Virus record (IMG/VR): IMGVR_UViG_3300046318_000318
Source: a virus
Taxonomy: Duplodnaviria > Caudoviricetes
DNA: 64,000 nt
Strand: one strand, 5' to 3'
Shown here: positions 1 to 64,000 of the stretch, in pieces
Position numbering within the stretch: the first letter of the stretch is position 1
Layout: each line of letters starts with the position of its first letter
Made by a program: the position numbers and the translations under genes
The notes under the pieces: model-generated
Seen by the model: only the letters and a program-made list of their open reading frames with translations
The model's database searches: none
What the model was told of the DNA's origin: nothing

Positions 1-8
1 TTAAAACA

Positions 9-1448
9 GTGTCGGCTATGCCTAACAAGATGATGGTGGCTGAGAAAGCTTATCCATATTACATCTCTGTGGTTGAGCGTGCTGATGCACAATCTTCTGC
101 TGCTGTGGTGCCTACGTTGTTTGGTGAGCAGCGTTTGATGGTTACTCTTAAAGAGAACGTTATCGATCCACTGACCGATCGGTCTATGAATCTGAACGAA
201 GTCTTCCTGAATAGCTATCAGAATCTGACTGACGCACGTTACCCTAAGCTGTTTGGTAACTTTGGTAAGCTTCATATTTACCAAGCCAACTTAGAGTTAC
301 TGTTGGGTCAATTCCACGCTGCTGAAGTAGCCCACATTGATGGTTTCAGTGATTTTACAGCAAATACTGCAGACAAACATCTGTTCAACATTGTGTCTGG
401 TGTTTCTAGCCAGAACGTGAAATACCACAGCTTCACTTTCATCGACGACACTTCTTCGACTCGTTTGTCTGAAGTGACCAACGTCTATGCCAAAGGTGGT
501 TCTGACGGCACAATGAACAACACAGTACACGCAGCTCTGACTTCTGCTGAAGCTCTTCGGTATCTGAATCCCAACGATGAGTTGATGGATCTGGCTTACC
601 ATGTTGAATCTATTGTCTATGACTCTGGATTCCCACTTCAGACTAAGAAAGATCTTTGCTCTATCATGGCTGTCCGTAAGGATACGTTTGTTGCTGTTGG
701 TACACATACCGCTGGTGAACGTGCTCTGACTCAGTCTGAAGAACAATCTGTGGCTATTGCTTTGCGCACTCACATGCAGATGTATCCTGAATCTGATTAC
801 TTCGGCACTCCTGTGTCCCGTGGTATGATCATGGGTTGTTCTGGTGTTCTGCGTAACAGTCAGTACACCGATCGCTTGCCTATGACTGGTGAGATATTGA
901 TCAAGTCTGCTAAGTACATGGGTGCTGCCGACGGTCGTTGGAAGAACGGCTTCCATTTCGATGGAGCGCCTGGTTCTGTTATTGATAACTTCACCGATAT
1001 CAACATCACCTGGGTATCTGCTTCTGTTCGGAATCGTTTCTGGGATGTGGGTCTGAACTGGGTTCTGACTTATGATCGTAGCTCGTACTTCTTCCCTGCG
1101 CTGAAGACCGTTTACGATAACGATACTTCTGTGCTGAACAGCTACTTCACGGCTATGGCCTGCGCCCAGCTGAATAAAGTCGCTAACAGCGTGTGGCGTC
1201 AGTTCAGTGGTGTGAGTCACTTGACCAACACACAGTTGGCTTCTCGTGTTAACGACGCTGTGACTGCACGGGTGCAAGGTAAGTTTGACGGACGGTTTGT
1301 GATTCAACCCGATGCGTTGTTCACCGACATGGATGAGGTTCGCGGGTTCTCTTGGACTCTGCCTATCAAGCTGTACGCTCCATCCATGAAGACTGTCATG
1401 ACTACCTATGTCCAAGCTTATCGCATCAGCGATTTGCCTGCGGCCTGA
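9..1448 (+). CDS. Tail sheath protein, C-terminal part (phiKZ gp29-like); the frame is open to the window edge, so the true start lies upstream
   Basis: 479-aa ORF with open codons (aaa aca) before the GTG. The C-terminal sheath-like region (NWVLTYDRSSYFFPALKTVYDNDTSVL...RVQGKFDGRF...FSWTLPIKLY) lies directly upstream of a tube-like gene. Family assignment is from recall. Confidence 0.8.
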   Translation: MSAMPNKMMVAEKAYPYYISVVERADAQSSAAVVPTLFGEQRLMVTLKENVIDPLTDRSMNLNEVFLNSYQNLTDARYPKLFGNFGKLHIYQANLELLLGQFHAAEVAHIDGFSDFTANTADKHLFNIVSGVSSQNVKYHSFTFIDDTSSTRLSEVTNVYAKGGSDGTMNNTVHAALTSAEALRYLNPNDELMDLAYHVESIVYDSGFPLQTKKDLCSIMAVRKDTFVAVGTHTAGERALTQSEEQSVAIALRTHMQMYPESDYFGTPVSRGMIMGCSGVLRNSQYTDRLPMTGEILIKSAKYMGAADGRWKNGFHFDGAPGSVIDNFTDINITWVSASVRNRFWDVGLNWVLTYDRSSYFFPALKTVYDNDTSVLNSYFTAMACAQLNKVANSVWRQFSGVSHLTNTQLASRVNDAVTARVQGKFDGRFVIQPDALFTDMDEVRGFSWTLPIKLYAPSMKTVMTTYVQAYRISDLPAA

Positions 1449-1511
1449 TCCATGACCATGAGGGAGAGCTTGAACACTCTCCCTCTCTGAACAAAAAACA
1501 GGAGTTAAAAT

Positions 1512-2375
1512 ATGTCTCGTATTACAGAAGCTTTGCTTGATCAAAAAGCCTTCGGTAAGAATGCCAATCAGTACATGCTGGATCCGGTCCACGGTGGTCA
1601 GTTTGGCTGGGCGCCTAACTTAACCGAGTGGGTCAGTAACCAAGCTTACGTTCGTCGTAATCTGGTTTGTATTCTACTGGAATCGCCACGGTTCTTCCAA
1701 CTGATGCCTGAACCACAGAAATGGGTAGACACCCTGAAGTCTTTGTTTGAACTGCACGCGCGTTCTATTGAAGGTTTCAACGGTGCTCTTACTGTTGAAA
1801 CGGATGCGCATCCTGTGGGTGGTGCTGGTGAGATGCAAGACGAAGTGACTAACGTCACTCGTGCTCGTACCGAACCTTCATTCACGTTTATGGAAAAAGC
1901 TGGTATGCCTATCCAGACTTTCCTGTATAACTGGATCACCTACGGTTTGATGGATCCTGATACCAAGTACGCCATGGTGGGTACTTTGGGTGGTGAACGT
2001 CCTACCGACATGCTGCCTGACTGGTATTCCGCAAGCTGCTTGTTCTTTGAACCAGATCCTACGCATCGTCGCGTGGTCAAGTCGTGGGTCACCACGAACA
2101 TGTTCCCTAAAGAAACAGGCGCTATCGAAGGCAAACGCGATCTGACCGCTGCAAGTGAAACATTGACTTTGACAATCCCTTTCACCGGTATCTCTCAGTT
2201 CAACTTGGGTACCAACAAGTTTGCTCAGTCGATCCTTGATAAGATCAACCTGACTAACGCTAACCCATATCTGCGCCCTTCCTTCATTCAGAAGATGGAT
2301 TCTAACATCAGCGAAACTTCTGAAGGTTACTTCAAGGGTACTGATGATCTGAGCAAGTCTGCTATCATTTCCTAA
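1512..2375 (+). CDS. Tail tube protein (phiKZ gp30-like)
   Basis: 287 aa, AGGAG RBS at about 1500, directly after the sheath gene. The GGQFGWAP...WVSNQAYVRRN N-terminus resembles phiKZ-like tube proteins as recalled. Confidence 0.75.
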   Translation: MSRITEALLDQKAFGKNANQYMLDPVHGGQFGWAPNLTEWVSNQAYVRRNLVCILLESPRFFQLMPEPQKWVDTLKSLFELHARSIEGFNGALTVETDAHPVGGAGEMQDEVTNVTRARTEPSFTFMEKAGMPIQTFLYNWITYGLMDPDTKYAMVGTLGGERPTDMLPDWYSASCLFFEPDPTHRRVVKSWVTTNMFPKETGAIEGKRDLTAASETLTLTIPFTGISQFNLGTNKFAQSILDKINLTNANPYLRPSFIQKMDSNISETSEGYFKGTDDLSKSAIIS

Positions 2376-2388
2376 TCCTCAGCTAGGA

Positions 2389-2433
2389 CCACTCTCCTCT
2401 AGACCTTCGGGTCTAGAGGGGTAGTGGATTTTT
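2389..2433 (+). terminator. Intrinsic terminator after the sheath/tube operon
   Basis: ccactctcctctagacc-ttcg-ggtctagaggggtagtgg followed by attttt; cUUCGg tetraloop. Confidence 0.75.
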
Positions 2434-2437
2434 CCTG

Positions 2438-2466
2438 AAAAAAAATACCAGACCGAAGTCTGGTAT
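2438..2466 (-). terminator. Intrinsic terminator for 2484..2957
   Basis: Minus strand reads taccagac-ttcg-gtctggta then T8. Confidence 0.75.
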
Positions 2467-2483
2467 CTTGTTTACTTGCTTAC

Positions 2484-2957
2484 TTACTTACCGAAGGCTT
2501 CTTGGGCAAGAGAATTCAACTCTTGACGAGCTTTCTTCAACTCGCCGGAGTTCTTACCACCACGCACTTCGAAGGTGGTTGTGGCAACGCCGAACTTGGT
2601 GATCTTGTTAGACTCACCTTCCTTAGCCAGAGAGTTGGTATACTCCTTGGTGCGATCAAAGGCGACGGTCATTTTATTTGGACCCATGTCAAGCTCGACA
2701 GAAGTCTTCTCCAGACCTTTGTTTTTCTTCATAGCCTCGACAGAGAGTTTGCCGAAGGCGTATGTACCTGCTGCGACGTAATCAGCATCGTAGCCGTTGA
2801 CCGTCTTCACGGTCTCCATGGTGATGCCTTCGGGCAAGTTACCACCATACACGTCACCTTCACTGGTGCCGATGCCAGTGGCTTTATCCAGCTTAATGCT
2901 GGCTTCAATCTGGCTGGCCAGAGACAGAACGCGTTCTTTGAGTTTGGATTCAGACAT
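2484..2957 (-). CDS. Hypothetical protein (157 aa)
   Basis: AAGGAAG RBS, strongly biased codons, own terminator. Confidence 0.8.
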   Translation of the reverse strand: MSESKLKERVLSLASQIEASIKLDKATGIGTSEGDVYGGNLPEGITMETVKTVNGYDADYVAAGTYAFGKLSVEAMKKNKGLEKTSVELDMGPNKMTVAFDRTKEYTNSLAKEGESNKITKFGVATTTFEVRGGKNSGELKKARQELNSLAQEAFGK

Positions 2958-3087
2958 GATTCTTCCTTAAATAAATGGTTGGGAAATTACTTTTGCAAAA
3001 GTGACTGATATAGTCAAGTAAAGTTTAAGTAGCTGACTTACTCTACAAAGGCCATTTAAAACCAGTCATAAAGAATAGGGTTCGGAA

Positions 3088-3126
3088 TAAAAAAATAAAC
3101 CCCAGCCGAAGCCAGGGTTTATTTTA
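3088..3126 (-). terminator. Intrinsic terminator of accessory gene 3124..3612
   Basis: Minus strand reads aaataaaccctggc-ttcg-gctggggtttattttttt. Confidence 0.7.
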
Positions 3127-3612
3127 CCTGTCAAGTACCGCGTTTCGGTACTCGCTATACTTCCACTCACCCACGGAAGCTTTCACCTTTTTATGTCTGG
3201 CTTCAGCATTCCGCCAGACCGCACCATCGTCAGTGTAGTCATGATACCAATCTACCGTTTTCAGCTGCTGTAGCTCTTCAGCTGATAAACCGATCAAAGC
3301 GACTCTTTCGCCAAAACGCTTTTTCGCTTCTTCTTGCTTGATCTTATCGATCAGATTTTTTCGAAGTTCTGGTATAGCATCATACCCTTTGAATGTCCTC
3401 AAAGGTTTGAAATCAAACTTGCCGCTGTCAATAGCGGCTATGATTTCACCGGGTGTGTCATCACAAATAAAGTCTGTGATGACGACAAATATGGGTAAGT
3501 ATTTGTCGCGTATTAATTTGTATCGACAAATAGTATTAACCCCCATGATACCTTCGACATCAATCATATTGACACCGTTAGACACTGCCAAAATTCCATT
3601 TAATTTGATCAT
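3124..3612 (-). CDS. Accessory hypothetical protein (162 aa) in a promoter-leader cassette
   Basis: AAGGAG RBS, repeated leader upstream and terminator downstream; C-terminal DWYHDYTDDGAVWR motif. Confidence 0.75.
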   Translation of the reverse strand: MIKLNGILAVSNGVNMIDVEGIMGVNTICRYKLIRDKYLPIFVVITDFICDDTPGEIIAAIDSGKFDFKPLRTFKGYDAIPELRKNLIDKIKQEEAKKRFGERVALIGLSAEELQQLKTVDWYHDYTDDGAVWRNAEARHKKVKASVGEWKYSEYRNAVLDR

Positions 3613-3693
3613 GAGTATCTCCTTAACCAGCAGCGTTACAGATGTGTAACTTAAACCACCAGCGATATCTCAGGTTAAGTATATATGACTGAA
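3613..3693 (-). promoter_or_regulatory. Repeated promoter-like motif plus structured leader, copy A
   Basis: TTCAGTCATATATACTTAACC...GGTTTAA-GTTACA(CATC)TGTAAC...GGTTAAGGAGATACTCATG; matches copies at 26570, 39984, 43971 and 61853. Confidence 0.7.
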
Positions 3694-3759
3694 TTTATTT
3701 ATACGCAGAAATATCTATACACCCGGCCTTTATGGCTCGGGTGTATAGATAGATGTTTA

Positions 3760-4533
3760 TCACCAACGAGAAAACGTTGGAAGGGTAACTACTTTAAGGC
3801 CAGAAGGGTTTGTGTTCTTAACAGCCCCATAAGCCTCTTTAGCCAAAGCCAAAGAAGATTCAGTAGCTACTAAAGAACCCATGCTTGTAGCTAATTTCTC
3901 AAGCTGGCTTACTTTAACTTCCTGTTCAGCCATGCACTCTAATACAGGACTGTATGTTTTCTTAGCTAAAGATAAGCCTGGTTCCACCACGTTATCCCAA
4001 GTGACGATTTGCTCAAGCACGCGATGAGTCGTACCTTTAAACATAAAGTCTCTTGTTAAAGCTCTGATAGAAAAGCAAACTTCTTCCTCAGGATTATTTA
4101 AAGAAGCTTCCAAAGATGTAGCATGAGGACCAGCTGGTTTCACTCTAGCCATGATAGCTATCAGATCTTTGTTGCTAAACTTAGGATTTCTTCTTCCGAA
4201 ATCTTCATCTAACCAAATCTCAGAAAAGTGACAAACCACATTGGTCTCTTCTATAGTCAGTATCCTGTTCAGGTAGTCATCCATAGACATACCAGGTGAT
4301 CTCTTAGGATGACCTGATTCACCTTTAAGACATCCTGATTTAACTCTACGCATAAAGATGCTGCTAGTCTCAAATAGCTTCTTAGCACCATCTGCTGTAT
4401 AGAACTGACCTACGCTGTTAAACACGTTAAGACCACCTACAGGCAGTGTATAGTATCCTGCACTGTCAGGTTTCAATAACCCTTTTTTACCAGTGCCCTC
4501 AAGCCTGGTAGATGTAAATTTGATTTGTCCCAT
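3760..4533 (-). CDS. Prohead (head maturation) serine protease, phiKZ gp175-like; start corrected to ATG 4533 (MGQIKF)
   Basis: GYYTLPVGGLNVFNS, LKGESGHP (catalytic His), CFSIR (catalytic Ser) and VTWDNVVEPG (Asp) motifs; position in the protease-vRNAP-tail muramidase cluster. Confidence 0.8.
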   Translation of the reverse strand: MGQIKFTSTRLEGTGKKGLLKPDSAGYYTLPVGGLNVFNSVGQFYTADGAKKLFETSSIFMRRVKSGCLKGESGHPKRSPGMSMDDYLNRILTIEETNVVCHFSEIWLDEDFGRRNPKFSNKDLIAIMARVKPAGPHATSLEASLNNPEEEVCFSIRALTRDFMFKGTTHRVLEQIVTWDNVVEPGLSLAKKTYSPVLECMAEQEVKVSQLEKLATSMGSLVATESSLALAKEAYGAVKNTNPSGLKVVTLPTFSRW

Positions 4534-4626
4534 GCCTGCCTCAATATAGAGTAAAAGTAACTGCAACCACTGTATTTAATTAAAAGAACATAAGAACTAT
4601 CTGGAACCTTGCGGCTCCAGATAGAC

Positions 4627-5340
4627 TTAAGCTCGAAGTATGCTTTCGATTTTATCCACTTTGGTGGTGGGGGTAACTAAAGCACTCACAACACCATCAG
4701 AGAAATAACTACCAGCTATCTTGTTAACTGTGCTGTTAACAGAATAGAAGATGCTGCTTAAAGGAACAAAGTCTATCTTGCTGTTGACTATGTCAGCATA
4801 GCTTTTAGCCACAGACCGTATGTACTTAGATCTATCATCTTTACTTCTGGTGACCATAGAAGCTATTAATTCAATAACTTCATAGTTACCAGCCACATCA
4901 CTACCAGCATGTGACTTTGCAGTATCGAATAACTTACCTACATCTTCATAACCCATATACCAAGGTATCTTACCTTTGAATATGAACTCATCGAAAATGT
5001 TGTACATCAACAGATCGTCTCTTACCACTTCGGTGTTCTTAATAACCACATCACCAGCTCTGAATTCAAATTGATGATATTCAACCTCATCAATCTCAAC
5101 CACAGAAGTCTTAAATGGATTAATAGACATAACCGCAGTTACGTTGCATAACGTGTATTCACCATTCTCAAAGATCACAGGAAAGCAACCGTAGATTCTG
5201 GTTTCCACGCCTACTTCACCCAGACCTCTTTCAGAGTAACGATAAGGAACTTGTATCTTACAGTTTTCTTTTGTAAGTATCTGTCCCTTACCATTATCTA
5301 CCAGTTTGGCTTTACACGCTGGTGAGCGTGTGTACTTCAT
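4627..5340 (-). CDS. Conserved phiKZ-like protein (gp176 position), probably virion-associated
   Basis: 237-aa ORF, translationally coupled to 5337..6797. Assignment rests on synteny and recall. Confidence 0.6.
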   Translation of the reverse strand: MKYTRSPACKAKLVDNGKGQILTKENCKIQVPYRYSERGLGEVGVETRIYGCFPVIFENGEYTLCNVTAVMSINPFKTSVVEIDEVEYHQFEFRAGDVVIKNTEVVRDDLLMYNIFDEFIFKGKIPWYMGYEDVGKLFDTAKSHAGSDVAGNYEVIELIASMVTRSKDDRSKYIRSVAKSYADIVNSKIDFVPLSSIFYSVNSTVNKIAGSYFSDGVVSALVTPTTKVDKIESILRA

Positions 5341-6797
5341 GATTGAACAGGTGTGATCTGGTCAGCCAGATAGTCAGTGACATAGTTTACAGCAGAAACC
5401 AAAGCTGCTTCTCTTGGATCCAGATTAGGATTCAGTTTAGTAGCTTGTTCAATACCAGACAGAATCTGATAACCTGCTGTAAAATAGAAACGTGCACGAG
5501 CCATCAAATTCAAAGCCAGTTCAGCAACCAGATCCAAATCATGCAGCTTGAGACAGCCGATATATTCAGACGCTACTTTCATAACTGTGTTTGCGTACTG
5601 AGGATCTTTATTGACGTATTCTTTTTCTACATCAGACAAATTACACATATGTGTATTCATCACAGTCAGTAAGAACAATTTGGTGTTATCCAAACGAGCG
5701 TTCTCAGCAGACACAGATGCAAATGAACAATAAGAGTTCCAGCCACGGGTCAGAGCGTCTCGTGAATCCAAAACTGTAGACAAAGATGTAGCTCCGCTGT
5801 TGGTAGCACAAACACCCAACACCATCTCTACAGTACCGCCTTGTTCAAGATAAGCTCTGTAAACAGAACCTTGAACATAGATAGACTTAGTCTTGCTATC
5901 AGACTTCAGAATCAGAGTGTTGTTCTTGATCATGAAGTAAGCGCGTTTGATAAGGCTGTTCAACATAGAACCAGCAAAATCACGCACTTCCAACATGTAA
6001 GACTGATACTCGTTCAAGCTGGTGTTCAAACCTTCAGGTACGTTGCTATGTAGTTTCTGAGCCATAGTGTACAGCACCAGACACATATACAAAGCATCAT
6101 ACAGATTCTGCTGACCCAGAGTAGAGTAACTTACATCTAATCCGCTATTTGGATTCTGTCTGAAGAAAGCATCAAAGACTCTTTTAGCAAAATCATCACC
6201 TATTTCTACAACAGCTTCATTAAGCAGCTTATCGATACGAGCAGAACCCAAAGACAACAAAGAGTTGTGATCAACAACCACATCATCAAAGCTAACATAG
6301 CCCTTAGGGATAATAGAAGCTTTACCTTCGTAGTACTTAAACTGCTCAATGAAACTCTGGTCTTCAAACAAAGCAGGAAGTTCTTTCTGAACGATGTTGA
6401 AAGAACTGGCAGGATCCACTACTTTGTTACGCTGACAATACTCAGCATACTCAGTCATAAATTCCAGAACATGAGGCTTAACCACATTACGAGCTATCGC
6501 TATGTGAGAAGTTACCACACCACTAAGAGTGTCGATGACTTGGCCAATAGCGTTGTCGTGTAAAGATGGGCTCTCAAGAGTTCCTGTTGAAACAGATGCA
6601 AGATCGTCTGCTGTAGTATTGATATACTCAGCAGACATCAAAGTCTCAGGAGATACCAATGCATTCTCTGCATTACAGGAAGACAGATTAACCAACTGAC
6701 CGAGAAGAGAATTGCTATTGGCTACCAGAGCCTTTTTCTGACCTGCGTAGTGAGCACCCAGCTCATACGAAGAAGTCAAAATTATTTTATCTAACAT
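5337..6797 (-). CDS. Conserved phiKZ-like protein (gp177 position)
   Basis: 486-aa ORF lying between the vRNAP beta gene and the protease. Confidence 0.6.
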   Translation of the reverse strand: MLDKIILTSSYELGAHYAGQKKALVANSNSLLGQLVNLSSCNAENALVSPETLMSAEYINTTADDLASVSTGTLESPSLHDNAIGQVIDTLSGVVTSHIAIARNVVKPHVLEFMTEYAEYCQRNKVVDPASSFNIVQKELPALFEDQSFIEQFKYYEGKASIIPKGYVSFDDVVVDHNSLLSLGSARIDKLLNEAVVEIGDDFAKRVFDAFFRQNPNSGLDVSYSTLGQQNLYDALYMCLVLYTMAQKLHSNVPEGLNTSLNEYQSYMLEVRDFAGSMLNSLIKRAYFMIKNNTLILKSDSKTKSIYVQGSVYRAYLEQGGTVEMVLGVCATNSGATSLSTVLDSRDALTRGWNSYCSFASVSAENARLDNTKLFLLTVMNTHMCNLSDVEKEYVNKDPQYANTVMKVASEYIGCLKLHDLDLVAELALNLMARARFYFTAGYQILSGIEQATKLNPNLDPREAALVSAVNYVTDYLADQITPVQS

Positions 6798-6871
6798 GTT
6801 AGCGTCCTAAAAAAGAATGGGAATACGGAACATCCAGCTAGACGTATCTAGCCGGATGTCATTTATAAGGA

Positions 6872-7063
6872 TTACTTAACCGCAGCTAATTTAGCTTGTA
6901 ATCTTTGCTTCACCAAACTGTGAATCACTTCAGCAGTGGCTTTAGATCCATTAATCGCGTTAGAGATATCGTTACCAGCAATGTTGGCAACCACACTCTT
7001 GACGATCTGACCTACGTTAGCAATAACCACTGTGTTGTGGACGGTGAGATTAGGAATAGCCAT
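6872..7063 (-). CDS. Small hypothetical protein (63 aa)
   Basis: ATG 2 nt after the beta exon-3 stop, with AAGG upstream. Confidence 0.55.
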   Translation of the reverse strand: MAIPNLTVHNTVVIANVGQIVKSVVANIAGNDISNAINGSKATAEVIHSLVKQRLQAKLAAVK

Positions 7064-7065
7064 GT

Positions 7066-7272
7066 TTAACCTTTATAGACTTTAACTGCCTTTTCGGCAA
7101 CTTTCTTTAACAACGTGGTGGTGGTACCTATCAGAAATGGAGAATTAACAACACGAGCCATAATGGATCTAAATCCAAAAATAGCATCGACTCTTTCACC
7201 AGATTCTGTATGGACATCATAGTCCATAATTTCACCTATCACACTCTTCATTTGATTAGCGAACACAATTTT
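7066..7272 (-). CDS. rpoB: vRNAP beta-like subunit (gp178-like), exon 3 (68 aa, KIVFANQMK...)
   Basis: Joins exon 2 (...GVGD) to give GD|KIVFANQMK, equivalent to bacterial GDKMAGRHGNK; preceded by the intron terminal G at 7273. Confidence 0.85.
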   Translation of the reverse strand, partial: KIVFANQMKSVIGEIMDYDVHTESGERVDAIFGFRSIMARVVNSPFLIGTTTTLLKKVAEKAVKVYKG

Positions 7273-8890
7273 CGTTATCTTCAGATAAGGGCGTTAGTCC
7301 TATCTCGCACCATAACGCGCAGCTCTAGCTTTCACTAGATGTCGAGACTATATCTTTACCGTACTTTATAAATACGGTATCTTCCGTTTCGAACTCCACT
7401 CGGAGCCCTACAGGTTGGTAAAACCTTAGTCGTTGGCCACACTCCTATACGGAGCTTCGGTGCTGGGTTGTCCATTGTAATATCTCAACACTTTTTAAAA
7501 CCATGACGCTTACCGTTTCCAGTTTCGCTTTGGTAGCTGAGCTTTAGGAGTTTCCCGCAATTAGGAAGAATTCTACGTCGCTATTACTAGCAACTAGGAC
7601 TATCAGTACTCATTTCCTTAAAAGTGAATTCATCATAAGACTTTCCTGTTTTTAATCTATCTGCTAAAGTTCTTTTATCTAAGCCAATGTCAATTGTCAC
7701 TGATCTCTTACTTTTATATACTTTCACATCGCCAGTAGTCAGATTAGTAACTATTACCATTTTTGGTGGAGTGAATCTAGTTTCTCTGAAATTTTCAGGC
7801 CATTTGTCCTTTGACACTTTTCTGAACAAATAACCGCTATGCGATATCACATCAACTGATCGTAGTGCAGACTCTATGCGGTCCTGACTAACACCAGTCA
7901 ATTCTGACAATTCTTTCACCGACTTAGCTTTAACAACTTTTTTGGAATCTAGTTCCAAAGCCTCTAATAGAACTTTATGATGCTTACGAGCGGTTTGGAT
8001 GACAGCCTGGTTATATTGCCAGGTTCTCTTCCCAACGTCTTTTGTAAACATCAGCTCAAAACGATTCAGGAATAAATTTGCAACGATCTCATTACCATGT
8101 TTTCTATAAATGGGTTTAACTGACCGCATACCCAGATATTTGAAAGCTTTTTTAAGTGAATAATGCTCGCTTACACTGTCGGTTTCCCAGTCTTTTACAA
8201 GCACATTGACACTGTCTGTTTTCAAACCTGTAACCATGGCGTGGGTGTTATTTTCTTTTGATGTCACCCATTCTAAATTTTTTAAATCGTCGTTCTGTTT
8301 GTTTCCGTCGATGTGGTTAACAAAGAATTTATTTGCGGGATCGCTGTTTCTTAAAAAGGCTCGCGCAAGAAGAATGTGGACACACACACCTCTCCATCTA
8401 TTTTTATCAGGATCATATATTGATACTTCAGTATAACCATAAGAACTTCTTCGTCGATTCATTCTCTTGTATTTTAAAAGAGAAATTACATCTCCGGCTC
8501 TATTGATTATAAAACCAGGGAAACCTGGAATCAGTACATATCCATCTTTATAACAAATAGGGGTTCGTATTTCCATCAGCCACTGACATCTTAGTTTAAG
8601 CACTTTTGATTTACATTCAGTAAATGTTATCTTTTCCAATTCAGGTAAAGTCAACATAACCTCATAATGAGCCAAAAGACTTAACCAATGTCTGTGATAG
8701 GTTCTGTATACATCACCTATCAAAACACTAATAACATTCTTCTCAACTTTCACAGACGGGGAATTTTCATTTTCCTTGAACCAACATTCGTGATTCTGAT
8801 TAAAAACATATCTTTTATCCACTAATAAAGGTTTTAGCATATATAGATCCTGAGTTATTATTCTCACTCTATATATGGAATACTGCTTTA
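7273..8890 (-). mobile_element. Group I intron (1618 nt) with HNH homing endonuclease, in vRNAP beta at GD|K
   Basis: Minus-strand core elements: P AAUUGCGGGAA (7552-7562), Q CAACCCAGCAC (7460-7470), R CCAACGACUA (7427-7436), S AAGAUAUAGUCU (7345-7356). The 5' exon ends in U, the intron ends in G, IGS is GUC, and P2 has a GUAA tetraloop. Confidence 0.9.
7587..8840 (-). CDS. Intron-encoded HNH homing endonuclease (NUMOD4-like + HNH + repeated C-terminal DNA-binding modules); likely start ATG 8840 (417 aa)
   Basis: VHILLARAF...VNHIDGNKQNDDLKNLEWVTSKENNTHA HNH motif; AGGA RBS before ATG 8840. Confidence 0.88.
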   Translation of the reverse strand: MLKPLLVDKRYVFNQNHECWFKENENSPSVKVEKNVISVLIGDVYRTYHRHWLSLLAHYEVMLTLPELEKITFTECKSKVLKLRCQWLMEIRTPICYKDGYVLIPGFPGFIINRAGDVISLLKYKRMNRRRSSYGYTEVSIYDPDKNRWRGVCVHILLARAFLRNSDPANKFFVNHIDGNKQNDDLKNLEWVTSKENNTHAMVTGLKTDSVNVLVKDWETDSVSEHYSLKKAFKYLGMRSVKPIYRKHGNEIVANLFLNRFELMFTKDVGKRTWQYNQAVIQTARKHHKVLLEALELDSKKVVKAKSVKELSELTGVSQDRIESALRSVDVISHSGYLFRKVSKDKWPENFRETRFTPPKMVIVTNLTTGDVKVYKSKRSVTIDIGLDKRTLADRLKTGKSYDEFTFKEMSTDSPSC

Positions 8891-9799
8891 ATCACCTACG
8901 CCAGATACGGTGTCTATGGTGATGTAGAGTTTGATCTCTGCTTTGTCTAAAGCCAGTCTTGTGCCACCGACTCTATACTCGTCATTGACCTCGCCCGTCA
9001 TGGACCCATTACCTATAGACCTGGAGTTAGCAGAAAAGTTCTTATCGCTCTTATCAGCTAAAGCTCTTAAAGAAGGAGACATGTCTTCTTTAGATCCATG
9101 GTAGTAAACTTCTATTCTATCTAGCACTCCGTCATATTTAGACTTGATAGCCTGTTTAGACAGATCCGCTAAAACAGATAAAGAAGCTTCATCAAACTGA
9201 CCAGTAGAAGTAATCTCATCCTCAAGAACTAGCAGTATGTCATTAGGTTTAATCTCTTTACCGAATTCCACCACGTTGTGGATATTCTGCTTAAAAGAAA
9301 CCATAACAGACTTCATCTTGGTGGTCTTAGCTGTAGTCATACCAGAAACACGTTTAGAAACAGCAGAGCTGTCTTCATGTGTTTGGTTGGTTTCCATCAA
9401 AGCCACTTTGACAGTCATAGAGTTCTTCATCACGACACGCTTAGGATCAAGCATATCTCTTTCAAAGAACCCTGTGTTGTAAGCTATGTTATCACCCTTA
9501 ATGAATTTATCGCCAGGTTTTAACTCAGTTACAACATCGTGAGGATACACACTACCTTCTGCTTTACCATAGATACGCCCTAGTTGAACACCTTTTCTTT
9601 CACCACTTGCGTATTCGATAATTATACCACGATTGTCCACGCTGATAACTTTACCAGCTTCAGTGGCGTTAAATGCAAACAAACCACTTGTCCTGTTAGC
9701 CACTACGTAATCATAACCTGTTCTTACGATAGGTTGGTGGTAATCTCTACAAGCGATGGTATGTGCCTGCTGTATTTGGACAAAGTTGACCCGTTTTCC
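8891..9799 (-). CDS. rpoB: vRNAP beta-like subunit, exon 2 (303 aa, GKRVNF...GVGD)
   Basis: Beta-like motifs PIVRTG, GDNIAYNTGFF and ETNQTHEDSSAVS. The spliced junction SQDD|GKRVNFVQIQQAH corresponds to bacterial HDDANRALMGANMQRQ. Confidence 0.88.
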
Positions 9800-11162
9800 C
9801 TTACTGTCCAATAAAGTCGCTCAGCTTCACAGCTTACCCTCTTTACCCGGTGTGCTCAGACACCCGCCTATATTCTCATACAGGAACAGACTATATCTTC
9901 ACCCTCTGTATACAGTAGGGCGCTCTCCGCTTCGAATACCGCTAGGTATCCTACAGGTTGATAAAACCTTAGTCGTTGAACTTTACACATGGTTGATCAG
10001 AATCAACTTTAGCGTCTTAGCTGCTGATTGTCTCTACCTACTAATTTTCAAACACGTTACGTATGTGTTTTCACACTCCGCTTTGGTTTAGTAGTCTAAC
10101 AAGAGTTTCCAGCAATTCAAAGAGATTCTTTGAAAAGTTTCTTTTCCAAAGGACTTAACTGACTGTAATACACATACTTTCTACCGTCACGGTGAACCTT
10201 TGCTTCTTGGTTTAAACGCCAGTGTAAGGTAGTTATTTTAATACCATTATCGCTAGCGCAACTTGTGACAGACTTATATATTTTTCTTTCGTCTGTCAGA
10301 CAGTTCCAAACAGTTATGACTTTACACCCTGTGAAATTTTCATAACTTTCAATGAAATCTGTGTGTGTTACCCAAGGTATCGAATTATCATTAGGTTTAA
10401 GCTGAATAAAATTATCTATAACCGGCTGATCTTTGTTGTAAAACAACTGAGAAACATAACCTGTGCTTAAGCCTAATTTTGACGATACTTCATTACAACT
10501 ACTGTAGATAGTGATTCTTTCAATAGCTGGATATGTTCTCACCGCAACGCTTTTGTTCCTACCGTAAAGTTTTTTCGCTTCTTCTAAATCTTTTATTTCA
10601 ACCCAAGGTGTTTTATCTTTCTTCAGTTTGAATTGTTGACCAGATGGCGATAATCTTTTACCTAGGTATCTTAATCTGTATAAAACAGTATCCTTACTAA
10701 CACCAAGATGTTTGGAACATTCAATGATGCTAGGGTATTCCGATATCAAACCACTTTTAACATCTCTTACTAAAATAGGTAAACACTTTCTACTTAAGTT
10801 GTTAAGACCTGCGTGTTCAACGTTCTGTTTAGGTGTTACGATTTCAAGATTTTCAAGTGTGTTGTTGTGTTTATTACCGTCCTTATGGTTTACATACAAC
10901 TCACCAAACTTTTCATAATCGCTGCAAATAAAACAAAACGCTATCAGTCTATGCAATCCCCAAGTTAAGGTTACGCCATTATCGGATGTTAATCTAATAT
11001 TGGTGTAACCTGCTGGATTTATAGATCCTTTTAAAAACTTTTCTCTATGAAACGAAAAAACTTTTCCATCTGGCGAGACTCTGTATTTAGAGTAACCTTT
11101 TGGAATCTTAAAATTAGGTGTATTACATTCAGTCATATACAGTTCCTCACTGTATATATTTA
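9800..11162 (-). mobile_element. Group I intron (1363 nt) with HNH homing endonuclease, in vRNAP beta at DD|GKR
   Basis: P AAUUGCUGGAA (10107-10117), Q CAAUCAGCAGC (10020-10030), R GUUCAACGACUA (9970-9981), S AAGAUAUAGUCU (9888-9899); GAU| 5' site and terminal G at 9800. Confidence 0.9.
10117..11136 (-). CDS. Intron-encoded HNH homing endonuclease (339 aa)
   Basis: KYRVSPDGKVFS NUMOD4-like segment; LHRLIAFCF...VNHKDGNKHNNTLENLEIVTPKQNVEHA HNH motif; GAGGA RBS. Confidence 0.9.
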   Translation of the reverse strand: MTECNTPNFKIPKGYSKYRVSPDGKVFSFHREKFLKGSINPAGYTNIRLTSDNGVTLTWGLHRLIAFCFICSDYEKFGELYVNHKDGNKHNNTLENLEIVTPKQNVEHAGLNNLSRKCLPILVRDVKSGLISEYPSIIECSKHLGVSKDTVLYRLRYLGKRLSPSGQQFKLKKDKTPWVEIKDLEEAKKLYGRNKSVAVRTYPAIERITIYSSCNEVSSKLGLSTGYVSQLFYNKDQPVIDNFIQLKPNDNSIPWVTHTDFIESYENFTGCKVITVWNCLTDERKIYKSVTSCASDNGIKITTLHWRLNQEAKVHRDGRKYVYYSQLSPLEKKLFKESL

Positions 11163-14100
11163 ATCATCTTGACTACTACCTGGTGCAAGCATAGTGGCTG
11201 TGCTTACCATAGAAGCAGGTGTTACATTTTTATCAGCTTTGATAATCCCACGCATATCCTTAAAATTTGGATTAGACGAAAGATAGAAGTTGATACCCAC
11301 GTCACCGCTGTCAACAGAAGCTTCAGAGACCACACCTACATCAGACACATGAAAAGCTCTGGTGGCTTTGTTCATGGATTCTTTACCACGACCACCTTCA
11401 CCTACATATGTCACTATCTCAGACTCTTTCATGTTCTGGATAGGGTTGATATCCTCTACTAACTTAATAGCAGGGTCTTTCATAATAGCTGACCATACAG
11501 CAAAAGGAGACATATCTATCTTGGATCTTCCAGAGATATTCTTATTCCTATACTGTCTTATAGCTGTAGATAATTGACTGTAGACTATGCCAGAGATACG
11601 CTCATAACCTCTGATACGCATGTGGTTTAGGTCTTGAGTATCTGGATGGCTGTAATCTACAAGCATCTCAGTAGACTTGACTAACAAACCTTCAAAAGTA
11701 ACAGGCATGTTCATCTGCTCAAGTATGGTTTTAGTAATCCCATCTATAAACAGTTGACGATAGACATCCAGTTCACGTATGTATAGTGAGCTCAGAGATT
11801 TACTTTCAAACAAGTTGAAATAAACATCTTTGTCGTTATACATCTCTACCGGATATTGTTTTAGAGTTTTCTCAAAGTCTAAGAAGCCAGAGAGTATTAA
11901 ACTGGCTGCTTTCTGTTTCCTGCTGAATATGTAAGACACATCAGCAAACTTCAAAGCGTATTCATCTTGCTGAAGATCCTTTTGGAACCTGCCTTCGACG
12001 ACACGATACTTGGCTTTAAGAAGAGTCAGTAGTTTATCTAGCCCAATGTAGTACCCAAGCACTACACCGACAGGTATTGTCTTAGCAAATACTCTAAGCT
12101 CTGTAAAGTCTACAGGTGATTTGGTTTTATCTATCCCTAGCATGGTCTCTATATGACCTATGCTGACATATCCACCTGCTTTATAGATAAAGAATTCTTC
12201 AGTCTCAGCCATCACGATAGGTTCCAGCTTAGCTGTAAACCCACAGACTATACTTCCGTTCTTCTCTATTTTAGCAAAGTCGTCAGAAATAACAGATCGA
12301 TCTCTTTCATCAAAGATGAAAGTATTACCTGCTATCTTAAACGTTTTATAGTTTTGAGACAGAAAGCTATAGAGGTAAGGAGCTTTAAGTAAGTTGTTAT
12401 ACACGTTAGCAGGACCCAGATCTGTAATGACAGGGTTTTCTAACATGCTTAACTTACTGATGTTTCTCAATAACCAATCGTAAGAGCTGTTGGCTTTCTT
12501 ATCAGATACAGCCACAAACGTCTTACCGTAATAGCTGGTTAAAGCTACTGTGATAGGGTCTATTTTGCGGATAGGTGTATCTACACGCTGTTTTCTGTAA
12601 GAGTAAGAAGACCCACCTACCTTCATCACTCCGTCTTCATCCACACACGGTACTCTGAACCGTATCGTAGAAGCCATACCGTCTACAGGTTTAAACTGTA
12701 CTTCATGTACATCGTAGGCACCCATGACACTACTTTCATTTCTGATCTCATAGCTGGTTATAGCTACACCAGCTTTCTGTAAACCAGACACCATCATCAA
12801 CATGTCTTTCTTCATGACTTTGTTGATGTAAGCTTTATCAAAAGACTGTAAAGAAGATTCAGCCATCGTCTTGTCTAACATGTATTCAGACGTGACTATT
12901 TTATTGTCTTCTTCATTTAAAGTGACATCAGCTACTGTAACAGAGTTCAACTCAGAGATTTTCTTCTTGCTACCGTAAGGATCTTCTATGTTGTCAAATT
13001 CTTCAGCCAGCTTAACCATCTTTTTATAATCAGCTGCTGACAACCTACCAGTATCAGCAGCAGCATCTATAGACATTTTAAGACTTTCTTTATAAGTCTT
13101 ATCCCCATAGACTTCAGCTTGTACTTGTTCTTCTGTAAATACTCTCTTGAGTTTGGTTTCGGTAACTGCACCTTCACCATCTACAGATATGCCTTTCTTG
13201 GCTAACTTGTTCTTCTGTACAGTATCAGCTACTTTGACTTCTTCATCCACTTGAGCCAATATAGCGTCAATATCTTTTATATCGTTTAAACCATCGTCTT
13301 CATCCTCAGAAACCTCAGGCTTTTTATCTGTGGTTTCTTTTGCTTTAGACTTGGTAACACCATGCATGAAAGCATCTGATACCTCACCAGGTAGATCTAC
13401 CTCATCATCGAAGTCAACAGACTCTGCATCCTGAACAGGATCTTCCATCAAAGGTTCTTCTTCTGCAATCTCAGAAGAAGTATTCAGCTCCATCAAAAAC
13501 TTCAGAAACAACTTCTGGATGTGGGTATCCTCAAGCTGCATAGTGTCATTAAAGCCTGTTAGGTTGTTATGTCCTTTGATCCAACTAGACATATAACCTA
13601 AGTTAACGATAGAAGCTTTATTGGTTTTGTTAAAGAAAACGATGTTTACTTTAGAAAGCTTGTCCTCAGTGATACCAGACAAAACACTTTGACCTGAGTT
13701 CTCTTTATCCAACCATTTGTAAACCTCAAGAACAAACAGTTTCTCAACTGTATTAAATACAGTCAGTAAACCTGTACTAGGCTTGGCTTTAGAGAACTGT
13801 TCTAAGAAGCTAACTGCAGGTACCTCTTTAGGCACAGACATGAAGATAAAGTGATGCCTTCCAGATATCCCACAATCTTTAGACACGTTTTCAAATAACG
13901 TATTATAAAGATTCTTAAACTTGAAATAAGGCGTTGTAGCCAGATCCATGTATTTATAACTCTCATGCAGATAGTTATAATTTTTCACGATTAAAGTACT
14001 GCTGTCTTTAACAACAGCTGTGGCTTCAGGTCTGTATTGAAACAGTTTGTTTTTCAGATGGAAATCTCTGATAGCCACTTTCAATACAAAAGGTACCTTC

Positions 14101-14333
14101 CTGGCACCACCTTCTGTAAAGTCCGACACAAAGACATAGTCAGTAGCTATCCTGTTTTTAAAACCTTTGAAATAAAGCTTAGAAACATCAAGATCCATAC
14201 CACCATCCATAGTGAGGTGGTGGTAAACAGAATCTCTGGGAAAGCTTATGAAATCCACTATTTTTGGACTGACTAAGTTCTGTATGCGTCTGGTACCTGA
14301 TTCTCTATAGAAGAGATTAAAAAGTTTTTGCAT
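11163..14333 (-). CDS. rpoB: vRNAP beta-like subunit (gp178-like), exon 1 (1057 aa); spliced product 1057+303+68 = 1428 aa
   Basis: RIRGYER, EDINPIQ, VTYVGEGGRGKES...RAFHVSDVGVVSEASVDSGDVG (fork/Rif-region-like) motifs; the ORF ends at the splice site SQDD|UAA. Confidence 0.88.
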
Positions 14334-14338
14334 GTTGT

Positions 14339-14500
14339 TTAACCTGTCATGTTGGCCAGTGTTAACTCAAGAACATCATCTCCAGCACTGAAGTTCATCT
14401 TGTTATTTACACCGACATAGAAATCTCTAGAATTTAATTTGTTTCTGATCTCTAACTTAGACTCTTCAGACAGAACGCAAACTAAAGACATCGTATCACC
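14339..14500 (-). CDS. rpoC: vRNAP beta-prime-like subunit (gp180-like), exon 3 (GDTMS..., 53 aa)
   Basis: Starts GGT GAT ACG ATG directly after the intron terminal G at 14501 and completes ADFD|GDTM. Confidence 0.88.
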   Translation of the reverse strand, partial: GDTMSLVCVLSEESKLEIRNKLNSRDFYVGVNNKMNFSAGDDVLELTLANMTG

Positions 14501-14839
14501 CTTATTGTCCAGTAAAGTCGCTCGGTTATATAAACCTACTCTCTTTACCCGGTGTGCTAAGACACCCGCCTGTACTTTCATACAGGAACAGACCATATCA
14601 CCATCTTCAGCTTTATCTGGTAAGATGCTTCCCACTTCGGATCTGCTAGATCCTACTCCCTTACGGGATGGTCGTTGAACGTTCACCTATACGGTGCTTC
14701 GCTGCTGATAACCCAATCCTAATCTTTTCAAACCGTGGCTTTGGCTTTCGCCTCGCGGTGGTGATTAGGCTCTAAGGGTGTTCCAGCAATTCAAGAAGTT
14801 TTCATTACAGAATTTCTTCTATATGCGACAATGTTACTT
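14501..14839 (-). mobile_element. ORF-less group I intron (339 nt), downstream member of the tandem pair in the beta-prime catalytic motif
   Basis: P 14781-14791, Q 14701-14710, R GUUCAACGACCA (14669-14680), S GAUAUGGUC (14591-14599). P7 is GACCA/UGGUC, a compensatory change from GACUA/UAGUC in the other three introns. P1 is CGAU|AA/UUGUCG; P10 is GUAACAUU/GGUGAUAC (7 of 8 positions pair). Confidence 0.9.
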
Positions 14840-14845
14840 ATCGAA
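14840..14845 (-). CDS. rpoC: 6-nt micro-exon (TTC GAT = Phe-Asp) of the vRNAP beta-prime catalytic ADFDGD motif (exon 2)
   Basis: Flanked by the upstream intron end (...GGACAAUAGG|) and the downstream intron start (|AAGUAACAUUGUCG). It is the exact piece needed to rebuild LGAD-FD-GDTM in frame. Confidence 0.85.
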
Positions 14846-15256
14846 CCTATTGTCCAGTTACAGTCGTTCGGTTTCAAACCTATCATAAAGTAACCCGGTG
14901 TGCTTAGACACCCGCCTTTGGCTTTCCCAAAGGAGCAGACTATATCTTCACCCTCTGTTTATACAGTAGGGTGTTTCCCACTTCGGAGATACTATCTCCT
15001 ACACCTTGCTTAAGGGTTAGTCGTTGAACTTTACGCATGGTTGGCTATAAAGTCAACTTTAGCGTCTTAGCTGCTGATTACCCATTGTTACATTTAATCC
15101 GTTTTCAAACCTTGGCTTTGATTTTCATCTAGCGGTGGTGGATTAACTTTAGGGTGTTCCAGCAATTCAAGAAAAATCTCTTTAAATATTACTATTTAAG
15201 AGGACAATCGGATATAAAATATGAATACTTTTAACTCACTTTTTATATCCTTTTTT
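14846..15256 (-). mobile_element. ORF-less group I intron (411 nt), upstream member of the tandem pair in the beta-prime catalytic motif
   Basis: P 15157-15167, Q 15070-15079, R 15018-15029, S 14937-14948. P2 is UAAAUA-GUAA-UAUUUA; the 5' exon ends GCU GAU and the intron ends in G at 14846. Confidence 0.9.
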
Positions 15257-16702
15257 ATCAGCACCCAATCTCCCAAGCTGCTTCACAGCGGGCGAGAACG
15301 AATTATAAAAACCATTTCCGTGTATGGGAAATTCAGCACAGACAAGTTCTGTAGGTTCCCAGTTATCATCCAGTAAAGTTCTGGTGTCAGCTTCTACTGT
15401 AGACTTCAGGTACACGTAGCTTGGATATATACTACCATACCCAGTGATAGGGTAACGCGTAGCAAAACAAGGTATCTCTTCAGACCCGTGATAAACACTT
15501 AACATGATCAGCTCAGTTAAAGTGATAGGGCTCACTTCTTCTTTGCTGTATCTTTCAGGTAGTTCATCTATGTCTTGTAAGAATCGATATGTGTTGTCCT
15601 TACCTTTAAAGATCAATCCTGCGTAATGACCAGATATCTCTATATAGTCATGTCTTAGGTTCTCTTGTCCGTAAGTAGCAAAGACTTTCTCTAGACCTTC
15701 GTTGGTCATCCACTTATCGTACTCTTTACCATTGATAGGTACAGTTACTTTCTTCAGAGTCTTTTTATCTACCAGTATCATGGGTGTGTTAGGTCCTGTA
15801 AAGACCTTAGACATAAACCCATCTCTTACGTTTCTAATAGAAAGAGGTAGAGTAGCTCTTAGAAACTGATAAAGACCCACCACAGTTTGTTCTGTGGAAA
15901 CAGACTTAGGACCAAAGAGTTGTGTAGACTTACTTACATAAGAGGTAATAACGTTTCTGGTAGAATGAAAAACTTTTCTACCTGCCCACTTACCTAGTAT
16001 GAGTTTAGACTTACCTTCTAACAGATTCTTAATATACTCAAAGATCTCATTACAAGCTATCTGTAGCTGAAACCTCATGTTGTTGAAATACTCAGCATTT
16101 AACTTAGAGTCTACCGTACCTATGACACCAGAAAGAGAAAGTACTCTTCTATAGAGTCCGTTGATCTCATCTTCGCTAGGTTGACTATTCTCATCTAGAG
16201 TATAGTCTCTCATACCAGCTGGCATCACTACAAACTTATCTATCAGAGCTTTACTGATATATTTATTTACCAGCTTAATATTAAACTCTCTCTTAGGAGA
16301 TGGTCTGTCTTCAAACTTGATATCCTTATAATGCTTAACAAAGAAATCAAATCCAGTTTTACCTGTGACAGGATCAGACTTAACAAAGTCTTTAAGTTCT
16401 GTGTCAAAGACAGCGTAAGCTCTAGATGACATGATGTCACCGTAAAGACTCTTAAGATCATAAAGAGCTTTAAAGATGATAGGATGGAAGATCTGGATGT
16501 TTAGATCTATATAAGAGAACATACGGTTTCTCTTCTCTTCCCCCACCATACCGAACGTCTCAGTGCTGAATAAACCATCTGGATGAAAGTTCTTACTGAA
16601 CCCGTCCATGATGTCAAGTACTTTAACAGGTCTTAAACTTCGAATGTCTAGATCTGCTAGGTTAAGCAAATCCAGGTTAAAGGGTAAAGAAGGTGATTGC
16701 AT
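15257..16702 (-). CDS. rpoC: vRNAP beta-prime-like subunit (gp180-like), exon 1 (482 aa); spliced product 482+2+53 = 537 aa
   Basis: FHPDGLFSTETFG, VMPAGMRD, GKWAGRKVFHSTRNVIT and ATRYPITG motifs (beta-prime regions A-D). The ORF runs ...LGAD then KKGYKK* instead of FDGD. Confidence 0.9.
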
Positions 16703-16746
16703 GCTTGATCCTATGAAATTAATCGGCCTTAAAAGGATTACCCAAA

Positions 16747-19700
16747 ATGGCTAAGAATGTAAAGAAAAAATTACAACGTGATGAGTTTGATCTAGATAAT
16801 GATCTAGACTTTGATGACTTTGGTATGGATGACATATCTTCCGAAATGTCACCAGAGTCTAGTAATTCTAAATCTAGATCCCCTGTCACGGAAGTTTTTA
16901 AAGGCACCATTTCTGGTGCTGCTGGGGAAGTGGTAAGGCCTGAGTTTTTAGCTAAGACTTTAGAAGGTGCTTTACCAGAAACTTTCTCTACCAGTTTCAG
17001 CACAGCTGATAAGGTAATAGACAAAACGTCTAAGCTATATGATGATACTATCAGGGAATTAAAGCCCCAGCTTAATAACCTCGGTAGAAAAATCGATAAG
17101 CTGGTGCCTCAGGAAGAAGGTTTCCTGAGAAGAATGACAGATAAGTTCTTGGAAATGACTGGTGGTAAAGACCAGATTTCCAATTCTTCTTCTGAAGGTC
17201 AACTAGAACAAAGCATCAACAGCACAATAGCTGGAGTATTTGCAGCTAATCAAGAAGCTCAAATACAGATGTCTGCTCGTTCTAACGCACAAGAGAATGT
17301 GCGTGAAGGCGTGGCTAAGAAACGTTTCGATAGCGAAATAGGTGTCTTAGGCGGTATCCACGATAACATAGCCAGATTGACCAGCTATAACGACACTGTA
17401 ACTCAAGCTTATCAAAAGAAAAGTTTAGAGTTACAGCTGAGATCCTTCTTTGCTCAGAAAGAACTTTTAGACTTTACCAGAAAGTACCAAGAAGTATCCA
17501 CTAAGCAATTCGAGGTCATCAGTAAGAACACGGCTTTACCTGAGTTTGTTAAGATACATCAGAGTGAACGGTTTAAAGAAGAATTACAGAACAGAGCTGT
17601 AAGTAAGATAACCAATAAGTTATTTGGCGATAATAGCTTTGTGGATAACTTCTTTAAGCGTCTTACTCCTTACATAGGTGAGAAGGTTTCGGAGATAGCT
17701 CAGGGTATTGAGCAAGGTGCCGGTGCTATCGATATGATAGGCATGGGCGTGGAGACCAACAGATCAATGGGTGGGTCAGCCGCTAGTTTCTTTGGTGAGT
17801 CTATTGGCAGCATGGGGGCGGGTTACATAAGAGATCTTCTCACGCCTGAACTTAGAAAAGAAATTGAAAAAGAGTTTCCTGATCTGAAGATGACCGGTCA
17901 GAAATGGGCAAACCTTATAAAGAACCCACACGAGCTTCTTAAGAAATTCAGAAAATCTGATTGGCTGCAGGGCGGATTAAGTAGTGATAATATTGTTAAA
18001 CGTCTAGCTGCCGAGACTCTGAGCGACATGAGTCACATGGGTGATAATGAAGGACTCAAAGATTCAATAAGCGCTAGAAAAATTTATGCTGGTGATGTTC
18101 CAGGAGTCGAACAACATACCAACAGCAAGATGTTTGTTAGCGTTACCGAGATTATACCTGGCTATTTAGCCAGGATGTATCGAGAACTTAAGATCGCTAA
18201 CGGTGGTGGTGAAACAACACCTCTGACTGTCTTTGATGAAAAGGCAGGAGAGTTCAAAACTGAGGATAAACTTAAAAGCGATGTTTTAGCCAATTTGGAA
18301 AAAACAGCTAAAGATTCTTCTACGTCTTTTAACCGTAAATTAAAAGACGTTACATCTGCAATACTAGGTAATGAAAGCACACCTGAGGAACAAGAACAGA
18401 CAAACAAGTTCTTGGCGGGATTCACTTTTGAGAATTCAAGTGATACTTCCATGCAGGCTATGTTTGACAGTAAATCTTTTAAAGATCTTCCGTCAAAGAT
18501 TAGAGAAAAGTTAACAGAGAAACTATTCCATAAATTAGGGGCTGAAGCCAACCCTGAGCGTGAGGGTAATAAAGGTAGAATGATGAAGGATCTGGAAGAA
18601 CTCAGATCCATGGCTCCTAATATACAAGGTACTATCAACGATCACCTTATGGCTAACCAAACTTCCGCGTTCAATGAACTCGGTATAGTTAAAATGGATA
18701 GTGGTGGTAAGTGGAGTCTTGATAGTGACAAATACAAAGATTGGTTATTAAAACAAGCTGAGTCTGAACGATTAGGTACGTCTGACATCAACGCCAAAAC
18801 TAATATTACTAACTTTAACGGAGTGCAGCTTCCTGGACATAATGGTAAATCTGTGCTTGAAAGTTTAAGCAAGACTGGTATCTTTAATTGGAATTACAAG
18901 AAGGGTCTTGGGGAAGACACAGAGAATGCTAAGATAGGTCCTATGGCCCAAGAGGTCAAAGCCAATTTTGGTAACGCTGCTGCTCCAGATGGTAAGAAAA
19001 TAGATCTGGTTAGCATGAACGGTATAGCCATGGCTGCCATCAAAGAGTTAGATGGTAAGGTATCTAAAGTCATAGATAACAAACCTGAAAACGTCGACGA
19101 TATCTTGGAAATGGCTAAGGTACAGACAGACTATCTTAAACAAATATCTGAGAATACCAAACTAACCAATGAGAAGATGGATAACCTAGGTAAATTGACT
19201 TTACTCAATATACCTGGTATAACTATCAACAGAAACTTCTTTAAATCCATAGGTAGTTCTTTCATGTCAGCTGGTAAGCTGATTAAAGACATGACCATAG
19301 GGACTGGTAGATTTGGACTTAAACTCACAGGTGGTATATTAGGCGCTGGGTTAAAAGGCGCCGGATCTGTGGTGGGTGGTCTTTATAAGAACAAAGATAA
19401 AATAGATTCTGGTATACGCACTGTTGGCAGATTAGGAAGAGACCTTATTACTAACGTAGGAGATATGGCTTATAAAGGTGCAGAACGCTTAGGCGGTAGC
19501 GTTTTTAAGATGGCTGCGTCTTTGGTAAGAGGTACCGTGAATCTGTTTATCGATACAGATATTTATATTAAAGGTGAACTTGCTCCTCGTATCAAAAAGA
19601 TATTGGTGGAGTCTGGTGAGTATTACGATAAGCAATCTGGAACCGTCATTAAGAAGTTCTCTGATATCAAAGGTGATATCGTAGATAAGTCCGGCAACAT

Positions 19701-22700
19701 TGTTATATCAGCAAGTGATCTGGCTAAGGGTTTAGTAGACAGACATGGACATCCTATCAAAACCATGTTTAAGAGCATGTTTGGTATGGCTGCTTCTACT
19801 ATCAAACTTGGTGCTAAGGTAGTAGGCGCTGTGGCGTCTGGTGCTTGGAAACTGGCTACTAAGGGTATTAAAGGCTTTAGAGATGGCGAATTTGGAATAG
19901 GTTTCGGTAACACTAAGATCTTCAACGTACTTGTAGAGATCAGAGATCTACTTAAAGGTCCTGTCTCTAAAAGTAAAAAGAAGAAAAAGAATGGTAAGAA
20001 CGAACCCATTGCTAAAGCTGAAGAAGTCAAACAAGATAACGACGACGCTTTTAAAGAACTTAAAGATATCTTTAAGTCAAGTCCACAAGGGCAAAGTCTT
20101 TTAAAGTTCGCTTCTATATTCGATCCCAGACTGAGCGACGATAATGAATCCACTGCTGATGGTGATAAGCCTAAGAAGAAAGGATTCTTTGCATCTATGC
20201 TAGACAGGATAGATGCTGCTTCTGACGCTCATGACGAACGTGTAAAGAAGTTCAAAGAAGGTCTTGATCAAAATAAAAAAGAAAACTTTGTCGGTCCTAT
20301 GCCTGAGAAGAAAGGTTTGTTTTCAAAGCTATCTTCATACGCTAAAAAGACTAAAGATAAACATGACGAACGTTTGCAGACTCTAGCAGATCAATACAAT
20401 CAGATAAAGAATGGTGGGTTTGTAGGACCCATGCCTCAGAAATCTGATGGAAAAAAAGGTCTCATGGGTAATGTATTCTCTACAGTCAAGAAACAATACG
20501 AAAAACTAAACCCAGCTTTTGTCGGCCCTATGCCACAAAAACAAGAACAGAAATCCATGTTCAAGAGAGCTGGTGAGTATATCAAGAAAGCCTCAGACGA
20601 ACAAAAAGCCAGGATGGTTGTTTTAGCTGAACAGCATGAACAGCTTAAAAATGGTGGTTTCGTCGGCCCTATGCCTAAGAAGAAGAAAGGATTCTTCAGA
20701 ACTGTCATAGGTGATATGGCCAGTGACTTTAAAGAAAATCGCAAAGCTATAAAAGAACACGCTCAGCAACAAGCTGAAAAGAATAAAGAGTCTAAACCTT
20801 CTATACAAGAATCTTCAGAACAGAACACCCCGGACGGTGAAAAGAAACCAGGTTTGTTTTCTAGAGTGAAGAACGGTATAATGGGTAAGCTTGCTGGTAA
20901 GCCAAAGGCTACTATCAAGATGCCTGGTAAAGCTGATAAAGGCACTACTGCTGAACGGTTAGCTAGAATAGCTGCCAAGAAAAAAGAAAAAGCCGGTAAG
21001 TTCAATGACGCGGATGGTGACGGAAGACGCTCTGGTTCCTGGATGGATATATTCGACAGGAATAAAGATAAAACTTCTCAACAGAATCCTGCAGCTAAGG
21101 GTAAGACCAACGCAGATCCAGACATGACTGTTAAGTACAAAGACGGTAATGGACTTGGGTCTATAATGAGTAAACTCATGGGTGTCTTGTCTGGAGCTGG
21201 GTCTTTGATATCAGGCGCTTTCTCTATTTTCGGTACTATAGGTAAACTGGGTAAAGGTTTAATGACCATGGGTAGAGCATTACCTTTAGCTAAGACTGCC
21301 ATGACTGCATTAAGAGCAGCTCCAGCTATAGCCAGTGTAGTAGCAGCTGGTACCATGGGTGGCGGCTTAGCTACTGGTCTTGCTGTTGTGGCTGGAGTGG
21401 GTAGCTTCTTAGTAGGAGCAGCCCCTTACCTTTTAGCAGCTGGTATAGGTTATGGTGCCTACAAAGGTGTTAAATACTTAATGAGGAACAACCTCAACAA
21501 GTATGAAAAATACAGAGCTTATCAGTACGGTTTTAGTAACTCTTCTGGTGATAGTCAACACCATCACAAAGTCATAGAGCTTGAAAATCTTATCATAGAG
21601 AAACATTTAGCTGTCTCTAACGGCGATCCTAAGATAGCTTCTTCTTTGGATTGGAAAGATGTTTCTAATATCTTCGGTGTGAACATAGAAGACAAAGAAC
21701 AATTCGATAAACTGAAAACTTGGTTTAAAGATCGTTTCAGAGTATTCTTTATCAACCACCTTAGAGTTTTATACAACATAGACAAGAATGCTTCCTTAAA
21801 CAAGGTAGACAAGCTTGAGCCTAGTAACAGAAAGCGCTATCTTGAACTCTCTAGTTTTGATGACGGTCCGCATGATGTAAAGACAAGTCCTGTTAAGGAT
21901 GTGCCTGAGTTGAGCGATAACCGTGAGATCATCAAAATAGAAATTAAGAACCTACTCGCTTCTACAGCTGTAGATATTAAATTAGAACCCACTAAAGTAA
22001 TTGATTCTTCAGGTAAGGTGAAAAGAGAAAAAGCTCCTTCATTAGAACCTAAGAAAGAAGACAAAGATCTGATTAAACCACCAGCTGCTAAAACCCAAAA
22101 CACAAAAGCTGTAGAGGGAACAGAAGATGGTAAAACAGAACCTAAAACCACTAATACAGATAGTACAGGTTCTTTAGGTGGTATGAAGACACCTGGTCTG
22201 GCTAATGGCCCTATGAGGGATGGTAGCACAGGTATGCAATTCATCTCACTGAAGCCAGGTGTGGATATAGAAAATCTACATCCAGAAGTTCGTAAGAACC
22301 TTTTGGCTATGGCTCAGGAATACGGTGAGATAACAGGTAAGTCTATATCTCTAAACGATGCGTTTAGATCTTACGAGAAACAAGCTGAAATACACAGAAG
22401 ATCACCTGGTACATCAGCAGCACCTGGTAAGTCTTTACATGAATTTGGTTTAGCCATGGATGCCGACAGAGGCATTATGAATGAACTAGATAAGTTAGGA
22501 CTCATGAAGAAATATGGTTTCACTCGTCCTGTGGGTAGTGAACCATGGCACTTTGAACCAGCTGGTATACAAATGGCTCTGATGGAATCTAAAAAGAATC
22601 CAGCAGTAGCAGCAGATCTTATTAATTACGGTGTGGGTAGAGGCGGTGGTGGTTACGGCACCATTATGCAAGGTGGTCTAAAAGGTCGTAATCACGCAAT

Positions 22701-23991
22701 GGCTAAAGCATTATTAGACGCTACTGCCAACGGAACTATCAATAATCAGTTAACTGAAGAAGACGTCAACTTAGCTGGTAAAGCTATGTCTGATAAACCT
22801 TTAGATAAACCAGCTGCTAAGACTGAGGAAATATCTATAGGCGGAGCATCTTCATTTGACGCTATGGGTAACTTTACAGGCATGGATGATGGGTCGACTA
22901 TCAAAGCTGCTAAAGCTCCTGCATCTTCTGTTCTCAGAACAAATGCGAGCAATAGCACTTACGATGCCTTGGGTAATGTTACTGGTAGTGAAGATGGTAA
23001 GATACCGCAGACAGATACTGTCAGCAAGACAGATGTGCCTCTAGATATAAACGCAGCTATGCAAAAAGCCGCATCGCAAACAGGTGTGGATCTTAATCTG
23101 CTTAAAACCTTTGCTACTTTGGAATCTAACATGAATCCAAATGCAAAGAATCCAAACTCTTCGGCTACTGGACTATTCCAGTTTACCAAAGGTACTTGGA
23201 TGGAGCAGATAAAGAAATATGGTAGAAAATACAACTTGGGTCAGGATGCCTCTCCAACAGATCCTTTGTCAGCTAGTTTAATGGCTGGTGAATATATCAA
23301 AACTAACCTAGATACTCTATCTAAAGTAAAACCTAATCCAGATGACTTAGATTTGTATCTGGCACATTTCTTAGGACCAGCAGGGGCTTCTAAGTTTCTG
23401 TCTGCTCATCCTAACGTACCAGGTTCTCAATTGTTCCCAGCTGCTGCCAGTTCAAATAAAGAAATTTTCTTTGATGGTAGAAGACCAAGAACACTGGCTG
23501 AGATATACGAACTGTTTAAGAAGAAGGTTAGTAAAGCCGGCGGTAAAGCTTTGGGTGCATTAAAAGCCAAGGTTGATTCTGTTACAGGTTCTACCCCATC
23601 TGCTACGACAACTTCTGCTAAACCAAGTACAGAGAGTGCAAACTCTTCTTCTGGTATACAAAATGCTTCTTATCAGGATGTGCCTCAGAAGAAATCTTTT
23701 ACAACTTTCCAACAGGCTCCTGACTTACAATCAGCTGGTAAAGCCAGCTCTGAGCTTGGTAGAAATACCATGCCGGATCTTAATATTGTGAATAATAGCT
23801 TAGGTGAATCACTGAGTGTGCAAAAGCAAATGCTGGATGTACTCAGTAAGATACATGGATTAATTTCCAATAAAGGCAGTGGTGGTAAATCAGATTCTGA
23901 TTCTGAAACTCCTGCGGCTCGTCCGTTGGGTAACAGTAAGAAAGAATCTCTTCCTAACCCTGCTTTAGATTTGAGAAGAAGATCCGCATAA
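16747..23991 (+). CDS. Large tail muralytic / tape-measure-type protein (phiKZ gp181-like, 2414 aa) with internal S74-like domain, M15-like peptidase and SLT-type lytic transglycosylase
   Basis: SLT motif TFATLESNMNPNAKN...SATGLFQF...LYLAHFLG (E at 23122); M15 motif FRSYEKQ...PGKSLHEFGLAMD...EPWH; divergent from the vRNAP genes as in phiKZ. Confidence 0.82.
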   Translation: MAKNVKKKLQRDEFDLDNDLDFDDFGMDDISSEMSPESSNSKSRSPVTEVFKGTISGAAGEVVRPEFLAKTLEGALPETFSTSFSTADKVIDKTSKLYDDTIRELKPQLNNLGRKIDKLVPQEEGFLRRMTDKFLEMTGGKDQISNSSSEGQLEQSINSTIAGVFAANQEAQIQMSARSNAQENVREGVAKKRFDSEIGVLGGIHDNIARLTSYNDTVTQAYQKKSLELQLRSFFAQKELLDFTRKYQEVSTKQFEVISKNTALPEFVKIHQSERFKEELQNRAVSKITNKLFGDNSFVDNFFKRLTPYIGEKVSEIAQGIEQGAGAIDMIGMGVETNRSMGGSAASFFGESIGSMGAGYIRDLLTPELRKEIEKEFPDLKMTGQKWANLIKNPHELLKKFRKSDWLQGGLSSDNIVKRLAAETLSDMSHMGDNEGLKDSISARKIYAGDVPGVEQHTNSKMFVSVTEIIPGYLARMYRELKIANGGGETTPLTVFDEKAGEFKTEDKLKSDVLANLEKTAKDSSTSFNRKLKDVTSAILGNESTPEEQEQTNKFLAGFTFENSSDTSMQAMFDSKSFKDLPSKIREKLTEKLFHKLGAEANPEREGNKGRMMKDLEELRSMAPNIQGTINDHLMANQTSAFNELGIVKMDSGGKWSLDSDKYKDWLLKQAESERLGTSDINAKTNITNFNGVQLPGHNGKSVLESLSKTGIFNWNYKKGLGEDTENAKIGPMAQEVKANFGNAAAPDGKKIDLVSMNGIAMAAIKELDGKVSKVIDNKPENVDDILEMAKVQTDYLKQISENTKLTNEKMDNLGKLTLLNIPGITINRNFFKSIGSSFMSAGKLIKDMTIGTGRFGLKLTGGILGAGLKGAGSVVGGLYKNKDKIDSGIRTVGRLGRDLITNVGDMAYKGAERLGGSVFKMAASLVRGTVNLFIDTDIYIKGELAPRIKKILVESGEYYDKQSGTVIKKFSDIKGDIVDKSGNIVISASDLAKGLVDRHGHPIKTMFKSMFGMAASTIKLGAKVVGAVASGAWKLATKGIKGFRDGEFGIGFGNTKIFNVLVEIRDLLKGPVSKSKKKKKNGKNEPIAKAEEVKQDNDDAFKELKDIFKSSPQGQSLLKFASIFDPRLSDDNESTADGDKPKKKGFFASMLDRIDAASDAHDERVKKFKEGLDQNKKENFVGPMPEKKGLFSKLSSYAKKTKDKHDERLQTLADQYNQIKNGGFVGPMPQKSDGKKGLMGNVFSTVKKQYEKLNPAFVGPMPQKQEQKSMFKRAGEYIKKASDEQKARMVVLAEQHEQLKNGGFVGPMPKKKKGFFRTVIGDMASDFKENRKAIKEHAQQQAEKNKESKPSIQESSEQNTPDGEKKPGLFSRVKNGIMGKLAGKPKATIKMPGKADKGTTAERLARIAAKKKEKAGKFNDADGDGRRSGSWMDIFDRNKDKTSQQNPAAKGKTNADPDMTVKYKDGNGLGSIMSKLMGVLSGAGSLISGAFSIFGTIGKLGKGLMTMGRALPLAKTAMTALRAAPAIASVVAAGTMGGGLATGLAVVAGVGSFLVGAAPYLLAAGIGYGAYKGVKYLMRNNLNKYEKYRAYQYGFSNSSGDSQHHHKVIELENLIIEKHLAVSNGDPKIASSLDWKDVSNIFGVNIEDKEQFDKLKTWFKDRFRVFFINHLRVLYNIDKNASLNKVDKLEPSNRKRYLELSSFDDGPHDVKTSPVKDVPELSDNREIIKIEIKNLLASTAVDIKLEPTKVIDSSGKVKREKAPSLEPKKEDKDLIKPPAAKTQNTKAVEGTEDGKTEPKTTNTDSTGSLGGMKTPGLANGPMRDGSTGMQFISLKPGVDIENLHPEVRKNLLAMAQEYGEITGKSISLNDAFRSYEKQAEIHRRSPGTSAAPGKSLHEFGLAMDADRGIMNELDKLGLMKKYGFTRPVGSEPWHFEPAGIQMALMESKKNPAVAADLINYGVGRGGGGYGTIMQGGLKGRNHAMAKALLDATANGTINNQLTEEDVNLAGKAMSDKPLDKPAAKTEEISIGGASSFDAMGNFTGMDDGSTIKAAKAPASSVLRTNASNSTYDALGNVTGSEDGKIPQTDTVSKTDVPLDINAAMQKAASQTGVDLNLLKTFATLESNMNPNAKNPNSSATGLFQFTKGTWMEQIKKYGRKYNLGQDASPTDPLSASLMAGEYIKTNLDTLSKVKPNPDDLDLYLAHFLGPAGASKFLSAHPNVPGSQLFPAAASSNKEIFFDGRRPRTLAEIYELFKKKVSKAGGKALGALKAKVDSVTGSTPSATTTSAKPSTESANSSSGIQNASYQDVPQKKSFTTFQQAPDLQSAGKASSELGRNTMPDLNIVNNSLGESLSVQKQMLDVLSKIHGLISNKGSGGKSDSDSETPAARPLGNSKKESLPNPALDLRRRSA
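20287..20676 (+). repeat. Four FVGPMP peptide repeats in the gp181-like protein
   Basis: Copies start at 20287, 20419, 20518 and 20659. Confidence 0.8.
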
Positions 23992-24050
23992 ACCACAGAT
24001 AGACAGGCTCCAACGAGCCTGTCTATCTATTTCCGAGAAGGTGTAGCCTC

Positions 24051-26219
24051 ATGGCCGATTTAAACAACATAGACCCCACCATAGCTGAAACTCCAGATGG
24101 CGGAAGTATATTCCCTATTACCAAGACGGATAAAGATGAGTTTGCACAAATAGACGATAAGGATTGGGTCAAACAAGCTTTTCTTATCTCAGATATAAAC
24201 CTAGATGAGAGCTTTGACAGAGCTAATAGGTATTTCACATCAGCATCTATGAAGTTCACCAGCACCAAACTGGGTAACAACATAGGTATCAATGCAAGAC
24301 CAGGGTTTACACCTTATGCTGATATCAGACAGGGTAGAAAGAACTCTGTATTTAGACCACCTACTGTAGGTTCTATATCTAACTGTGGTTTAGGTAGATA
24401 CTATTCAGAAGCTATAGATGATCCATCACAGATGATCTTTATTAGATTCGGAGTACCTCAGTTTAATGGATTGTTAAACTTCTTTGCCAGAGCTTATGAT
24501 GCTAACATGACCACGTTAGCTAAAACAGGCAGAGGCTTAGGGTTCTTCTATAACCTAGGTGACTTTGCAGGCACAGCTGTAGGTACTGTGTTTATGCCTC
24601 AGTTGGCTGTTTTGTCATTCTTAAATGGAACTATAGAGACTTTGTTTGGTAGACCCACCACAAAGTTCTATACTCTAAAACCAACCATGCACACATATTG
24701 GTCAGCTGTAAACACACTTGTGAACAGTCTGGCTGTAAACAGAGGTATAATGCCTAAGATGCTTTCTGATGATAAAAATCAGAAGTTAGGTGGTCAGCCT
24801 TTTAGATTAGATACTGAATACTTAGAAGAGATCAAGAAGTTAATGCCGGATCTCTTTACAGGCACTGGAGAGAACGCTAACTATATTGACGTATTCGCCA
24901 TAGCTTCAAAAGCTCAAAGAACAGCTAACAATGTGTTCATGGCCGAATACGACGCCAGTAAGAACAGTGATGACTACAACAGCCATATAGGTTTTTTAAA
25001 GAAGAGATCCGATATTCTTAGAACAGATATGGTTAACCCAGGTGGTATATCTACGTTCTTCAATTGGGTCAACGAGAAGTTAATGGCGCATAGCTATTAT
25101 AAAGCTGGTGTGGATAAAGGTAAGAACTCAGTAGGTGAAGAAACCACTTTGCTGAAAACAGAACAAACTGAATTAGATCCTAGGATAGATACAAGTGATC
25201 AAAAAGGCGGTCAGCTTAAAGAAGCACCTGCTGGGTTCGCTGAATACTTCGATGCTGAGTTTCGCCAAGGTTCTCAGTTTGCTGTATTTAGAGTAGATAG
25301 CACAGGTTCTGTATCTGAGTCTTTCTCTAACGTAACTACAGAGTCAGAACTTTCACAGAAGTTAAATAGCACAGCTTCTCAGATTCGGGATGTTCGATTC
25401 TCATTAGCTGATGGTAACCTAATAGACAATACGCTTACTAACGCAGTCGGTAAGGTAGTGGGAGCAGCTGCTGACTTTGCCATGGGTGCTGTGAGCGGTG
25501 TCACGTTTGGTATCTCTGATCTGATCATGGGTTTAGCTAATGCTGGATATATAGACATACCTAAACATTGGCAAAACTCTAACGCTAAATTACCCACAGC
25601 TTCTTACAAAATGAAACTGGTGAGTCCTTACGGTAACGTGATGTCTCAGTTTCAGAATATGTACATACCTCTCTGCATGCTGTTAGCAGGTACTTTGCCT
25701 TTATCAGCAGGTAGATCAGCATATGGCAGTCCTTTGATCTGTCAAGTATTTGACAGAGGTCGTTGTCAGATCAAACTAGGTATTATAGAATCCCTCTCTA
25801 TCACAAGAGGTACAACCAATCTTCCATTTAACACCACAGGTAATGCCTTAGGTATAGATGTCAGCTTTACCATAGCTGATCTGTCTTCTATCATGCACAT
25901 GCCTTTGACCTCATCTGGTATCTTCGGTAACAAGATAGAGATGACGTTGGATGAAGACAATATCTTATCTGACTATCTGGCTGTGTTAGCTGGACAGGAC
26001 ATATACAGTCAAATCTTTGCTTTACCTAAAGCTAAGCTAAGATTGGCTAAGAAATTATTGACTTTAAACAGACTTACTTCACCAGCTGAGTGGGCATCTA
26101 TAGCTCATGAAACTTTAACATCGGGATCTCTATCGTGGACTCTGGTAGGGAACGTGTTAGAAAACTTGGTGGGTAGCTCTGCTATATTGTCAGGTAGTAC
26201 TAACGCAACAAGAGTTTAA
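24051..26219 (+). CDS. Tail/baseplate structural protein (phiKZ gp182-like, 722 aa)
   Basis: Follows the gp181-like gene; recalled conserved segments GRYYSEAIDD and AEFRQGSQFAVFRVD...SVSESFSN. Confidence 0.6.
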   Translation: MADLNNIDPTIAETPDGGSIFPITKTDKDEFAQIDDKDWVKQAFLISDINLDESFDRANRYFTSASMKFTSTKLGNNIGINARPGFTPYADIRQGRKNSVFRPPTVGSISNCGLGRYYSEAIDDPSQMIFIRFGVPQFNGLLNFFARAYDANMTTLAKTGRGLGFFYNLGDFAGTAVGTVFMPQLAVLSFLNGTIETLFGRPTTKFYTLKPTMHTYWSAVNTLVNSLAVNRGIMPKMLSDDKNQKLGGQPFRLDTEYLEEIKKLMPDLFTGTGENANYIDVFAIASKAQRTANNVFMAEYDASKNSDDYNSHIGFLKKRSDILRTDMVNPGGISTFFNWVNEKLMAHSYYKAGVDKGKNSVGEETTLLKTEQTELDPRIDTSDQKGGQLKEAPAGFAEYFDAEFRQGSQFAVFRVDSTGSVSESFSNVTTESELSQKLNSTASQIRDVRFSLADGNLIDNTLTNAVGKVVGAAADFAMGAVSGVTFGISDLIMGLANAGYIDIPKHWQNSNAKLPTASYKMKLVSPYGNVMSQFQNMYIPLCMLLAGTLPLSAGRSAYGSPLICQVFDRGRCQIKLGIIESLSITRGTTNLPFNTTGNALGIDVSFTIADLSSIMHMPLTSSGIFGNKIEMTLDEDNILSDYLAVLAGQDIYSQIFALPKAKLRLAKKLLTLNRLTSPAEWASIAHETLTSGSLSWTLVGNVLENLVGSSAILSGSTNATRV

Positions 26220-26269
26220 AACAAAAAAAAATTAACACCCCCGGCCTGTTATGGCTAGGGGTGTTATTT
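26220..26269. terminator. Repeated bidirectional terminator hairpin (family copy 1)
   Basis: A-run + taacacccccggcc-tgttat-ggctaggggtgtta + T-rich tail; near-identical copies at 39388, 43722 and 61315. Confidence 0.75.
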
Positions 26270-26272
26270 ATA

Positions 26273-26569
26273 TTAAACCAAGTGCATGCGCACTTGGCTT
26301 TCATGTACCTCGGGGAATCCGAGGCTGTCAAGAGATTGTCGAATTGACCAGCCCTGACCAACGCGCCTGGCGTTGGTGCAGTAGAGATCGGCTGCGACAT
26401 CGTCGCAGCCGTCGGCTTTGACGGCTTTACCGAGTAACCCAGTGGTCTTGTCGACCACCAAGTATAGTTTCCCGATCCAGCCGTCTTTGACGGCGAGAGT
26501 TTGAACATTTGCGGCGGGTGCATAATTGCGCTCGCCTTCGTTGCCAAACTGGCAGGTAACTGCGTTCAT
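26273..26569 (-). CDS. Accessory hypothetical protein (98 aa; start corrected to ATG 26569, MNAVTC)
   Basis: AAGGAGATACTC RBS identical to leader copies A and E; visibly more GC-rich than its neighbours. Confidence 0.7.
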   Translation of the reverse strand: MNAVTCQFGNEGERNYAPAANVQTLAVKDGWIGKLYLVVDKTTGLLGKAVKADGCDDVAADLYCTNARRVGQGWSIRQSLDSLGFPEVHESQVRMHLV

Positions 26570-26650
26570 GAGTATCTCCTTAACCATGAGTTCGAAAGAT
26601 GTTTCGATTAAACCACAGCGATAGCTCAAATAGAATATATGTGACTGAAA
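26570..26650 (-). promoter_or_regulatory. Repeated promoter-like motif plus structured leader, copy B
   Basis: TTTCAGTCACATATATTC...GCTATCGCTGTGGTTTAA-TCGAAA(CATC)TTTCGA...GGTTAAGGAG. Confidence 0.7.
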
Positions 26651-26693
26651 AAGTTTACACAGGGGAAACCCTGTGTAAACTTATAATCAGCTT

Positions 26694-27761
26694 TTACCAA
26701 AGATCTTCACTCACTAATCCATCTGCGTCACTATAGAAGTCGTCTGTTCCAGCAGCTTCATAGGCAGAACTTAAAAACACTTGATCTGAATCAGGTATGA
26801 AATCTAAGCTGTCTTCATCGATAGCTATAGCTGTTCTTCTGGCAGTCATGACATCTGAAAGATCTTCGTTATAATCTCCAAACTCAGAGATAGATAACAT
26901 ATCCTCACTTCTGTCAAAACCTTCATCTAACAGCTCAGCCCCACCCATCATCCGATCAGACATTTCAGCCATGTCGAACTCCTTCACACCAGATGGCATT
27001 TTGAAAGATGATAGAGTCATGGATAAAGCACCAGGTAATTCTCTTAAAGGAGATAAGCCTGTAGAACCCGCTATCACGTCTAGGGCACCTAGGCTATTGC
27101 TAGACTTACTAAGCATGCCTAGAAGGCCAGCAGAGGCTCTGGAGAGCATAGGCTTGTTGGTCATGTCTTTAGTAACAGCATTGAACACACCACACATGTT
27201 CATTTTGTAACCGAAGGAAGCCAAAGCCATGACTTTCTTCAACATGCCATTCAAATCTTCATAAGAAGAATTATAAGCACCACCTGTTAGCTTGTTAAGT
27301 ATATCTCCATACTTACCTGCATTACAGCTGTTATTCTTAGTATTGGTTTTCCTACCGTTACAGGAAACACTAGGGTCGTAGGGTTTACCTAACCCTTGCA
27401 TGCTCAGAGGGTCTCTCTTACATTTGTCAGACATCTGTGTAAACACAGACCTGGCTATAGGGTTATCCGGAAAGAGATCCTGTACTCTCTTATCCATCTC
27501 TTTGACATCTAAGAGATTGACATCTTTCATATCAGCTATCAGATCCTTAGTAGCTCTGGTAGCCTCATCGATAGCATCTTCATAGTCGAAAGGTACTTCG
27601 TCCATCATGTCCTGGACAAACTCTTCCAACTCATCACTTATCTCACTGTAATCAGCATCAGGATCGTTACGTATAAACGTATCCTCTATCTCGTCAAGAT
27701 TGGTAATGCTTAGATTGGTTTCTTCTCCTATGATGGAAAAGCGTTTAGAAGATATAGCCAT
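26694..27761 (-). CDS. Conserved phiKZ-like hypothetical protein (355 aa), probably virion-associated
   Basis: Long ORF with GAGAG RBS; acidic ends and a Cys-containing core. Confidence 0.6.
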   Translation of the reverse strand: MAISSKRFSIIGEETNLSITNLDEIEDTFIRNDPDADYSEISDELEEFVQDMMDEVPFDYEDAIDEATRATKDLIADMKDVNLLDVKEMDKRVQDLFPDNPIARSVFTQMSDKCKRDPLSMQGLGKPYDPSVSCNGRKTNTKNNSCNAGKYGDILNKLTGGAYNSSYEDLNGMLKKVMALASFGYKMNMCGVFNAVTKDMTNKPMLSRASAGLLGMLSKSSNSLGALDVIAGSTGLSPLRELPGALSMTLSSFKMPSGVKEFDMAEMSDRMMGGAELLDEGFDRSEDMLSISEFGDYNEDLSDVMTARRTAIAIDEDSLDFIPDSDQVFLSSAYEAAGTDDFYSDADGLVSEDLW

Positions 27762-27803
27762 ATCTAGACTCTCTCTCTGTTAATTCACTATAGGATTGTG
27801 AAC

Positions 27804-27838
27804 AGAAAAAAAGACAGGACCCGAAGGTCCTGTCATTC
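27804..27838 (-). terminator. Intrinsic terminator
   Basis: Minus strand reads gacaggacc-ttcg-ggtcctgtc then T7. Confidence 0.7.
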
Positions 27839-28648
27839 TTATTCAGCAGCTGTAAAAGAAGGAGCTGTTGAAGAGTTATTATCCACAGTAACTTCAGAGA
27901 TAGCGTCCGGCTTCAGTTCCACTGCGTCTAATTTTGTTTCAGCGATTACTGTCTTTAGTTCAGTTGCTGAAGGTTTGATGGGTTTAACACCAGGATTCTT
28001 TGGCATTACGTAATCATAGATGCCAGAACCGTGCTCGTCCAATAGACAAGTGAAATCAGGCTCACGATCTTCCCTCAGAGCTTTGCGAATTTCTTCAGTA
28101 GCCCAAAGCAACCAACCGAAGAAAGGCGGGCGAATGCGCAGACCTGTGTCGTACTCTACTCGATAACAATCGAAGGGTAGATCGGAACGTTTCAACATGG
28201 CTATCAGAGCAGGTTTTGATTTGATACGTTGCCAGTTGCTATCTGCAATGATCGCTCTGAAGTTAACAACCCGTGTAGACTCCATCTTTCTACCGAAACG
28301 TACAGCTGAGATAGGGTTCATACCGCGCAAACGATCATCTCGTTCTTTGCTCTGCATGTAGAACCAAAATGCAGTCATGTTGTCAAAGTAACCAAAGATG
28401 GAATGTGTCAGTTCCAGAGGGCTGTTAAAATCCAATACGGCACCTAGGTCTGTTTCAGCGGCATGCCAGATGTTGATGTGGTCTTTACCATCAGCGATCA
28501 ATGCGTTAACATCTGAGTAAGGGCGCATGAAGTCCACAGTAGGGATGGCGTCATTACTTCTTACTTTCTTGGACCTGGGTGAATTTTGATTCCTGCGTTG
28601 ATTTTTGATAGCCAACAGTTCGTCAAAGAGAGATTTAGCCATGGTCAT
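27839..28648 (-). CDS. Conserved phiKZ-like hypothetical protein (269 aa)
   Basis: ORF in a coupled minus-strand run. Confidence 0.65.
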   Translation of the reverse strand: MTMAKSLFDELLAIKNQRRNQNSPRSKKVRSNDAIPTVDFMRPYSDVNALIADGKDHINIWHAAETDLGAVLDFNSPLELTHSIFGYFDNMTAFWFYMQSKERDDRLRGMNPISAVRFGRKMESTRVVNFRAIIADSNWQRIKSKPALIAMLKRSDLPFDCYRVEYDTGLRIRPPFFGWLLWATEEIRKALREDREPDFTCLLDEHGSGIYDYVMPKNPGVKPIKPSATELKTVIAETKLDAVELKPDAISEVTVDNNSSTAPSFTAAE

Positions 28649-29166
28649 TTACCCTTGAGATATATTTCGTTAAATGTTTTCAGTTCCGTGATGTGTTGTG
28701 ACACCACATAAAACATGATGATGATGGGGTTGGCGTGTAGAAACGCATGTAGGGCTGACAATCCATTTTCAGTATTGCGAAACTTAGTAGGTATGTCAAC
28801 AGTGGAAAGGAAGGCTTCTGGGGAAAGATGACTAACCGATCTCGTGGTCATGACCGCATAAGCAATCATTTCAACAAGTTCTTTATAACCATCTGCTGTA
28901 TCAGTCTTCAAACATTTCAGCTTAAACACAACACCGTCAGCAGCATTGTAGATAAAATCTCTGACTTTAGAATCAGAGTGTATTGTATCAACAAAGTTTG
29001 CCAACCGTGTAGGCATCAGAGCATAGAAAGGTTCAAAGCCTAGACTGAATTCAAAGAACTGATTCAGCACATTCATGGCAGTGTTATCAACTTTTGCTGC
29101 GACAAGTTGCTTCAAGCAAGCATTGTCGACAGCGTCTAGCACCGCTTGTACGTGTGGTTTGTACAT
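28645..29166 (-). CDS. Hypothetical protein (173 aa)
   Basis: 4-nt overlap with the next gene. Confidence 0.65.
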   Translation of the reverse strand: MYKPHVQAVLDAVDNACLKQLVAAKVDNTAMNVLNQFFEFSLGFEPFYALMPTRLANFVDTIHSDSKVRDFIYNAADGVVFKLKCLKTDTADGYKELVEMIAYAVMTTRSVSHLSPEAFLSTVDIPTKFRNTENGLSALHAFLHANPIIIMFYVVSQHITELKTFNEIYLKGK

Positions 29167-29169
29167 AGT

Positions 29170-29910
29170 TTAACTTTCGTTTTCAATATCAGCAGCTGTC
29201 ATGGAAACAGGAAAGCCTACCCGAAATACTCTTCGGTCAAACCTAACCACTTCCAAAGCCACCACGTAGTGTTCTATACCAAGGAAACACAGACCTTTGA
29301 TAAAGACTCTCCAAGTCATGTTACCACGAGAGATCTCTTTCTTGATGCTGCCTTTGATGGATGATAAATCACGTTCGTTGGTGTTCATCATTGTTTTCTT
29401 GGCATAGTCGATGACCATGTCTTGCTCTGTAACTCCGCAATCGATAAAGCACTGATGGATTTTTTGGTAAAGTCCATGTAACACATTGGTCTCTTCCAAC
29501 TCATCCTTTTCTTTATCTGTTCCACCGAACAATTTCATGTTGATGGTTTTATAATCGAAAATATGAGATTGCTCTATATTCTCGATCACGCTAGTTACTT
29601 TGTTGTTGAACGTGACAGAGAGTTTAAACTCCTTCACACCCAGAAACACCATAGACTTCAAGAAGACTTTCCAAGACATAGAAGGCTTAGCCAGTTCTTT
29701 CTTAATGTTACCGCGAACCGAACTCAGTTCTTTGATGTTCTTAGGCAAACCAGCATTTGTGATATACTGATCTATTCTGTTCTCGTACATGATACTGTCA
29801 ACATTCATAGACTTCAACATCTCAATAAAGAGACGTGTAAGCATGCTGTTGACACTTCCAGTTTTAATCTGTCTGTTCAGATCCAGACTGAAGAGATTGA
29901 CTGTGGACAT
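29170..29910 (-). CDS. Hypothetical protein with an internal duplication (two copies of L/E-SS-x-G-x-IKKE...M-S/T-W-K/R-VF-x-K)
   Basis: KELSSVRGNIKKELAKPSMSWKVFLKSMVFLGV versus RDLSSIKGSIKKEISRGNMTWRVFIKGLCFLGI. Confidence 0.7.
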   Translation of the reverse strand: MSTVNLFSLDLNRQIKTGSVNSMLTRLFIEMLKSMNVDSIMYENRIDQYITNAGLPKNIKELSSVRGNIKKELAKPSMSWKVFLKSMVFLGVKEFKLSVTFNNKVTSVIENIEQSHIFDYKTINMKLFGGTDKEKDELEETNVLHGLYQKIHQCFIDCGVTEQDMVIDYAKKTMMNTNERDLSSIKGSIKKEISRGNMTWRVFIKGLCFLGIEHYVVALEVVRFDRRVFRVGFPVSMTAADIENES

Positions 29911-30370
29911 TTTGTATATCTTTCATAAGTGTGAGTAGGTCTCCACATACACTACCTACTGCTTTAAAGTTATGCTCTTGATTATAAGTACGATTTAACA
30001 TTCTATCGTGCTTCTTATATAAGTCCATGAAGATCTCTACCTCTTCAAGAAAGAGGATCATCTGCTCAGATGGTTTTGTAAACATTCCATTAACAGTAAA
30101 CCAATCTGGTAAACGTATCTGGAAGTGCTCTGTTGTCAAGGATCTCAAATAGATCTCTTCTCCTGTTGAAAGCTTTCGATTGATTCTCCTAAGGTAGTTT
30201 AGATAGTCAGAAATGTTTTTCTTAACTACCGACAGACTTATCAAAGCTAAATCTGATGAATAAACAAATGCGTAATCTGTGTTTTTCAGTTTACGTATGA
30301 GTTCAGTTGTTTTCTCTTCTTGAGTTGGTTCTCTTGGTTTTTGAAACCAAGACTTGATGATCTCAAACAT
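29864..30370 (-). CDS. Hypothetical protein (168 aa)
   Basis: AAGG RBS; AT-rich divergent intergenic region upstream. Confidence 0.65.
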   Translation of the reverse strand: MFEIIKSWFQKPREPTQEEKTTELIRKLKNTDYAFVYSSDLALISLSVVKKNISDYLNYLRRINRKLSTGEEIYLRSLTTEHFQIRLPDWFTVNGMFTKPSEQMILFLEEVEIFMDLYKKHDRMLNRTYNQEHNFKAVGSVCGDLLTLMKDIQNVHSQSLQSGSEQTD

Positions 30371-30447
30371 GGTTACCTTGTGTTGATTGAATAACTAGAC
30401 TCAACTAGAATATATATTACTTTACTAATTAAAGAAAGGGGTCCATT

Positions 30448-30840
30448 ATGGCAACAGAAGATGTATTGGACATTGACGATAAACGCAGATTAGAGCTGGG
30501 TCTTTCTTTAAGGGAAGACATGATCAGAGAGCTTACTAAGAAAGGTTCTTTACCTGAGAATCCCAAAGATAGGTATTTTCTATTAAAGATCATGGAAACC
30601 ATGGATACCACTATCCTAGGCAAAGCCAAGATCAAGACTGATGATAATGGACAGAAGACACAGGAAGCTGTGGCTAAATCTCTGTCTGAAATTCTCATCA
30701 GAACCACAGCTAGACTTCCTGATAGTCAGAGAGAAGCGCCTGTTGTTTCTTCTGATCACCAAGTTACCAATAAAGTTCTGGGTGAAACAGATCAAGGTTC
30801 TAGCACTTTAGATTACGAATCTTTCACAAGACCAAATTAA
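30448..30840 (+). CDS. Hypothetical protein (130 aa)
   Basis: AAGGGG RBS; long hairpin terminator at about 30845-30880. Confidence 0.7.
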   Translation: MATEDVLDIDDKRRLELGLSLREDMIRELTKKGSLPENPKDRYFLLKIMETMDTTILGKAKIKTDDNGQKTQEAVAKSLSEILIRTTARLPDSQREAPVVSSDHQVTNKVLGETDQGSSTLDYESFTRPN

Positions 30841-30885
30841 AAAGCATTATCTCACTACCCTGAAAAGGGTAGTGAGATATGTTTG

Positions 30886-31572
30886 TCATTTAAAAGGATT
30901 GACTATCATAGAGAAGTCTTCTATGGGGAAAAACTTAAGACCTATGATAGGAGCAGTGATGGTCTCTAGTATCTGAAAAGGATTCCTTTCCATATCCACA
31001 TTTTCTTTGACCAATAAAGCTGGGCAAATAACTGTGACATCTGGACAAGCTCTTTTATTGAATCTACCAGCATCTGCTTGCACATCCATCCAAGCTATGC
31101 CATGGTACATGACCATGATAGACACATGGTTTCTGACATATTGAGGAGACAGCTCGTCATTATCCATAGAGACTATTCTGATATCTGCTTCCATGTTGGT
31201 AACAGATGCGAGTATCTCTATAAACCCTGAAGATTCCTGTTCAGTCAAAGTGTAAGGATGTATGTTCAGTATAATCTCAGGCTTGAACACATGGGGTGAA
31301 TTAAGATTGTTGAGAAGTGTGGATTTCACAAACTCTTTAATCATTCTTAAGACAGGAGTGACCATAGATTGCTTAAGAGTAGAAATATCTCTTTTCTGAT
31401 ATTTCTCTTTAAACCCTTCTACTTTAAAGAAGTCGTTCAATCTCTTAAAGTAATCTGCTGTCACACATGTCTCTAAAGCATCATTACCCATTAAAGCAAG
31501 CGTGCCTGCTCTGGTATCCATTAAAGCATCTAGCTCAACAAAGATAGTTTGTTTAGGTGTGTCTTTAATCAA
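30886..31572 (-). CDS. Conserved phiKZ-like hypothetical protein (228 aa)
   Basis: N-terminal IFVELDALMDTR resembles a HAD-like motif I; coupled to the vRNAP gene. Confidence 0.6.
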   Translation of the reverse strand: MIKDTPKQTIFVELDALMDTRAGTLALMGNDALETCVTADYFKRLNDFFKVEGFKEKYQKRDISTLKQSMVTPVLRMIKEFVKSTLLNNLNSPHVFKPEIILNIHPYTLTEQESSGFIEILASVTNMEADIRIVSMDNDELSPQYVRNHVSIMVMYHGIAWMDVQADAGRFNKRACPDVTVICPALLVKENVDMERNPFQILETITAPIIGLKFFPIEDFSMIVNPFK

Positions 31573-32234
31573 AGAGTGCTCCTTAACATCATAGATGTCA
31601 AGAACGTCTTAAGGGTTTTGGTAGACTCCACACCAGAGGCATAAGGCTCCACACTCTTTAAGTTAACTCTACCATATCTACTCAGCATGGCATTAAAAGC
31701 TATAAGACCTTTATTATCACCACCTCTGTACTTCATCAATTCTACCATGGAGTTATCTAAACCCATGGCAGCACAGACTTGTAATTCAGGATAGGATAAC
31801 TTAGCACCTTTGGATTCACCTGTTGGCTGACCTGTTAAAGCATCTACAGTTCTGCTGTCATCTGGCACAGAGATCTTCTTGATCAGAAGTTGCGAAGCCC
31901 TTCTGACAGGCAGATCCATAACCAAAGACTCTATAGGTGTTAAATGATCAGGTATATCTTTCTTACCTGTGATCCAAAGTCTTTGAAAGAACTCATGTCC
32001 TAATTCATCAGCTATCTTGAGATTGTTCTCAAGACTCACGCCTGTATGTTTAAAGTTAGGTAACTGAATGACCAAAAAAGCTTTACCAGATTCCAAGTTC
32101 TTCATGAACTCGTCAAACTGCTTGTCATTCATCTTACCGAACACAGCTTTGTAGACGTCAGAATTACCTGACTTAGGTGCTATCTTTTCTATGTAAGACA
32201 GTATGACTGCCTCGGCTTCTTTTCTTTTGGCCAT
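31569..32234 (-). CDS. vRNAP subunit equivalent to the beta C-terminus (phiKZ gp149-like); start probably ATG 32234
   Basis: [28 protein letters not shown] parallels bacterial [41 protein letters not shown] segment. Confidence 0.8.
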   Translation of the reverse strand: [221 protein letters not shown]

Positions 32235-32244
32235 TCTCCACACC

Positions 32245-32628
32245 TCAAATAGGTTTAGGTAGATTGTGCTGAATCATGAAGGGTACGACCTTAGACCTAA
32301 ATAAAGTCAGCCAGTCAGACACATCTCCATTAGGAATCAAACAGAATCTTTCTTCTGTAGAGTCTACAGGAGCCATAATTAACTGCATGCTGAAATAACG
32401 ATTCAGTTGAAAGCGTTGTACAGAGGAGCATTTGTCAGAAGCTTCTGTTACAAAACGATTTGTGTCATAGGCATCTAATGATTGACCAAGCCCATTGGAG
32501 ATAAGTATCTGTCTGACTTCAGCCACCAGATCTATTTCACCTTTTTCTCTGGGTTTAAAATAATCTTGACTCATGATGTTTGTTCTTTTCAGTAAATGAG
32601 AACATGAGTGACCACTCAGGTCACTCAT
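32245..32628 (-). CDS. Hypothetical protein (start may be the internal MSQDYF)
   Basis: ORF lying between the recombinase and vRNAP genes. Confidence 0.6.
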   Translation of the reverse strand: MSDLSGHSCSHLLKRTNIMSQDYFKPREKGEIDLVAEVRQILISNGLGQSLDAYDTNRFVTEASDKCSSVQRFQLNRYFSMQLIMAPVDSTEERFCLIPNGDVSDWLTLFRSKVVPFMIQHNLPKPI

Positions 32629-32636
32629 GTTTTATG

Positions 32637-34046
32637 TTAGGTTAACCAATAGGGTTTATATTCACCCTTGCGCATTCTGAGCAAATCCATGGTACTCAAA
32701 AACTTCAGTGGGTGGGTTTCGTTATTCACGGTCCACCAACCACGGGTTTGTGACAGGATCATATCCCAATCATAACCCAGCTCTTTTAAATCTTTATAGA
32801 GTTCTGCTGGTGTGCAGAAGTATTCAGATTGAGCTTTAAAGTATTCTTGTATCTGGCAAAGCTCAGAAGTGATATTCATGGCTCGTCGGAGTTTCAAATC
32901 TTTATCCAACTTACCACGAACCGTAGTTCTAGACAACTTACACTCAGGATAAATATCCAAAGCATAGTTCTGCAAAGATCCGTTTAGACCAAAACGTCCA
33001 GAGTCTTTAATGTAATTGAACTCGGTCAACCCAGGCAATACACCTTCGGTCTGACTAACGATGATTTCAATGGTATTTCCTGACGGGCCTGACTTGGATC
33101 TCAACTGTTTCAAACTGACCAAATTAAGATCAAGATCACCAGCTGCGTTATTGTCACTAGATTTAGGGTATTCAGGTCCTTTTGTACCTTGGTTAACTAG
33201 AGGCGTAACTGAGTTAGCCATCCAGAAATTGTTAGTCAAAAAGAAAAACTGATCTGTGACACCTTTGATCTTTTCACCCATCTTCATATGCTGAAGTTTC
33301 TTAGGTGGTGGTGCGGCATATGGACCAGATGCAATGGCTGTGTCTTGACCAAGATGGGCTGATAACAACATGAAATGGTTGTGTGTGCCTGCTAGACCAG
33401 GCACTTCCATCAGGAAGCGCATCTTAGCTAGACCTTGGCGCATGTGGATGGTGTTACCACCCGACTCACCCAGGGCATTCTCATCCTGCATTCTGGCTAC
33501 ATCTTCAGTCTCAAACCTACTAAAACTATCCACTTCAGAAAAGGTAGGGATGATAGTCTTCATTAATGTTTTACCATCTCTCTCCATGAAAGGGGTTTCG
33601 TACATGATAGAACTATCACCTTGTTTCTTATTCTCTTTCAAATAAGACTTCAGCTTCTCATACCAATCATTACCATGGTAAACAGTACGGTCAGTAATAA
33701 CCCAGGTGCCATCTGTAATGATATCTTTATTAGCAAAGGAAGTGAATTGATTTGTCAGCTGTCGAAGACGTTCTTCGTGAATGTTGATTTCTGTGTCATA
33801 AGTAGACATAGAAGTTTCAGCTGCAGACATTAGTCGATCAGCTGCCGACAACATCATGTAATGCATGATGGTGGATTTGAACATGTTGCCACGTCCTGTG
33901 ATGCCTGTCAAAGCACCTAATCCACCTAATAGAATACTCTCTCCGTGTTTACCCTTGACATAGAAACCTGTAGGTATATCCAGACAAGCTCCGATGTTGA
34001 GCATGATCTTGACACTGGGAGCTGGTTGAAAACCTTGTTTGATCAT
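32637..34046 (-). CDS. uvsX: UvsX/RecA-like recombinase (phiKZ gp152-like)
   Basis: Walker A GITGRGNMFKST, YDTE motif, Walker-B-like SEVDSFS, LRSKSGPSG. Confidence 0.8.
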   Translation of the reverse strand: MIKQGFQPAPSVKIMLNIGACLDIPTGFYVKGKHGESILLGGLGALTGITGRGNMFKSTIMHYMMLSAADRLMSAAETSMSTYDTEINIHEERLRQLTNQFTSFANKDIITDGTWVITDRTVYHGNDWYEKLKSYLKENKKQGDSSIMYETPFMERDGKTLMKTIIPTFSEVDSFSRFETEDVARMQDENALGESGGNTIHMRQGLAKMRFLMEVPGLAGTHNHFMLLSAHLGQDTAIASGPYAAPPPKKLQHMKMGEKIKGVTDQFFFLTNNFWMANSVTPLVNQGTKGPEYPKSSDNNAAGDLDLNLVSLKQLRSKSGPSGNTIEIIVSQTEGVLPGLTEFNYIKDSGRFGLNGSLQNYALDIYPECKLSRTTVRGKLDKDLKLRRAMNITSELCQIQEYFKAQSEYFCTPAELYKDLKELGYDWDMILSQTRGWWTVNNETHPLKFLSTMDLLRMRKGEYKPYWLT

Positions 34047-34151
34047 AATTATTCCTTGAGGGACGTAGCGGGTTTACGCTGCACATAGTATGGAAACTCG
34101 TGCTAGTTTTTTCATTTGCTTTCTAGCGCTCAACTTACAAGGTAGTTATCA

Positions 34152-35006
34152 ATGAATCTCAATATAGAAGCTCCGGTACAGAGCCTGGAACAAATGGCCC
34201 AGGTTATCACTCTTGAATCTTCATTTATAGACAATGCGATCTTTCGCATCAATGAATTCTTTCCTAAACTAAGTAACCAACTTAGCGATACCGTTTCAGG
34301 TTTTACTGGTGAACGTTTCGGTGGATATGACACACCTAAAATTACAGCGTTCCAAGCACAACGTGATTTTAAAGTTATCTCGAAACGTGTTCAATCTCAT
34401 AATTTCCTGGACTTTCAAGATATTCTTGTTCAAGTACCAGAAGGCTTTGATGGTAACCTCATAGATTACCTTCGGCTATTAGACCGCATCCACCTCGATG
34501 TTTTTAAAGAAACCCTTGAAGTAATAGGAGATTACAACATTGTTCTCTCATCTTTTATCACAAATAAAGAAGATAAAACGTCGCTTCGTGTGCATACTCA
34601 AGTTTATACGAGAGCCGATGCAAAAAGACAGCAAGTTCTAAAAGACATAGCTGGCTTCTTCAAACACGATAGTGATCTGTCTCGTCTTCCTCTGCGCAAA
34701 GTGATCGCTCGCTTTGCTGATATGGAACAGCTGACCGATGCAGCTGTGGATCTTACTAAAGATAACCATATTAAAAATCTTGAGAAAGTTAAAGCTGCTG
34801 TTAATGAAACAGTTATTTATCTTGACAAGATCATGGCTAATAAAGAAACAAGTGAAGTGTCTGGCTATGCAGCTAAGCAACTTGCTGAGAGTGCTATGTC
34901 GGTGGCGCGCTTGGTGGAGACTTGTTCTGTTTATGCTTTCAAAACCAGACAAGCTATCGAATGCACCAGATCTCTGGTGGACACAATCGATAAAGTAACA
35001 AAGTAA
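34152..35006 (+). CDS. Putative head/inner-body protein (gp153-like)
   Basis: N-terminal SLE and TLE candidate prohead-protease sites; coiled-coil rich. Confidence 0.55.
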   Translation: MNLNIEAPVQSLEQMAQVITLESSFIDNAIFRINEFFPKLSNQLSDTVSGFTGERFGGYDTPKITAFQAQRDFKVISKRVQSHNFLDFQDILVQVPEGFDGNLIDYLRLLDRIHLDVFKETLEVIGDYNIVLSSFITNKEDKTSLRVHTQVYTRADAKRQQVLKDIAGFFKHDSDLSRLPLRKVIARFADMEQLTDAAVDLTKDNHIKNLEKVKAAVNETVIYLDKIMANKETSEVSGYAAKQLAESAMSVARLVETCSVYAFKTRQAIECTRSLVDTIDKVTK

Positions 35007-35011
35007 AGAAA

Positions 35012-35049
35012 TAAGATACTACAGGACCTGATGGTCCTGTAGTATCTTA
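35012..35049. terminator. Long-stem hairpin between convergent genes
   Basis: taagatactacaggacc-tgat-ggtcctgtagtatctta (17-bp perfect stem). Confidence 0.7.
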
Positions 35050-35061
35050 AATGCTTTTTTG

Positions 35062-35508
35062 TTAAGCTGCACTCAGTTCAGGTAAACTCCGAACCAATTT
35101 CTTGATATCATAGCGCATGACATCTTCATTGGCATACTTGATCCACTGCGGTGTGGTTTCAATCAAGTGTCGAGCCATGCTGTCTAGATCAGAAGCTGTG
35201 TAGTTACCGCTTTTGAATTGATCTAGATTAAAGCTTTTACCATGATAGGTAAAACTTTTCTCATGGGCAAATTCTTTCCACAGCACTTCTTTAACAAACA
35301 TGGTGTCTGTCACTGCGGAAGGATTCTTACCCAATTGAAAAATGTCATTGAGTTTTCTAGCCAAAGCCTGATCGGACGTGGGTTGCACATCTATCACAGA
35401 AAGAAGACTGGAGATATACATCAGTCTCTTAAACATACCGGGAAGTATAAAACCGACGGCTGATTGTACTTTGTCTGAAAATCGCTCCATCATTGTAGTT
35501 GTTAACAT
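35062..35508 (-). CDS. Hypothetical protein (148 aa)
   Basis: ORF directly downstream of RNase H. Confidence 0.6.
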   Translation of the reverse strand: MLTTTMMERFSDKVQSAVGFILPGMFKRLMYISSLLSVIDVQPTSDQALARKLNDIFQLGKNPSAVTDTMFVKEVLWKEFAHEKSFTYHGKSFNLDQFKSGNYTASDLDSMARHLIETTPQWIKYANEDVMRYDIKKLVRSLPELSAA

Positions 35509-35522
35509 GATAAACGAACGAG

Positions 35523-36995
35523 TTAGTTAAGAAAAATTCTATCGGCAAAATAGTTAGACCATATACCGATACCAGAGTTACATTCTATTACAAATGCATA
35601 GCGAAGAGTTCTTTCTGAGTCTCTCCAAGAGATTAAAAAAATCTTAGGAGAATGATCCTCTAGCTTTTTAAGGTTATTCCGGGGTGGAATGTCCAGACCG
35701 AATAACACAGGTAGGTCTATCTTGTCAGTTCTTTCCTTGTAGGTGACAGAGATAGACAGCTTAATGTTTTTCAGAGCTGAAGTATATTCAGGTTTAAGAA
35801 CATGTTGAGTGATGGACTCCTTTTTTACAAGTTTAGATTCCAAGTCATAGAATGTACTTGTAACATCATGGATCTGAAAACCGTTGTGATTATCAGGCAC
35901 ATCACAGCCTGTTTTAGAGTAAGTTTGAAACTTAATCAACATATCCTCAAGGAAGTTGAAAGTCTCGATTGCTCTCATAGACAGGTTAGTTGGATTCAAC
36001 TCTACGGTAACTGATTGGTTATCTAGGAAGTTTAACCCCTTGGACTTCCTATCACCAAGTAAACAATACTTACCATGTTTCTCTAGATAAGGATAGACTT
36101 CTTTGCTATATACCCGATCTAGCTTCATCATCACTATAGAGTTGTGATTATTGGCATGATCAATTTGTTTGGCTTTGACATCCTCAATGACTTTTTCAGG
36201 TTCATAAAGTCTGACCACGGCAAAACCAGTTTCAGGTATGCGCTTACCAATGATGAAATCACCCACGCCTTTACCTGGCTCAGCTTGGAAGTAGCTGCCA
36301 GCTATGTTATACTCTTGGGTGGTGTTGAAATAAACTCTTTTGAAGTTCAGGAAAGGATGGCGCTCTACTGAAGATTTCCAATAGCCTTTAGGATCACTGT
36401 AGGTATAATGATCCTTACAGAGATTATCGGTAGAGTAATTCATACCGATCACAGCCAAGGCATCTGCTCTGGTATTACCCATGTCGTTGTTATGACCTCT
36501 GACCCACTCAATCGTGATCTCTTGACCTATAGATAGAAGTTGTTTATAGTAAGCATAGACTTCCATCCAGATGTCTGCGTTAACTACAGGCAATCCATCT
36601 TGCTTAATCCAGTTGTTTCTTTCCCAACCTTTACACCACTCAGTCAAACCTTTCTTGACATATTCACTATCTGTGAGAAAATGAATAGACTTGGGTTTAT
36701 GCTGTTGCAGTTCTTTGAGTGTGGACAGAAAAGCAAAGACCTCAGCTCGGTTGTTGGTTCCGTCCACAGCTGAAGTGCCAATGAAGTCTATAAACTGTGT
36801 GGGGGATACTTCGACGATGTCGTCTTTAAGCTGTTTTTTATAGCCTTTGTTGGTGAGAAGGTACCCACCATCTAACTTAACAGAAGGTTTACCTTCTAAA
36901 CTAAACAGATAGCCGTGGGTGCCGAATCCTATTTTACCTGGATTAGGTCTGGCAGAACCGTCGATGTAAACCACGGCATTGATTTGTGTGTCCAT
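35523..36995 (-). CDS. rnhA: Ribonuclease HI with long C-terminal extension (phiKZ gp155-like)
   Basis: YIDGSARPNPG, TNNRAEV, TDSEYV, WVRGH...GNTRADALA: a complete DEDD set. Confidence 0.9.
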   Translation of the reverse strand: MDTQINAVVYIDGSARPNPGKIGFGTHGYLFSLEGKPSVKLDGGYLLTNKGYKKQLKDDIVEVSPTQFIDFIGTSAVDGTNNRAEVFAFLSTLKELQQHKPKSIHFLTDSEYVKKGLTEWCKGWERNNWIKQDGLPVVNADIWMEVYAYYKQLLSIGQEITIEWVRGHNNDMGNTRADALAVIGMNYSTDNLCKDHYTYSDPKGYWKSSVERHPFLNFKRVYFNTTQEYNIAGSYFQAEPGKGVGDFIIGKRIPETGFAVVRLYEPEKVIEDVKAKQIDHANNHNSIVMMKLDRVYSKEVYPYLEKHGKYCLLGDRKSKGLNFLDNQSVTVELNPTNLSMRAIETFNFLEDMLIKFQTYSKTGCDVPDNHNGFQIHDVTSTFYDLESKLVKKESITQHVLKPEYTSALKNIKLSISVTYKERTDKIDLPVLFGLDIPPRNNLKKLEDHSPKIFLISWRDSERTLRYAFVIECNSGIGIWSNYFADRIFLN

Positions 36996-37031
36996 ACAGC
37001 TCTCTTTTAAATAACAAGTCAGTTGATAAAT

Positions 37032-37427
37032 CTACTTGCTACTTTTTAGATTGACGACGTCATTGATCATATCTTCAGGTTGTCGTCGCTTAAGCTTTCC
37101 GCAAACGATCTCATAGGCTCGTTCATTGACTCTACAGTTCTCAAGATCTTTCTTATCTAGCTCTATAGTCAGCTGTTTGGAAACTAAGTCTTTATTCAGT
37201 AAAGCTATTTCTTTTCTCTGCTTCATAACAGTGACACCAGTGGAGACTGAATTATATATTAGCAAAGCACCAAAGGTAAGTACACTGACTATGATAATTA
37301 ATATGATAGCAAGCCAGATGTTGAACTTCTTGCTGAAAGGGTCTAGCTCCCCTTTTTTAACATTAAAGCCTATTTTAAAACTGGTATAGACCACCTTGAT
37401 GATGGTCTTTAATGGTTTTAGCTCCAT
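37032..37427 (-). CDS. Single-pass membrane protein with coiled coil
   Basis: IWLAIILIIIVSVLTFGALLIY hydrophobic helix. Confidence 0.65.
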   Translation of the reverse strand: MELKPLKTIIKVVYTSFKIGFNVKKGELDPFSKKFNIWLAIILIIIVSVLTFGALLIYNSVSTGVTVMKQRKEIALLNKDLVSKQLTIELDKKDLENCRVNERAYEIVCGKLKRRQPEDMINDVVNLKSSK

Positions 37428-37453
37428 TTTTTTCTTTCAGGTAAAGACACGAT

Positions 37454-38767
37454 ATGAACTTAATCAAAGGCTTCGTTAACATAAACAGTTATGTTAACAA
37501 CACTCAGGGACAGGTAGCACCCTTAGGTGAACTCAGCACATGGTCAGAAACTTATAGCAGGGAAAAAGGAGAGTACTCTGACCCTGCTTATAACAATCTG
37601 AAATTAACGACTTTCAAATCTATTAAGATATCAGACAAAACACATTATGTTTTACCTGCGATACAGGTAAAACATATTTTGGATGTTGTTTCCACATGTT
37701 TGAATTACTCGACTAACCACATACAGCCTTTTGATTCAAACGATTTCCGAAACACAGTCATCTCTGCTCATAACGATAAGATCGCTGGATTAAACTTTGG
37801 ACCGTTTGTTTCTAACGGGCCCGTGGCTATGCCTCAGTGGTTATCATGGGTGGATCTAGCTACTACTAACGATGAGATCAAGATTTGGTTGTCAGATGCT
37901 TCTTTCAGAGATCAATACGATGAATATGAAATAGAAGTCATACCACCTGTTACTGATTTGAATGTTCTGTTTGGTTTCTATGCTCCTGCTGCCGCAGCCA
38001 TAGCCACCAACACAGTAGCCACGATCTATGAAAGAATAGATGCTATTAAGAATGGCGATCCTGAAACTTTTATCAGAATATTGCCTTTTGAATATAGCAA
38101 CAGTACAAACCCTACACAAAAAATAGTCACCAATTGGTCTGTGGTTATTTATGGTAAGGCTGGGGATCATATCGATGCTATCAAAGAAGCTGTTACAGCT
38201 TATGTATTAGCTAACTCTACCAGATCTATAACCGATTGGGAAAATATTCTACCTGAACTGTTTAGAAGAACAGAGTTCATAATGGTGCCTCTGTGGCATA
38301 AGAAGTCTATACCTAACTTGACAGATCTGTCAGCTTTGTATAGCAGCATCATTAAGTTCACAGAGATAAAAGCTTTCTTAGAGACTATGTACCCTATCAC
38401 GGTATATCCTTCTAACTACATAGCTGATAATCTGTCTATCATGCCTTATGATTATAAAGGTATAAGCTTAGCTGTGTTCCCAGGCATAACTAACATCTTA
38501 GGCAGACGCAGTCTGGTAGAACTCTTTCCTGACTATATAGCTGTGCCTAGTACGTCTTTAGACTTCGCTCGTATGTCTATCAAGACTTCTGAATTCGCTA
38601 TACTGTTAGGTAAGTTACTGGTAGCTGCTGAAAGTACATCTGTGTACGCATCTCTACCTAATAACTTCAGACGCATCACCAGAAATGGTAAGTTGTATAT
38701 CTCTACTGTGTATGATAACATCAACTACATGGTAGCTACAGCTTCTAACACAGACTTTACATCATGA
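37454..38767 (+). CDS. Virion structural protein (phiKZ-like, 437 aa)
   Basis: Recalled conserved N-terminus LGELSTWSETYSRE; coupled to the next gene. Confidence 0.6.
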   Translation: MNLIKGFVNINSYVNNTQGQVAPLGELSTWSETYSREKGEYSDPAYNNLKLTTFKSIKISDKTHYVLPAIQVKHILDVVSTCLNYSTNHIQPFDSNDFRNTVISAHNDKIAGLNFGPFVSNGPVAMPQWLSWVDLATTNDEIKIWLSDASFRDQYDEYEIEVIPPVTDLNVLFGFYAPAAAAIATNTVATIYERIDAIKNGDPETFIRILPFEYSNSTNPTQKIVTNWSVVIYGKAGDHIDAIKEAVTAYVLANSTRSITDWENILPELFRRTEFIMVPLWHKKSIPNLTDLSALYSSIIKFTEIKAFLETMYPITVYPSNYIADNLSIMPYDYKGISLAVFPGITNILGRRSLVELFPDYIAVPSTSLDFARMSIKTSEFAILLGKLLVAAESTSVYASLPNNFRRITRNGKLYISTVYDNINYMVATASNTDFTS

Positions 38768-39384
38768 GTGATAATGTACTACCCACGATAGGATCTTCTG
38801 GCTCGTATAAACTTTTAGCTCCTTTTGATACTCTTATCACAGAAGGTGAAAGATATACGTGTCAAGGTATCAGATCCTTAAATGACTATTTGGCTAATAA
38901 CGAAGATCCTTATAAGGATATCTACGTTAAATACCGGATACCAGATGCTGACTATGAACTCGATCTGCAAAACAACATGCATATCGTTTCTCTACAGTCT
39001 GATATAGGACATTGGTTATATGTGCCTGCTAGGTACATTTCTACCTACCCTATGGTAAATGGCATACCTTACAGGTCATATGTACTTACTGCTTCTCTAC
39101 CTTCTTTTCCTGTAGACAGAGATCTGAGCTTCTTACAAACAGAAGTGCGTAATCTGTGTATGGATACTCTGGGTGTAGTACCTACAGTTAAGTTTGTAGA
39201 AAGCAGCCGTGTGGTGTTAGTGTCCTCTGGTAAGCATGATACGCTGACTACTGCTAGAGCCGGTGTATCTCAAGGTAGAGGTACTGATAGAGCGAGATAC
39301 ATGGAACTGTTATACAGACATGATCAGGCTTTGACTAAGATAGCTGAGCTAGAAGCTTATATCAAAAGAAGACTGAGTATTTAA
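38764..39384 (+). CDS. Virion structural protein (phiKZ-like, 206 aa)
   Basis: ATGA overlap with the previous ORF. Confidence 0.6.
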   Translation: MSDNVLPTIGSSGSYKLLAPFDTLITEGERYTCQGIRSLNDYLANNEDPYKDIYVKYRIPDADYELDLQNNMHIVSLQSDIGHWLYVPARYISTYPMVNGIPYRSYVLTASLPSFPVDRDLSFLQTEVRNLCMDTLGVVPTVKFVESSRVVLVSSGKHDTLTTARAGVSQGRGTDRARYMELLYRHDQALTKIAELEAYIKRRLSI

Positions 39385-39387
39385 AAA

Positions 39388-39439
39388 AGCAAAAAAAAAA
39401 ATCATCCCCGGCCTGTGAAGGCTAGGGGGATGATTTTTA
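39388..39439. terminator. Repeated bidirectional terminator hairpin (family copy 2)
   Basis: A-run + atcatccccggcc-tgtgaa-ggctagggggatgat + T-run. Confidence 0.75.
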
Positions 39440-39760
39440 CTTTCCAGCAGGACAATGACCTGTAAAGTCCAGTTCATAACCTTTGCCGGGGGTAATATTC
39501 ACTGTTGGATATCTCCATCCAACAGCGCGACCATAGTGGTCGCGAAAGAAGACATGTGCCCCCAGCTGTCGCTGGGTGTTGTATCGGGTCCACTCCGACC
39601 TGTCGATCAGGTAGACGTCGGCCGTCCCGCCATCGGGGAGTGATAAGCTACACTCCCCGCTACCGTCGTCAACCCCACCCCAATCTTCGCCGTCGTCCCA
39701 CTCCTCGGCAAATGACGAGAAGAATGGAACTGTAATTTTTATGTTAGAATTTGCGTACAT
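39437..39760 (-). CDS. Accessory hypothetical protein (107 aa) with an acidic N-terminal patch
   Basis: AGGAG RBS; GC-rich relative to its neighbours. Confidence 0.7.
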   Translation of the reverse strand: MYANSNIKITVPFFSSFAEEWDDGEDWGGVDDGSGECSLSLPDGGTADVYLIDRSEWTRYNTQRQLGAHVFFRDHYGRAVGWRYPTVNITPGKGYELDFTGHCPAGK

Positions 39761-39896
39761 GACTATCTCCTGTTAACCTGTATTCACGATATGCGAACTT
39801 GAACAGGCTAATAATCCCTTTTTGCTGGCCAAGCGTCAGGGCAGGTTTTGGCCCAACTATTTATTTAAAGAGGTTAGTTGTCAACCTCTTGGGAAG

Positions 39897-39983
39897 TCAG
39901 CGACGTGTCGTCACTGCTTCCCAAATGATGAAAGGCGTTGTGATCGCCGCAAAGGCGATCACTGCAATGTCAATCATATCCAT
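39897..39983 (-). CDS. Unannotated 28-aa single-helix membrane peptide MDMIDIAVIAFAAITTPFIIWEAVTTRR
   Basis: Hand-translated; GAGGAG RBS; first ORF behind leader copy C. Confidence 0.65.
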   Translation of the reverse strand: MDMIDIAVIAFAAITTPFIIWEAVTTRR

Positions 39984-40066
39984 AATGTACTCCTCAGCTG
40001 ATAGCTAGATCAAAAACAATCTATTAAACTACAGCTATACATCAAGTTAAGTATATATGACTGAAA
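39984..40066 (-). promoter_or_regulatory. Repeated promoter-like motif plus structured leader, copy C
   Basis: TTTCAGTCATATATACTTAACTTGAT...GTTTAA-TAGATT(GTTTTT)GATCTA-GCTATCAGCTGAGGAG; nearly identical to copy D. Confidence 0.7.
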
Positions 40067-40078
40067 TCTTTTACAAGG

Positions 40079-40252
40079 TCAAGAAAGCACTCTAGCTTCT
40101 CTCACAGAAGATATCATCCTATACCCACCCATGCGCAAAGGTTTGGTAGGTTCTGTATAGATCTCCAGAACTTTATCTTCCTTCTTGGCCTGCTCGATAA
40201 GCTCACTCACCACTTTTTCAAACTCTTCACGGGTCTTGATATTTTCAAACAT
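40079..40252 (-). CDS. Unannotated 57-aa hypothetical protein (MFENIKTREEFEKVVSELIEQ...)
   Basis: Hand-translated; AAGGA RBS just after the SbcC stop; falls below the 60-aa ORF cutoff. Confidence 0.55.
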   Translation of the reverse strand: MFENIKTREEFEKVVSELIEQAKKEDKVLEIYTEPTKPLRMGGYRMISSVREARVLS

Positions 40253-40263
40253 GATTCTTTCCT

Positions 40264-42762
40264 TTACATTAAAGCAGGTTCAGTAAAATCTACACAGTTG
40301 TTATACCCACAACCTTTAGGTATCACCACGTTGTTAGGACATAGTACCACCACGTCTGCATTGGCTATACTGCCATAGCTGTCTTCATAATGGGATATTA
40401 GAAAGACTTGACTATGATTAGAGTTAGTCATCAGGTCAGTTACGGTGTTGAAAGCTGACTTTCTGTGAGCAGAATCCATGTTAACGGAAAACTCATCTAA
40501 GAACAAAGGTGCCTTATCCAGCTTTAGGTATTTCATAGACACTCTCATGAAAGCCATGTCTATCACTTCCTTCATAGCAGATGATCCCAGACTTACATCA
40601 GAGATATCGTTCTTATCATTGACTTTGACTTGAAACTTATAATCAAGTTCTAATTCATCGTCTAGTTGAAAGACAGGTTGTATCTCAAGAGGATATAACC
40701 AGACTTTCTTGATAATAGCGTTCATCTGTATAACGAAATGATTGATGAAGTTAATCAACCCTTTAGCGATAAGTCCTTCAGTAGGACTTAACTCTTTGAG
40801 CATGATCTTATACACTTCAGCCTGTTCTTGATACTCAGCTATCTGTTTCTCTATAGAGGTAAGCAGAGCTGCTTGGATATCTATCCTGGACACCATCTGA
40901 GTCAAACTAGCCAGTTCAGACTTAACCAACCTGATACAAGAAGTTATAAAATCTTGGCTAATAGTTTTCTCTATGTCTCTTACAGCTGAGCTATGGGCTG
41001 TCTGTAGATTAAACAGCTCTTGTTTCTTGAGATCTAGATTTTCTACGATGGCTATAGACTTAAGTAAGGATTGTTCTTTTACTTTGCTTCTTCTGATTTT
41101 TACCTGATAGTCCTGAGCAGACAGTTCTAATTTAGCATACTTGATCTTAAGGGCGGATAGGTCGTTACTTTGATTCTCAGCTGTGATCTGTTTGATCTTA
41201 GATAATTCAGCTAACTTATCTATAGAGAGATTGAGTTGTTTCTGTTTGTCCAGTTCCTGACTGTATGTCTGGATCATCTGTCTTACGCCTATAGGAGCCG
41301 TTCTCAGAGAACCATAAGACATGATGTGTTTCCACATGCTGTCTAAAGCTTCTACTTGTGTCATGAGTTTAAGAAACTGACTCATCAAAGTTAGATATTC
41401 AAACTGTTCAGCTTTTACACTCTCTAACAATTTAATCTGAAGTTCCAACACAGGTATGTCTTTATCCAATATTTCTCTGGATCTCAAACATTCATCATAC
41501 AGAGACTGAGAGAAACCTTTGAACCAAGTATGTTTACAGTTAGGGCAGCTAACTTCGTTATGTTGTTTAGCGTGGTCGTACTCCTTTAACTGAGTAAAGA
41601 GTTTATCAGAAGCAAATCTGGTGTTGTTAAGCTTCAGATTAAGATCTGCCAAAGCCTGAACATTACTCTGATAGCTTTCTTTTGTGTAACCTTTGTTAGC
41701 ATGCTTATACATCTCTGTCAGATACTCATCTAACTGAGGTTTAACAGAAGATAAAGCAGCAGATACAACATCAGGGTTTTTAACAATAGGGAAACTCAGT
41801 TGTTTATGCAACTGATCTATTTCATCTTGTATAGACTTAAGGCTCACATCTAGATCTTGAAAAGAAGCTAAGTTGTTCTGTTCCAACATGGATATAGACT
41901 TGCTCTGTTCATCCATCTCTTGATAGACCTTATGCAGAAGAGTCTCTAAAGACTTGATATCTGATTTAACAAATAACAAATCATCGAGTATTTCTTGCTT
42001 ACCCACATAGTTTTCTGGATTAATAAACTTGTTTCTATCTTGAACAGTATCTGTAGCTGCTTTCCTAAGTTTGAGCTGTATGGTATCAAAATCAGAAAGT
42101 GTGCTTGCCTTTAAGATAGACTGATCTGTTTGAGAAAGCAATCCGTCTAAGAACATGTTCAAATGACGTATGTCTTCTCTGTATTTGATATGCTCTTGCT
42201 CATTAGGCAGCTTGTTAGTCTCCTGCACTAATCTAGCTTGCTGTAGTTTGACAGCTCCTTGTATATCTCGGTACTGTTCTTTAAGCTTGTTGTAGAAACC
42301 TATAGCAAAGGTGTAATCACAATCAGCTATCTGGGTAAACCACTTTCTTCTCTCAGCCACAGACATCTTACTGAACTTAACTCTACCTGTCATAAGCCCA
42401 TGTACATCTGGAGTGATGTTAAACTCTTTTCTGACAAGTTCTTTAAACACAGTTACTGTGTGTCCAGGATTAAGCTCTTCCCCATCTTTACAAAAAGAAA
42501 ACTTATTACCCAGAGCTGTGAAGTCACTCTTTAAGGTATAGGTGCTTCCGTTGTGCTGGTAGGTTATATGTTTGTAACCTGACTTCTTATACTCAGAAGC
42601 TTCAGCAGGCAGAGGGCTCAATTCTTTAATCAAGCTGCTTTTACCAGATCCGTTACTACCAAGAATCAGCTGTATTTTTTTATCTGGGCTGTATTTGAAA
42701 TACTCTATAGAGTTCAAAGACATTCTCTCGTAGCCTTTAATCACCACTTCTTTTATCTGCAT
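40264..42762 (-). CDS. sbcC: SbcC/Rad50-like SMC ATPase (phiKZ gp165-like)
   Basis: Walker A GSNGSGKSS, long coiled coil, Zn-hook CPNC, Walker B LFLDEFSVNMD. Confidence 0.88.
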   Translation of the reverse strand: MQIKEVVIKGYERMSLNSIEYFKYSPDKKIQLILGSNGSGKSSLIKELSPLPAEASEYKKSGYKHITYQHNGSTYTLKSDFTALGNKFSFCKDGEELNPGHTVTVFKELVRKEFNITPDVHGLMTGRVKFSKMSVAERRKWFTQIADCDYTFAIGFYNKLKEQYRDIQGAVKLQQARLVQETNKLPNEQEHIKYREDIRHLNMFLDGLLSQTDQSILKASTLSDFDTIQLKLRKAATDTVQDRNKFINPENYVGKQEILDDLLFVKSDIKSLETLLHKVYQEMDEQSKSISMLEQNNLASFQDLDVSLKSIQDEIDQLHKQLSFPIVKNPDVVSAALSSVKPQLDEYLTEMYKHANKGYTKESYQSNVQALADLNLKLNNTRFASDKLFTQLKEYDHAKQHNEVSCPNCKHTWFKGFSQSLYDECLRSREILDKDIPVLELQIKLLESVKAEQFEYLTLMSQFLKLMTQVEALDSMWKHIMSYGSLRTAPIGVRQMIQTYSQELDKQKQLNLSIDKLAELSKIKQITAENQSNDLSALKIKYAKLELSAQDYQVKIRRSKVKEQSLLKSIAIVENLDLKKQELFNLQTAHSSAVRDIEKTISQDFITSCIRLVKSELASLTQMVSRIDIQAALLTSIEKQIAEYQEQAEVYKIMLKELSPTEGLIAKGLINFINHFVIQMNAIIKKVWLYPLEIQPVFQLDDELELDYKFQVKVNDKNDISDVSLGSSAMKEVIDMAFMRVSMKYLKLDKAPLFLDEFSVNMDSAHRKSAFNTVTDLMTNSNHSQVFLISHYEDSYGSIANADVVVLCPNNVVIPKGCGYNNCVDFTEPALM

Positions 42763-42851
42763 GTCTATCCTTTTAGGCTTTATACATCTGATTTATCTGA
42801 GTCTTAAAGAAATATCAGAGTTTATTTTGTGATGTTAAACAAGGATTTAAA

Positions 42852-43721
42852 ATGATAACTGAGTCAAAGTTAAAACTGTACTCTCTGGGCATCGTAGTGC
42901 AAACTAAGCCAGATGACACAGATATGATAAAAGTAGTCCCTATAGAAGAATACTCTTATGTAGACGGTAAACTGTCTGAACATAAAGAAGAGTTCAAAGC
43001 TGACTACAAAGATATGTCAGGTACTATAAAGAAAGCATCTGCTGAAAGTTCAGTGATCATAGAAGCCAGATGGTTTCCTTTTGCACATAGTAACCGCATC
43101 ACATCTCCTGATGTGGTAGTGAACGAAACAGTGATTATCTTTAGCTATGCCGATACAGATAAGTACTATTGGACGACTATCTATAGAGAACCTAAACTAA
43201 GAAGACTAGAAAGAGTTTTATACGCTTTCAGTAATCTGGCTACAGGTATAACCAAGAGAGCTTTTGATAAGCTATCTAGTTACTGGTATGAGGTAAGTAC
43301 TAAAGACAAACATATTTGGTTAAAGACTACGAAGTCTGATGGTGAACCTTTTGAGTATGATGTGAAGATAGATACCAGAAAGGGTTATGTAGAGGTAAAG
43401 GATGATGTGGGTAACTACTATGTGTTGGACAGCCCTAGTAACACCATCACTATAAATGCCTTAGAGAAGATACATCTTAAAGCTCCGTTTATACACTTTG
43501 AAGCAAGCGAAAGAGTATTAACCACAGCTCCTAAGATAGATGAGAAAGGTGATGAGATCACTGAGACTGCTGGTGGTGGTATCACCAATACTGCCGGTGG
43601 GACAATTACTGAAAGAGCCGGTAAAGTGTTGTGTGACACACCTATAGTGGAAAACACAGGTGAGGAATATACAGCTGGAGCTTCTAGAGCTAATCCGCAT
43701 ATCTGCGCAGTAGACTGCTAA
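42852..43721 (+). CDS. Baseplate central spike (gpV/gp5-like; phiKZ gp164-like)
   Basis: OB-fold-like N-terminus, beta-helix-like C-terminus (ITETAGGGITNTAGGTITERAG), terminal HICAVDC. Confidence 0.65.
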   Translation: MITESKLKLYSLGIVVQTKPDDTDMIKVVPIEEYSYVDGKLSEHKEEFKADYKDMSGTIKKASAESSVIIEARWFPFAHSNRITSPDVVVNETVIIFSYADTDKYYWTTIYREPKLRRLERVLYAFSNLATGITKRAFDKLSSYWYEVSTKDKHIWLKTTKSDGEPFEYDVKIDTRKGYVEVKDDVGNYYVLDSPSNTITINALEKIHLKAPFIHFEASERVLTTAPKIDEKGDEITETAGGGITNTAGGTITERAGKVLCDTPIVENTGEEYTAGASRANPHICAVDC

Positions 43722-43769
43722 ACAAAAAAAAATAACACCCCCGGCCTGTGAGGGCTAGGGGTGTTATTC
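43722..43769. terminator. Repeated bidirectional terminator hairpin (family copy 3)
   Basis: A-run + taacacccccggcc-tgtgag-ggctaggggtgtta. Confidence 0.75.
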
Positions 43770-43970
43770 TCACGAAAACGCCAGATAGGGTTTTCGTGAA
43801 AAGACCCGGACCCCGTCCTCGCGGACGAAACTCCAGGTTTTCCTAACCATACACTTTTTGTACCGGGTTTCCCCGGTTTTAATGCTTTTGCTCATCCGCG
43901 CAGCTGCGCGGAGAGCGTACCCCGCAGCATAAAATGCTGCGGTGGTTTCACGACGGGTCATGTGTTCCAT
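43770..43970 (-). CDS. Accessory small basic protein (66 aa)
   Basis: GAGGAG RBS; lies in a leader/terminator cassette; Arg/Lys-rich. Confidence 0.7.
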   Translation of the reverse strand: MEHMTRRETTAAFYAAGYALRAAARMSKSIKTGETRYKKCMVRKTWSFVREDGVRVFSRKPYLAFS

Positions 43971-44053
43971 AATACACTCCTCAGCTGATAGCTAGATCAA
44001 AAGCAATCTATTAAACTACAGCTATGTATCAAGTTAAGTATATGTGATTGAAA
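43971..44053 (-). promoter_or_regulatory. Repeated promoter-like motif plus structured leader, copy D
   Basis: TTTCAATCACATATACTTAACTTGAT...GTTTAA-TAGATT(GCTTTT)GATCTA. Confidence 0.7.
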
Positions 44054-44113
44054 TCTTTTATAAGCCGAATAAAAAACTCTATACCAGCCTAGGCTGGTAT
44101 AGAGTAATTCTTT

Positions 44114-46291
44114 TTAACCGTACAGGTAAACTGCACCGTAACCAGCTTGAGCTATAGGAGTAGCTGTCTTGGTTAAACCAGGATCTCTACCCCAAGCACC
44201 CACAGCCATCTCTTTAAGATCATCAGAAAGAGATACCTCGACACCAAACTTTTCGTTGTTGCCGATAGCTGAGTCAGGGAATACACGAGCTACTTCAGTC
44301 CACATACCAGTGACATCACTCTTCTTGAAGATATAAAGCATGCCTGCATCAGTACCTTTGGTGTCTTCATATTCAGCACCTACAGCGATGGTCTTACCGT
44401 TAGGAGAAACCCACACACTTCTACCGAAATGAGAATACTGACGCTGTCCGCTAGGGGTCAATTTCTGACCTCTGACATAGGCACCGTTGATATAGTCCCA
44501 AAGCTCTACATATCCATAACCATCACTATACTGGATATTTTTAGCAGCCATTTGGTCGGTTATCCATGTATTTGTATTAGGAGCTAATACACCGCGACAA
44601 GCAGCAGCTAACAACTTACCGTCCGAAGACATGTTCTGAACAGAGTTACCTAAATGACCGTAATGATCAGAGTGCCTGGGTGTAGAACTCTTCAACGTTT
44701 GGATCAAAGTAAACTGACCAGAGCCATTGTCTTTATACACATGCAAGGCACCCATCCAAGACACAGGGTATTGAGTTGGATTTGTATATGTAGCGGACTC
44801 ATCTAAAGTATCAAAAACAGAAATGGTTCTGCCATCTCTAGATATAGATACACTACCTGTGTTCTCAAGTGTATTAGGTATAGTGAGTGTTTGGCTCAAT
44901 ACCCAATCAGAGGCTGTCTTTCTATAAACCAAAGCTCTAGCGTTAGTACCAGCTGTGTTAAAGATCCAAGGTGTGTTCCATCTCTGTTTATAAGCTGCGC
45001 CATAAAAGCTATCAGCTATAACCAATACAGCGCCATCACCAGAAATCTTCACATCTGCATCTAGGGGGTATTCTTTAAAGTTGCTATTCAGGGAAATAGT
45101 TTTGTTCAAAGACCACGTATTGGAACCTGACACTCTGTTATAGATCTCTACAGCTGTGGTGCCATCTAAGTTAGCAGATTGTGAGACAGGCGTGGAATAA
45201 GAGAAATTAGCTTGAGTAAACTCAGAACCATAGAACTTATGCTCACCCAAAGTCAACACACCACCATCATAGCTAAGAGAAGCTTTGATAGCGCCTGATG
45301 TACCGGTGGGTCTTTGTATACGCTGTACATGAGACCAGGTACCACCTGACTTCACATACATATCAGCATAGTCACCACCAGACTCATGGTTACGATTAGC
45401 AGCTAAGTTAACATCACGTTTGTTACTGGTGGTTACCATGACTTGTCCGTCACCAGACAAAACCACGTTAGCACCATAGCCCTCACCAGCAGATGCAGTA
45501 TAACCTGCTTTGCTATTAGCTGTAACTATTTGCTTCTCTGTTATGGGAAGAAAAATAGTCTTGGTGGAGAACTGAACAATATCGCTATAACCAGATGCAC
45601 CAGAGTTAACACCTGTGTGTTTAGCTCTTACATAGTAAGTGGCATTCTCAGACAAACCTGTTACAGTCCAACTGATCTTATTAGCGCTGCTATTAATAGC
45701 TTCGCCAATCAACGTGTTAAAGTTGATATCACTAGATACTTGCCAAGATGAGGAGCTGTGAGTATCTGTGCCACCCACCACATCAAAAGGAGCAGTTACA
45801 AAAGTAACATCCCCACCCAGATTGTTGGATAGATTAACAGGAGATTGAATAACAGGTTTGTTAATCAAAGTCTGACCAACAGCTATATCAAACACTCGGT
45901 CGTTGATCCTAAAGCCTGCGATGCCATTAGCACCAGGTGCTGTATAGGTGATCACATCTTCTACACGACTTACAGTACCAGTTATGGCAGAGATACTGTA
46001 ACTGGTAAATGTATCATAGTTGGTGATGGTGTAAGTAGCTACCTGATTGGAGTTCAATAGAACAGGACCTTGGATACTGATAGTATCAGCATCTATAAGG
46101 TCTATAGGTAATCTACCCAAAGCGTCTAGACCGGCGATACCCCCAGGCCGATTGATCATCGACCTGTGGATACCACCAAGATTTTGCACAGCTGTTAAGT
46201 CTGTAGTGGCGTCAGTGCCGCCTTCATTGATACCCAGGACTCTGTCCAGAGCCCCGAGGTTCGCTGAAGGTCCTTGCAAATTACGAGGCAT
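44114..46291 (-). CDS. Tail-fibre/adhesin-like virion protein: FnIII/Ig-like domain plus FG-GAP-like beta-propeller
   Basis: YGANVVLSGDG, HFGRSVWVSPNGKTIAVGA...AGMLYIF and KFGVEVSLSDD...AVGAW repeats; TYYVRAKH FnIII strand. Confidence 0.6.
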   Translation of the reverse strand: MPRNLQGPSANLGALDRVLGINEGGTDATTDLTAVQNLGGIHRSMINRPGGIAGLDALGRLPIDLIDADTISIQGPVLLNSNQVATYTITNYDTFTSYSISAITGTVSRVEDVITYTAPGANGIAGFRINDRVFDIAVGQTLINKPVIQSPVNLSNNLGGDVTFVTAPFDVVGGTDTHSSSSWQVSSDINFNTLIGEAINSSANKISWTVTGLSENATYYVRAKHTGVNSGASGYSDIVQFSTKTIFLPITEKQIVTANSKAGYTASAGEGYGANVVLSGDGQVMVTTSNKRDVNLAANRNHESGGDYADMYVKSGGTWSHVQRIQRPTGTSGAIKASLSYDGGVLTLGEHKFYGSEFTQANFSYSTPVSQSANLDGTTAVEIYNRVSGSNTWSLNKTISLNSNFKEYPLDADVKISGDGAVLVIADSFYGAAYKQRWNTPWIFNTAGTNARALVYRKTASDWVLSQTLTIPNTLENTGSVSISRDGRTISVFDTLDESATYTNPTQYPVSWMGALHVYKDNGSGQFTLIQTLKSSTPRHSDHYGHLGNSVQNMSSDGKLLAAACRGVLAPNTNTWITDQMAAKNIQYSDGYGYVELWDYINGAYVRGQKLTPSGQRQYSHFGRSVWVSPNGKTIAVGAEYEDTKGTDAGMLYIFKKSDVTGMWTEVARVFPDSAIGNNEKFGVEVSLSDDLKEMAVGAWGRDPGLTKTATPIAQAGYGAVYLYG

Positions 46292-46306
46292 GGACCTACT
46301 CCTTTA

Positions 46307-46633
46307 TCAAACAGCTTTTTCTAAACCGTGTACACGAATAGACACGTTGCTAGAACTGGCTTGGAAGAACATCTTCTCGCCAGGACTCATAGTCATACAG
46401 CTACGTTCAACGATGCCGCCGTCCTGAGGGATCTTGGCATTGAAGTCAACGAAGTCAGCAGGAGATGGAGTTTCACTTGTGGTGATAGCCACTTTAAGGA
46501 ACACGTCTACTGTGTCCATGTTCAAAGCGTTATAACTGGCAGTAGTGAACACCACACCAGTAGAAGGTACTTCATACACCTTCACAAAGTTGTTAGCTAT
46601 AGCCATAGCTTTACCAAGCAAACCGTTTGCCAT
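46307..46633 (-). CDS. Small virion/tail-fibre-associated hypothetical protein (108 aa)
   Basis: AGGAG RBS; beta-rich; directly upstream of the fibre-like gene. Confidence 0.6.
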   Translation of the reverse strand: MANGLLGKAMAIANNFVKVYEVPSTGVVFTTASYNALNMDTVDVFLKVAITTSETPSPADFVDFNAKIPQDGGIVERSCMTMSPGEKMFFQASSSNVSIRVHGLEKAV

Positions 46634-46658
46634 AATAAACTCCTGATCTCAAAAAATG

Positions 46659-47336
46659 TTAGGGTGTGTTAAACTGATTAAAAAACATAACCAGTTGTCT
46701 GAGAGTGATGTACTTCTCTACTGGAGCAGCAGACAATACTTCGGCATCGGAAGCCACAGGTAAGTTTTGAACATTACCCAAACCCACTACGATCTTATCT
46801 GGTGCTGGTCTGTTAAGAATCTGAGTGGCGATACCATTAATAGCCGTAATCAGTTCTAGATGTCCGTAAACATAATCTAAGTTCTGATCGTGGTTAATAG
46901 GTGGAAAAGCACTGGGTTTGTCTGTGACGACATCCCAGACTGTGGTTCTTGGGTTATAGGCCATAGTGGCCAATCTCTCAAGAACATAATTATAATTAGC
47001 TGTCCATTCACCGCCGATAGTCTGATACGTTACTCGTAGAGTGCCGTTGGGGAAGTCAGTGTTAAAACTGATGCCGCCATACAGCATTTTTCCGATAGAT
47101 CTAGCCGCTCCTATATACGGTAGAGTAAGCATGTAATGCTGGTTCTCTACCATAGGTGTAATCACACCACCTGGACCCTCGTGTGAAACACTGAGATTAT
47201 CCAGATAAAATGGTGCGAAATTAGGGATTATGATCCTATAACGCGAATTGTTGACTTCGGTAAAAGTGTGTAGCTCATTAACGATTTTGTTACTGAGCAA
47301 TAGGCCAGTCGTGTCTAAAGGGTACGTTGACGGCAT
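46659..47336 (-). CDS. Conserved phiKZ-like virion protein (start probably ATG 47336, MPSTYPLDTTG)
   Basis: The YPLDxTG N-terminus is recalled from phiKZ-like tail proteins. Confidence 0.55.
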   Translation of the reverse strand: MPSTYPLDTTGLLLSNKIVNELHTFTEVNNSRYRIIIPNFAPFYLDNLSVSHEGPGGVITPMVENQHYMLTLPYIGAARSIGKMLYGGISFNTDFPNGTLRVTYQTIGGEWTANYNYVLERLATMAYNPRTTVWDVVTDKPSAFPPINHDQNLDYVYGHLELITAINGIATQILNRPAPDKIVVGLGNVQNLPVASDAEVLSAAPVEKYITLRQLVMFFNQFNTP

Positions 47337-47366
47337 AAAAGTTCTTCCTGAAGTTGACCATCCGAT

Positions 47367-48638
47367 TTGGAGAAACAAGAAATGTACAGCTACGTAAAAG
47401 CGGTGTGTTTAGCACGCACTGCCGGATCACAATGGATAGAGCAGAATATATCGAACCATGTTGTGTTCTCTATCTACGACACTTTCGCTAAGGTGTACAT
47501 CGAATTGAGCTTACCAGCTCTTCCTCAGAATATATACATCGACCTAGACACACTCAGATCAGAGTTTTCCAGCTTTGCTGGAACTCTGAATGAAATGCTT
47601 GTTTTATTAGGATCTAGAACATTAGAAACTGTTCCTCAGTTCCCTAACACAGAAGTTAAGTTTGTGAAGTATTGTGATGCGGTTCGAGCCAGATATAAAA
47701 TAGATATCTGTAGAATAGGCGTCAATCTTCCTGCAAATTACCCTGCAGAAGATAAACCTGATTTGGTTTTGACCAGACCTATTTATAGCACAGACATGTC
47801 TCTCATTCACAGCCACTGTTTAGTGACTGTGAATGGATTTGTGCATATGACTGATACTGACGGTGAAAAAGCTTACGTGGTAGATGGCGGTAAAACACTT
47901 CAACACTCACGTATGAATAAACTAGGCATCATCAGTTTTCTAGATGTGGGTAGACTCACCAAGATAAAACTGAACCCAGGTAACATCATACCTCAAACCC
48001 CCTCTGGTAACTTGGTAGATAGAACATTCTTTAGTGTAGATGCGGATTTAACTAGAAAGTCTTGCATACTTATACTGGGTGGGTACATAGTCATGCCTGA
48101 GCAAGGAGTCTTCTGGCAAACAGGTACCAATACTTTTGCTTTAGATTGGACCAAGATACCTCATATTGAACGTATCTATGAATCAGGCAAGACTTTGAAT
48201 CTGAGTTCTTTAAACCTAAATGCAGATCTCCTCAACCCTAATCTGTTTAGTTTACCAGAGATGATCAGCAATACCACACTAACTAAGTACATGACTTTAA
48301 GTCAAAGCTTTTTAGTGGTAGTGGATAAAGAGTTCTTAGTGACTAAGAAGATACCTATAAAGCATTCTAATATGCCAGGTATGTTCATAGCTTATCAAGA
48401 TCCTTCTTATCCTCTATTTGTGGGACATGGTAAGATCGCTGAGTATTGGAAAACACATGAAGGTGATAATCAGAGATGGGCCGTTACAGTAGCCGATAGC
48501 TATTATCAGAATTTCATTATCTCTCAACAGAACACAACCAACCTGAACTTAGTTAACAACAACGAAGTTAATCAAAGAAGTTTTTATAACTCCAGAGGTA
48601 ACATGTTAGAGATATCTGGTTACAACCTCACACCTTAA
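47367..48638 (+). CDS. Conserved phiKZ-like virion protein (start may be MYSYVK at 47382)
   Basis: Long ORF divergent from 46659..47336. Confidence 0.6.
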   Translation: MEKQEMYSYVKAVCLARTAGSQWIEQNISNHVVFSIYDTFAKVYIELSLPALPQNIYIDLDTLRSEFSSFAGTLNEMLVLLGSRTLETVPQFPNTEVKFVKYCDAVRARYKIDICRIGVNLPANYPAEDKPDLVLTRPIYSTDMSLIHSHCLVTVNGFVHMTDTDGEKAYVVDGGKTLQHSRMNKLGIISFLDVGRLTKIKLNPGNIIPQTPSGNLVDRTFFSVDADLTRKSCILILGGYIVMPEQGVFWQTGTNTFALDWTKIPHIERIYESGKTLNLSSLNLNADLLNPNLFSLPEMISNTTLTKYMTLSQSFLVVVDKEFLVTKKIPIKHSNMPGMFIAYQDPSYPLFVGHGKIAEYWKTHEGDNQRWAVTVADSYYQNFIISQQNTTNLNLVNNNEVNQRSFYNSRGNMLEISGYNLTP

Positions 48639-48648
48639 GAGAAACAAA

Positions 48649-51600
48649 ATGAGTAAACATATTTATAAAAATGATTCTGGTAGTTCTTCTTATATAGCCA
48701 GTATAAGTAACGGCGGTACAGGTGGGGCTAGTGCTACACAGGCTGCTGATAAGCTAGGTCTTTTGACCACAGACATGTTAGGCGTAGAGAAAGGTCTGGC
48801 TTTATTGGAATCTGTGAGTGGTCAACCTGTGTTGTCTATGGTAACTCTAGGTGATGAAGCCATCGTTAATAGAGTATCTGTGATTGGCTTAACCAATGCA
48901 GATATCAACACACAGCAAACTTACACCATTGTCAACTACGACAGTTTTACTAAGTATGCTGTTGTAGCTATTAATGGCAGTGTGGATAGTGTCAATGGTG
49001 CTGAAATACGCTACACCACTCCAGCTGTACCTGGTGAGTGTGGTTTTACCATTAACGGACAGAAGATATTGTTGAGAGCTATCGCTGGTGCTTATGTTAA
49101 TCCACCCACGATCACATCTCCTGTTAATAACAGTTTGGATAAAGGGCCTGATGTTACTATCACGACATCTCCTTTTCAAACCACAGGCGGTACAGATAAC
49201 CATCTGAGTACAGATTACCACATAGCTGAAGATCCTTTGTTTGAAACTGGATTTGTGGCTTACAGTAATCAGATCGCAGGTAAAACATCTTTTACAATAC
49301 CGAGTCTGCAAGCTGTCAAGACTTACTATATAAGAGCCAGACATCGTGGTGAAATGCTGTCTGTGAGCGGATGGTCTGCTGTGGCGATGTTTACTACGAA
49401 AACAGTATACAAACCTAACAAACCTTCTATCACATCCCCTCTGAATGCTCAGGAAGGATTAGGTCCTAATCTGACAGCTACTTCCTCAGCTTATAGCTTA
49501 ACTGGAAGCAGTGAGAGCTTACTGGCAGATGTGGAATGGCAACTGTCTAAGTCTAATACATTCAGTCCTTTGATTAACAGCTCTTCTGAGACTGGGCTGA
49601 ATGCTATTTGGAACAGCATAGATTATTCAAGTACTTATTATCTTCGGATAAGACATACATCTAACATCGGTACTGCCCCTAGTGATTGGAGTGATGTTAT
49701 AAGTTTTATGTCTGGAGCTATCCCTAATCCAAATACTCCCACTATCACAGCTCCTGTAGGTCAACAGGATATCGATCTGATATTGACAGCAGATGCATTT
49801 CACAGTGATGTGGGTGAGACTCATGCATCTTCCACATGGCAGATCTCTACAGACAGTAGTTTTGCCACAATAGTGAGTACCAAGTCTGTAACCAACAGCA
49901 CGACTCACCTGACTACTTATACAGTATTAGGTCTGAATACAGCTACTACTTATTACGCAAGAGTTTCTTATAAATCTGATCAAGGTAGAAGCAGTGCTTT
50001 TAGCGCTCCTGTTAGCTTTAACACCTTAGGTGTTTTGGTAGATACTCCTACGATCACATTTGTGAGCGGTGCTGATCCTTATTTGAATGCTTTGTCTAGT
50101 TACTATGTAGCTAACGATTCTGCTGGTCCTGTCAGTAAAATGCATTGGCAAGTCTACACCACTTCTGATTTCACATCTGGTGTTGTCTACGATCAAGAAG
50201 ACAACTATAACGGTACAGGTAATCCTTCCTTAACTGGTATCTATTTACCACCTAGTACGGTTCTGTATTTCAGAATGCGTTACAAATCTGCTAATGGTTT
50301 TTATAGTGGATACTCTAACGTATTGACTTCTACTTCTAGATCATATCTAACACCCCCTACTTTAAACACAGCTACTGTAGCAGAAGCAACAGGTACGTTT
50401 AGCTGGAACAGAGGTAGTAATACCGTCGTTGGTGTTGCCACTTCTTACAGATTTAGTCTTTATCCAACTTCTGATTTTTCCGGTGTTGGTGTGGATATAA
50501 ATACAGCATCCAGTACAATTAATGCTACTTTGGTTTATGATACTACTTACTACTGGAAAGTAGAACAGACAGATACCTTAACTTCTGCTGGATATACTGA
50601 AGTGAAAACTTCCACCACAGGTACTGTCAGTGTAGGTGCGCAACCTGATGTAGTTTACACTCTAACTTCTAGTGTTGATACTTATAACGAAGGTGAATCT
50701 GCTGTATTTATTTTGACTAAAAGCAGAGAAGATACTTCTGGTGACTTCTTAACTTTCAGTGGGGATGCTGGTAATGTCGCTGATATTAACTACTTATTAG
50801 AGAACACTTTGTCTTTTGGGGCAGGAATTGACGCACAACTAATTGTAACTGTACCTTTATTAGCTGATAACTTTACAGACGGTGATAAAATACTTACAGC
50901 TAACTGGAGAACTGGATCTATCACAGGTCCTATTGTAGCTAGTAAGTCAATCACTGTAGTAGACGTTTCTTTAACACCGGTTACACAACCTAGTGTCCAG
51001 CAACCTACCTTAACATTCACTGATAATACAGGTCCTAATTTATCAATTCTGGCAACTGATTACTCAGCTAATGCTGAAGCAGGTGTTTTAGAAACGGTGA
51101 TATGGCAATGGTCTTCAGATGCTACATTTACTGTTGTGGATGGTGAGCACCGAATTGACAGCACTGGTTCTACTGGTTATGATTTTAACAACACTGATTA
51201 TAGAGTTTTAAATAACATATACCTACCGCCTGGCACTACAATTTATATTAGGGTTACATACATATCAGCATCTGCAACAAATGCAGTATCCAATTTCATA
51301 AGCGGTTCTATAGCTTCTGGTGCTTATATCACAGCAGGTACTATAACAAATCCAGCTAATGATAGTTTAGACTTTGATCCTATTTACGGTAGTTTGGACA
51401 CTCCTATCTCCTCGACTCAATTTAGTCTTTTTCCAGGTTCTCAAAGCACAACCTTTTTAAACATATGGAAAGCTGGGTGGAGTGAACAATCTGCTCAAGA
51501 ATGGATGACATCCCCAATAGTAGATTATCCTGGACATGAATTTGGTTTATTGAACTTGGAATACGACACTCAGTATAATGCAAGAATACGAACAGTGGCT

Positions 51601-52131
51601 TCAGCTGATTTCTTCTCAGGTAACGCAATAGTATCCGCACAAAGCCCTATAACTACATTTAGAACAAAAGTATGTGACGTTTATTCTACCGCATCTATAG
51701 TCGCATCTATGACATCGCCGACGACAATGTCTGGTTATATACCTAAAAATAATCCTAACGATATATGGGTAGGTTGGGGCGCTAATACTGCTGATAACAC
51801 TATGAACGCCACATATATGTTAGCATCAGCAAGCGCACCGCAAACAGCTATAGATCAAGCTATGGCTTTGTATGGTGGTAACGTTAAGATGCGTACCTAT
51901 GAGTACTTACTTGGTTTGAACGGTGTTACATACAGTGCTTCAGAACTTAGTACTAATGCGGGTAGTTATTTGTACTGGTTCAGTGTAAATCTTGCTAATG
52001 CCTCAAGTGATGGACACAACGTCTCTATCACAAATAATTCTTTATGGCAATTGACATTTAATATAGATGGTACATTCACAGGCGTTTACGCTGGTGAGAT
52101 AGTTCCTAGTGATTTTGGTGGCCCTCCATAA
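48649..52131 (+). CDS. Large Thr/Ser-rich tail-fibre-like protein with tandem FnIII/Ig-like domains (1160 aa)
   Basis: Repeated P-x-ITSP...W(Q/H)...TYY(I/L/A)R...S-x-WS units; a Calx-beta-like segment VDTYNEGESAVFILT. Confidence 0.65.
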   Translation: MSKHIYKNDSGSSSYIASISNGGTGGASATQAADKLGLLTTDMLGVEKGLALLESVSGQPVLSMVTLGDEAIVNRVSVIGLTNADINTQQTYTIVNYDSFTKYAVVAINGSVDSVNGAEIRYTTPAVPGECGFTINGQKILLRAIAGAYVNPPTITSPVNNSLDKGPDVTITTSPFQTTGGTDNHLSTDYHIAEDPLFETGFVAYSNQIAGKTSFTIPSLQAVKTYYIRARHRGEMLSVSGWSAVAMFTTKTVYKPNKPSITSPLNAQEGLGPNLTATSSAYSLTGSSESLLADVEWQLSKSNTFSPLINSSSETGLNAIWNSIDYSSTYYLRIRHTSNIGTAPSDWSDVISFMSGAIPNPNTPTITAPVGQQDIDLILTADAFHSDVGETHASSTWQISTDSSFATIVSTKSVTNSTTHLTTYTVLGLNTATTYYARVSYKSDQGRSSAFSAPVSFNTLGVLVDTPTITFVSGADPYLNALSSYYVANDSAGPVSKMHWQVYTTSDFTSGVVYDQEDNYNGTGNPSLTGIYLPPSTVLYFRMRYKSANGFYSGYSNVLTSTSRSYLTPPTLNTATVAEATGTFSWNRGSNTVVGVATSYRFSLYPTSDFSGVGVDINTASSTINATLVYDTTYYWKVEQTDTLTSAGYTEVKTSTTGTVSVGAQPDVVYTLTSSVDTYNEGESAVFILTKSREDTSGDFLTFSGDAGNVADINYLLENTLSFGAGIDAQLIVTVPLLADNFTDGDKILTANWRTGSITGPIVASKSITVVDVSLTPVTQPSVQQPTLTFTDNTGPNLSILATDYSANAEAGVLETVIWQWSSDATFTVVDGEHRIDSTGSTGYDFNNTDYRVLNNIYLPPGTTIYIRVTYISASATNAVSNFISGSIASGAYITAGTITNPANDSLDFDPIYGSLDTPISSTQFSLFPGSQSTTFLNIWKAGWSEQSAQEWMTSPIVDYPGHEFGLLNLEYDTQYNARIRTVASADFFSGNAIVSAQSPITTFRTKVCDVYSTASIVASMTSPTTMSGYIPKNNPNDIWVGWGANTADNTMNATYMLASASAPQTAIDQAMALYGGNVKMRTYEYLLGLNGVTYSASELSTNAGSYLYWFSVNLANASSDGHNVSITNNSLWQLTFNIDGTFTGVYAGEIVPSDFGGPP

Positions 52132-52133
52132 TC

Positions 52134-52184
52134 AGAGCATAGTCCTATACCAGACCCTAGGGTCTGGTATAGGAGTTATGCTCT
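52134..52184. terminator. Long imperfect palindrome between convergent genes
   Basis: agagcata-gtcctataccagacc-cta-gggtctggtatagga-gt-tatgctct. Confidence 0.65.
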
Positions 52185-52187
52185 ATT

Positions 52188-52604
52188 TTAACTAAAACCC
52201 AAAAGTATAGCCATAAGCTCAGCGGCAGTTTTAAAGAAAGATGTTATGTCGTCACCTTCTCTGAGTTCTAATATGGCTTTTATAGCTGCTACGCTAAACA
52301 CCAATACAGTAACTACAGTAGCGCTTATAAGTGCCCAACGTATAACAGCAGAACGCTTCAAATCATCTTTTGCTTTTAGCAATTCTAATTCAGCTCTAAC
52401 TGTATCAGCTTTATGATCTTCTATCTCTTCACCCTCAGCAAAATGAGTATCTACCATATCTTCCAATATAGCGATCTTTTCTTGCTTGGATAAAGTCTCG
52501 AAAATAGGTAAGATGTTTTCTCTCACATCCCCATCATGATCGTCGTTAGCATGAGACTTGATTCTCAGTAAAGCACTTTTAAACTTACTTACATTATCGG
52601 ACAT
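52188..52604 (-). CDS. Membrane protein (138 aa)
   Basis: WALISATVVTVLVFSVAAI helix after a coiled coil. Confidence 0.6.
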   Translation of the reverse strand: MSDNVSKFKSALLRIKSHANDDHDGDVRENILPIFETLSKQEKIAILEDMVDTHFAEGEEIEDHKADTVRAELELLKAKDDLKRSAVIRWALISATVVTVLVFSVAAIKAILELREGDDITSFFKTAAELMAILLGFS

Positions 52605-52605
52605 G

Positions 52606-53361
52606 TTAAGACTCCTGTGTAGGCAGAGGCTGTGCCTGAGCAGGCTGTGCTATTTTCTGAGCTTCGGGGGTCTCATCAAAAGGTGGTAGATTCCATTCAT
52701 TATCCCAGATCTTACCCATGAGTTCTTTTTCAGCTGGTACTTGAGAACTACCCAACATACTTTTCTCAGGTTTAAAGGGAAGATGAGAAACCTTCAGGAT
52801 AACTCTAACAGGTTTACCCTCAGACTTTTCATTGATCAAAGGCAGTATGGTATCTAACTCCACATCGATCTTACACCATTCAGACTCAGTACCGTCTTTC
52901 TTCTTATAGACATCTACTTCATAGGTCAGATTAGGCAAGACGATGACAGTCGTAGATCCGTCTTCTTTAACCAACTTCATCTCTACAGATTTAGAGTGGA
53001 AGACGTATCTGGATTTTTTTAAACGTTTCTTAGCTACGTTTCTGAAACCTTCAAAGAAGTCTTGATCTATAGCAATATTATACTCTGTGTTGTTTTGCAG
53101 AGCCTTATCACCATCCTTCTTAACCTTGTATGTAAAAGTATAAGAAGTCTCAGTATTCTTAACTTCTTTTCTAACCCTACATCTGACACCGTTCATGAAC
53201 TCACTTTCGATTTGTTCTTGTTCGATGACCTGAGAGGCTTGTTTCAAACCTTCGGGATTGGTAATGTGAGCATAGATAGCTACTTCGATTTCACTGTTTA
53301 ACTTACTTTGATTAACAGCATCATCTTCAAAAGCTAACTGCAGCATGTTAAATAATTTCAT
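52606..53361 (-). CDS. CYTH-like (triphosphate tunnel metalloenzyme) fold protein
   Basis: EIEVAIY (ExE), CRVRK, FTYKVK, NTEYN, KKSRYVF, YEVDVY and IDVE pattern. Confidence 0.55.
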   Translation of the reverse strand: MKLFNMLQLAFEDDAVNQSKLNSEIEVAIYAHITNPEGLKQASQVIEQEQIESEFMNGVRCRVRKEVKNTETSYTFTYKVKKDGDKALQNNTEYNIAIDQDFFEGFRNVAKKRLKKSRYVFHSKSVEMKLVKEDGSTTVIVLPNLTYEVDVYKKKDGTESEWCKIDVELDTILPLINEKSEGKPVRVILKVSHLPFKPEKSMLGSSQVPAEKELMGKIWDNEWNLPPFDETPEAQKIAQPAQAQPLPTQES

Positions 53362-53371
53362 AGATATCCTT

Positions 53372-54085
53372 TTACCACTTTGAGAAAGCTGGTTTGTGCT
53401 CTAAAGAAAGTAAAGCAGCAGATATTTTCTTTACTTCTTTGAACTCTTTCTCAGAGATCGCTGTGTGTAAAATTTGCCGCTTAGGTAAGCTGTGATTCAC
53501 CACAAGCTTATGGTAACCCTTAGGTAAGAACAGATCATCTTTATAGAAGAGTCCTTCTGGGTTCTCTATTTCTACAAACCAGGTAATTATGATCGCACTG
53601 TTGACTAGACCACCTTTACCTTGTAGGAGTAAATCTGCAAAAACTATTTTACCTACTGTACGCTGATTGATGTTCGTGTGATCCTTGTCATACCCTACTA
53701 TCCAGTGCTCTCTTGTTCTATCAGCATCTGGTACCAGAGTCTTATCAGGTATCAGAGCAGCTTCAAAATCAAGTCTAGAAATGACATAGCCATTTTTGAA
53801 CTTATCAGAATCCATCAAAGTTTTATCAGCTAGGATGTCATCCAGAAAAACCGCATACCCGTTAAGACAATCTTCTATATTCATAGAAGCACTTATACGA
53901 GGTACTGTTCTATCTTCCCCTGGTGTGGCCTTATAAGGCATTAAAGGATAGAAACTGTCAGGTGGATTCTTATCTATGCGTATTAAAAAAGGCTGAAGAG
54001 TCTGTGTCTTATCCACCACAGTGAAGTTTTTCAACTTCTGAGGAGTTTGATTCTTTATGTATTCCTTGAGATTATCTTTAGACAT
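53372..54085 (-). CDS. Putative head protein (237 aa) with C-terminal SLE site
   Basis: GEDRTVPRIS core; ends ALLSLEHKPAFSKW. Confidence 0.6.
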   Translation of the reverse strand: MSKDNLKEYIKNQTPQKLKNFTVVDKTQTLQPFLIRIDKNPPDSFYPLMPYKATPGEDRTVPRISASMNIEDCLNGYAVFLDDILADKTLMDSDKFKNGYVISRLDFEAALIPDKTLVPDADRTREHWIVGYDKDHTNINQRTVGKIVFADLLLQGKGGLVNSAIIITWFVEIENPEGLFYKDDLFLPKGYHKLVVNHSLPKRQILHTAISEKEFKEVKKISAALLSLEHKPAFSKW

Positions 54086-54086
54086 A

Positions 54087-54416
54087 CTACTTAACCTCTA
54101 GCTTCTTAAGCATATCTCGTTGAAAGTCTCTGGCTTTACCCATCTGACTATTACAATCTTTCAGATGTTTGTTAAGAGTAACAGAATGATTAATTAAAAG
54201 ACTTTCCCTACCTTTATCCCCAGCAGACATATATTCTGTCTTGCTAGGTGGGGTGGATATTTCACAATCTTTGAGTAGCTCATTAGGAATAGTGATATAA
54301 CTGTATTCAGTTTTAATCACAGTCACAGGCTCAGTTCTAAATGTAGAGCAGCCCATAATACCCACGGTGGAAATCACCACCATTAAACGCCAGTAGCTGT
54401 ACCAGATTTGAAACAT
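54087..54416 (-). CDS. Outer-membrane spanin (Rz1-like lipoprotein)
   Basis: Signal plus lipobox GIMG-C, Pro/Cys-containing periplasmic part; overlaps the end of the i-spanin gene. Confidence 0.65.
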   Translation of the reverse strand: MFQIWYSYWRLMVVISTVGIMGCSTFRTEPVTVIKTEYSYITIPNELLKDCEISTPPSKTEYMSAGDKGRESLLINHSVTLNKHLKDCNSQMGKARDFQRDMLKKLEVK

Positions 54417-54898
54417 TTCTCATCTCCATCACAAAAAGATTCCCACAAAGCCTCGATATTTACTTCACTTGCCTTTTCACGGTAAGCTTCAACATCCGTA
54501 TCTGTAACACCAGGATCTGTATCTAATCCTTCGATGTCTTTAATACCTTTAGATTTCTGAAGATCAGAAATTCTTTTATCCTTTTTAGCCAGTATAGTTA
54601 CAGTACGTTTATCACGCTGGCTTAACTCAGTTGTCAATTCCAAAGTCAATTTCTCAGAAATAGCGATGCGGTTCTGAAGTATGTTAACTTCTTTGTCTTT
54701 AGAAGCAACAACTGCTTTCATGTCTTCTATGACTTTGTTTTGTTTCTCTAGTTCTACCTTAAGACTAGCCACAGTCTCAAAGCCAAACTTTTCCCTGATC
54801 TGGTCCATGTTAAAAAACATGAATAAAGATATCAGAAAAGTGAGCATGATAACCAAGTACAGACCGTACTTCTTACCTGCAAATAAAGCGGTTAACAT
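54383..54898 (-). CDS. Inner-membrane spanin (Rz-like)
   Basis: N-terminal TM helix, long coiled coil, C-terminal Cys pair; 34-nt overlap with the lipoprotein gene. Confidence 0.65.
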   Translation of the reverse strand: MLTALFAGKKYGLYLVIMLTFLISLFMFFNMDQIREKFGFETVASLKVELEKQNKVIEDMKAVVASKDKEVNILQNRIAISEKLTLELTTELSQRDKRTVTILAKKDKRISDLQKSKGIKDIEGLDTDPGVTDTDVEAYREKASEVNIEALWESFCDGDEKCFKSGTATGV

Positions 54899-55476
54899 AA
54901 GTTCATTTCTCCATTGTTCTTAATGAAAGTATAGCCTATAGCTATAGAGTCTATAGCGTGTTCATCCAGACTATCTAAACTAACCTTTAACACAGGTAGT
55001 ATTAAAGGATTCCTAAGGATAGCTTCCTTAACAGAACCTTTGTCGCTGCTCATAGTAGCCCCTATGGTTTTCTTAACCACCATAGGTTCTATGGTTCTGA
55101 AGAGTGTGTTGTGATTATGGGTTATGACACAATCATGCAGATGACTTATTACCTCTACTAAAGAAGCATAAGCACTGGGTCTAAAGCTTGAATAGAAAGG
55201 ACTTTCACAAGCCACCACTACAGGGTTATAGGTTCTGATCACATTTGAAAAAGCATTCTTAAGTCTATACAACTTAAATACTCTTTCAGGATGATAGTCT
55301 TCTTCAAACTCTATTGTATTTTCAAGATGTTCGTTAACCAGAGTAAAGGCAGTTATACTAACTACTTTCTTGCTCATCATGTCAATTTCGTAGACTGAAA
55401 CACCTGTTCTATTTAACCCTGGATCCACAGACACCATGTTATACGATTTAAAGCCATCAGGTATATCTAGAGGCAT
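54892..55476 (-). CDS. ruvC: RuvC-like Holliday junction resolvase
   Basis: VSVDPGLNRTG, VACESPF, VKKTIG...DKGSVK and DEHAIDSIAIG catalytic pattern. Confidence 0.85.
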   Translation of the reverse strand: MPLDIPDGFKSYNMVSVDPGLNRTGVSVYEIDMMSKKVVSITAFTLVNEHLENTIEFEEDYHPERVFKLYRLKNAFSNVIRTYNPVVVACESPFYSSFRPSAYASLVEVISHLHDCVITHNHNTLFRTIEPMVVKKTIGATMSSDKGSVKEAILRNPLILPVLKVSLDSLDEHAIDSIAIGYTFIKNNGEMNLC

Positions 55477-55568
55477 AAGACTTACCTTTTTTATTTAATA
55501 CAATTTCATAGCATATAAAAACAGGGTAAATATCTGACTGAGCCTTCAGTGGCTCAGTCAGATATGGT

Positions 55569-56408
55569 TTAGCTAAGAGTCAGCAAAGGTTCAACGCTAC
55601 CCACGTTCAGCATAACCGTCATATTACGGTTGATGGCGTTCATAGGCAAGAATGTACCAATGAAGTTACAAACCTGCATCGCTATGGCTTCGGTGTAACC
55701 AATAGAAGCACCGTTGAAGTCACCGGTCACGACACGATCCACACCAGAGCACAAAGCGATCTCAGAGATAATAGCGTAGTTAGGATCTCCATAGATCACA
55801 TTACATACGTTCATGAACTCTTCAATATCAGTAACACCCATGGTAAAAGGTACTTTGGCATTGGCAGCGATGTAATCACCTGTAGTGACCAGTACCCCGC
55901 CAGTGCCTATAGCAGGTGGGGTAGGGTTAAGATCACCAGCGTTAGGAGAGAACTCCACACTGGTAACCACACCAGAGTTTACTGTTCTCAATTCAAGAAC
56001 AGGTACTGTAGAAGAAACATCCATCAGTCTTGCATAATAAGCAGCGTAAGTAGCACCGTTATGCGTTTCCAATCTACGCATGCGATACTTGATACGCTCA
56101 GAAGCAGTCAGATCGTTAGCGATAGGTCGCAGAACAAAAGGTAGATGCTTGTACAAAGCAGCGTCACGAGGACGATGTTGTACCACTTCAGTCTTAGGAG
56201 TACCGTCAGCACCCACCGTAACTCTAACACCACCATTACCGATACACAAATATTTAAGTGTGGGTAACTCACCACCAGCTAAAGTCAATCCAGCGTGTAC
56301 GTTGAACTTCTCGTTCAATGTGCTATTGGGTTTGATAGTCAGAGGCAGATCCATGTACTGAGCTGTTTGCAGATGTGCACTGTAAACTGTACGTACGATA
56401 TTTTCCAT
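55569..56408 (-). CDS. Conserved phiKZ-like virion (baseplate/tail) protein, 279 aa
   Basis: PNSTLNEKF...YLCIGNGG...FVLRP...YYAR segments as recalled; synteny with the portal. Confidence 0.6.
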   Translation of the reverse strand: MENIVRTVYSAHLQTAQYMDLPLTIKPNSTLNEKFNVHAGLTLAGGELPTLKYLCIGNGGVRVTVGADGTPKTEVVQHRPRDAALYKHLPFVLRPIANDLTASERIKYRMRRLETHNGATYAAYYARLMDVSSTVPVLELRTVNSGVVTSVEFSPNAGDLNPTPPAIGTGGVLVTTGDYIAANAKVPFTMGVTDIEEFMNVCNVIYGDPNYAIISEIALCSGVDRVVTGDFNGASIGYTEAIAMQVCNFIGTFLPMNAINRNMTVMLNVGSVEPLLTLS

Positions 56409-56423
56409 GTTGATCCTTGTTTA

Positions 56424-58604
56424 TCAGGCAAATTTTAAAACTGACTTTTCTTCAGGAGTCAGAGATTCATAGATCTCATGTCCTAAATAACCTTTTTGGC
56501 TGTATAGTCCTGGTACATAACCTGGATAATCAGCTTCCATAACATGTCCTGGGAATAGTAAACTTACATCTGTGTCGTAAGTACCTTCTAGCAAAGCATC
56601 ATTTTTCAAAGTGATGACTTTATCCAGATTGATACTTACATCAAAGACATCAAAGTTTTTATCTATTACAGTCTCTATGTTTCTATCTACGATTACTTCA
56701 GTATCCGTGTCAAGAACATTGACTTCCACTTTAGCAGATTCTTCCAAACCTACTGTACAGAGTCTTTCCCCTACTCTGATGGCAGCCCAGTTAACAGGTA
56801 CGACTTCTTTGTCATTGATCTCTCTGAGATACTGTACGCTATAACTACTCAGCTGTACCATGATACTGATCATGGCTTTCTGTACGTTAGCCATCTGCTT
56901 AGTCTCATCTATGACATAGCCTGTGGCAGCCATAAAGATGTTCTTCATGAGATCATCAGCTTCACTATCTAGATAGTCATAGGTAGTTAGATTCTTCTCA
57001 GATAACCAATCGGTAAAGAGAGTTTGTGTAGGCATTAAGCTGTATCTCTTATCTCTATAAAGAGTATGGATCATCTCAGCTATCTGACCCCTATCAAACA
57101 AATCACCTGTATTGCCAAGTACAAACCATTGTCTTTGCACTGAATTATACAGTCTGTTTACCAATTCCAAAAAAGAAGAAGTTGAGTAAACAGGTATGAC
57201 ATGCGGCATGTCATCTAGTAAAGCTTGCGCTATCTGAGGCTTATCCGTAAAGATTTCTTTTTTAACACCTTTTAACATGGTGGTTAAAGAAGGTCTTGGA
57301 TTCCTTACTTCCTTGATATTGATGAAATCAGGTACATATTCACTGTCTAACTTAAATCTCTTATGTAGGATATAAGTATAGTAAATGAAAGCATCTGCTG
57401 TTTTCATTGTGTATATCTGAGAAGACTTAGGGTCCTTAAACGATGTATATACATCGTAGTATCCCATTCTGGTCAGTTGTACCCAAGTTCTAACCAACAC
57501 CTCTTCCATGGTGTCAGGTACTGAATCTGTGTAATCCAGCATAGACGACTGAAGATCCTTGCTCTGTATCACACTAGAGGAAGAAGTTTTCAACAGATGA
57601 GTAATCGTAGAAGTATTGTCATTCAGATAAGGTATGTTACCGACAGCTGTGGGTCTTTCGTATTCATACAACTTATCCAAAGAAAAATAATCTTTCTCAG
57701 GTACGTTGGTCTCTAGATTAAGAGGTTTCTTTCTAACCCTTACTTCTGGATAGATCTTATCATCAAAAGCAGCTAACTGCCTTACAGACAGTTCAGCTAA
57801 AGGTATACCTCTATCTGAGAGTAACTTCTCTATCAGAAGTTTGAATTGCTCTACCTTACCAGAGTTTCTTTCTAAATAGTTAATGTTTCTATAAAGAAAC
57901 ATCACTTGTTTGAAAGTCATGTACGGCATATACCTGTCTAATCTACCATGACTTGTCAAGTATTCTCTGATGTGAAAACTATGAGCTTCAAAAGTTTTAC
58001 ATTTCTCAGCTCTTAGATTTAAAAGCTTGCTGACTAAGTTTAAACAAAGTATAGCAAACTGAGCTGCGTTATATAAACTATCTGTCAAACCAAAAGCTTG
58101 CACATGCCATCTCTTCTGATAGTTCCAGATGTAGCTTTGCATTCTGGATATCAGGGTGGTTTCTTGTGGTTCTACAAGAGCGGGATCGTAACTGACTATA
58201 GTCCAATCAGGAGAAGCCAGTGTTTTAATCATATCAGCGGGTAGCAATATACCATTGATAAGCAACTCTTGTTCGGGATGATCTTTCAACAGACTGTAGT
58301 AGTATCTACTACCGTATCCGTATGCAGCCTTAGTGGCTGAGTGAGTAACCAGATTTTCCTTAGAAAAAACTATGGATTCGAGCGTATCTAATGATGTGAC
58401 ATACATAACTGTGTCTGTGGAATGATAAATTCCACAGATGTTTTTGTAATACTTCCATTGAGATTTGTCGTCAGGTTTACCGATACCTTTCGAAGTCAAA
58501 AGGTAATCCTGCATCATTTCAGCTGCTGTTTCTGATTTGATGCATATAGTTTTCACAAGCTTCTTATTGGCCTCTAGGTACAGTTTAAAGAAGTTTGTAT
58601 CCAA
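56424..58604 (-). CDS. Conserved phiKZ-like baseplate protein (gp128-like, 726 aa)
   Basis: WKYYKNICGIYH...LDT and FLYRNINYLERNSGK segments; divergent from the portal. Confidence 0.6.
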   Translation of the reverse strand: MDTNFFKLYLEANKKLVKTICIKSETAAEMMQDYLLTSKGIGKPDDKSQWKYYKNICGIYHSTDTVMYVTSLDTLESIVFSKENLVTHSATKAAYGYGSRYYYSLLKDHPEQELLINGILLPADMIKTLASPDWTIVSYDPALVEPQETTLISRMQSYIWNYQKRWHVQAFGLTDSLYNAAQFAILCLNLVSKLLNLRAEKCKTFEAHSFHIREYLTSHGRLDRYMPYMTFKQVMFLYRNINYLERNSGKVEQFKLLIEKLLSDRGIPLAELSVRQLAAFDDKIYPEVRVRKKPLNLETNVPEKDYFSLDKLYEYERPTAVGNIPYLNDNTSTITHLLKTSSSSVIQSKDLQSSMLDYTDSVPDTMEEVLVRTWVQLTRMGYYDVYTSFKDPKSSQIYTMKTADAFIYYTYILHKRFKLDSEYVPDFINIKEVRNPRPSLTTMLKGVKKEIFTDKPQIAQALLDDMPHVIPVYSTSSFLELVNRLYNSVQRQWFVLGNTGDLFDRGQIAEMIHTLYRDKRYSLMPTQTLFTDWLSEKNLTTYDYLDSEADDLMKNIFMAATGYVIDETKQMANVQKAMISIMVQLSSYSVQYLREINDKEVVPVNWAAIRVGERLCTVGLEESAKVEVNVLDTDTEVIVDRNIETVIDKNFDVFDVSINLDKVITLKNDALLEGTYDTDVSLLFPGHVMEADYPGYVPGLYSQKGYLGHEIYESLTPEEKSVLKFA

Positions 58605-58625
58605 TTTGTTCTCCAGGAGTTCTTA

Positions 58626-61304
58626 ATGAGCGAGAAGATAAATCAAGTAATCAAATCTATTAACTCTGGTAAAAATTACCCAGCTGTGGATTTGGTTCAG
58701 AAGAATCCAGAGTTGGCTGCTCTGGTAAGTAAACTTACCAGATCAAGAGATAGAACAGAATCTCAAATCATCAACTCAGATGGTAACTCAGCCATCGATC
58801 AGAGTCAGATGCTTGGCATATCTGATAAAATAAAAACCAAAAGAAAAGACAATGAAAACATCATTCAACTCTTTCCGGATATTGAATTAGGCATTCAAAT
58901 TCTGGTGAGTTCTATCTTGTCGCCAAAGGATATGGTCAAGACAGAACTTATTTACAAGCTAAAAGATAGTATTTTCCCTTCTGAAATCACGATGGGATTG
59001 CACGATATCGTTAGGAAACATCTGGAGAATCATTACGATTTGCTGAAAGATCTTCCTGTTCTTCTGAGAGAATCTTTGTTCGGTACAGGTAGTTACATCA
59101 AAACTGTAATACCAGAGTCTATTCTTGATGACATTATTCATCAGAGAACCATCTCAAAAGAATCTTTAAATCTAGCAAGTGAGTCTGGCTTCGCACAGAT
59201 ATCTAAGTCCATAGGTATCTTAGGCGGGTACGAACAAGATAAACGAATAGGTTTAGAATCTATCTTCACAGGTAGTAAACCAGCAGCCTCTTCAGGCGCT
59301 CTGTTCCAAAGGCTGAATGGAAACGTGAGTGTGTTTGACGATAAGATCAACATCACGGACAGCATGGAGTTGCTTAAGTTCAGTAAGCTTAAAGAATCTG
59401 TCAGAAAGAAAGCCATACGCAAACTAGCTGTAGAGAGTAATAGACTAGACAACACCATCATGACCAACATCATGTTTGGTGAACCCACAGGTAAATCACA
59501 GAACCTATTAGTAGTTCCTGATAAAGGATCTTCTTCTAGAAAGTCTATCGGTAGACCCCTCACTATGAAAATGCCTAGTGAGGCTGTCATACCTGTATAT
59601 ATACCCGGTGACGAAACCAAACATATCGGATACTTTGTACTGATAGATAGCTCAGGTTATCCAGTATCCGCTAACAGTAATCTTCAGGGTACTCAGTCTT
59701 TGAGTTCTTTGTGGCAACAAGCCAATCAAGGTGGTAGCTCTTCAGGTTTGATTCAAAAAGCCAGACAGAACTTGATAGCTGGTAATTGTAACGACACCAA
59801 CAACTTAGACCAGATAGTAAGGATCTATGGCAGTATTGTAGAAACCAATCTGGTAAACAGACTCAGGAACGGTGTATATGAATCTGAGTATGAGATTTCT
59901 GAGAATGAAGAAGTCTATCGGATCATGTTAGCCAGATCTCTGGCCGGTAAATTTACCACCATGGTTTATATACCTGAAGAGTTTATGACTTACTTTGCTT
60001 TTAAGTATCATCCAAACGGTACAGGTAAATCCTTACTGGATGATCTTAAGATCATTACAAGCATTCGTTCTATTCTTTTGTTTGCTCGTGTGATGGCTCT
60101 TACTAAAAGTGCCATTAACCTGACTCATGTCAATATGAATCTAGATCCTAATGATCCAGATCCAGAGAAGACTATCGAGATGGGCATGCATGAAGTATTG
60201 AAAATGCGTCAGAACTATCTACCTTTGGGCATTAACACACCCACGGATCTGGTAGATTGGATCAACAGAGCCGGATTTGAGTTTACATTTGACGGGCATC
60301 CTGGTATACCTCAGACCAAATTTGAATTTGAATCTAGAAATATTCAACATCAAGTACCTGATGATAGCTTAGATGAAAGTCTTCGTAAACAAACCTACAT
60401 GGCATTTGGTATTAGTCCAGAGACTATTGACAATGGCTTCAACTCTGAGTTTGCTACTACAGTAGTGTCTAACAACATTCTTTTGTCTAAACGAGTGAGC
60501 CAGTATCAAGACATTCTCTGTAGACAACTTGTCGATTACGTACAGAAGTTGTTGTCGTGCGATGAAGTTTTCAAGAAAGAAGCTTTGGATTTCCTTAAGG
60601 AAAACAAAGGTCTGATGGAGAAAACTTTCAGCGCTCAGGAAGTTAAAGATTTAGATGAAGATACTGAAGATGGCAATCTGCTGTTTGCTATTGAAAAGTA
60701 TCTGGAATATCTGGATATAGAACTACCCAAGCCTGATGAAACATCTGTAGACACACAGTTGGAAGCCTATACCAAATATGAAGAAGCTTTGGATAAAGCT
60801 ATTACAAGCTGGATCAGTCCAGATATCATAACGTCTGATGTCTCTGGTGAAATCAGTAGTTATGCTGATACTATCAAGAACATTGTGCGTGCTCATTACT
60901 TAAGACAGTGGATGTCTGATAATAACTTCTTGTCTGAACTGGGAGATATGGTCACCAAGGATGAAGATGGTAAAGCTAATATGGATGTCTTTGATATCAA
61001 TAAAGCTCACATCGAAGGTTTGGTGAAAATGTCTGTGCGGTTTATTGACTCTATGAAGTCTGTTAAAGCTGCTGCTGATAAGGATATACAGAACCTAGGT
61101 ACTGAACCTGCTCAGTCTAGCGGAGACAGTTCACAGTCAGGAGATGGCGGTGGATCACAAGACGGTGGTGCTCAGGATGGCGGTATGGATGATTTCTCTT
61201 TAGATGGAGAAGATGACATGTCAGCTCAAGATGGAGCAGCACAGGACGGTGGCACGCAAGATGGTGAAGAAGCACAACCTGCTCAAGAACCGCCTGCTCA
61301 GTAA
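58626..61304 (+). CDS. Portal protein (phiKZ gp129-like, 892 aa)
   Basis: QLFPDIELGIQILVSSILSP, PSEAVIPV...HIGYFVLID and FAFKY...G.G.SLLD segments; size and synteny. Confidence 0.72.
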   Translation: MSEKINQVIKSINSGKNYPAVDLVQKNPELAALVSKLTRSRDRTESQIINSDGNSAIDQSQMLGISDKIKTKRKDNENIIQLFPDIELGIQILVSSILSPKDMVKTELIYKLKDSIFPSEITMGLHDIVRKHLENHYDLLKDLPVLLRESLFGTGSYIKTVIPESILDDIIHQRTISKESLNLASESGFAQISKSIGILGGYEQDKRIGLESIFTGSKPAASSGALFQRLNGNVSVFDDKINITDSMELLKFSKLKESVRKKAIRKLAVESNRLDNTIMTNIMFGEPTGKSQNLLVVPDKGSSSRKSIGRPLTMKMPSEAVIPVYIPGDETKHIGYFVLIDSSGYPVSANSNLQGTQSLSSLWQQANQGGSSSGLIQKARQNLIAGNCNDTNNLDQIVRIYGSIVETNLVNRLRNGVYESEYEISENEEVYRIMLARSLAGKFTTMVYIPEEFMTYFAFKYHPNGTGKSLLDDLKIITSIRSILLFARVMALTKSAINLTHVNMNLDPNDPDPEKTIEMGMHEVLKMRQNYLPLGINTPTDLVDWINRAGFEFTFDGHPGIPQTKFEFESRNIQHQVPDDSLDESLRKQTYMAFGISPETIDNGFNSEFATTVVSNNILLSKRVSQYQDILCRQLVDYVQKLLSCDEVFKKEALDFLKENKGLMEKTFSAQEVKDLDEDTEDGNLLFAIEKYLEYLDIELPKPDETSVDTQLEAYTKYEEALDKAITSWISPDIITSDVSGEISSYADTIKNIVRAHYLRQWMSDNNFLSELGDMVTKDEDGKANMDVFDINKAHIEGLVKMSVRFIDSMKSVKAAADKDIQNLGTEPAQSSGDSSQSGDGGGSQDGGAQDGGMDDFSLDGEDDMSAQDGAAQDGGTQDGEEAQPAQEPPAQ

Positions 61305-61314
61305 TCTTTAAATA

Positions 61315-61358
61315 GAAAAAAAATAACACCCTGGCCTTTTGGGCTGGGGTGTTATTTT
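61315..61358. terminator. Repeated bidirectional terminator hairpin (family copy 4)
   Basis: A-run + taacaccctggcc-tttt-gggctggggtgtta + T-run. Confidence 0.75.
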
Positions 61359-61363
61359 AATTC

Positions 61364-61852
61364 TTATTTACTCAGGAGTTGTTTCAACTCCGTGATGTCT
61401 TTGGCAATACCGCCAGATCCATCCCAGGAATCACCTAGGAGCTGGATCATCGACGACAACCCAACCGCCCCTGTGGGAATTCCCAACAGGGTCAGTAGAT
61501 TGTTTTGGGTAGTCTTGACAAAGACCCCCTCATTACCACTCTTGTAGCGCTCATGGACACATACGTGCCCGTATTCGCTACCTTGGACAATCAAGAGCCG
61601 ATTAGTCTCCCAATCATAGGAGACGTACATGTCTCCGTCATTAATCTTCTCATACAGGACACCATCATAGTATCCCGTACCATTTGCCCACTCTTGGCGA
61701 TAAACCAGGATTTTGTTTTCTTTAACAAGTCTTTGACAGTGTCGGTAAAACACTGTCCCTGCTTCTGTCGTCGGAATGCGACCATTATTGTACAGGGTTT
61801 CATTGCCCTCACCCCAAAAGGTGAAAACGAATTTTTCGAATGTCTGTGCCAT
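61364..61852 (-). CDS. Accessory hypothetical protein (162 aa) in a promoter-leader cassette
   Basis: AAGGAGATACTC RBS shared with copies A and B. Confidence 0.75.
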   Translation of the reverse strand: MAQTFEKFVFTFWGEGNETLYNNGRIPTTEAGTVFYRHCQRLVKENKILVYRQEWANGTGYYDGVLYEKINDGDMYVSYDWETNRLLIVQGSEYGHVCVHERYKSGNEGVFVKTTQNNLLTLLGIPTGAVGLSSMIQLLGDSWDGSGGIAKDITELKQLLSK

Positions 61853-61934
61853 GAGTATCTCCTTAACTGATAGTGTCGCAGAAAGAACGACTTAAACCAC
61901 AGCGATAGCTCAAGTTAAGTGTACGTGATTGAAA
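61853..61934 (-). promoter_or_regulatory. Repeated promoter-like motif plus structured leader, copy E
   Basis: TTTCAATCACGTACACTTAACT...GCTATCGCTGTGGTTTAA-GTCGT(TCTTTCT)GCGAC...AGTTAAGGAG. Confidence 0.7.
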
Positions 61935-61980
61935 TATTTTCTAAGGCGAGAAAAAGAAAAACACCGAGGTGTTTTTCTTT

Positions 61981-62238
61981 TTAACCTTTTATTATCTTAT
62001 TGTGTATCTTTTCCAAGACCAATAAAAAGATAATCAAAGCTATAAAACCTCTTAACACAAAAGCTGGAAAAGCCAACCAAGGATGTAACCCTTCCATGAA
62101 AACACTTATACCTTCAGTTACGCTAAAGATAAAGATAGCTGTGACTATAGATACAAAAGCTGTCAGGCTTAATAACAAACCATAAGCACTTACAGCTATA
62201 GCCAGAAGAAGCACAACCAGCATGAGAAGATAACCCAT
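61981..62238 (-). CDS. Small multi-pass membrane protein (85 aa)
   Basis: Almost entirely hydrophobic; AGGA RBS. Confidence 0.6.
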   Translation of the reverse strand: MGYLLMLVVLLLAIAVSAYGLLLSLTAFVSIVTAIFIFSVTEGISVFMEGLHPWLAFPAFVLRGFIALIIFLLVLEKIHNKIIKG

Positions 62239-62298
62239 TTGTTCCTTTCGGTTAAAAAAGATTACCCTGGCTTATGCCAGGGTAATCTGATTCTTCAC

Positions 62299-63996
62299 TT
62301 ACACATCTTTACGGATGAGATAGCCACGACCGATGATGTTCTCGTATACACGATACACCACACCATCCTGAGTGATAATCAAATCATGGATACTGGTGTG
62401 CTGGCCTTGTTTCTTGTGAAGCACCAAAGAGTCTATGATCTTAGCAAGGATCGGAGTCTTACCGTGGTTCACAGAGCACAGCTGACCATCAAACTTGTAA
62501 CCAAGCTCACGGTCTGTCATAGGCAGGTAAGTCAGAGTGTAGTTCTCCGACAAAGAGATGCATCCGATCAGCTCACTGATGTCCAGGAGATTGCGAACTT
62601 CGTTGTCGATTTCATCACCCTCAGTTCGGAAGAACATGTTGATAACGTCATGACCGAAGTTACTCAAACCCAGATTACCCATCTGACCACAGTTCTCATG
62701 GACATACGAAACCAAAGCTTCGTAGTCCTCAGTGAAACTGTCGATGGTCACATCTTTGAGTTGTAGGTTGTTAGCCAGAAACTCATTGATCAGATTGGTG
62801 ATCCGGCGATCCACAGTCACCATCACAGAGATCTTGTCGTCCTGAGAACCTTCCACACCCCATTCATCACTGGCTTGCTTGAAAGCTGCGGACAAAGATT
62901 TCATAGTAAGAGCGAGTTGCTCAAAGTTAGAAGCTTTAGCCAACATCTTCTTGTATTCAGTCATATCGTCTTTGGACAATATGGCGTTAGTAGCGATACC
63001 AAAGCACCTGAATACTTTACCACCAGCTGTGATACATTTGGATTTACCAGCTAAGATGACTGAATCCTCACTGATCTCCAAGATCATGTTGTTACCATCA
63101 ACAACAGTGATATCAGCTTCATCAATCGCAGAGGCTTGTTTAAGAACCTCTACTTGCTGATTGAAGTTGTTGTTGCGTACCACAGAGTCCATAGGGTAAG
63201 CTTTACCCATGAACGTGATGGTGTGTTTGGATCGATCCATCTCATCTCCGTTGACATACACCACGTCTTTCAGACCTTGTGGTTCTGGTTTGCTGGCTGG
63301 TTTTTGGGCTTGTGGTTTTTCGTCTACCACATAACTCTTCTGTTGAACAGATACGTTACCGTATCGCTCGACGTTACCAGCGATGTTGGCAGCAGCAGGA
63401 TTTTGCATCATACCTGGATTACCCTGATGCATGAACCCACCCACAGGACCCTGCTGCATAGGTTGCTGCATAGGCATCTGTTGCGGGAACTGCTGAGGCA
63501 TCTGTTGCGGGTAGCTATGCATAGGTTGCTGCATAGGCATCTGCTGAGGATAGCTATGCTGCATAGGCATTTGGAGCGGGCGTCCAAACTGATCTACAGG
63601 CTGACCCTGTTGATTATAGAAAATCTGTTGGTTTTGTTGGTTTTGCATGGGTTGTGACAATTGCTGTTGATACATTCTGTTTTGCAGATCCTGCAACTCC
63701 AATTTTAAGTTGTTGAAAAAGGCGGCGTTTTGCGCTGATGCGTCTACTACCCGTGAGTCTGAAGCATCATGCACTGCGTCCACTGTAAGTACTAACATAC
63801 TCGTATAGAGAGTCAAATACTTTTGAACGCAGTCTTTCATAGCCATGTCTGTAGAGGTATGATTTCTCTTCTCCACTTCTAAAGCCATGAATAATAATGT
63901 TTGGGTCAAAACTTCTTGAAACTGTGGGTTGTTCCAATTGTTCATAACCAAACTGTTGTAACAATACATCCTGGCTCGGCTGTTGTTGGCTCTCAT
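62299..63996 (-). CDS. Conserved phiKZ-like hypothetical protein with a Gln/Pro/Met-rich linker; probably starts beyond the window edge
   Basis: Frame is open upstream of 63996; strongly biased codons. Confidence 0.7.
   Translation of the reverse strand: MRANNSRARMYCYNSLVMNNWNNPQFQEVLTQTLLFMALEVEKRNHTSTDMAMKDCVQKYLTLYTSMLVLTVDAVHDASDSRVVDASAQNAAFFNNLKLELQDLQNRMYQQQLSQPMQNQQNQQIFYNQQGQPVDQFGRPLQMPMQHSYPQQMPMQQPMHSYPQQMPQQFPQQMPMQQPMQQGPVGGFMHQGNPGMMQNPAAANIAGNVERYGNVSVQQKSYVVDEKPQAQKPASKPEPQGLKDVVYVNGDEMDRSKHTITFMGKAYPMDSVVRNNNFNQQVEVLKQASAIDEADITVVDGNNMILEISEDSVILAGKSKCITAGGKVFRCFGIATNAILSKDDMTEYKKMLAKASNFEQLALTMKSLSAAFKQASDEWGVEGSQDDKISVMVTVDRRITNLINEFLANNLQLKDVTIDSFTEDYEALVSYVHENCGQMGNLGLSNFGHDVINMFFRTEGDEIDNEVRNLLDISELIGCISLSENYTLTYLPMTDRELGYKFDGQLCSVNHGKTPILAKIIDSLVLHKKQGQHTSIHDLIITQDGVVYRVYENIIGRGYLIRKDV
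63451..63575 (-). repeat. Imperfect coding tandem repeats (QQMPMQQPM / HSYPQQMP)
   Basis: Repeated ctgcataggcatctg and gtagctatgc units on the plus strand. Confidence 0.75.
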
Positions 63997-64000
63997 AGAA

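Follow-up and report, generated by a model that had tools for sequence, protein, structure and literature searches.

Putative expression cassettes with a covarying 5′ leader and exchangeable small genes in a phiKZ-like freshwater phage

The window, the whole 64,000-nt stretch of DNA analysed here, comes from a phiKZ-type giant phage, uncultured and of freshwater origin. It encodes an RNA polymerase beta-like subunit at 11160-14333 (phrog_3148 match, E 1e-277), with ~31% identity to homologues in jumbo phages, and also virion proteins of the sort typical for the phiKZ-like group. This agrees with the vRNAP-based view of an earlier, sequence-only reading: the DNA is that of a phiKZ-like jumbo phage with multisubunit RNA polymerase subunits. 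Five cassettes, A to E, each comprise a ~35 bp promoter and a ~62-nt leader with a strong ribosome site, followed by a small ORFan and, last, a terminator. Their parts are as follows, with P3 denoting the apical hairpin of the leader and G001 a close relative.

3672..3706, minus strand: promoter A (-35 to -1); predicted +1 is the G at 3671; PWM score 46 bits (shuffles reach at most 14)
3610..3673, minus strand: leader A, from CTGA to ATG; P3 at 3635-3650; MFE -17.4 kcal/mol, three-helix fold; CM 78.7 bits
3124..3612, minus strand: cargo A, a 162-aa ORFan; no Pfam or PHROG match; 87% amino acid identity in G001
3089..3123, minus strand: terminator A, with its own hairpin sequence followed by a T-run
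26628..26662, minus strand: promoter B, with a variant -10 region; predicted +1 at 26627; motif match and PWM
26567..26629, minus strand: leader B; P3 at 26592-26607; -13.5 kcal/mol; CM 83.2 bits
26273..26569, minus strand: cargo B, a 98-aa ORFan; no family match; absent from G001, where another gene fills the slot
26223..26267, minus strand: terminator B, of the shared family; repeated in G001
40044..40078, minus strand: promoter C; predicted +1 at 40043; motif match and PWM
39981..40045, minus strand: leader C; P3 at 40006-40023; -18.2 kcal/mol, z -2.7; CM 71.1 bits
39897..39983, minus strand: cargo C, a 28-aa hydrophobic micro-ORF; 80% amino acid identity in G001
39437..39760, minus strand: cargo C2, a 107-aa ORFan that follows C within its unit; no family match; replaced in G001
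39390..39436, minus strand: terminator closing cassette C, of the shared family
44031..44065, minus strand: promoter D; predicted +1 at 44030; a terminator hairpin lies just upstream (44076-44105)
43968..44032, minus strand: leader D; P3 at 43993-44010; -18.0 kcal/mol
43770..43970, minus strand: cargo D, a 66-aa ORFan; absent from G001, where another gene fills the slot
43724..43767, minus strand: terminator D, of the shared family
61912..61946, minus strand: promoter E; predicted +1 at 61911; a terminator lies just upstream
61850..61913, minus strand: leader E; P3 at 61875-61891; -15.7 kcal/mol; CM 86.9 bits
61364..61852, minus strand: cargo E, a 162-aa ORFan; 74% amino acid identity in G001
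61316..61355, minus strand: terminator E, of the shared family
3014..3055, minus strand: a sixth member of this promoter class, degenerate in sequence; PWM 23 bits (at most 14 in shuffles); nhmmer E 0.009

All cargo genes are ORFans. Each cassette has its terminator as a distinct element at the 3′ end, and a single sequence family is common to four of the five, with that of A differing. Upstream of promoter B lies a hairpin whose 3′ arm extends into the -30 block.

The motif that first drew attention to these sites recurs as described: its 21 nt occur five times with 0-3 mismatches, all on the minus strand (starts at 3694, 26650, 40066, 44053 and 61934), against a chance expectation of 0.06 and with none of 100 shuffles reaching five. 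Each copy starts 82-83 nt ahead of an ATG, in agreement with the ~80 nt given before, and the (G/A)GTTTAA box is present in 5/5. A whole-element nhmmer search (~120 nt) returned the same five copies (E 2e-29 to 7e-25) and one weak match at 3051. Conservation extends farther upstream to a TTGTAAA block, giving ~35 bp in total, with conserved blocks at approximately -33 to -27, -23 to -15 and -14 to -7 and, after a gap of 6 nt, a G. The TTGA at the promoter end is invariant, and it is assigned to the promoter because the two are retained together ahead of unrelated leaders too. The sixth promoter has such an unrelated leader, ahead of a gene at 2484-2957, and the same arrangement is found in G001. 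Transcription is predicted to start at or beside the G of TTGA.

This motif is AT-rich, highly conserved and over-represented upstream of genes, in gene orientation. All five copies lie on the gene strand; G001 has 7 forward and 0 reverse promoters by pattern (17 and 0 by PWM), and the 14 leader (CM) matches in G004, a further relative, fall on one strand only, with a promoter preceding each one inspected. The block layout and invariant TTGA fit the published scheme for jumbo-phage early promoters, which combine blocks with a conserved start region (PMC7598289, PMC5312081, PMC11512511), the start position here being a prediction. By analogy, the multisubunit RNA polymerase that the phage itself encodes, in its virion form, most probably reads the promoter, which would hence be early; the labels “early” and “vRNAP” both derive from this comparison. 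A strong host-polymerase promoter of the sigma-70 type, as in the PeSL cassettes of T4-type phages, is an unlikely alternative. TTGTAA and TATACT do resemble -35 and -10 hexamers, but their spacing is 15 nt, and a scan for spacings of 16-18 nt flagged none of promoters B, C and D. The spacer bases are also conserved in G004 and in another further relative, G002, which fits recognition over ~35 bp, and transcription in phiKZ-like phages does not depend on the host polymerase (PMC7598289). RNA assemblies, which consist of assembled contigs without 5′ ends, include one contig that crosses promoter C and one from a relative that crosses the promoter of that relative's E-type cassette; both could represent read-through or DNA carry-over.

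The predicted 5′ leader of ~62 nt has the same fold before five small genes and carries the strong ribosome site. It forms a three-tier hairpin, more structured than was described earlier. In P1, the predicted 5′ end pairs with the 7-8 nt spacer between the Shine-Dalgarno sequence and the AUG; P2 is a G-U-rich middle helix; and P3, at the apex, has a freely variable tip. The invariant GUUUAA provides the top two pairs of P2 and a UUAA bulge, while the Shine-Dalgarno sequence AAGGA lies single-stranded within an internal loop. The apical hairpins proposed before are present as written, with different stems and the same CATC loop in A and B, one stem in C and D and another in E. The same three-tier minimum-energy structure is found in 14/16 leaders; of the exceptions, g21060 combines P1 and P3 with a different middle pairing and g111802 folds otherwise. 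In copies that retain the full fold, the Shine-Dalgarno sequence is unpaired with a probability of 0.8-0.99. The advantage in folding energy over shuffles is modest (z -1.3 to -2.7). With a further 33 nt, taken from the coding sequence, P1 disappears from the minimum-energy fold in A and B, and all three helices are retained in 11/19 copies; one G004 leader subfamily is without P1. The leader hairpins have no T-run and are unflagged by the terminator scan. Rfam gave no gathering-score match over the window except four group I introns, and nothing at E up to 1 for leader E.

Support for this fold comes from 29 distinct copies, drawn from the genomes of four phages and a short contig from a metagenome. 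G001 is syntenic with the window and was used for slot-by-slot comparison, and G002 and G004 were found independently of the promoter pattern. Across the set, 92.0% of cells are paired, against 28-45% in slid controls, with double changes in 15/20 pairs and pairing of 100% in P3, 95.5% in P2 and 84% in P1. A 15-copy set gave 92.6% against 29-54% when slid. An arm-swap permutation test gave 0/2000 for every helix, although such shuffle statistics overstate independence because the copies are related paralogues and orthologues. Between D and C, P1 differs by two adjacent double compensatory changes. GUUUAA and the opposing AC are invariant in 29/29 distinct copies, while nearly all other paired positions vary. 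The earlier claim of a conserved, covarying RNA leader is thus well supported by the pairing statistics of P1, P2 and P3; at the level of sequence comparison, covariation shows the fold.

The outer pairing originally proposed fares differently, since as a single element it combines non-equivalent positions and is not the best model. Its TGATA/TATCA form holds in D and fails in C, which reads TGATG. The TTAACY/RGTTAA helix is paired in 79% of cells (15 copies) with a double change in one pair only, and two of its columns are unpaired in 6/15 and 8/15 copies. It also competes with the better-supported P2 and requires promoter bases that are probably not transcribed. In its place stand the covarying helices P1 and P2, which surround the P3 hairpin. 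The sequence-only reading therefore keeps its five copies, box, P3 hairpins and leader RNA, and loses its outer pairing.

Hairpins are tied to phage early transcripts or promoters in several known cases, including T7 RNase III sites, lambda nut sites and N4 hairpin promoters, the last being DNA hairpins upstream of the start that are read by a single-subunit virion polymerase. Action of the inverted repeats in DNA, whether as an N4-type promoter element, a cruciform or a recombination site, is very improbable here. The repeats do mark recombination borders between relatives, and contigs of other samples break or diverge at them, but such breaks are expected anyway at repeats longer than the assembler's word. 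Among 19 copies, G-U cells outnumber A-C cells by 39 to 2, and with Watson-Crick pairs alone the paired cells fall to 82%; pairing thus holds on the sense strand only, and the fold belongs to sense RNA. The same counts disfavour the DNA hairpin element that had been offered as an alternative. The long-range helices P1 and P2 would moreover be hard to form in duplex DNA, and the hairpin lies ~21-40 nt downstream of the predicted start. An N4-type hairpin promoter was rejected on its position downstream of a conserved promoter and its dependence on G-U pairs. A lambda-type nut site was also rejected: unlike boxB, the loop sequence is unconserved, with at least 11 kinds of P3 stem bearing different loops, and the boxA-like stretch is the base-paired 5′ strand of P2, which covaries and is replaced in the G001 copy at 62603.

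A quite unlikely reading is that the composite helix is an RNase III processing site, at which cleavage frees the ribosome site or sets mRNA half-life. Its total length of 20-23 bp and asymmetric internal loops resemble T7-type substrates, the comparison cases being the T7 early-mRNA sites and the lambda N leader. However, a bulge and two loops, one of 4 nt and one of 5-6 nt, break up the helix, many of its pairs are G-U, and a cut in the 3′ loop would fall on the ribosome site.

Comparison with G001 shows, from sequence, that the cassettes are plug-in units swapped between close relatives. Cargo genes B, C2 and D are replaced in three slots, G001 carries one extra cassette, and combinations of promoter, hairpin and gene are re-assorted, so that the same leader stands before unrelated genes. 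The sequence-only reading made no mention of the pairing of the 5′ end with the spacer in P1, the looped ribosome site, the completeness of the cassettes, their shared terminators or their shuffling.

We consider it probable, at roughly 0.6, that these units are self-contained phiKZ-like expression cassettes, each with a phage-polymerase promoter, a folded cis-acting leader and exchangeable cargo. The phage multisubunit RNA polymerase would read the ~35 bp promoter and start at or next to the G of TTGA, and the resulting ~62-nt 5′ UTR would fold back on itself into a single long three-tier hairpin. We infer that the leader acts in cis on its mRNA: it may bury the 5′ end, protecting against 5′-end-dependent decay, and may render ribosome-site accessibility independent of the downstream cargo gene, which would suit units whose cargo is exchanged. 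As the comparison shows, relatives exchange, gain or lose cargo through recombination in the promoter, leader and terminator sequences that the units have in common. The paired spacer could, conversely, lower rather than help translation, and a purely structural role leaves the invariant GUUUAA unexplained.

That invariance, in a leader whose other paired positions mostly vary, raises a possible though doubtful alternative, in which the leader is an operator for a trans-acting RNA-binding protein or endonuclease, of phage or host, that switches all cassette mRNAs together off (or on). Analogous cases are repression by T4 RegA and cleavage of early mRNAs at GGAG by RegB. In its favour, a loop exposes the ribosome site in every case, and the same leader ahead of unrelated genes would make a regulon. 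On the other hand, no candidate protein was identified, the freely varying P3 stem and loop cannot be a specific binding site, and UUUAA-like A/U-rich boxes precede the ribosome site in unrelated leaders behind the same promoter class; the GUUUAA box may thus be a general translation element. Tentatively, the scaffold might fix the spatial arrangement of two single-stranded signals, the UUAA bulge (closed by a G-C and a U-A pair) and the AAGGA loop, so as to present them to a trans-acting partner. If so, the partner could be a phage translational repressor, a nuclease or the ribosome after modification by a phage protein, and the cassette genes would form one post-transcriptional regulon, switched jointly during infection.

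The favoured reading, a cis-acting leader in an exchangeable cassette, bears on a little-described step of infection. Jumbo phages like phiKZ carry out transcription themselves, and their early promoters are known as motifs, while nothing is described of the fate of jumbo-phage early messages once made. That compensating mutations have preserved this leader in at least 29 copies suggests that selection acts on the survival of the mRNA or on access for ribosomes, in genes that are accessory and probably serve host takeover or counter-defence. Promoter plus leader marks the accessory genes that can be swapped within this phage clade, and the element, at 62 nt, is also small enough to try as a portable expression insulator.

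Stabilizing stem-loops at the 5′ terminus are known in bacterial and phage mRNAs, such as the ompA 5′ UTR. The leader described here likewise has a helix that begins at the 5′ end or within 1-2 nt of it, and the ribosome site farther on is accessible. Unlike ompA-type stabilizers, its 5′ end pairs with the spacer directly before the AUG, closing the whole UTR, and stabilization is putative. Conservation at -10, -20 and -30 is seen in the promoters of phiKZ and 201phi2-1 (PMC11512511, PMC8244752, PMC7598289), and the AR9 promoter has the layout element-(6N)-G (PMC5312081). The present motif shares with them its length, conservation and AT-richness, over-representation upstream of small hypothetical genes, conserved blocks near -10, -20 and -30, a conserved region at the predicted start ~6 nt past the element and an encoding genome with multisubunit RNA polymerase subunits; in contrast, its sequence is clade-specific, and its start and early timing are assigned by analogy. 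The 5′ UTRs of phiKZ are mostly 31-40 nt, a shared folded leader is not described for phiKZ-like early promoters (PMC7598289, PMC8244752, PMC11512511, PMC5312081), and unexplained 5′ UTR motifs are merely mentioned for AR9 (PMC5312081).

The cassettes also resemble the PeSLs of the T4-type phages RB49 and phi1 (PMC2839356), which are likewise repeated intergenic units of ~100 bp with an early promoter and stem-loop, flanking ORFans with their own terminator, and at which genes are inserted, deleted or replaced between close relatives. The PeSL promoter is sigma-70-like, whereas the one here is probably read by a phage polymerase (hexamer spacing 15, unflagged). The PeSL stem-loop is itself the terminator, whereas here it is a covarying 5′ UTR fold without a U-run, and the terminator is separate, at the 3′ end. 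The cassette behaviour carries the PeSL idea from T4-type to nucleus-forming jumbo phages.

Five minus-strand cassettes (A–E) in the window each comprise a promoter-like motif that is repeated and strand-specific, a leader with a covarying fold on the sense strand, one or more small genes (cargo) and a terminator, in an architecture that is shuffled. The source is an uncultured phage, a divergent jumbo phage of the phiKZ type, as follows from its divergent RNA polymerase subunit (~30–32% identical to homologues of Burkholderia FLC9, Ralstonia RP12, Erwinia, Serratia and Goslar-type jumbo phages), the absence of a near match at the DNA level among deposited phages, and the occurrence of stretches of the window in public runs that are freshwater metagenomes. 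Other genes in the window encode large virion proteins, a phiKZ-type prohead protease (Peptidase_S80) and an SbcC-like ATPase, the last with homologues at 57–70% identity in Logan and JGI. Four group I introns (79–86 bits) lie within the RNA polymerase subunit gene block, and several places in G001, a relative, match intron-like repeats.

11160-14333: RNA polymerase beta-like subunit (phrog_3148, E 1e-277)
7323-7617, minus strand: group I intron (Rfam RF00028)
9867-10177, minus strand: group I intron (Rfam RF00028)
14569-14849, minus strand: group I intron (Rfam RF00028)
14916-15234, minus strand: group I intron (Rfam RF00028)

The 21-nt motif that the sequence-only reading had placed at five sites, all on the minus strand, was borne out against an expectation of 0.06, and a profile of the whole element (~120 nt) recovers the same five copies plus one weak copy at 3051. 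The motif is longer than that reading described, with a TTGTAAA block upstream and an invariant TTGA downstream, for a total of ~35 bp. With the G of TTGA as +1, conserved blocks fall at -33 to -27, -23 to -15 and -14 to -7, and 6 nt separate the -10-like block from this G. Early promoters of phiKZ and 201phi2-1 are conserved at -10, -20 and -30 and precede hypothetical genes (PMC8244752, PMC11512511), while the AR9 consensus consists of an element, 6N and a G start (PMC5312081). A host promoter of the sigma-70 type is less likely, as a scan with 16–18 nt spacing left promoters B, C and D unflagged and the hexamer-like parts lie 15 nt apart. Based on the fit of the predicted block layout and the missing sigma-70 flag, the motif is placed, as a putative clade-specific form, among the early promoters of jumbo phages; transcription would start at the G of TTGA, and the virion polymerase would transcribe the cassettes early. 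The same promoter, including TTGA, also precedes unrelated leaders in G001 and in metagenome contigs L011, L013, L025 and L028, which makes TTGA part of the promoter rather than of the leader. Most promoters have a terminator or hairpin immediately upstream. The gene upstream of promoter B ends, directly before the promoter, in a perfect hairpin (26653-26680, minus strand); the 3′ arm of this hairpin and the Ts that follow double as the -30 block of promoter B, so that terminator and promoter overlap.

From TTGA to ATG the leader measures 62–65 nt, and 14 of 16 strong copies adopt the same three-tier hairpin; of the other two, g21060 pairs differently in the middle but keeps P1 and P3, and g111802 has another fold. 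In P1, 8 pairs, interrupted by a single bulge in most types, link the start of the predicted transcript to the 7–8 nt separating the ribosome site from the AUG, leaving the AAGGA of the ribosome site in a 5–6-nt loop on the 3′ strand. P2 is G-U-rich, with 8 pairs and one bulged U, and is followed on the 5′ strand by a UUAA bulge and then by P3, the variable tip.

Pairing is well maintained across copies. Among 15 copies aligned with MAFFT, paired cells make up 92.6%, compared with 29–54% when partners are slid by 1–3 columns. Model-fitted alignments, which are biased towards their own structure, give 92.7% (19 distinct copies) and 92.0% (29 distinct copies) against 28–45%, with double-sided changes at 11 of 20 and 15 of 20 pairs, respectively; none of 500 shuffles matched the observed values, although such statistics are not probabilities because the copies are relatives of one another. 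By helix, 100% of cells are paired in P3 (at least 11 different stems), 95.5% in P2 and 84% in P1. As the C/D type pairs in P1 are shifted by one register, counting by column underestimates this helix, and a register-free test was therefore used, comparing the duplex energy of cognate and permuted arms; no permutation in 2000 equalled the cognate arms for P1, P2 or P3. Copies C and D, ~90% alike elsewhere, differ in P1 by two adjacent double compensatory changes. In an RNA-library contig from a related strain, one P2 pair differs on both sides, a G-to-A change being matched by C-to-U, a state also found in G001. This contig, from run X24, spans 39858-40320; its changes in leader C, at 40032 and 40000-39999, include an additional A-to-G that turns a neighbouring pair into G-U. 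Folding energies (-13.5 to -18.2 kcal/mol) have modest z values of -1.3 to -2.7 and by themselves are weak evidence for the fold. With 33 nt of coding sequence appended, all three helices are kept in 11 of 19 copies and P1 is lost elsewhere, including A and B; one leader subfamily of the relative G004 is without P1.

The inverted repeats could alternatively act as DNA hairpins, as had been suggested. This is less likely, as G-U occupies 39 cells of the leader pairs against 2 for A-C, and pairing drops from 93% on the sense strand to 83% on the opposite strand, or 82% if only Watson-Crick pairs are counted. These asymmetries point to sense RNA, rather than DNA or an antisense transcript, as the probable bearer of the covarying fold. 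The apical hairpins agree with the earlier description, and it correctly anticipated a covarying outer helix, but named the wrong pairs: TTAACY/RGTTAA has 79% of cells paired and one double change, inferior to P1 and P2, and TGATA/TATCA is not present in C. The TTAACY/RGTTAA helix also does not form in copies with a different promoter variant and is mutually exclusive with P2. Nut-like, N4-like and attenuator/terminator readings of the leader were rejected, as was a sigma-70 reading of the promoter. The pairing between 5′ end and spacer does not extend to all leaders of this promoter class; the unrelated ones mostly have just a 5′-proximal hairpin.

G001 (IMG/VR contig 3300021440_000015) is syntenic with the window at 70–95% DNA identity and carries 10 strong element copies and several weaker promoters, on one strand throughout. 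Of two further relatives, G002 (3300046332_000143) has 3 leaders and G004 (3300046328_000321) has 13–14, and the element is also found on one small metagenome contig, L029; chance matches dominate the metagenome pattern scan, and true relatives were picked out by their flanks. Among 78 loci from chimalliviruses at a greater distance (SbcC-like protein identity ≤38%), the leader covariance model found no match, nor did it in any of the 80 loci scanned out of 109 pattern matches in bacterial and archaeal genomes, and Rfam has no match to the leader. On this distribution, the leader family is narrow and specific to its clade, and the promoter reaches slightly wider.

The fold may act in cis: it would protect a base-paired 5′ end and display the ribosome site in a loop independently of the cargo. 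The leader may instead be a protein-binding site or a nuclease target; we consider this improbable, though it would speak to the invariance of GUUUAA in the folded family, which the cis role leaves unexplained. An RNase III site is less likely. UUUAA-like A/U-rich boxes shortly before the ribosome site are frequent in unrelated leaders of the promoter class (window 3014-2958; G001 98393, 115596, 115183 and 21540), and a common role with GUUUAA, for example as a translation enhancer, is possible. Parts of the window occur in two metatranscriptome runs, as assembled contigs only, in which parts without cover carry no meaning; one contig stops within leader B (26605) and another crosses promoter C.

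Every cassette closes with a terminator, of one family in four of the five and distinct in A. Two long, perfect palindromes (35012-35049, 17 pairs; 30848-30879, 14 pairs), between convergent or adjacent genes, look like bidirectional terminators and are unrelated to this family. The cargo proteins (A–E: 162, 98, 28 + 107, 66 and 162 aa) have no match in Pfam or PHROG. Behind the first gene of cassette C lie a weak hairpin, then a second ORF (cargo C2, 39437-39760), which is replaceable, and finally the family terminator.

39897-39983, minus strand: cargo C, a 28-codon hydrophobic micro-ORF, 80% identical in G001

G001 is without cargo B, C2 and D and has different genes in those slots, while its orthologues of A, C and E share 87, 80 and 74% amino acid identity, compared with 97% for a neighbouring gene. 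It also has an additional complete cassette next to A (83072-84180, L037), inserted between the prohead-protease gene and the cargo A orthologue, with a promoter, a leader with a different P3 and a small gene. Promoter variant, P3 type and cargo are re-combined, the G001 orthologue of cargo A having a B-type promoter and an E-type hairpin. Freshwater DNA contigs of other samples stop or diverge exactly at cassette borders (43726-43768, 44029, 44060 and 26659), which may reflect either variation in cassettes at the population level or repeat-induced breaks in the assemblies.

The same gene-swapping behaviour has been described for the promoter-early stem-loop (PeSL) cassettes of T4-type phages (PMC2839356). 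The present cassettes resemble them in this behaviour, but differ in promoter type and in that their terminator is a separate element.

Follow-up and report, generated by a model that had tools for sequence, protein, structure and literature searches.

A virion RNA polymerase beta-like gene with two putative mobile group I introns, each carrying an HNH endonuclease gene at an active-site motif

The interrupted polymerase gene

The window, a stretch of viral DNA of 64,000 nucleotides, carries on its minus strand a gene for a virion RNA polymerase (vRNAP) beta-like subunit that is divided into three exons. Exon 1 (positions 11163–14333; 1057 codons, ending ...SSQDD) corresponds to positions 4–1050 of PHROG 3148 (RNA polymerase beta, 1424 positions), with an E value of 1e-277. 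The final base of this exon is a U, an in-frame TAA lies directly 3' of it, and with exon 1 as the tblastn query 311 jumbo-phage records were matched. Exon 2 (8891–9799; 303 codons, GKRVNF...GVGD) corresponds to positions 1052–1354 of the same family, and exon 3 (7066–7272; 68 codons and a stop, KIVFANQMKSV...) to positions 1355–1422. The joined exons comprise 4287 nt, or 1428 codons and a stop, and cover the family contiguously.

In-frame splicing of the three exons to a 1428-aa protein had been proposed in an earlier note on this DNA. The predicted exon join is upheld by the coverage of PHROG 3148, by alignments with homologues and by intron-less DNA at the second site. Ralstonia phage RP31 ORF038 and Goslar gp207 align without gaps across both predicted junctions, SQDD|GKRVNF and GVGD|KIVFANQ. 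In the two closest relatives, both from IMG/VR (L006 and L007), exons 2 and 3 are contiguous at the DNA level (GGTGAT|AAACTTGTG...), matching the proposed splice exactly. The protein identity of exon 2 to these two relatives is 77–79%.

The predicted 1428-aa product is a homologue of phiKZ gp178, a virion RNA polymerase beta subunit. The record of phage PhiPA3 ties its gp211 and gp209 to gp178, and the gene order is conserved (RP31, Goslar and PhiPA3), with a large gene on the opposite strand, beta', beta, a small ORF and an ORF of about 490 aa. Homology (PHROG 3148) and synteny thus confirm the gene as vRNAP beta-like and of the gp178 type, as first suggested. The whole locus had no megablast match in a set of 50,697 phage records, and no close cultured relative is known among them. 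The source is in all likelihood an uncultured freshwater phiKZ-like jumbo phage, and the gene would encode the N-terminal beta-like subunit of a virion-packaged multisubunit RNA polymerase; this degree of confidence applies jointly to the whole explanation, including the two mobile group I introns described below.

The relation to bacterial polymerases required a family profile, as Pfam searches with the exons and phmmer searches of exons 1 and 2 against the PDB gave no match. The profile matches the Thermus beta subunit (1iw7_C) with a whole-sequence E value of 1e-10. At site 1, the profile residues ekDDgkR (DD-x-R) are aligned opposite Thermus EHDDANR, and at site 2, GvGDK...K is aligned opposite Thermus QVGDKLANRHGNKG. 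The stretch at site 2 (GvGDKgvfanqmKsV against QVGDKLANRHGNKGV) is weak by itself (i-E 4.4) and is colinear with the stretch at site 1. Exon 3 is aligned to ...GDKLANRHGNKGVV...DGTPVDVIL of Thermus beta. This alignment places both insertions in the named bacterial motifs (HDDANR and GDK) to which they had been assigned.

Ribozymes and splice signals of the two introns

Intron 1 (9800–11162, minus strand; 1363 nt, with boundaries from the homologue alignment) is located at the DD|G site, directly after both Asp residues of the HDDANR motif. The gp210 intron of PhiPA3 is published at the same position (SSQDD| in the window and SMNDD| in PhiPA3). Intron 2 (7273–8890, minus strand; 1618 nt) divides the GDK motif as GD|K. 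A search of the 64 kb with the Rfam model RF00028 finds four group I ribozymes only, two in the beta gene and two in the twin introns of the neighbouring gene (14916–15234 and 14569–14849). All four are located within about 8 kb, in agreement with the four splicing events within about 9 kb that had been expected.

The ribozyme core of intron 1 (P2–P9, with P7.1/P7.2-type inserts; 9867–10177, minus strand) scores 85.8 bits, and that of intron 2 (7323–7617, minus strand) scores 83.8 bits. Both exceed the Rfam gathering score (50) by more than 30 bits, span positions 1–253 of the 253 in the model, and contain the conserved P7 strands GACUA/UAGUC. Judged by these features, both introns are members of group I, of the phage type with P7.1/P7.2-like inserts. 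In an identity matrix of the ribozymes, based on alignments too loose to rely on, the core of intron 2 is nearest to the PhiPA3 site-1 core (62%) and the remaining three window introns form a cluster (64–68%).

Both introns follow the U of a GAU (Asp) codon that ends the preceding exon, and both have a G as their last base. The predicted P1 helix has a U.G wobble at the splice site in both cases and is short on the exon side (3–5 bp). In intron 1, the predicted guide AGUCA (10164–10160) pairs with exon UGAU|U, as found with RNAduplex and by eye, and the predicted pairing is extended by 8 bp between 10174–10167 and 11160–11153. In intron 2, the predicted guide UAGUCCU (7602–7596) pairs with exon GG(U)GAU|UA, and the predicted extension is between 7611–7604 and 8885–8878. 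A guide of the form A(C/U)AGUC(A/C) upstream of P2 is also present in the introns of L006, L007, PhiPA3 and Bacillus phage AgentSmith. A local P1 beside the 5' splice site was considered and rejected. The hairpins present there instead cover the ribosome-binding site, and the guide is located roughly 1 kb further downstream, just before P2.

The two introns have a common layout, consisting of the 5' splice site, an in-frame TAA, a hairpin over the ribosome-binding site, the HNH ORF and the ribozyme core. The HNH gene is located within the loop closed by the predicted long-range P1, and the ribozyme core overlaps the last codons of the ORF.

These features bear on whether the gene is truly split, with three polypeptides translated apart and assembled non-covalently and with the ribozymes as relics. 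Jumbo-phage RNA polymerase subunits are naturally divided into several polypeptides (PMC7598289), and possible starts are available in an in-frame TTG of exon 2, four codons before the junction, and an internal GTG in exon 3. However, the two full-length ribozymes score on par with those found by scanning the introns of related phages (65–92 bits), and ORF-less introns at the same sites retain the ribozyme. Moreover, the breaks lie within catalytic loops, and close relatives have uninterrupted alleles. Such a split gene is highly improbable. The arrangement is very probably a spliceable two-intron vRNAP beta gene that was invaded by mobile phage-type group I introns.

The window is of metagenomic origin, and its sequence is present in 24 runs, with no RNA runs among them. 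Copies of the ribozyme core recur in the community, the depth shows spikes at 9884–10140, and one contig is misjoined there, as might be expected if the arrangement were an assembly chimera. However, three of the four intron boundaries (the 5' end of intron 1 and the two ends of intron 2) are spanned by contigs of independent runs in the intron-containing form with no differences, and L007 independently shows the same architecture of intron 1. A search for intron-less alleles in the contigs of four runs with an intermediate word share found no joint that skips an intron. The only aberrant joints in those contigs are inside the repeated ribozyme core, and they look like cross-assembly of related introns. 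The probability of a chimera is negligible.

Nucleases and distribution of the introns

The HNH-1 gene of intron 1 (10117–11136, minus strand; 339 aa) contains NUMOD4, HNH_3 and NUMOD1/I-HmuI NUMOD-like domains (Pfam and PHROG 59). Its best match among the 50,697 phage records is PhiPA3 gp210, with 37.5% identity, 95% coverage and an E value of 5e-55. The analogy to gp210 that had been drawn for these introns is strengthened by this match and by the identical insertion point. The HNH-2 gene of intron 2 (7587–8840, minus strand; 416 aa from the ATG at 8840) belongs to Pfam HNH_3 and PHROG 59, and has an alternative open start, a GTG at 8867.

The two nucleases share 24% identity. Their tree divides by insertion site with support of 100/100, and HNH-1 falls in a clade with the other site-1 nucleases; the site-2 clade is partly built in, as its members were collected by homology to HNH-2. 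The claim of the earlier note that each intron carries its own, distinct HNH nuclease at an active-site motif agrees with these two site-specific clades, with the full-length ribozymes and with the intact, I-HmuI-like HNH genes. The catalytic His (equivalent to His82 of gp210) is invariant in the alignment of HNH-1 and HNH-2. Nuclease activity and target specificity of the two proteins are inferred from relatives that are 24–38% identical.

The DNA of intron 1 is 97% identical to that of the L007 intron, compared to 47–90% per 100-nt window for the exons. Within the intron, every 100-nt window shows 96–100% identity except one (80%, 10105–10006). The exon identity is mostly 47–81%, but rises to 80–90% in the 340 nt upstream of intron 1, and is 86% in the 100 nt downstream. 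The contrast between intron and exons, together with the raised identity of the flanks, indicates that intron 1 probably homed recently, as a natural transfer between diverged phages. In L006, the intron at this site is 577 nt long and its nuclease gene is decayed (ATG to ACG, plus a deletion).

Among 80 IMG/VR loci surveyed at site 1, taken from at least 163 relatives with a selection biased toward uninterrupted matches, 17 are occupied. Seven of these have a full HNH gene, one has a remnant and nine are ORF-less. The DD site is thus filled in about a fifth of these metagenomic relatives, with all stages from an intact nuclease to an ORF-less intron. Intron 1 itself appears to be a further case of a known intron type, a relative of the PhiPA3 gp210 intron at the published site.

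Decay of the site-1 nuclease is frequent, with no full ORF in 10 of the 17 occupied loci, and one or both nuclease genes of the window could likewise be inactive, which would make the introns fixed, immobile passengers. Against this, neither ORF is disrupted and the HNH motif is preserved in both. Moreover, HNH-1 is 98.8% identical at the protein level to its copy in L007, a phage with far more diverged exons, which implies recent movement. Inactive nucleases are therefore unlikely, and mobile introns remain the preferred reading.

Intron 2 is absent from L006 and L007. A search of IMG/VR for close relatives of HNH-2 by exact peptide words found none, but a wider protein search did recover relatives. 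Homologues with about 39% identity are located at GD|K in four metagenomic giant phages (L089, L091, L092 and L093), and a homologue with 32.5% identity, gp112, is found in AgentSmith. Every HNH-2 relative examined is located at GD|K. This points to a second site-specific nuclease lineage in this gene, directed at the GDK motif and present in freshwater phages as well as in a Bacillus phage. In literature searches, no paper was found that describes a GD|K intron or mentions AgentSmith, which is weak evidence of absence. As far as these comparisons indicate, GD|K is a second homing site, for which no published description was found and which is common in metagenomes.

Presence/absence polymorphism is observed at both sites, and a co-conversion signature for intron 1 only. 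For intron 2, recent mobility is suggested by its absence from close relatives and by distant homologues that share its insertion point. Introns occupy both sites in at least four further contigs, which represent three or four different phages (L082/L083, L089, L091 and L092).

Relation to known systems and possible interference

Nicking HNH endonucleases of the I-HmuI/I-BasI type are found in group I introns of the DNA polymerase genes of SPO1, SP82 and Bastille. The window nucleases resemble them in having HNH_3 and NUMOD-type DNA-binding modules (the Pfam I-HmuI NUMOD-like domain matches HNH-1), and in being located within phage group I introns at conserved motifs of essential genes. On the other hand, the target gene is different. 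The window ORFs are positioned 5' of the ribozyme core, and nicking by the window nucleases is expected by analogy.

Multiply interrupted phage genes are also known, with three introns in one gene of Twort and with the td, nrdB and nrdD introns of T4. In comparison, all four introns of the window are in two adjacent genes for vRNAP catalytic subunits, and each directly follows a GAU codon for Asp within an active-site motif.

The closest system is the PhiPA3 gp210 intron (Birkholz et al., Science 2024, PMC11620839), which interrupts the vRNAP beta gene gp211/gp209. It shares with intron 1 the gene, the insertion point after two conserved Asp residues and the catalytic His, and its nuclease is the best match of HNH-1 among deposited phage genomes. 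The layout in PhiPA3 (sequence L004) is like that in the window, with the exon followed by the HNH ORF (4992–5984) and a ribozyme (5941–6229) that overlaps its 3' end. However, the nucleases are only 37.5% identical and the beta subunits about 30%, and the window phage is of freshwater origin. PhiPA3 also has no GD|K intron, with gp209 being continuous through this site.

In the proposed mechanism, two mobile phage-type group I introns would have invaded the vRNAP beta gene, each starting after the Asp GAU codon of a catalytic motif. Self-splicing of the pre-mRNA would then yield the 1428-aa protein. During co-infection, each nuclease would, like gp210, nick its own site in a relative that lacks the intron, and repair from the intron-carrying genome would copy the intron and some flanking exon into the target. 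The case of PhiPA3 and phiKZ makes it plausible that competitors lacking the intron are harmed as a side effect.

A role of the introns as competition weapons was raised in the earlier note as a possibility. The sequence data speak for mobility, not for benefit. There is about an even chance that the introns splice while the nucleases bring no competitive benefit, either because they are purely selfish or because they are kept from competitor DNA, for example by a phage nucleus. The signatures observed are those of ordinary selfish homing, namely presence/absence polymorphism, co-converted flanks, decay of nuclease genes and introns without an ORF, and gp210 is naturally kept out of the phiKZ nucleus, such that artificial import was needed for a strong effect (PMC11620839). 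In contrast, PhiPA3 is reported to have a relative fitness advantage in competition (PMC11620839), and HNH-1 is of the same nuclease lineage at the same site.

A more speculative and rather doubtful idea is that the GD|K intron and HNH-2 form a second interference locus, with two nickases of unrelated specificity directed against separate catalytic motifs of one essential vRNAP gene. If so, intron-less relatives (of the L006/L007 type, lacking intron 2) would need simultaneous escape at two constrained active-site codons. The double occupancy in other contigs would then reflect selection for the pairing rather than chance accumulation.

PhiPA3 gp210, the one intron endonuclease studied experimentally in virus–virus competition, is a member of a widespread family. 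The two pairs of nuclease and target, together with the natural intron-less alleles, offer material for testing the generality of intron-mediated interference.

The site and layout of intron 2 recur in Bacillus phage vB_BspM_AgentSmith (MW749006; gp111, gp112 and gp113), where the intron is unannotated. The beta homologue terminates in ...GMGIGD*. Downstream of it are the HNH-2 homologue (85% coverage), a ribozyme of group I scoring 81.8 bits, and an exon beginning with KVVFGNQMK. AgentSmith differs from the window phage in its Gram-positive host, its very distant genome and its lack of an intron at site 1. In its record, gp111 is labeled 'putative HNH endonuclease' and the others are hypothetical; the finding points to mis-annotated polymerase genes in deposited genomes.

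Organization of the beta subunit gene

Five consecutive ORFs on the minus strand encode 1057 (14333-11160), 339 (11136-10117, HNH-1), 307 (9811-8888), 426 (8867-7587, HNH-2; 416 residues from the ATG at 8840 being more likely) and 66 (7266-7066) residues. The first, third and fifth match phrog_3148 (RNA polymerase beta subunit, 1424 positions), covering positions 4-1050, 1052-1354 and 1355-1422, respectively. When joined, 14333-11163, 9799-8891 and 7272-7066 give 4287 nt, equivalent to 1428 codons and a stop. The uninterrupted RP31 ORF038 (Ralstonia) and Goslar gp207 (Escherichia) align without gaps over SSQDD|GKRVNF and GVGD|KIVFANQ. On these matches and alignments, the exon coordinates and the in-frame 1428-residue join in the earlier note are exact.

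The closest protein matches are the beta subunits of phiKZ-like jumbo phages (about 30% identity), and no close relative was found among deposited phages. The window, RP31, Goslar and PhiPA3 share a conserved gene order, in which a very large gene on the opposite strand is followed by beta', beta, a small ORF and an ORF of about 490 residues. Moreover, gp211 and gp209, the homologous exons in PhiPA3, are tied by its record to the virion RNAP beta subunit of phiKZ, gp178. When a profile built from the last 370 residues of seven members of the family was searched against the Protein Data Bank, it matched bacterial RNAP beta (Thermus 1iw7_C, E 1e-10). Thermus EHDDANR is placed opposite phage ...DD-G/P-K-R, and QVGDKLANRHGNKGV opposite phage G-x-GDK-x5-Q-M-K-S-V, the latter match being weak by itself and colinear with the DD stretch. 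With this alignment, both assignments of the junctions, to the bacterial HDDANR and GDK motifs, hold.

An assembly error was ruled out by L007, one of the two closest IMG/VR relatives (the other being L006), and by contigs from separate runs that span three of the four splice sites.

Ribozymes and splice sites

Full-model matches to RF00028 (Rfam) are located at 9867-10177 (85.8 bits) for intron 1, at DD|G, and 7323-7617 (83.8 bits) for intron 2, at GD|K. Both ribozymes have the conserved J3/4-P4 (AAUUGCxGGAAA), P7 (GACUA...UAGUC) and J8/7 segments, as well as inserts between P7 and P3' that are typical of phage introns. A U precedes each intron (GAU|UAAA), the terminal base is G in both, and the first codon past the 5' splice site is an in-frame TAA in both. 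Each nuclease ORF is downstream of the 5' splice site and upstream of the ribozyme core, and its last codons overlap P2/P3. Both are very probably group I introns capable of self-splicing and homing, each of which would encode an HNH nickase specific to its site.

In both introns, a segment immediately 5' of P2 is complementary to the last exon bases and the first 10-20 intron nucleotides, and each predicted pairing places a U.G wobble at the 5' splice junction. The pairing is predicted to form a long-range P1 with the nuclease ORF in its loop. The predicted guides are AGUCA (10164-10160) and UAGUCCU (7602-7596) for introns 1 and 2, and the motif A(C/U)AGUC(A/C) is also found in related introns of L006, L007, PhiPA3 and Bacillus phage AgentSmith. 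Hairpins at 11134-11158 and 8838-8877, just inside the 5' splice sites, enclose the Shine-Dalgarno sequence or AUG of the nuclease. The hairpin of intron 1 and the predicted P1 extension require the same bases, suggesting that an RNA can either splice or be translated into the nuclease, but not both.

The remaining Rfam matches in the 64-kb window are only the two introns of the adjacent upstream beta' gene (14339-16702, minus strand). These ORF-less group I introns split the metal-binding motif, GAD|FD|GD, leave a 6-nt micro-exon (TTCGAT, 14845-14840) and are common to the window, L006 and L007. An Asp GAU codon precedes all four introns of the locus.

In four freshwater metagenomes, the ribozyme core of intron 1 (9884-10140) shows a 3- to 8-fold spike in summed contig depth, with many loose contig ends at 10016 and 10117. 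The same communities apparently contain many related introns in other contexts.

Intron 1 and the PhiPA3 gp210 intron

Among 50,697 phage records, HNH-1 is best matched by gp210 of PhiPA3 (E 5e-55, 37.5% identity, 95% coverage). Next are nucleases encoded immediately after the counterpart of exon 1 in jumbo phages of Serratia, Pectobacterium and Vibrio. In PhiPA3 DNA the exon ends with ...SMNDD|, and then come the nuclease ORF and a ribozyme (67.8 bits) overlapping its 3' end, the same layout as in the window. The catalytic His (H82 in gp210) is invariant in HNH-1 and HNH-2. Judged by sequence, intron 1 is the counterpart of the gp210 intron and belongs to an already described kind.

HNH-1 is a member of the sole lineage with demonstrated interference. 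The strong effect of gp210 required artificial nuclear import (Birkholz et al., PMC11620839), and HNH-1 and HNH-2 therefore may or may not reach the genome of a competitor. The suggestion that the nucleases serve as weapons in competition is neither supported nor contradicted by the sequence.

The exon 2 proteins of L006 and L007 are 77-79% identical to that of the window. Intron 1 of L007 (1363 nt) encodes a 339-residue nuclease and is 97% identical to its window equivalent. Most 100-nt exon windows show 47-81% identity between the two; the values rise to 80-90% over the 340 nt upstream of the intron and to 86% over the first 100 nt on its downstream side, a pattern that would be expected from co-conversion during homing. 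These values point to recent movement of intron 1. In L006, the intron at this site has 577 nt, and its 5' part represents a degraded nuclease gene with no Shine-Dalgarno sequence, ACG in place of ATG, an extensive deletion and a 57% identical remnant of the C-terminus.

In a survey of 80 IMG/VR loci encoding the exon 2-3 region, biased to loci with exons 2 and 3 uninterrupted, a ribozyme abuts exon 2 in 17, and the other 63 run straight through DD. A full gp210-like gene is present in seven of the occupied loci and a remnant in one; nine are ORF-less.

Intron 2 and the relatives of HNH-2

HNH-2 shares 24% identity with HNH-1 across their common length and has about 95 extra residues at the N-terminus, bearing out a distinct HNH nuclease for each intron. 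Both L006 and L007 are without intron 2, their DNA reading GGTGAT|AAACTTGTGTTCGCTAATCAAATGAAGAGTGTG, compared to GGTGAT|AAAATTGTGTTCGCTAATCAAATGAAGAGTGTG in the spliced window sequence. Intron-less targets for this site occur naturally among the closest relatives.

The top deposited relative of HNH-2 is gp112 of AgentSmith. The gene upstream of gp112 ends with ...GMGIGD and a stop, equivalent to the beta subunit up to GD; gp112 is followed by a group I ribozyme (81.8 bits), and the next ORF resumes with KVVFGNQMK. In the record (MW749006; L003 1-5675), the intron is unannotated; gp112 is the intron nuclease and gp113 the last exon. AGENTSMITH_111, misannotated as a 'putative HNH endonuclease', is truly the RNAP beta subunit.

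A search of 5.8 billion proteins finds about 30 relatives of HNH-2, with at most 39% identity. In all four contexts examined (L089, L091, L092 and L093), the nuclease gene interrupts this polymerase gene at GD|K and is followed by a ribozyme. In a tree of 16 nucleases, those of the two insertion sites separate cleanly (support 100/100); its site-2 members were found by homology, so that the independent information is their location at the same site. Among the metagenomic contigs, L093 is occupied at GD|K alone, L089 and L091 have a nuclease there and ORF-less intron(s) at DD|G, L092 has nuclease genes at both sites, as in the window, and in L082 and L083 each site holds an intron that has no ORF. 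Double occupancy thus recurs. A truly split gene, with pieces that are not spliced together, is unlikely in view of the complete ribozymes and the persistence of ORF-less introns at both sites.

No description of GD|K as an insertion site, or of the HNH-2 lineage, was found in the literature searched, but both are plainly present in public sequence data.

The 3' end of intron 2 (7273-7617) resembles the DD|G intron of PhiPA3 (L004 5941-6276, CTATCTGAAGAT...), and intron 1 ends like the GD|K intron of AgentSmith (L003 5070-5460), with CTGGACA.TAAAG. Ribozyme cores and nuclease/site pairs look reshuffled among these introns.

The 216-kb contig L091 is listed as part of a Rhodoferax MAG and is apparently from a jumbo phage that was binned with a bacterium. 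Its tandem group I ribozymes between exons 1 and 2 (1781-2467; 72.5 and 62.1 bits) possibly represent twin introns located at DD or close to it. In L092, the 465-residue HNH gene at DD|G (948-2345) has a very long branch in the tree, and no ribozyme was detected by Rfam in the 176 nt before exon 2; the arrangement may be free-standing or degenerate. L082 (3300027724) and L083 (3300005659), from different metagenomes, are 100% identical over the 9.4 kb examined, including both ORF-less introns.

Follow-up and report, generated by a model that had tools for sequence, protein, structure and literature searches.

The window (the whole 64-kb stretch of DNA that was analyzed) originates from an uncultured freshwater phiKZ-like giant (jumbo) phage, whose RNA polymerase (RNAP) genes are interrupted by introns. 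A search of the window with the Rfam model RF00028 revealed group I introns on the minus strand only, exactly four of them, whether the cut-off was the gathering score or E<=0.01. The introns scored 79.1–85.8 bits (gathering score 50), and in each case the model was matched over its full length. The virion RNAP β′ gene is split at GAD/FD/GDT and the β gene at SSQDD/GKR and GVGD/KIV (slashes mark insertion sites). When the joined exons were compared with the uninterrupted β′ and β of Ralstonia phage RP12, the alignment was gap-free at all four junctions. Polymerase genes of this kind come out as fragments in annotation pipelines. The predicted exons and introns are as follows.

15257..16702, minus strand: virion RNAP β′-N exon 1, end ...RLGAD (GCT GAT); tblastn to phiKZ-like β′ genes (40–46% aa) and RP12 alignment
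15256..14846, minus strand: intron I1, 411 nt, lacking an ORF and following the first Asp of ADFDGD; RF00028, 82 bits; shares its site with the gp179 intron of phiKZ
14840..14845, minus strand: micro-exon TTCGAT (Phe-Asp), 6 nt, between I1 and I2; RP12 alignment
14839..14501, minus strand: intron I2, 339 nt, lacking an ORF and following the second Asp of ADFDGD; RF00028, 79 bits; orthologues in sister phages A and B
14339..14500, minus strand: β′-N last exon, GDTMSL...; RP12 alignment
11163..14333, minus strand: virion RNAP β exon 1, end ...SSQDD (GAT GAT); RP12 alignment
11162..9800, minus strand: intron I3, 1363 nt, DD/ site, that of the PhiPA3 gp210 intron; RF00028, 86 bits
8891..9799, minus strand: β exon 2, GKRVNF...SGVGD (GGT GAT); RP12 alignment
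8890..7273, minus strand: intron I4, 1618 nt, GD/K site, shared with Bacillus phage AgentSmith; RF00028, 84 bits
7066..7272, minus strand: β last exon, KIVFANQMK...; RP12 alignment

All four introns are inserted in phase 0 after GAU (the 5′ exons end with GCU GAU, UUC GAU, GAU GAU and GGU GAU, just as a preliminary description of this DNA had read them), and the last intron base is G in every case. The GUC noticed earlier in each guide is indeed located next to P2 (I3 contains two candidates) and is predicted to pair with GAU and the first 2–3 intron bases. This arrangement, GAU/NN with NNGUC near P2, follows the P1 rule (5′ exon ending in U, paired with a guide G) in all four introns, and splicing would proceed through a very short P1 in which (U/A)(U/A)GUC is the intron strand adjoining P2.

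Subgroup IA2 (the T4 td/nrdB/sunY type) is distinguished by the additional hairpins P7.1 and P7.2, which follow P7 and precede the 3′ strand of P3. Two short hairpins occur where P7.1 and P7.2 would sit in the window introns, and the prediction of P7.2 is accompanied by covariation. When 18 family members were folded to a consensus, P2–P9.1 were recovered, with compensatory double changes in 36 of 49 pairs, and the covariation in P3 follows the type of insertion site. The window introns are phage-type group I introns that appear to resemble subgroup IA2.

Modules shared between introns at different sites

Alignment of the four introns recovered all the shared strings quoted in the preliminary description. 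I1 and I3 share a long P6 (86%) and P8 (81%), I2 is similar to I1 in P3–P5 (78%) and to I3 in P9 and the tail (84–85% of aligned columns; 80% by a stricter measure), and I4 is the most divergent (61–64% overall). The guide and P1–P2 form the least similar segment between sites (41–48% of aligned columns; 61–62% by the stricter measure). The longest exact tract common to any of the four is 27 nt, and the PHI recombination test on these introns alone gave P=0.002. Since P3–P5 of I2 is closer to an intron of the unrelated Pseudomonas phage PAP02 (87%) than to I1, the likeness of I1 and I2 in P4–P5 reflects a widespread module type and is not evidence of exchange within the genome.

It had been reasoned that the idea of an in-genome family would fail if each intron were closer to same-site introns of distant phages than to its neighbors. 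This is not the case for I1–I3 (72–76% to neighbors, compared to 64% to the same-site introns of phiKZ and PhiPA3), and it applies weakly to I4, whose nearest relative is the AgentSmith intron at the same site (69%).

The evidence for a mosaic structure comes mainly from comparison with two sister phages, A and B, drawn from IMG/VR (85% and 81% aa identity to the window phage, respectively). Both contain I1–I3 at identical GAU sites, and both lack I4, the insertion site being uninterrupted. In A, I1 and I3 share an exact tract of 88 nt, corresponding to an uninterrupted run of 69 polymorphic columns (P<2e-4 by permutation), across which their window orthologues differ. Similarly, I3 of the window and I3 of B differ in 29 columns, 23 of which lie within one 45-column stretch (hypergeometric P=4e-19) where I3 of B matches I2 of B (1 mismatch in 37 nt of the swapped apex). 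The corresponding module of the window intron is found elsewhere in B.

10016..10103, minus strand: P5 module of I3, 88 nt, identical to the thyA intron of B over its entire length and unlike the orthologous I3 of B

Metagenome contigs diverge at positions 10016 and 10117, running on into thyA-type flanks. In I3, the P5 apex also occurs in both its forms among contigs from independent freshwater runs, an observation of little weight.

Further cases include a P6 common to I2 and I3 of A, an 82-nt tract shared in A by the fourth nvRNAP β′ intron (after FDG) and the nvRNAP β intron, and 83 nt common to the gp179 and gp56 introns of phiKZ, a cultured isolate with a finished genome. Introns at different sites thereby share exact tracts of 82–88 nt, where same-site orthologues carry other modules. 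The PHI test on nine introns gave z=-8.7, and segment trees conflict: P1–P2 clusters by site, but P3–P5, P6–P7.2 and P8–tail cluster by genome or with other sites. The proposal that the cores have recombined within an in-genome family, already made in the preliminary description, is strongly supported by these comparisons, and the cores would be recombinant mosaics. Some modules, however, are no more alike within the genome than they are to those of unrelated phages (P3–P5 of I2 compared with PAP02, 87%), and a portion of the mosaic could therefore be of outside origin.

The sequences of the window, A and B were all assembled from metagenomes, a process in which repeats could be mis-phased. 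The concern about assembly chimeras is eased by the short exact tracts of the window introns (<=27 nt) and by the same pattern in the isolate phiKZ.

Endonucleases and insertion sites

The two longer introns each carry a predicted endonuclease gene in the P1 loop.

10117..11136, minus strand: HNH/NUMOD homing endonuclease of I3, 339 aa; Pfam HNH_3, NUMOD1 and NUMOD4, I-HmuI-like; PhiPA3 gp210
7587..8867, minus strand: HNH homing endonuclease of I4, 426 aa; Pfam HNH_3 (NUMOD1 below cut-off); AgentSmith gp112

By their domains, both proteins appear to belong to the HNH (I-HmuI-like) intron homing endonucleases. The I3 protein has its best match in PhiPA3 gp210 (37.5% over 325 aa), of which it is the orthologue, compared to only 25% identity with the I4 endonuclease. 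The latter is most similar to AgentSmith gp112 (32% over 85% of its length), located at the same GGT GAT/ site. The endonucleases follow their sites across distant phages.

The PhiPA3 intron interrupts the virion RNAP β gene (gp211/209), and gp210 was shown experimentally to nick the intronless DD site (Birkholz et al., Science 2024, PMC11620839, which reports no mosaic analysis of this intron). Like I3, it is inserted directly after two conserved Asp codons (GAT GAT/) and has its homologous HNH gene placed downstream of the 5′ splice site and ahead of the ribozyme core. However, the PhiPA3 core is only 64% identical to that of I3, below the 72% of I3 to its own neighbors, and the PhiPA3 3′ tail belongs to the I4/phiKZ type, unlike that of I3. 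In the distant Bacillus phage vB_BspM_AgentSmith (genes 111–113, with gene 112 inside), the element occupies the β site of I4 (GGT GAT/AAA) and carries no intron annotation in the record; its ribozyme and its endonuclease are related to those of I4 as given above, but the 3′ tail is of the I1–I3 type and differs from that of I4.

The phiKZ introns in the β′-N genes gp180 and gp55 were predicted by Mesyanzhinov 2002, as cited in PMC10914365. The gp179 intron lies exactly at the I1 site (LGAD/FDGD) and the gp56 intron one codon pair upstream (N/ADFDGD). Their identical 83-nt 3′ tract suggests the same in-genome exchange as in the window family. Both contain an HNH endonuclease gene, in contrast to I1 and I2, and phiKZ has a single intron per motif, whereas the window phage has two, 6 nt apart. 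Splicing of the two phiKZ introns was not detected by ONT-cappable-seq.

In I3 of A, 112 nt replace the region equal to positions 109–983 of the window intron, which includes most of the HNH gene; the nuclease loss postulated earlier is thus exemplified by the deletion of this gene. Taken from sequence comparison, the P1–P2 region and the endonuclease are the parts that remain tied to the site.

The shared GAU codon and reverse splicing

GAT constitutes 12.8% of the T-ending codons in these genes, and the naive probability of four GAU sites out of four is ~3e-4, a value that overstates their independence, two of the sites being within one DxDxD motif. Family-wide, GAU is also enriched (6 of 14 distinct sites; binomial P ~5e-3). 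The preliminary description took GAU to be the target of these introns. This interpretation conflicts with the distribution of introns built of the same modules, which follow AAU, GCU and GGU in the nvRNAP β′ gene of A, GGU in nvRNAP β, CGU in thyA and ACU in a DnaB-like helicase gene, and with the guide, which co-varies with the site (GUC, GCC, GUU). The exon bases common to the four window sites and the guide are limited to GAU (3 nt), as against 4–6 nt for one common guide. The codon would rather be the outcome of the U needed at position -1, of insertion between codons and of the Asp-rich Mg-binding and neighboring motifs (DxDxD, DD, GD). The shared GAU is probably a side-effect of the pile-up of introns on Asp-rich catalytic loops and not a family-wide guide specificity, although a weak guide-related bias towards GAU is conceivable.

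The same codon would also be expected if one intron with a GUC guide had reverse-spliced into RNAP mRNA at sites ending in GAU and had spread within the genome in this way, via reverse transcription and recombination, with further recombination and nuclease loss at a later time. With a guide that pairs with three exon bases only, any GAU would be a possible target, in line with the four window sites and the family-wide enrichment. Moreover, I1 and I2 have nearly identical P1 (GAU/AA with UUGUC) at sites separated by 6 nt within a GAT-NNN-GAT-NNN-GAT repeat, and the second-Asp site, whose introns lack ORFs, was occupied only in this lineage in our survey. However, the same module pool is found after AAU, GCU, GGU, CGU and ACU, a recent spread with a single guide predicts conserved P1–P2, which are the least conserved, and I3 and I4 each bear a site-specific endonuclease that has an orthologue at the same position in a distant phage. 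Related introns do occupy heterologous sites of one genome, as in families ascribed to reverse splicing, but a common guide and conserved P1–P2 were not found. We regard such a history as improbable: from the intragenomic spread proposed earlier, the mosaic family is retained and reverse splicing as its route is unsupported.

It is likewise doubtful that RNA-level colonization, by reverse splicing via 3–5 nt GAU(AA)/UUGUC pairing, accounts for at least one new site in this lineage, for which the second-Asp site of I2 is the best candidate. If this were true, the polymerase Mg-binding loop would offer, in its GAT-NNN-GAT-NNN-GAT sequence, a natural ladder of targets for reverse splicing, and the event would be the first viral case of a pathway that, to our knowledge, has never been directly demonstrated in nature. 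Spread by reverse splicing has been proposed for rDNA group I introns (Bhattacharya 2005; Birgisdottir & Johansen 2005, both as cited in PMC3984707), where related introns also occur at different sites of one genome. The window introns differ from these in their protein-coding sites, in guides that vary with the site and in site-specific endonucleases, present or recently lost.

Proposed cassette exchange between co-resident introns

The explanation that we favor, and consider likely as a whole, is that of an intron family on RNAP catalytic codons whose cores are exchanged within the genome and whose sites are held by homing, with GAU as a by-product. The four window introns would be part of a larger family gathered on invariant catalytic codons of RNAP genes. 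Site occupancy would be kept, and sometimes newly won, through DNA-level homing by HNH nicking endonucleases, which are presumably site-specific, with orthologues at matching sites in distant phages; their genes would later decay or be deleted. The patterns described above suggest that co-resident cores recombine through ectopic gene conversion. The homology anchors may be nearly invariant stretches of the core (P3/P4 'AATTGC', the P4/P6 junction 'AATCAGCAGC', P7 'GTTCAACGAC' and J8/7 'GAAGATATAGTCT'), between which self-contained hairpins (P5, P6, P7.1–7.2, P8, P9) and the 3′ tail would be swapped as cassettes, while the long-range P3 pairing, like P1–P2 and the endonuclease gene, would remain tied to the site.

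Mosaics might instead arise only between co-infecting phages, modules being imported by same-site homing with partial co-conversion. Homing is well known to be accompanied by co-conversion (PMC12908238), the unrelated phages PAP02 and nepoznato draw on the same module pool, and several variants of these loci occur in freshwater metagenomes. Such a restriction is nevertheless quite improbable in view of the 82–88 nt exact tracts at different sites of one genome (I1 and I3 of A, the nvRNAP pair of A, gp179 and gp56 of phiKZ), of same-site orthologues that differ where different-site introns of one genome are identical, and of the swapped apex in I3 of B, which matches that phage's own I2. Core constraint or convergence, although P3/P4, P7 and J8/7 are universally conserved in this type of group I intron, is a highly implausible source of exact tracts in peripheral, otherwise variable hairpins, of clustered differences between orthologues (P=4e-19), and of the PHI and segment-tree results.

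Exchange within the genome would also leave a particular kind of product: since essential exons are flanked by direct repeats of ~350 nt, crossovers would delete essential gene parts, and only conversion products should survive. Laboratory domain shuffling between the T4 td, nrdB and sunY introns reportedly yielded functional chimeric ribozymes (Bryk and Belfort, Nature, 1990). T4, like the window phage, contains several related phage-type group I introns that recombine; those chimeras were selected in the laboratory, whereas the exchange described here would be natural and repeated, across three sister genomes and at least 10 introns, with defined cassettes.

Mobile group I introns with HNH endonucleases were already known in chimallivirus RNAP genes (PhiPA3, phiKZ). 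Our analysis adds a clear natural record of co-resident ribozyme cores that would evolve in concert by cassette exchange, with guide, endonuclease and insertion site inherited separately from the exchanged cores. The spread of these introns would then be untraceable by whole-intron trees. The family may be viewed as a natural experiment on interchangeable ribozyme domains, of use for ribozyme engineering, and the exchange would be directly measurable in the culturable phiKZ.

Introns in the virion RNA polymerase genes

Rfam searches of the 64-kb window identified four group I introns (79–86 bits), all on the minus strand, and no fifth group I intron even at E<=0.01. These introns, designated I1–I4, are new members of a known element type:

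I1: 15256..14846, minus strand, 411 nt, without an ORF (boundaries from the sequence)
I2: 14839..14501, minus strand, 339 nt, without an ORF (boundaries from the sequence)
I3: 11162..9800, minus strand, 1363 nt, carries an HNH/NUMOD endonuclease ORF (boundaries from the sequence)
I4: 8890..7273, minus strand, 1618 nt, carries an HNH/NUMOD endonuclease ORF (boundaries from the sequence)

The introns interrupt the beta'-N and beta subunits of the phiKZ-like virion RNA polymerase; the closest cultured relatives, Ralstonia and Burkholderia jumbo phages, show only 40–46% protein identity. Joining of the predicted beta' exons gives ...RLGAD/FD/GDTMS... (slashes mark insertion sites), in which the Mg-binding ADFDGD loop is interrupted twice, with a 6-nt exon between the introns. 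The joined beta exons give ...PGSSQDD/GKRVNF... and ...SGVGD/KIVFANQMK.... Against the intronless Ralstonia phage RP12 genes, none of the three joined stretches required an alignment gap. In both I3 and I4 the endonuclease ORF is located after the 5' splice site and before the guide.

As stated in the preliminary description, all four 5' exons end with GAU (insertion phase 0) and every guide contains GUC; the guide adjoins P2, and its pairing takes in GAU and the two or three intron bases that follow. The P1 helices of I1 and I2 are nearly identical (GAU/AA with UUGUC; window 14827-15259, minus strand), so that splicing could run from the 5' site of I1 directly to the 3' site of I2. Such cross-joining would drop the FD micro-exon (GAD/GDT), leaving a polymerase short of one catalytic Asp.

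Mosaic structure of the ribozyme cores

The shared strings quoted in the preliminary description were all found in the window's introns, and segment identities reproduced the pattern of likeness that it proposed for I1, I2 and I3. I1 and I3 are alike in the long P6 (86%) and P8 (81%); I2 resembles I1 in P3-P5 (78%), and its P9 and 3' tail resemble those of I3 (84–85% of aligned columns; 80% by another measure). I4 is indeed more divergent (61–64% overall), with the exception of the P7.1-7.2 region, which it shares with I3 (82% of aligned columns). A PHI test on these four introns alone indicated recombination (P=0.002).

The P3-P5 module of I2 is closer to an intron of Pseudomonas phage PAP02 (87%) than to I1, and a megablast match to the same phage covers the P3-P6 region of I2. 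Module types thus circulate widely, and some of the likenesses within the genome are not due to local exchange. The PAP02 element (L033:1756-2750) is a related group I intron in a T7-like RNA polymerase gene, inserted after GGU (GGT; ...DACCSG, a DxxCSG motif). It contains a GIY-YIG-like ORF 3' of the ribozyme core, and its pieces are annotated in the record as separate genes.

Two sister phages from IMG/VR, A (L005) and B (L006), with 85% and 81% aa identity in beta', respectively, placed the proposed mosaic in-genome family on firmer ground. A scan of JGI metagenomes for further relatives of the window phage returned the contig of B alone, and matches to the tail motif AGCACACCGRGTAAAGAG in two more viral contigs were rejected as chance occurrences inside a protein-coding gene, without an intron. 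I1, I2 and I3 occupy the three corresponding GAU sites in both A and B; the module content differs between the orthologous introns of the three phages (named below by phage and site; W, window). A_I1 and A_I3 share an exact 88-nt tract over P3-P5, spanning 69 consecutive polymorphic columns (permutation P<2e-4), in which both differ from their window and B orthologues. Since the permutation test scored shared gaps as matches, the short "runs" in alignment columns 7–27 are partly artefacts, and all tract claims rest only on long tracts verified as exact substrings. W_I3 and B_I3 are nearly identical, with 23 of their 29 differences confined to 45 columns (P=4e-19); within this divergent stretch the apex of B_I3 is that of B_I2 (1 mismatch in 37 nt). 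In the same stretch W_I3 has an 88-nt tract (window 10103..10016) identical to part of the thyA intron of B. Furthermore, P6 is common to A_I2 and A_I3, while P9 of A_I3 is of the I1 type and that of W_I3 and B_I3 of the I2 type.

The PHI test on nine introns gave z=-8.7. In segment trees P1-P2 groups by site, whereas the P3-P5, P6-P7.2 and P8-tail groupings conflict with one another, often following the genome. As judged from the sequences, the relatives make the intron mosaic unambiguous.

The sequences of the window, A and B all come from metagenome assembly. Among the window's four introns, the longest exact shared tract is 27 nt, and mis-phasing within the window is therefore unlikely; the 88-nt tract common to W_I3 and the thyA-type intron could in principle mislead an assembler. 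Contigs from four independent freshwater DNA runs mapped on 7000–16800 (short contigs, 90% likeness) contain joints between intron copies (e.g. 10120 to 14838 and 9897 to 14998) and a possible endonuclease-less I3 (joint 10120 to 11164). Breaks at 10016 and 10117 coincide with module borders and lead into thyA-type flanks, and one contig covers the I3 apex in a B-like form. The breaks and the B-like apex fit real polymorphism as weak evidence, and the contigs as a whole are taken only as a weak indication of further mosaic forms. In phiKZ, a cultured phage with a finished genome, the introns of gp179 (virion beta', LGAD/FDGD) and gp56 (non-virion beta', N/ADFDGD) are identical over 83 nt of their 3' part, beginning at J8/7 and stopping shortly before the 3' end (L003:2440-2804 and L004:2450-2824); this identity is sequence-level evidence that a model phage, too, has undergone in-genome exchange.

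Endonucleases and insertion sites

The I3 endonuclease shows 98.8% identity to its counterpart in B. Beyond the sister phages it is most similar to PhiPA3 gp210 (37.5% over 325 aa, compared to 25% with the I4 endonuclease), whose intron, like I3, is inserted after GAT GAT; gp210 nicks the intronless site (Birkholz et al., PMC11620839). The nearest match to the I4 endonuclease is Bacillus phage AgentSmith gp112. The intron that encodes gp112 lacks annotation, shares the GGT GAT/AAA site with I4 and contains the ribozyme closest to I4 (69%). In the AgentSmith record (L016:4794-6462), gene 111 ("putative HNH endonuclease") is really the RNA polymerase beta subunit, gene 112 the intron endonuclease and gene 113 the last beta exon; the group I intron (RF00028, 82 bits) lies at GIGD/KVVFGNQMK. 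Endonuclease and site thus move as a unit among very distant phages, while the core drifts toward its neighbours. Greater similarity to neighbours than to same-site introns of distant phages held for I1 (72–76% to I2/I3 vs 64% to the phiKZ intron) and I3 (72% vs 64% to the PhiPA3 intron), but not for I4, which is closest to AgentSmith.

The I4 site is uninterrupted in A and B (GGT GAT AAA). The low module sharing of I4 favours its recent gain over the alternative, precise loss from both sisters. Searches of IMG/VR with protein patterns and the 3' tail motif yielded nothing closer to I4 or to its endonuclease.

Nuclease loss, also proposed earlier, is seen directly in A: in A_I3, 112 nt stand in place of W_I3 intron positions 109–983, and only the two ends of the ORF survive (~106 nt on the 5' side and ~60 nt on the 3' side; L005:15677-16253). 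The P1 loop of A_I1 is ~115 bases longer than that of I1 (L005:11435-11605); the extra bases are possibly left over from an ORF since lost.

In these genes GAT accounts for 12.8% of the codons ending in T, and its occurrence at four of four sites has a simple chance probability of ~3e-4. Nevertheless, the suggested targeting of GAU was not upheld by the wider family. A and B carry nine and five group I introns per contig, respectively. The non-virion RNA polymerase (nvRNAP) beta' gene of A contains four consecutive introns (QRN/, VRA/, PNAD/, FDG/) after AAU, GCU, GAU and GGU. This row (QRN/PSLL...VRA/PNAD/FDG/DALNV; L017:1039-2559, IMGVR_UViG_3300046328_000321, contig ~79060-80580), with exons of 102, 12 and 9 nt between the introns, is denser than the window's 6-nt case. 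Other family sites are HG/GKG in nvRNAP beta (GGU), QR/S in thyA (CGU) and ...FCAT/RGTF in a DnaB-like helicase (ACU). GAU and non-GAU introns draw on one module pool: in the nvRNAP beta' row of A, the third intron (PNAD/) combines P5 of W_I3 with P6 of I1, and the thyA intron combines P5 of W_I3, P6 of A_I2/A_I3 and P7.1-7.2 of I2.

With phiKZ, PhiPA3 and IMG/VR loci L008, L009, L011 and L014 added, 14 distinct family sites were recognized, all phase 0 and six of them GAU (P ~5e-3). The guide varies with the site (GUC, GCC, GUU), and its region is the least conserved part between sites. Each of the three GAU sites of the DxDxD loop is occupied somewhere, the third, among the phages examined, only in L009 (L009:1941-2606, IMGVR_UViG_3300035661_000011; GADHDGD, intron after the third Asp, GAT/). 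The L009 intron falls below the Rfam gathering threshold, yet the family's 3' tail is present. We concluded that the GAU excess reflects a pile-up on Asp-rich catalytic loops together with a U(-1) rule.

Spread by reverse splicing, the route proposed in the preliminary description, is likewise not supported. Individual insertions could have arisen in this way, though with low probability, the strongest case being I2, with a P1 (CGAU/AA with UUGUCG) that almost equals that of I1 at a site 6 nt away; nothing requires this pathway, however, and according to review literature it has never been shown directly (PMC3984707).

Units of exchange

The consensus fold of 18 family members comprises P2, P3, P4, P5, P5a, P6, P7.2, P8 and P9.1, and 36 of its 49 pairs are backed by compensatory changes. 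The swapped units are self-contained hairpins between the near-invariant core stretches AATTGC, AATCAGCAGC, GTTCAACGAC and GAAGATATAGTCT. P1-P2 remains orthologous by site, and covariation in the long-range P3 helix follows site type (UUUCUU with GGGAAA vs CUCUUU with GGAGAG); the swaps left this helix unbroken. Resident introns would exchange by ectopic gene conversion, with the conserved core providing homology anchors, and selection would then retain only chimeras still able to fold. Crossover between intron direct repeats would remove essential exons, and such products should be lost.

A literature search, thin on older subscription papers, returned no relevant report of natural intron-intron recombination in phages, which does not in itself establish novelty. 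What deserves attention in this family is the natural, cassette-wise concerted evolution of ribozyme cores.

Follow-up and report, generated by a model that had tools for sequence, protein, structure and literature searches.

Encoded on the minus strand of the window, a 64-kb stretch of DNA from an uncultured, phiKZ-like freshwater jumbo phage, is an RNA polymerase (RNAP) gene read here as three exons separated by two introns. Exon 1 (positions 15257–16702), an open reading frame of 482 codons, ends in ...LGAD (GGT GCT GAT, with the last codon, GAU in the RNA, closing at 15257); unspliced, the frame continues as KKGYKK and stops. Following it are intron A (14846–15256, 411 nt), located after the codon for the first Asp (site A), and a six-nucleotide micro-exon, TTCGAT (14840–14845), which encodes Phe-Asp in the middle of the motif ADFDGD. 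Intron B (14501–14839, 339 nt) is located after the second Asp codon (site B) and leads into exon 3 (14339–14500), which opens with GGT GAT ACG (GGTGATACGATG, beginning at 14500) and encodes GDTMSLVCVL...NMTG and a stop codon. A U precedes both introns and a G terminates both (G14846 and G14501), and because the protein sequence is required the boundaries are fixed, with no shift possible. All coordinates of the original prediction hold on the sequence, as do its micro-exon at 14845–14840 and its U|...G| splice boundaries, both 5′ exons ending in U and both introns in G.

Exon 1 matches PHROG 2986 over profile positions 2–484 of 539 (E of 6.9e-165) and exon 3 matches positions 487–538; absent between them are exactly two positions, 485–486, where the spliced translation places the Phe-Asp of the micro-exon. 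Together, exons 1 and 3 show the full-length match to this profile that marks a gp180-like subunit, and tblastn aligns exon 3 with the C-termini of intron-less homologues. The assignment required PHROGs, a Pfam search of the exons having given no match at E ≤ 0.1. Its matches include proteins annotated as the virion RNAP β′ subunit in phages RAY, OBP and Moabite, and the gene order is the same in relatives and in cultured jumbo phages, the neighbours being a divergent giant SLT/Peptidase_S74 gene and, on the opposite side, a β-like gene. The gene is read as the phiKZ gp180 homologue, coding for the N-terminal β′ subunit of the multisubunit RNAP that is packaged in the virion. Within the neighbouring β-like gene are two further introns, one of them inserted after ...SSQDD, and taking both out restores that gene exactly.

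In all multisubunit RNA polymerases, three aspartates hold the catalytic magnesium. In the gene described here these three residues are predicted to be coded by three separate exons, an arrangement put forward in the original prediction and borne out by the sequence and by the gap in the PHROG profile. Joining the three exons yields a translation of 537 amino acids containing LGADFDGDTM, and the A-D-x-D-G-D motif is whole only once both introns are out. When aligned with six intron-less homologues, the spliced product is collinear from end to end and gap-free at the junction. Of the nearest homologues, taken as 120 protein clusters, 62 are intact and read A-D-[FYH]-D-G-D, D-x-D-G-D being complete in every one; about half are truncated, 25 of them beyond the first Asp and another 25 beyond the second.

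The whole 64-kb window was scanned with cmscan for group I introns (Rfam RF00028, gathering score 50), which returned four, two of them within this gene region. Intron A scores 82.0 bits (E of 2.6e-19, match at 15234–14916) and intron B 79.1 bits (E of 1.9e-18, match at 14849–14569), both over model positions 1–253 of 253. The proposal of two complete, ORF-less group I introns is thus upheld: both intervals exceed the gathering score, and no sense-strand ORF of at least 40 amino acids lies inside either intron, apart from the read-through of the exon frame. The pairing GACUA/UAGUC that forms P7 in intron A (15022–15018 with 14942–14938) is GACCA/UGGUC in intron B (14673–14669 with 14595–14591), a U-A to C-G exchange and the compensatory change noted at the outset. 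In an RNAalifold consensus of 13 related introns, 33 of 59 pairs carry two-sided changes that preserve pairing, including pairs in P7, P8, P9 and the P4–P6 arms. In both introns the RF00028 alignment, like columns 190–235 of the intron alignment, places a hairpin-bearing insertion of about 35–40 nt where the 5′ half of P7 has ended and the 3′ half of P3 is yet to come, the place at which subgroup IA introns have extra P7.1/P7.2 helices. Introns A and B belong to one group I family, probably of subgroup IA. A twintron is excluded, as the introns lie side by side and the six coding bases between them give two conserved residues.

The conserved 3′ tail of intron A, CUGGACAAUAGG (14846–14857), differs at 1 of 12 bases from its counterpart in intron B, CUGGACAAUAAG (14512–14501). 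The conserved tail sequence CUGGACA of these introns is complementary to the guide (UUGUCC) and to GUUCA beside P7 alike.

Facing the 5′ splice site of intron A (GAU|AA, 15259–15255) is the guide UUGUC (15203–15207), in which G15205 pairs with U15257. This P1 is short, with 5 bp of which just 3 bp are exon, and is extended by a hairpin (15210–15250) in which GGAUAUAAAA (15250–15241) pairs with UUUUAUAUCC (15219–15210); the hairpin is the most variable part of intron A among relatives (78–81% identity). P2 of intron A is a 10-bp stem read from the sequence (15202–15178), whose GUAA tetraloop is the GNRA cap described earlier. In intron B the guide UUGUCG (14826–14831) forms P1 with CGAU|AA (14843–14838), G14829 pairing with U14840, and is paired by cmscan as well. 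The 7-of-8 P10 ascribed to intron B was recovered, between GUAACAUU (14837–14830) and the start of exon 3, GGUGAUAC (14500–14493). No in-register P10 could be drawn for intron A, where the only candidate is UCG/CGA, offset by one base. A T precedes the intron in 23 of 23 introns compared, and a U[G]UC guide occupies the same place in four of seven site-A relatives (contigs L051, L047 and L016, and the window), the scripted top choice being different in L001, L002 and L049.

Taken together, these elements suggest how the transcript would be processed. The pre-mRNA would fold as two separate ribozymes. In intron A, GAU|AA would be held on the guide UUGUC, guanosine would attack after U15257, and exon 1 would be joined to UUCGAU past G14846. 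In intron B, CGAU|AA on UUGUCG would take up four of the six micro-exon bases, the 7-of-8 P10 would align exon 3, and GAU would be joined to GGU past G14501, the final product being a 537-amino-acid subunit with ADFDGD intact. On paper the introns could be removed in either order; as the weak P10 of intron A would use micro-exon bases 2–4 and the P1 of intron B bases 3–6, the two overlap and the reactions are probably sequential. Sequence alone does not guarantee a faithful choice of sites, since the guides share UUGUC, the 5′ sites share GAU|AA and the tails differ at one base.

Contigs of three freshwater metatranscriptomes were compared with positions 14200–16800. They match exon 1 at 15922–16223, 16303–16517 and 16584–16734, leaving 15244–15417 and the junctions uncovered, and the other matches are conserved intron-core fragments of other organisms. 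Two apparent joints, from 14570 to 14932 and from 14985 back to 14671, were rejected as splicing, foreign letters between their two sides marking them as chimeric matches to other introns.

Occupancy of the two sites varies among relatives. An intron at site A alone is found in seven metagenomic contigs (L016, L025, L038, L047, L048, L050 and L053) and in phages PhiPizzaParty and Goslar, and one at site B alone in five (L013, L017, L018, L019 and L035) and in phage EL. Both sites are filled, with a six-nucleotide exon between them, in the window and in four other contigs (L001, L002, L049 and L051). In these the micro-exon reads TTCGAT, TTTGAT (L049) or TATGAT (L051), and always encodes Phe or Tyr followed by Asp. 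Three distant contigs (L008, L012 and L032) have a 12-nt exon encoding FDGD, in which a GGA-to-GGC change is mirrored in the guide (GUCUCC to GUUGCC). The other RNAP gene of a further relative (L171), which by its translated sequence alone looks like the non-virion RNAP β′, holds four tandem introns with exons of 12 nt and 6 nt. The motif thus has four insertion points within ten bases, occupied or empty depending on the phage, in both polymerase paralogues. Each close relative (at least 81% amino-acid identity) has at least one intron, so that this very gene is recorded neither in spliced form nor as a copy free of introns. A loose DNA pattern of intron tail plus FD was abandoned for a stricter P9.1-anchored one, as its 109 IMG/VR matches were, by rough estimate, about the number expected by chance.

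Intron A shares 97–99% identity with the intron that L047 has at site A alone, and intron B clusters with lone site-B introns such as that of L013. Between the window and L002 or L047 the introns are 97–99% identical and the flanking exons about 70–80%. Several site-A relatives have ORFs in their introns, of 517–598 amino acids with weak or faint HNH_3 matches in L050, L052 and L054, and of 522 amino acids with no Pfam match in L048 and L053. Among cultured phages, a near-identity search matched Pseudomonas phage PAP02 alone, over a core fragment of 131 nt, and a sensitive search found intron core pieces in 84 phage records and a tandem copy in none of them. The twin layout recurs in independent lineages, and each intron is known alone at the same site in other phages; with the compensatory changes in the helices, this lends comparative support to the original prediction.

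The reading that best accommodates these observations, to which we assign a probability of roughly 0.85, is that two group I introns six bases apart colonised the gene separately and splice to a 537-amino-acid subunit with an intact ADFDGD motif. Most likely, the layout arose because mobile introns favour this motif as a hot spot, each site being colonised on its own. The introns lack endonuclease genes but are far more alike between phages than the flanking exons, which suggests that they spread recently, through recombination or with the help of endonucleases acting in trans.

A different outcome of the same ribozymes, foreseen in the original prediction, would be exon skipping, as the main or a regulated route: joining the 5′ site of intron A to the 3′ site of intron B would take out 756 nt and give a 535-amino-acid LGAD-GDTM subunit which, lacking Phe-Asp, would be catalytically dead or regulatory. 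The frame is kept in such a product, UUGUC in both guides, GAU|AA at both 5′ sites and the nearly identical tails would permit it, and skipping has reported precedents in the 23-nt exon between two similar group I introns of Twort orf142 and in a 34-nt exon in Coxiella 23S rRNA (summarised in PMC10136302). Even so, the micro-exon still encodes F/Y-D through three sequence variants in five contigs and the 12-nt exon retains FDGD despite a synonymous change; this coding, kept through changes of the exon, argues for a translated micro-exon, and all 62 intact homologues have the full D-x-D-G-D. Skipping, whether main or regulated, is considered improbable. In RNA the two outcomes would be told apart by their junctions, GGTGCTGAT-GGTGATACG for the skipped form and GGTGCTGAT-TTCGAT-GGTGATACG for full splicing.

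Slightly less probable again is decay, in which one or both introns splice no more and the phage is defective or the gene is being lost. Any endonuclease gene has gone from the introns, and the first intron of the distant twin L032 seemingly ends in A, not G. Against decay, neither ribozyme core lacks any part and each exceeds the threshold by about 30 bits, the introns are 97–99% identical to copies in other phages and belong to a family with compensatory changes, the exons are open and full length, and the neighbouring β-like gene is likewise restored exactly by removal of its two introns. That the RNA is not spliced at all, the subunit being made as pieces of 482 and about 50 amino acids, the second from an ATG (14491–14489, the Met of GDTM) four codons into exon 3 and after the purine-rich AAGGGUGAU, has a parallel in jumbo-phage polymerase subunits already split elsewhere, but is very improbable, as it would cost Phe-Asp and the third Asp of a motif kept by all intact homologues, its ATG is not conserved (relatives have GDTC or GDTV) and it would not explain why both ribozymes are complete and have the correct bases at their splice sites.

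Single introns in this motif occur in cultured jumbo phages. The introns of Goslar are three, all single and apart from one another, and one occupies site A of the gp180-like gene (GGT GAT|...GACAAGG|TTC GAC GGT GAT, with a similar tail); the features concerned are Goslar_00231, Goslar_00230 and the annotated Intron_gpI, with a phiKZ-gp179-like HNH gene. EL has a site-B intron with an HNH gene, the site-A intron of PhiPizzaParty has an unannotated ORF, and in PS1 the intron follows DFDG; introns have also been mentioned or predicted for phiKZ gp55 and gp180 (PMC11512511). The introns of the cultured phages are single and mostly carry an endonuclease gene, whereas those described here are two, ORF-less and six bases apart, and spread the motif over three exons. 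In PhiPA3, a mobile group I intron in gp210, the virion RNAP β subunit, has a demonstrated competitive role (Birkholz et al. 2024, PMC11620839). That intron likewise interrupts the gene for a jumbo-phage virion polymerase at an active-site motif, but in a different subunit, singly and with its own HNH nickase; the intron after ...SSQDD in the window's next gene appears to occupy the gp210 position, after two conserved Asp.

A further phage parallel is orf142 of Staphylococcus phage Twort, which has three group I introns, the second and third of them enclosing an exon of 23 nt, and documented exon skipping (Landthaler and Shub 1999, as summarised in PMC10136302). There too a phage gene carries tandem, mutually similar group I introns round a short exon and poses the same question of splice-site pairing; here the exon is 6 nt and lies in a universally conserved catalytic motif. 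In mitochondria, two group IB introns of the placozoan cox1 gene enclose an exon of 1 bp (PMC5436844), and fungal genes have exons of fewer than four codons (PMC10352661). In those genes, as here, an exon of a few bases between independently inserted group I introns restores a conserved residue, but the introns are organellar, old and fixed, with protein-assisted splicing, whereas those of the phages seem recently mobile and vary in site occupancy. The novelty first claimed was thus overstated, given the single introns in the motif of cultured jumbo phages and the exons as short as 1 bp between mitochondrial group I introns. The exon is shorter than any between group I introns reported from a phage or bacterium in the open-access literature searched (23 nt in Twort), and on sequence grounds the arrangement is a tighter form of a known one, occurring also in relatives.

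More speculatively, and at rather long odds, the stacked introns may be more than passengers. The guides, like the tails, could nearly be exchanged for one another, so the order in which the two introns splice, or their accuracy, could determine how much of the subunit is complete (ADFDGD) and how much lacks FD (ADGD). Virion polymerase assembly would then be gated in its timing or its quality. Alternatively, having both sites filled could shield the hot spot in co-infected cells against endonucleases encoded by rival introns, much like the rivalry at PhiPA3 gp210.

The ADFDGD motif emerges as a crowded landing site, with near-identical introns in diverged genes. It would offer a natural system for the choice of splice sites by ribozymes with almost identical guides, targets and tails, for the least exon that a P1 helix needs, and for the spread of endonuclease-free introns. 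In about half of the metagenomic relatives this essential gene is cut short by gene callers, with the consequence that uncultured jumbo phages have their polymerase subunits systematically mis-annotated.

The gene under study, on the minus strand, is split into three exons whose limits are fixed by the protein sequence, and each of the three catalytic aspartates of its Mg-binding motif, ADFDGD, lies on a different exon, as the original prediction had proposed. Exon 1 (16702–15257) is an open reading frame reading ...VKQLGRLGAD, with GAT at 15259–15257 as its last sense codon; read-through past this point gives KKGYKK and then a stop. Below it are intron A (15256–14846, 411 nt), inserted after the first Asp codon (site A), the micro-exon TTCGAT (14845–14840, 6 nt), intron B (14839–14501, 339 nt), inserted after the second Asp codon (site B), and exon 3 (14500–14339). 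The intron boundaries follow from the protein sequence, as a one-base shift of either ruins required codons. The last base is U in each upstream exon and G in each intron.

A cmscan search of the whole 64 kb gave four matches to RF00028 (group I intron), all on the minus strand and the only Rfam matches in the window. The cores of intron A (15234–14916; 82.0 bits, E = 2.6e-19) and intron B (14849–14569; 79.1 bits, E = 1.9e-18) each cover model positions 1–253 of 253 and exceed the gathering score of 50; with no ORF of their own in either, these are the two complete, ORF-less introns that had been predicted, and the covariance model recovers both.

Joining exon 1, TTCGAT and exon 3 in silico yields the anticipated 537-aa protein containing ...LGADFDGDTMSL..., which can be aligned over its full length to six homologues that lack introns (536–541 aa), gap-free at the junction. 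The profile PHROG 2986 (an RNA polymerase subunit family of 539 positions) matches exon 1 over positions 2–484 (E = 6.9e-165) and exon 3 over positions 487–538, so that exactly two positions are missing between them. The nearest cultured relatives, at 35–46% identity, are jumbo phages of Ralstonia, Burkholderia, Erwinia, Klebsiella and Pseudomonas, and several relatives' records (RAY, OBP, Moabite) carry a virion RNA polymerase β′ annotation. Upstream is a divergent 2414-aa gene, whose counterparts on relatives' contigs match SLT and Peptidase_S74, and downstream is a β-like polymerase subunit gene; the same order, found in phage EL, PhiPizzaParty, PDCC-1 and metagenomic relatives, supports the identity of the gene, which is the phiKZ gp180-type N-terminal β′ subunit of the virion RNA polymerase. 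The window DNA comes from a freshwater metagenome.

The P1 helix of intron B is formed by CGAU↓AA (14843–14838; arrow, splice site) with UUGUCG (14831–14826), including a wobble of U14840 with G14829, and this pairing of micro-exon and guide lies within the cmscan alignment itself. P10 of intron B pairs GGUGAUAC (14500–14493) with GUAACAUU (14837–14830) in seven of eight positions. In intron A, GAU↓AA (15259–15255) pairs with UUGUC (15207–15203), with only 3 bp within the exon; P1 is extended by a perfect 10-bp stem (15250–15241 with 15219–15210), and P2, a stem of 10 bp, is capped by a GUAA loop (15202–15178). No in-register P10 could be drawn for intron A. P7 changes from GACUA/UAGUC in intron A to GACCA/UGGUC in intron B, a compensatory exchange; this, the P10 of intron B and the GNRA-capped P2 had all been noted in the prediction and hold. 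When 13 related ORF-less site-A and site-B introns were aligned, RNAalifold predicted 59 pairs, of which 33 are kept despite changes on both sides, among them pairs in P7, P8, P9 and the P4–P6 arms. Both ribozymes look functional, the short exon part of P1 and the missing in-register P10 of intron A being the weak points. The 3′ ends of all introns at sites A and B share a conserved tail, (C)UGGACA followed by 3–5 bases and then G (14846–14857 and 14501–14512 in the window). It could pair with the guide AUUGUCC, over as many as 7 bp in the window, or with the invariant GUUCA beside P7, a pairing that RNAalifold predicts in 13/13 introns (alignment A2 columns 373–377), and may compete with P1; distant introns keep UGAAC or UUGAA at the tail position.

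At the sequence level, both ribozymes are complete, the splice-site bases are correct and the frame is restored. Each intron would self-splice with guanosine, and the two could be removed in either order; the reactions would probably be sequential, since the only P10 drawable for intron A (micro-exon bases 2–4) overlaps P1 of intron B (bases 3–6). Joining of exon 1 to exon 3 without the micro-exon is conceivable: UUGUC is present in both guides and GAU↓AA at both 5′ sites, the two tails differ at one of twelve bases and, as foreseen, the product joined in silico without FD is still in frame. F/Y-D coding of the micro-exon is, however, kept in five contigs, which counts against skipping as the main outcome. 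Contigs of three freshwater metatranscriptomes gave short matches to exon 1 only, none over 15244–15417 or either junction; joints within these matches were rejected as splice junctions owing to foreign letters at the joints.

Introns at this motif recur among relatives. From the best 120 protein clusters, 62 are intact, with A-D-[FYH]-D-G-D, 25 end just past the first Asp, 25 just past the second and three later in the motif. Exon ends were mapped on DNA from about 55 relatives. About 20 loci have no intron; others are occupied at site A only, after G-A-D (L016, L025/L026, L038, L047, L048, L050, L053), or at site B only, after D-F-D (L013, L017, L018, L019, L035). Both sites are occupied around a 6-nt exon in the window, L001, L002, L049 (TTTGAT) and L051 (TATGAT), and site A is combined with a site after D-G-D around a 12-nt exon, TTCGACGG[CA]GAT, in L008, L012 and L032. 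In these 12-nt cases the guide tracks the exon (GGAGAU with GUCUCC in L008 and L032; GGCGAU with GUUGCC in L012). Host genes of twin-intron contigs are 85% to 44% identical in amino acids to that of the window. Searching IMG/VR with a strict pattern (P9.1, the tail and FD, followed by GG or an intron start) found 15 lone site-A matches and one twin, making twins a recurrent minority. The motif is an intron hot spot in relatives, not a one-off.

GAT precedes every occupied site. Among L003–L042, 19 of 20 loci without an intron have GAC as the first Asp codon, and the second and third are GAT in about a third of intron-less alleles; as the splice site needs U, GAC at the first Asp may, in this small sample, protect against colonisation. 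The first intron of the distant twin L032 (4956–6690) has a 436-aa ORF and an apparent terminal A (...ATATAAAAA↓TTCGAC) in place of the usual G, which could mean that the contig is misassembled, the intron defective or its 3′ splice site unusual.

The cores of introns A and B are 70% identical; A groups with the lone site-A intron of L047, and B with the site-B introns of L013 and L001. Since both cluster by site with lone introns, the pair is not a recent local duplication. The introns around TATGAT in L051 (4435–5268) are 80% identical and mutual nearest relatives, suggesting that a copy of one was inserted at the adjacent GAU, six bases off; the site-A and post-DGD introns of L008, at 67% identity, follow suit. 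Compared with L002, introns A and B (stretch 14551–15150) are 97–99% identical and the flanking exons 68–81%; with L047, which lacks intron B, intron A is 98–99% identical and the exons 69–87%. The higher identity of introns than exons points to recent lateral spread between diverged phages, though these introns lack an endonuclease. Relatives at the same site carry large ORFs of 517–598 aa, some of which match HNH weakly or faintly. Over its first ~100 nt, exon 3 matches L002 at 87% identity, possibly a co-conversion tract. The P4–P6 region of intron B (14670–14800) is 85% identical to unannotated sequence in the 73-kb Pseudomonas phage PAP02 (MT080102.1, 71611–71742), and 84 records of cultured phages (PhiPA3, PA7, SPN3US-like phages, Bacillus phages and others) contain core pieces that are 70–82% identical; this family of introns has a very wide distribution.

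Cultured phages have single introns in the motif: at site A in Goslar (annotated Intron_gpI, with a phiKZ-gp179-like gene) and PhiPizzaParty, at site B in EL (HNH gp185) and after D-F-D-G in Aeromonas phage PS1, a fourth insertion point. The PS1 intervening sequence (L046, MN032614.2 about 220500–220950), ~260 nt after GGD-FD-G (GGT↓ATTTC...↓GAC CAA), had no Rfam match above threshold. On the contig that also carries L001 (IMG/VR 3300046328_000321), locus L171 (1552–4385) has a 381-aa ORF ending ...LQRN, then four tandem RF00028 matches (68–88 bits) separated by exons encoding PSLL...RANH, then CCAAATGCTGAT (PNAD, 12 nt), then TTTGAT (FD, 6 nt). Read from its translation, this would be the non-virion β′ N-terminal gene, with the same two sites occupied in the polymerase paralogue that a close relative carries. 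The β-like gene of the window (7066–14333, minus strand) is split by the other two group I introns (cores 10177–9867 and 7617–7323), with one ORF each (10117–11136, 339 aa; 7587–8867, 426 aa), into exons 14333–11163, 9799–8891 and 7272–7066, matching PHROG 3148 positions 4–1050, 1052–1354 and 1355–1422 of 1424; the first intron, after ...SSQDD, appears to be at the PhiPA3 gp210 intron position.

As the prediction stated, polymerase genes of jumbo phages are known to contain introns: they are predicted in phiKZ gp55 and gp180 (PMC11512511), and further examples include 201phi2-1 and PhiPA3 gp210 (PMC11620839). Tandem group I introns flank a 23-nt exon in Twort orf142 and a 34-nt exon in Coxiella 23S rRNA, both with skipping, as summarised in PMC10136302, compared with 6 nt here, and mitochondrial exons between two group I introns can be as small as 1 bp (PMC5436844). 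The open-access literature searched on group I introns with DFDGD, micro-exons or phage yielded no description of the twin-intron arrangement. The novelty first claimed is overstated, as the kind has precedents in Twort and mitochondria and recurs in relatives. The twin-intron feature is real and already known in kind; what is new is its tighter form, a 6-nt exon with three catalytic aspartates on three exons, within a wider and apparently undescribed pattern of intron crowding in the polymerase motif.
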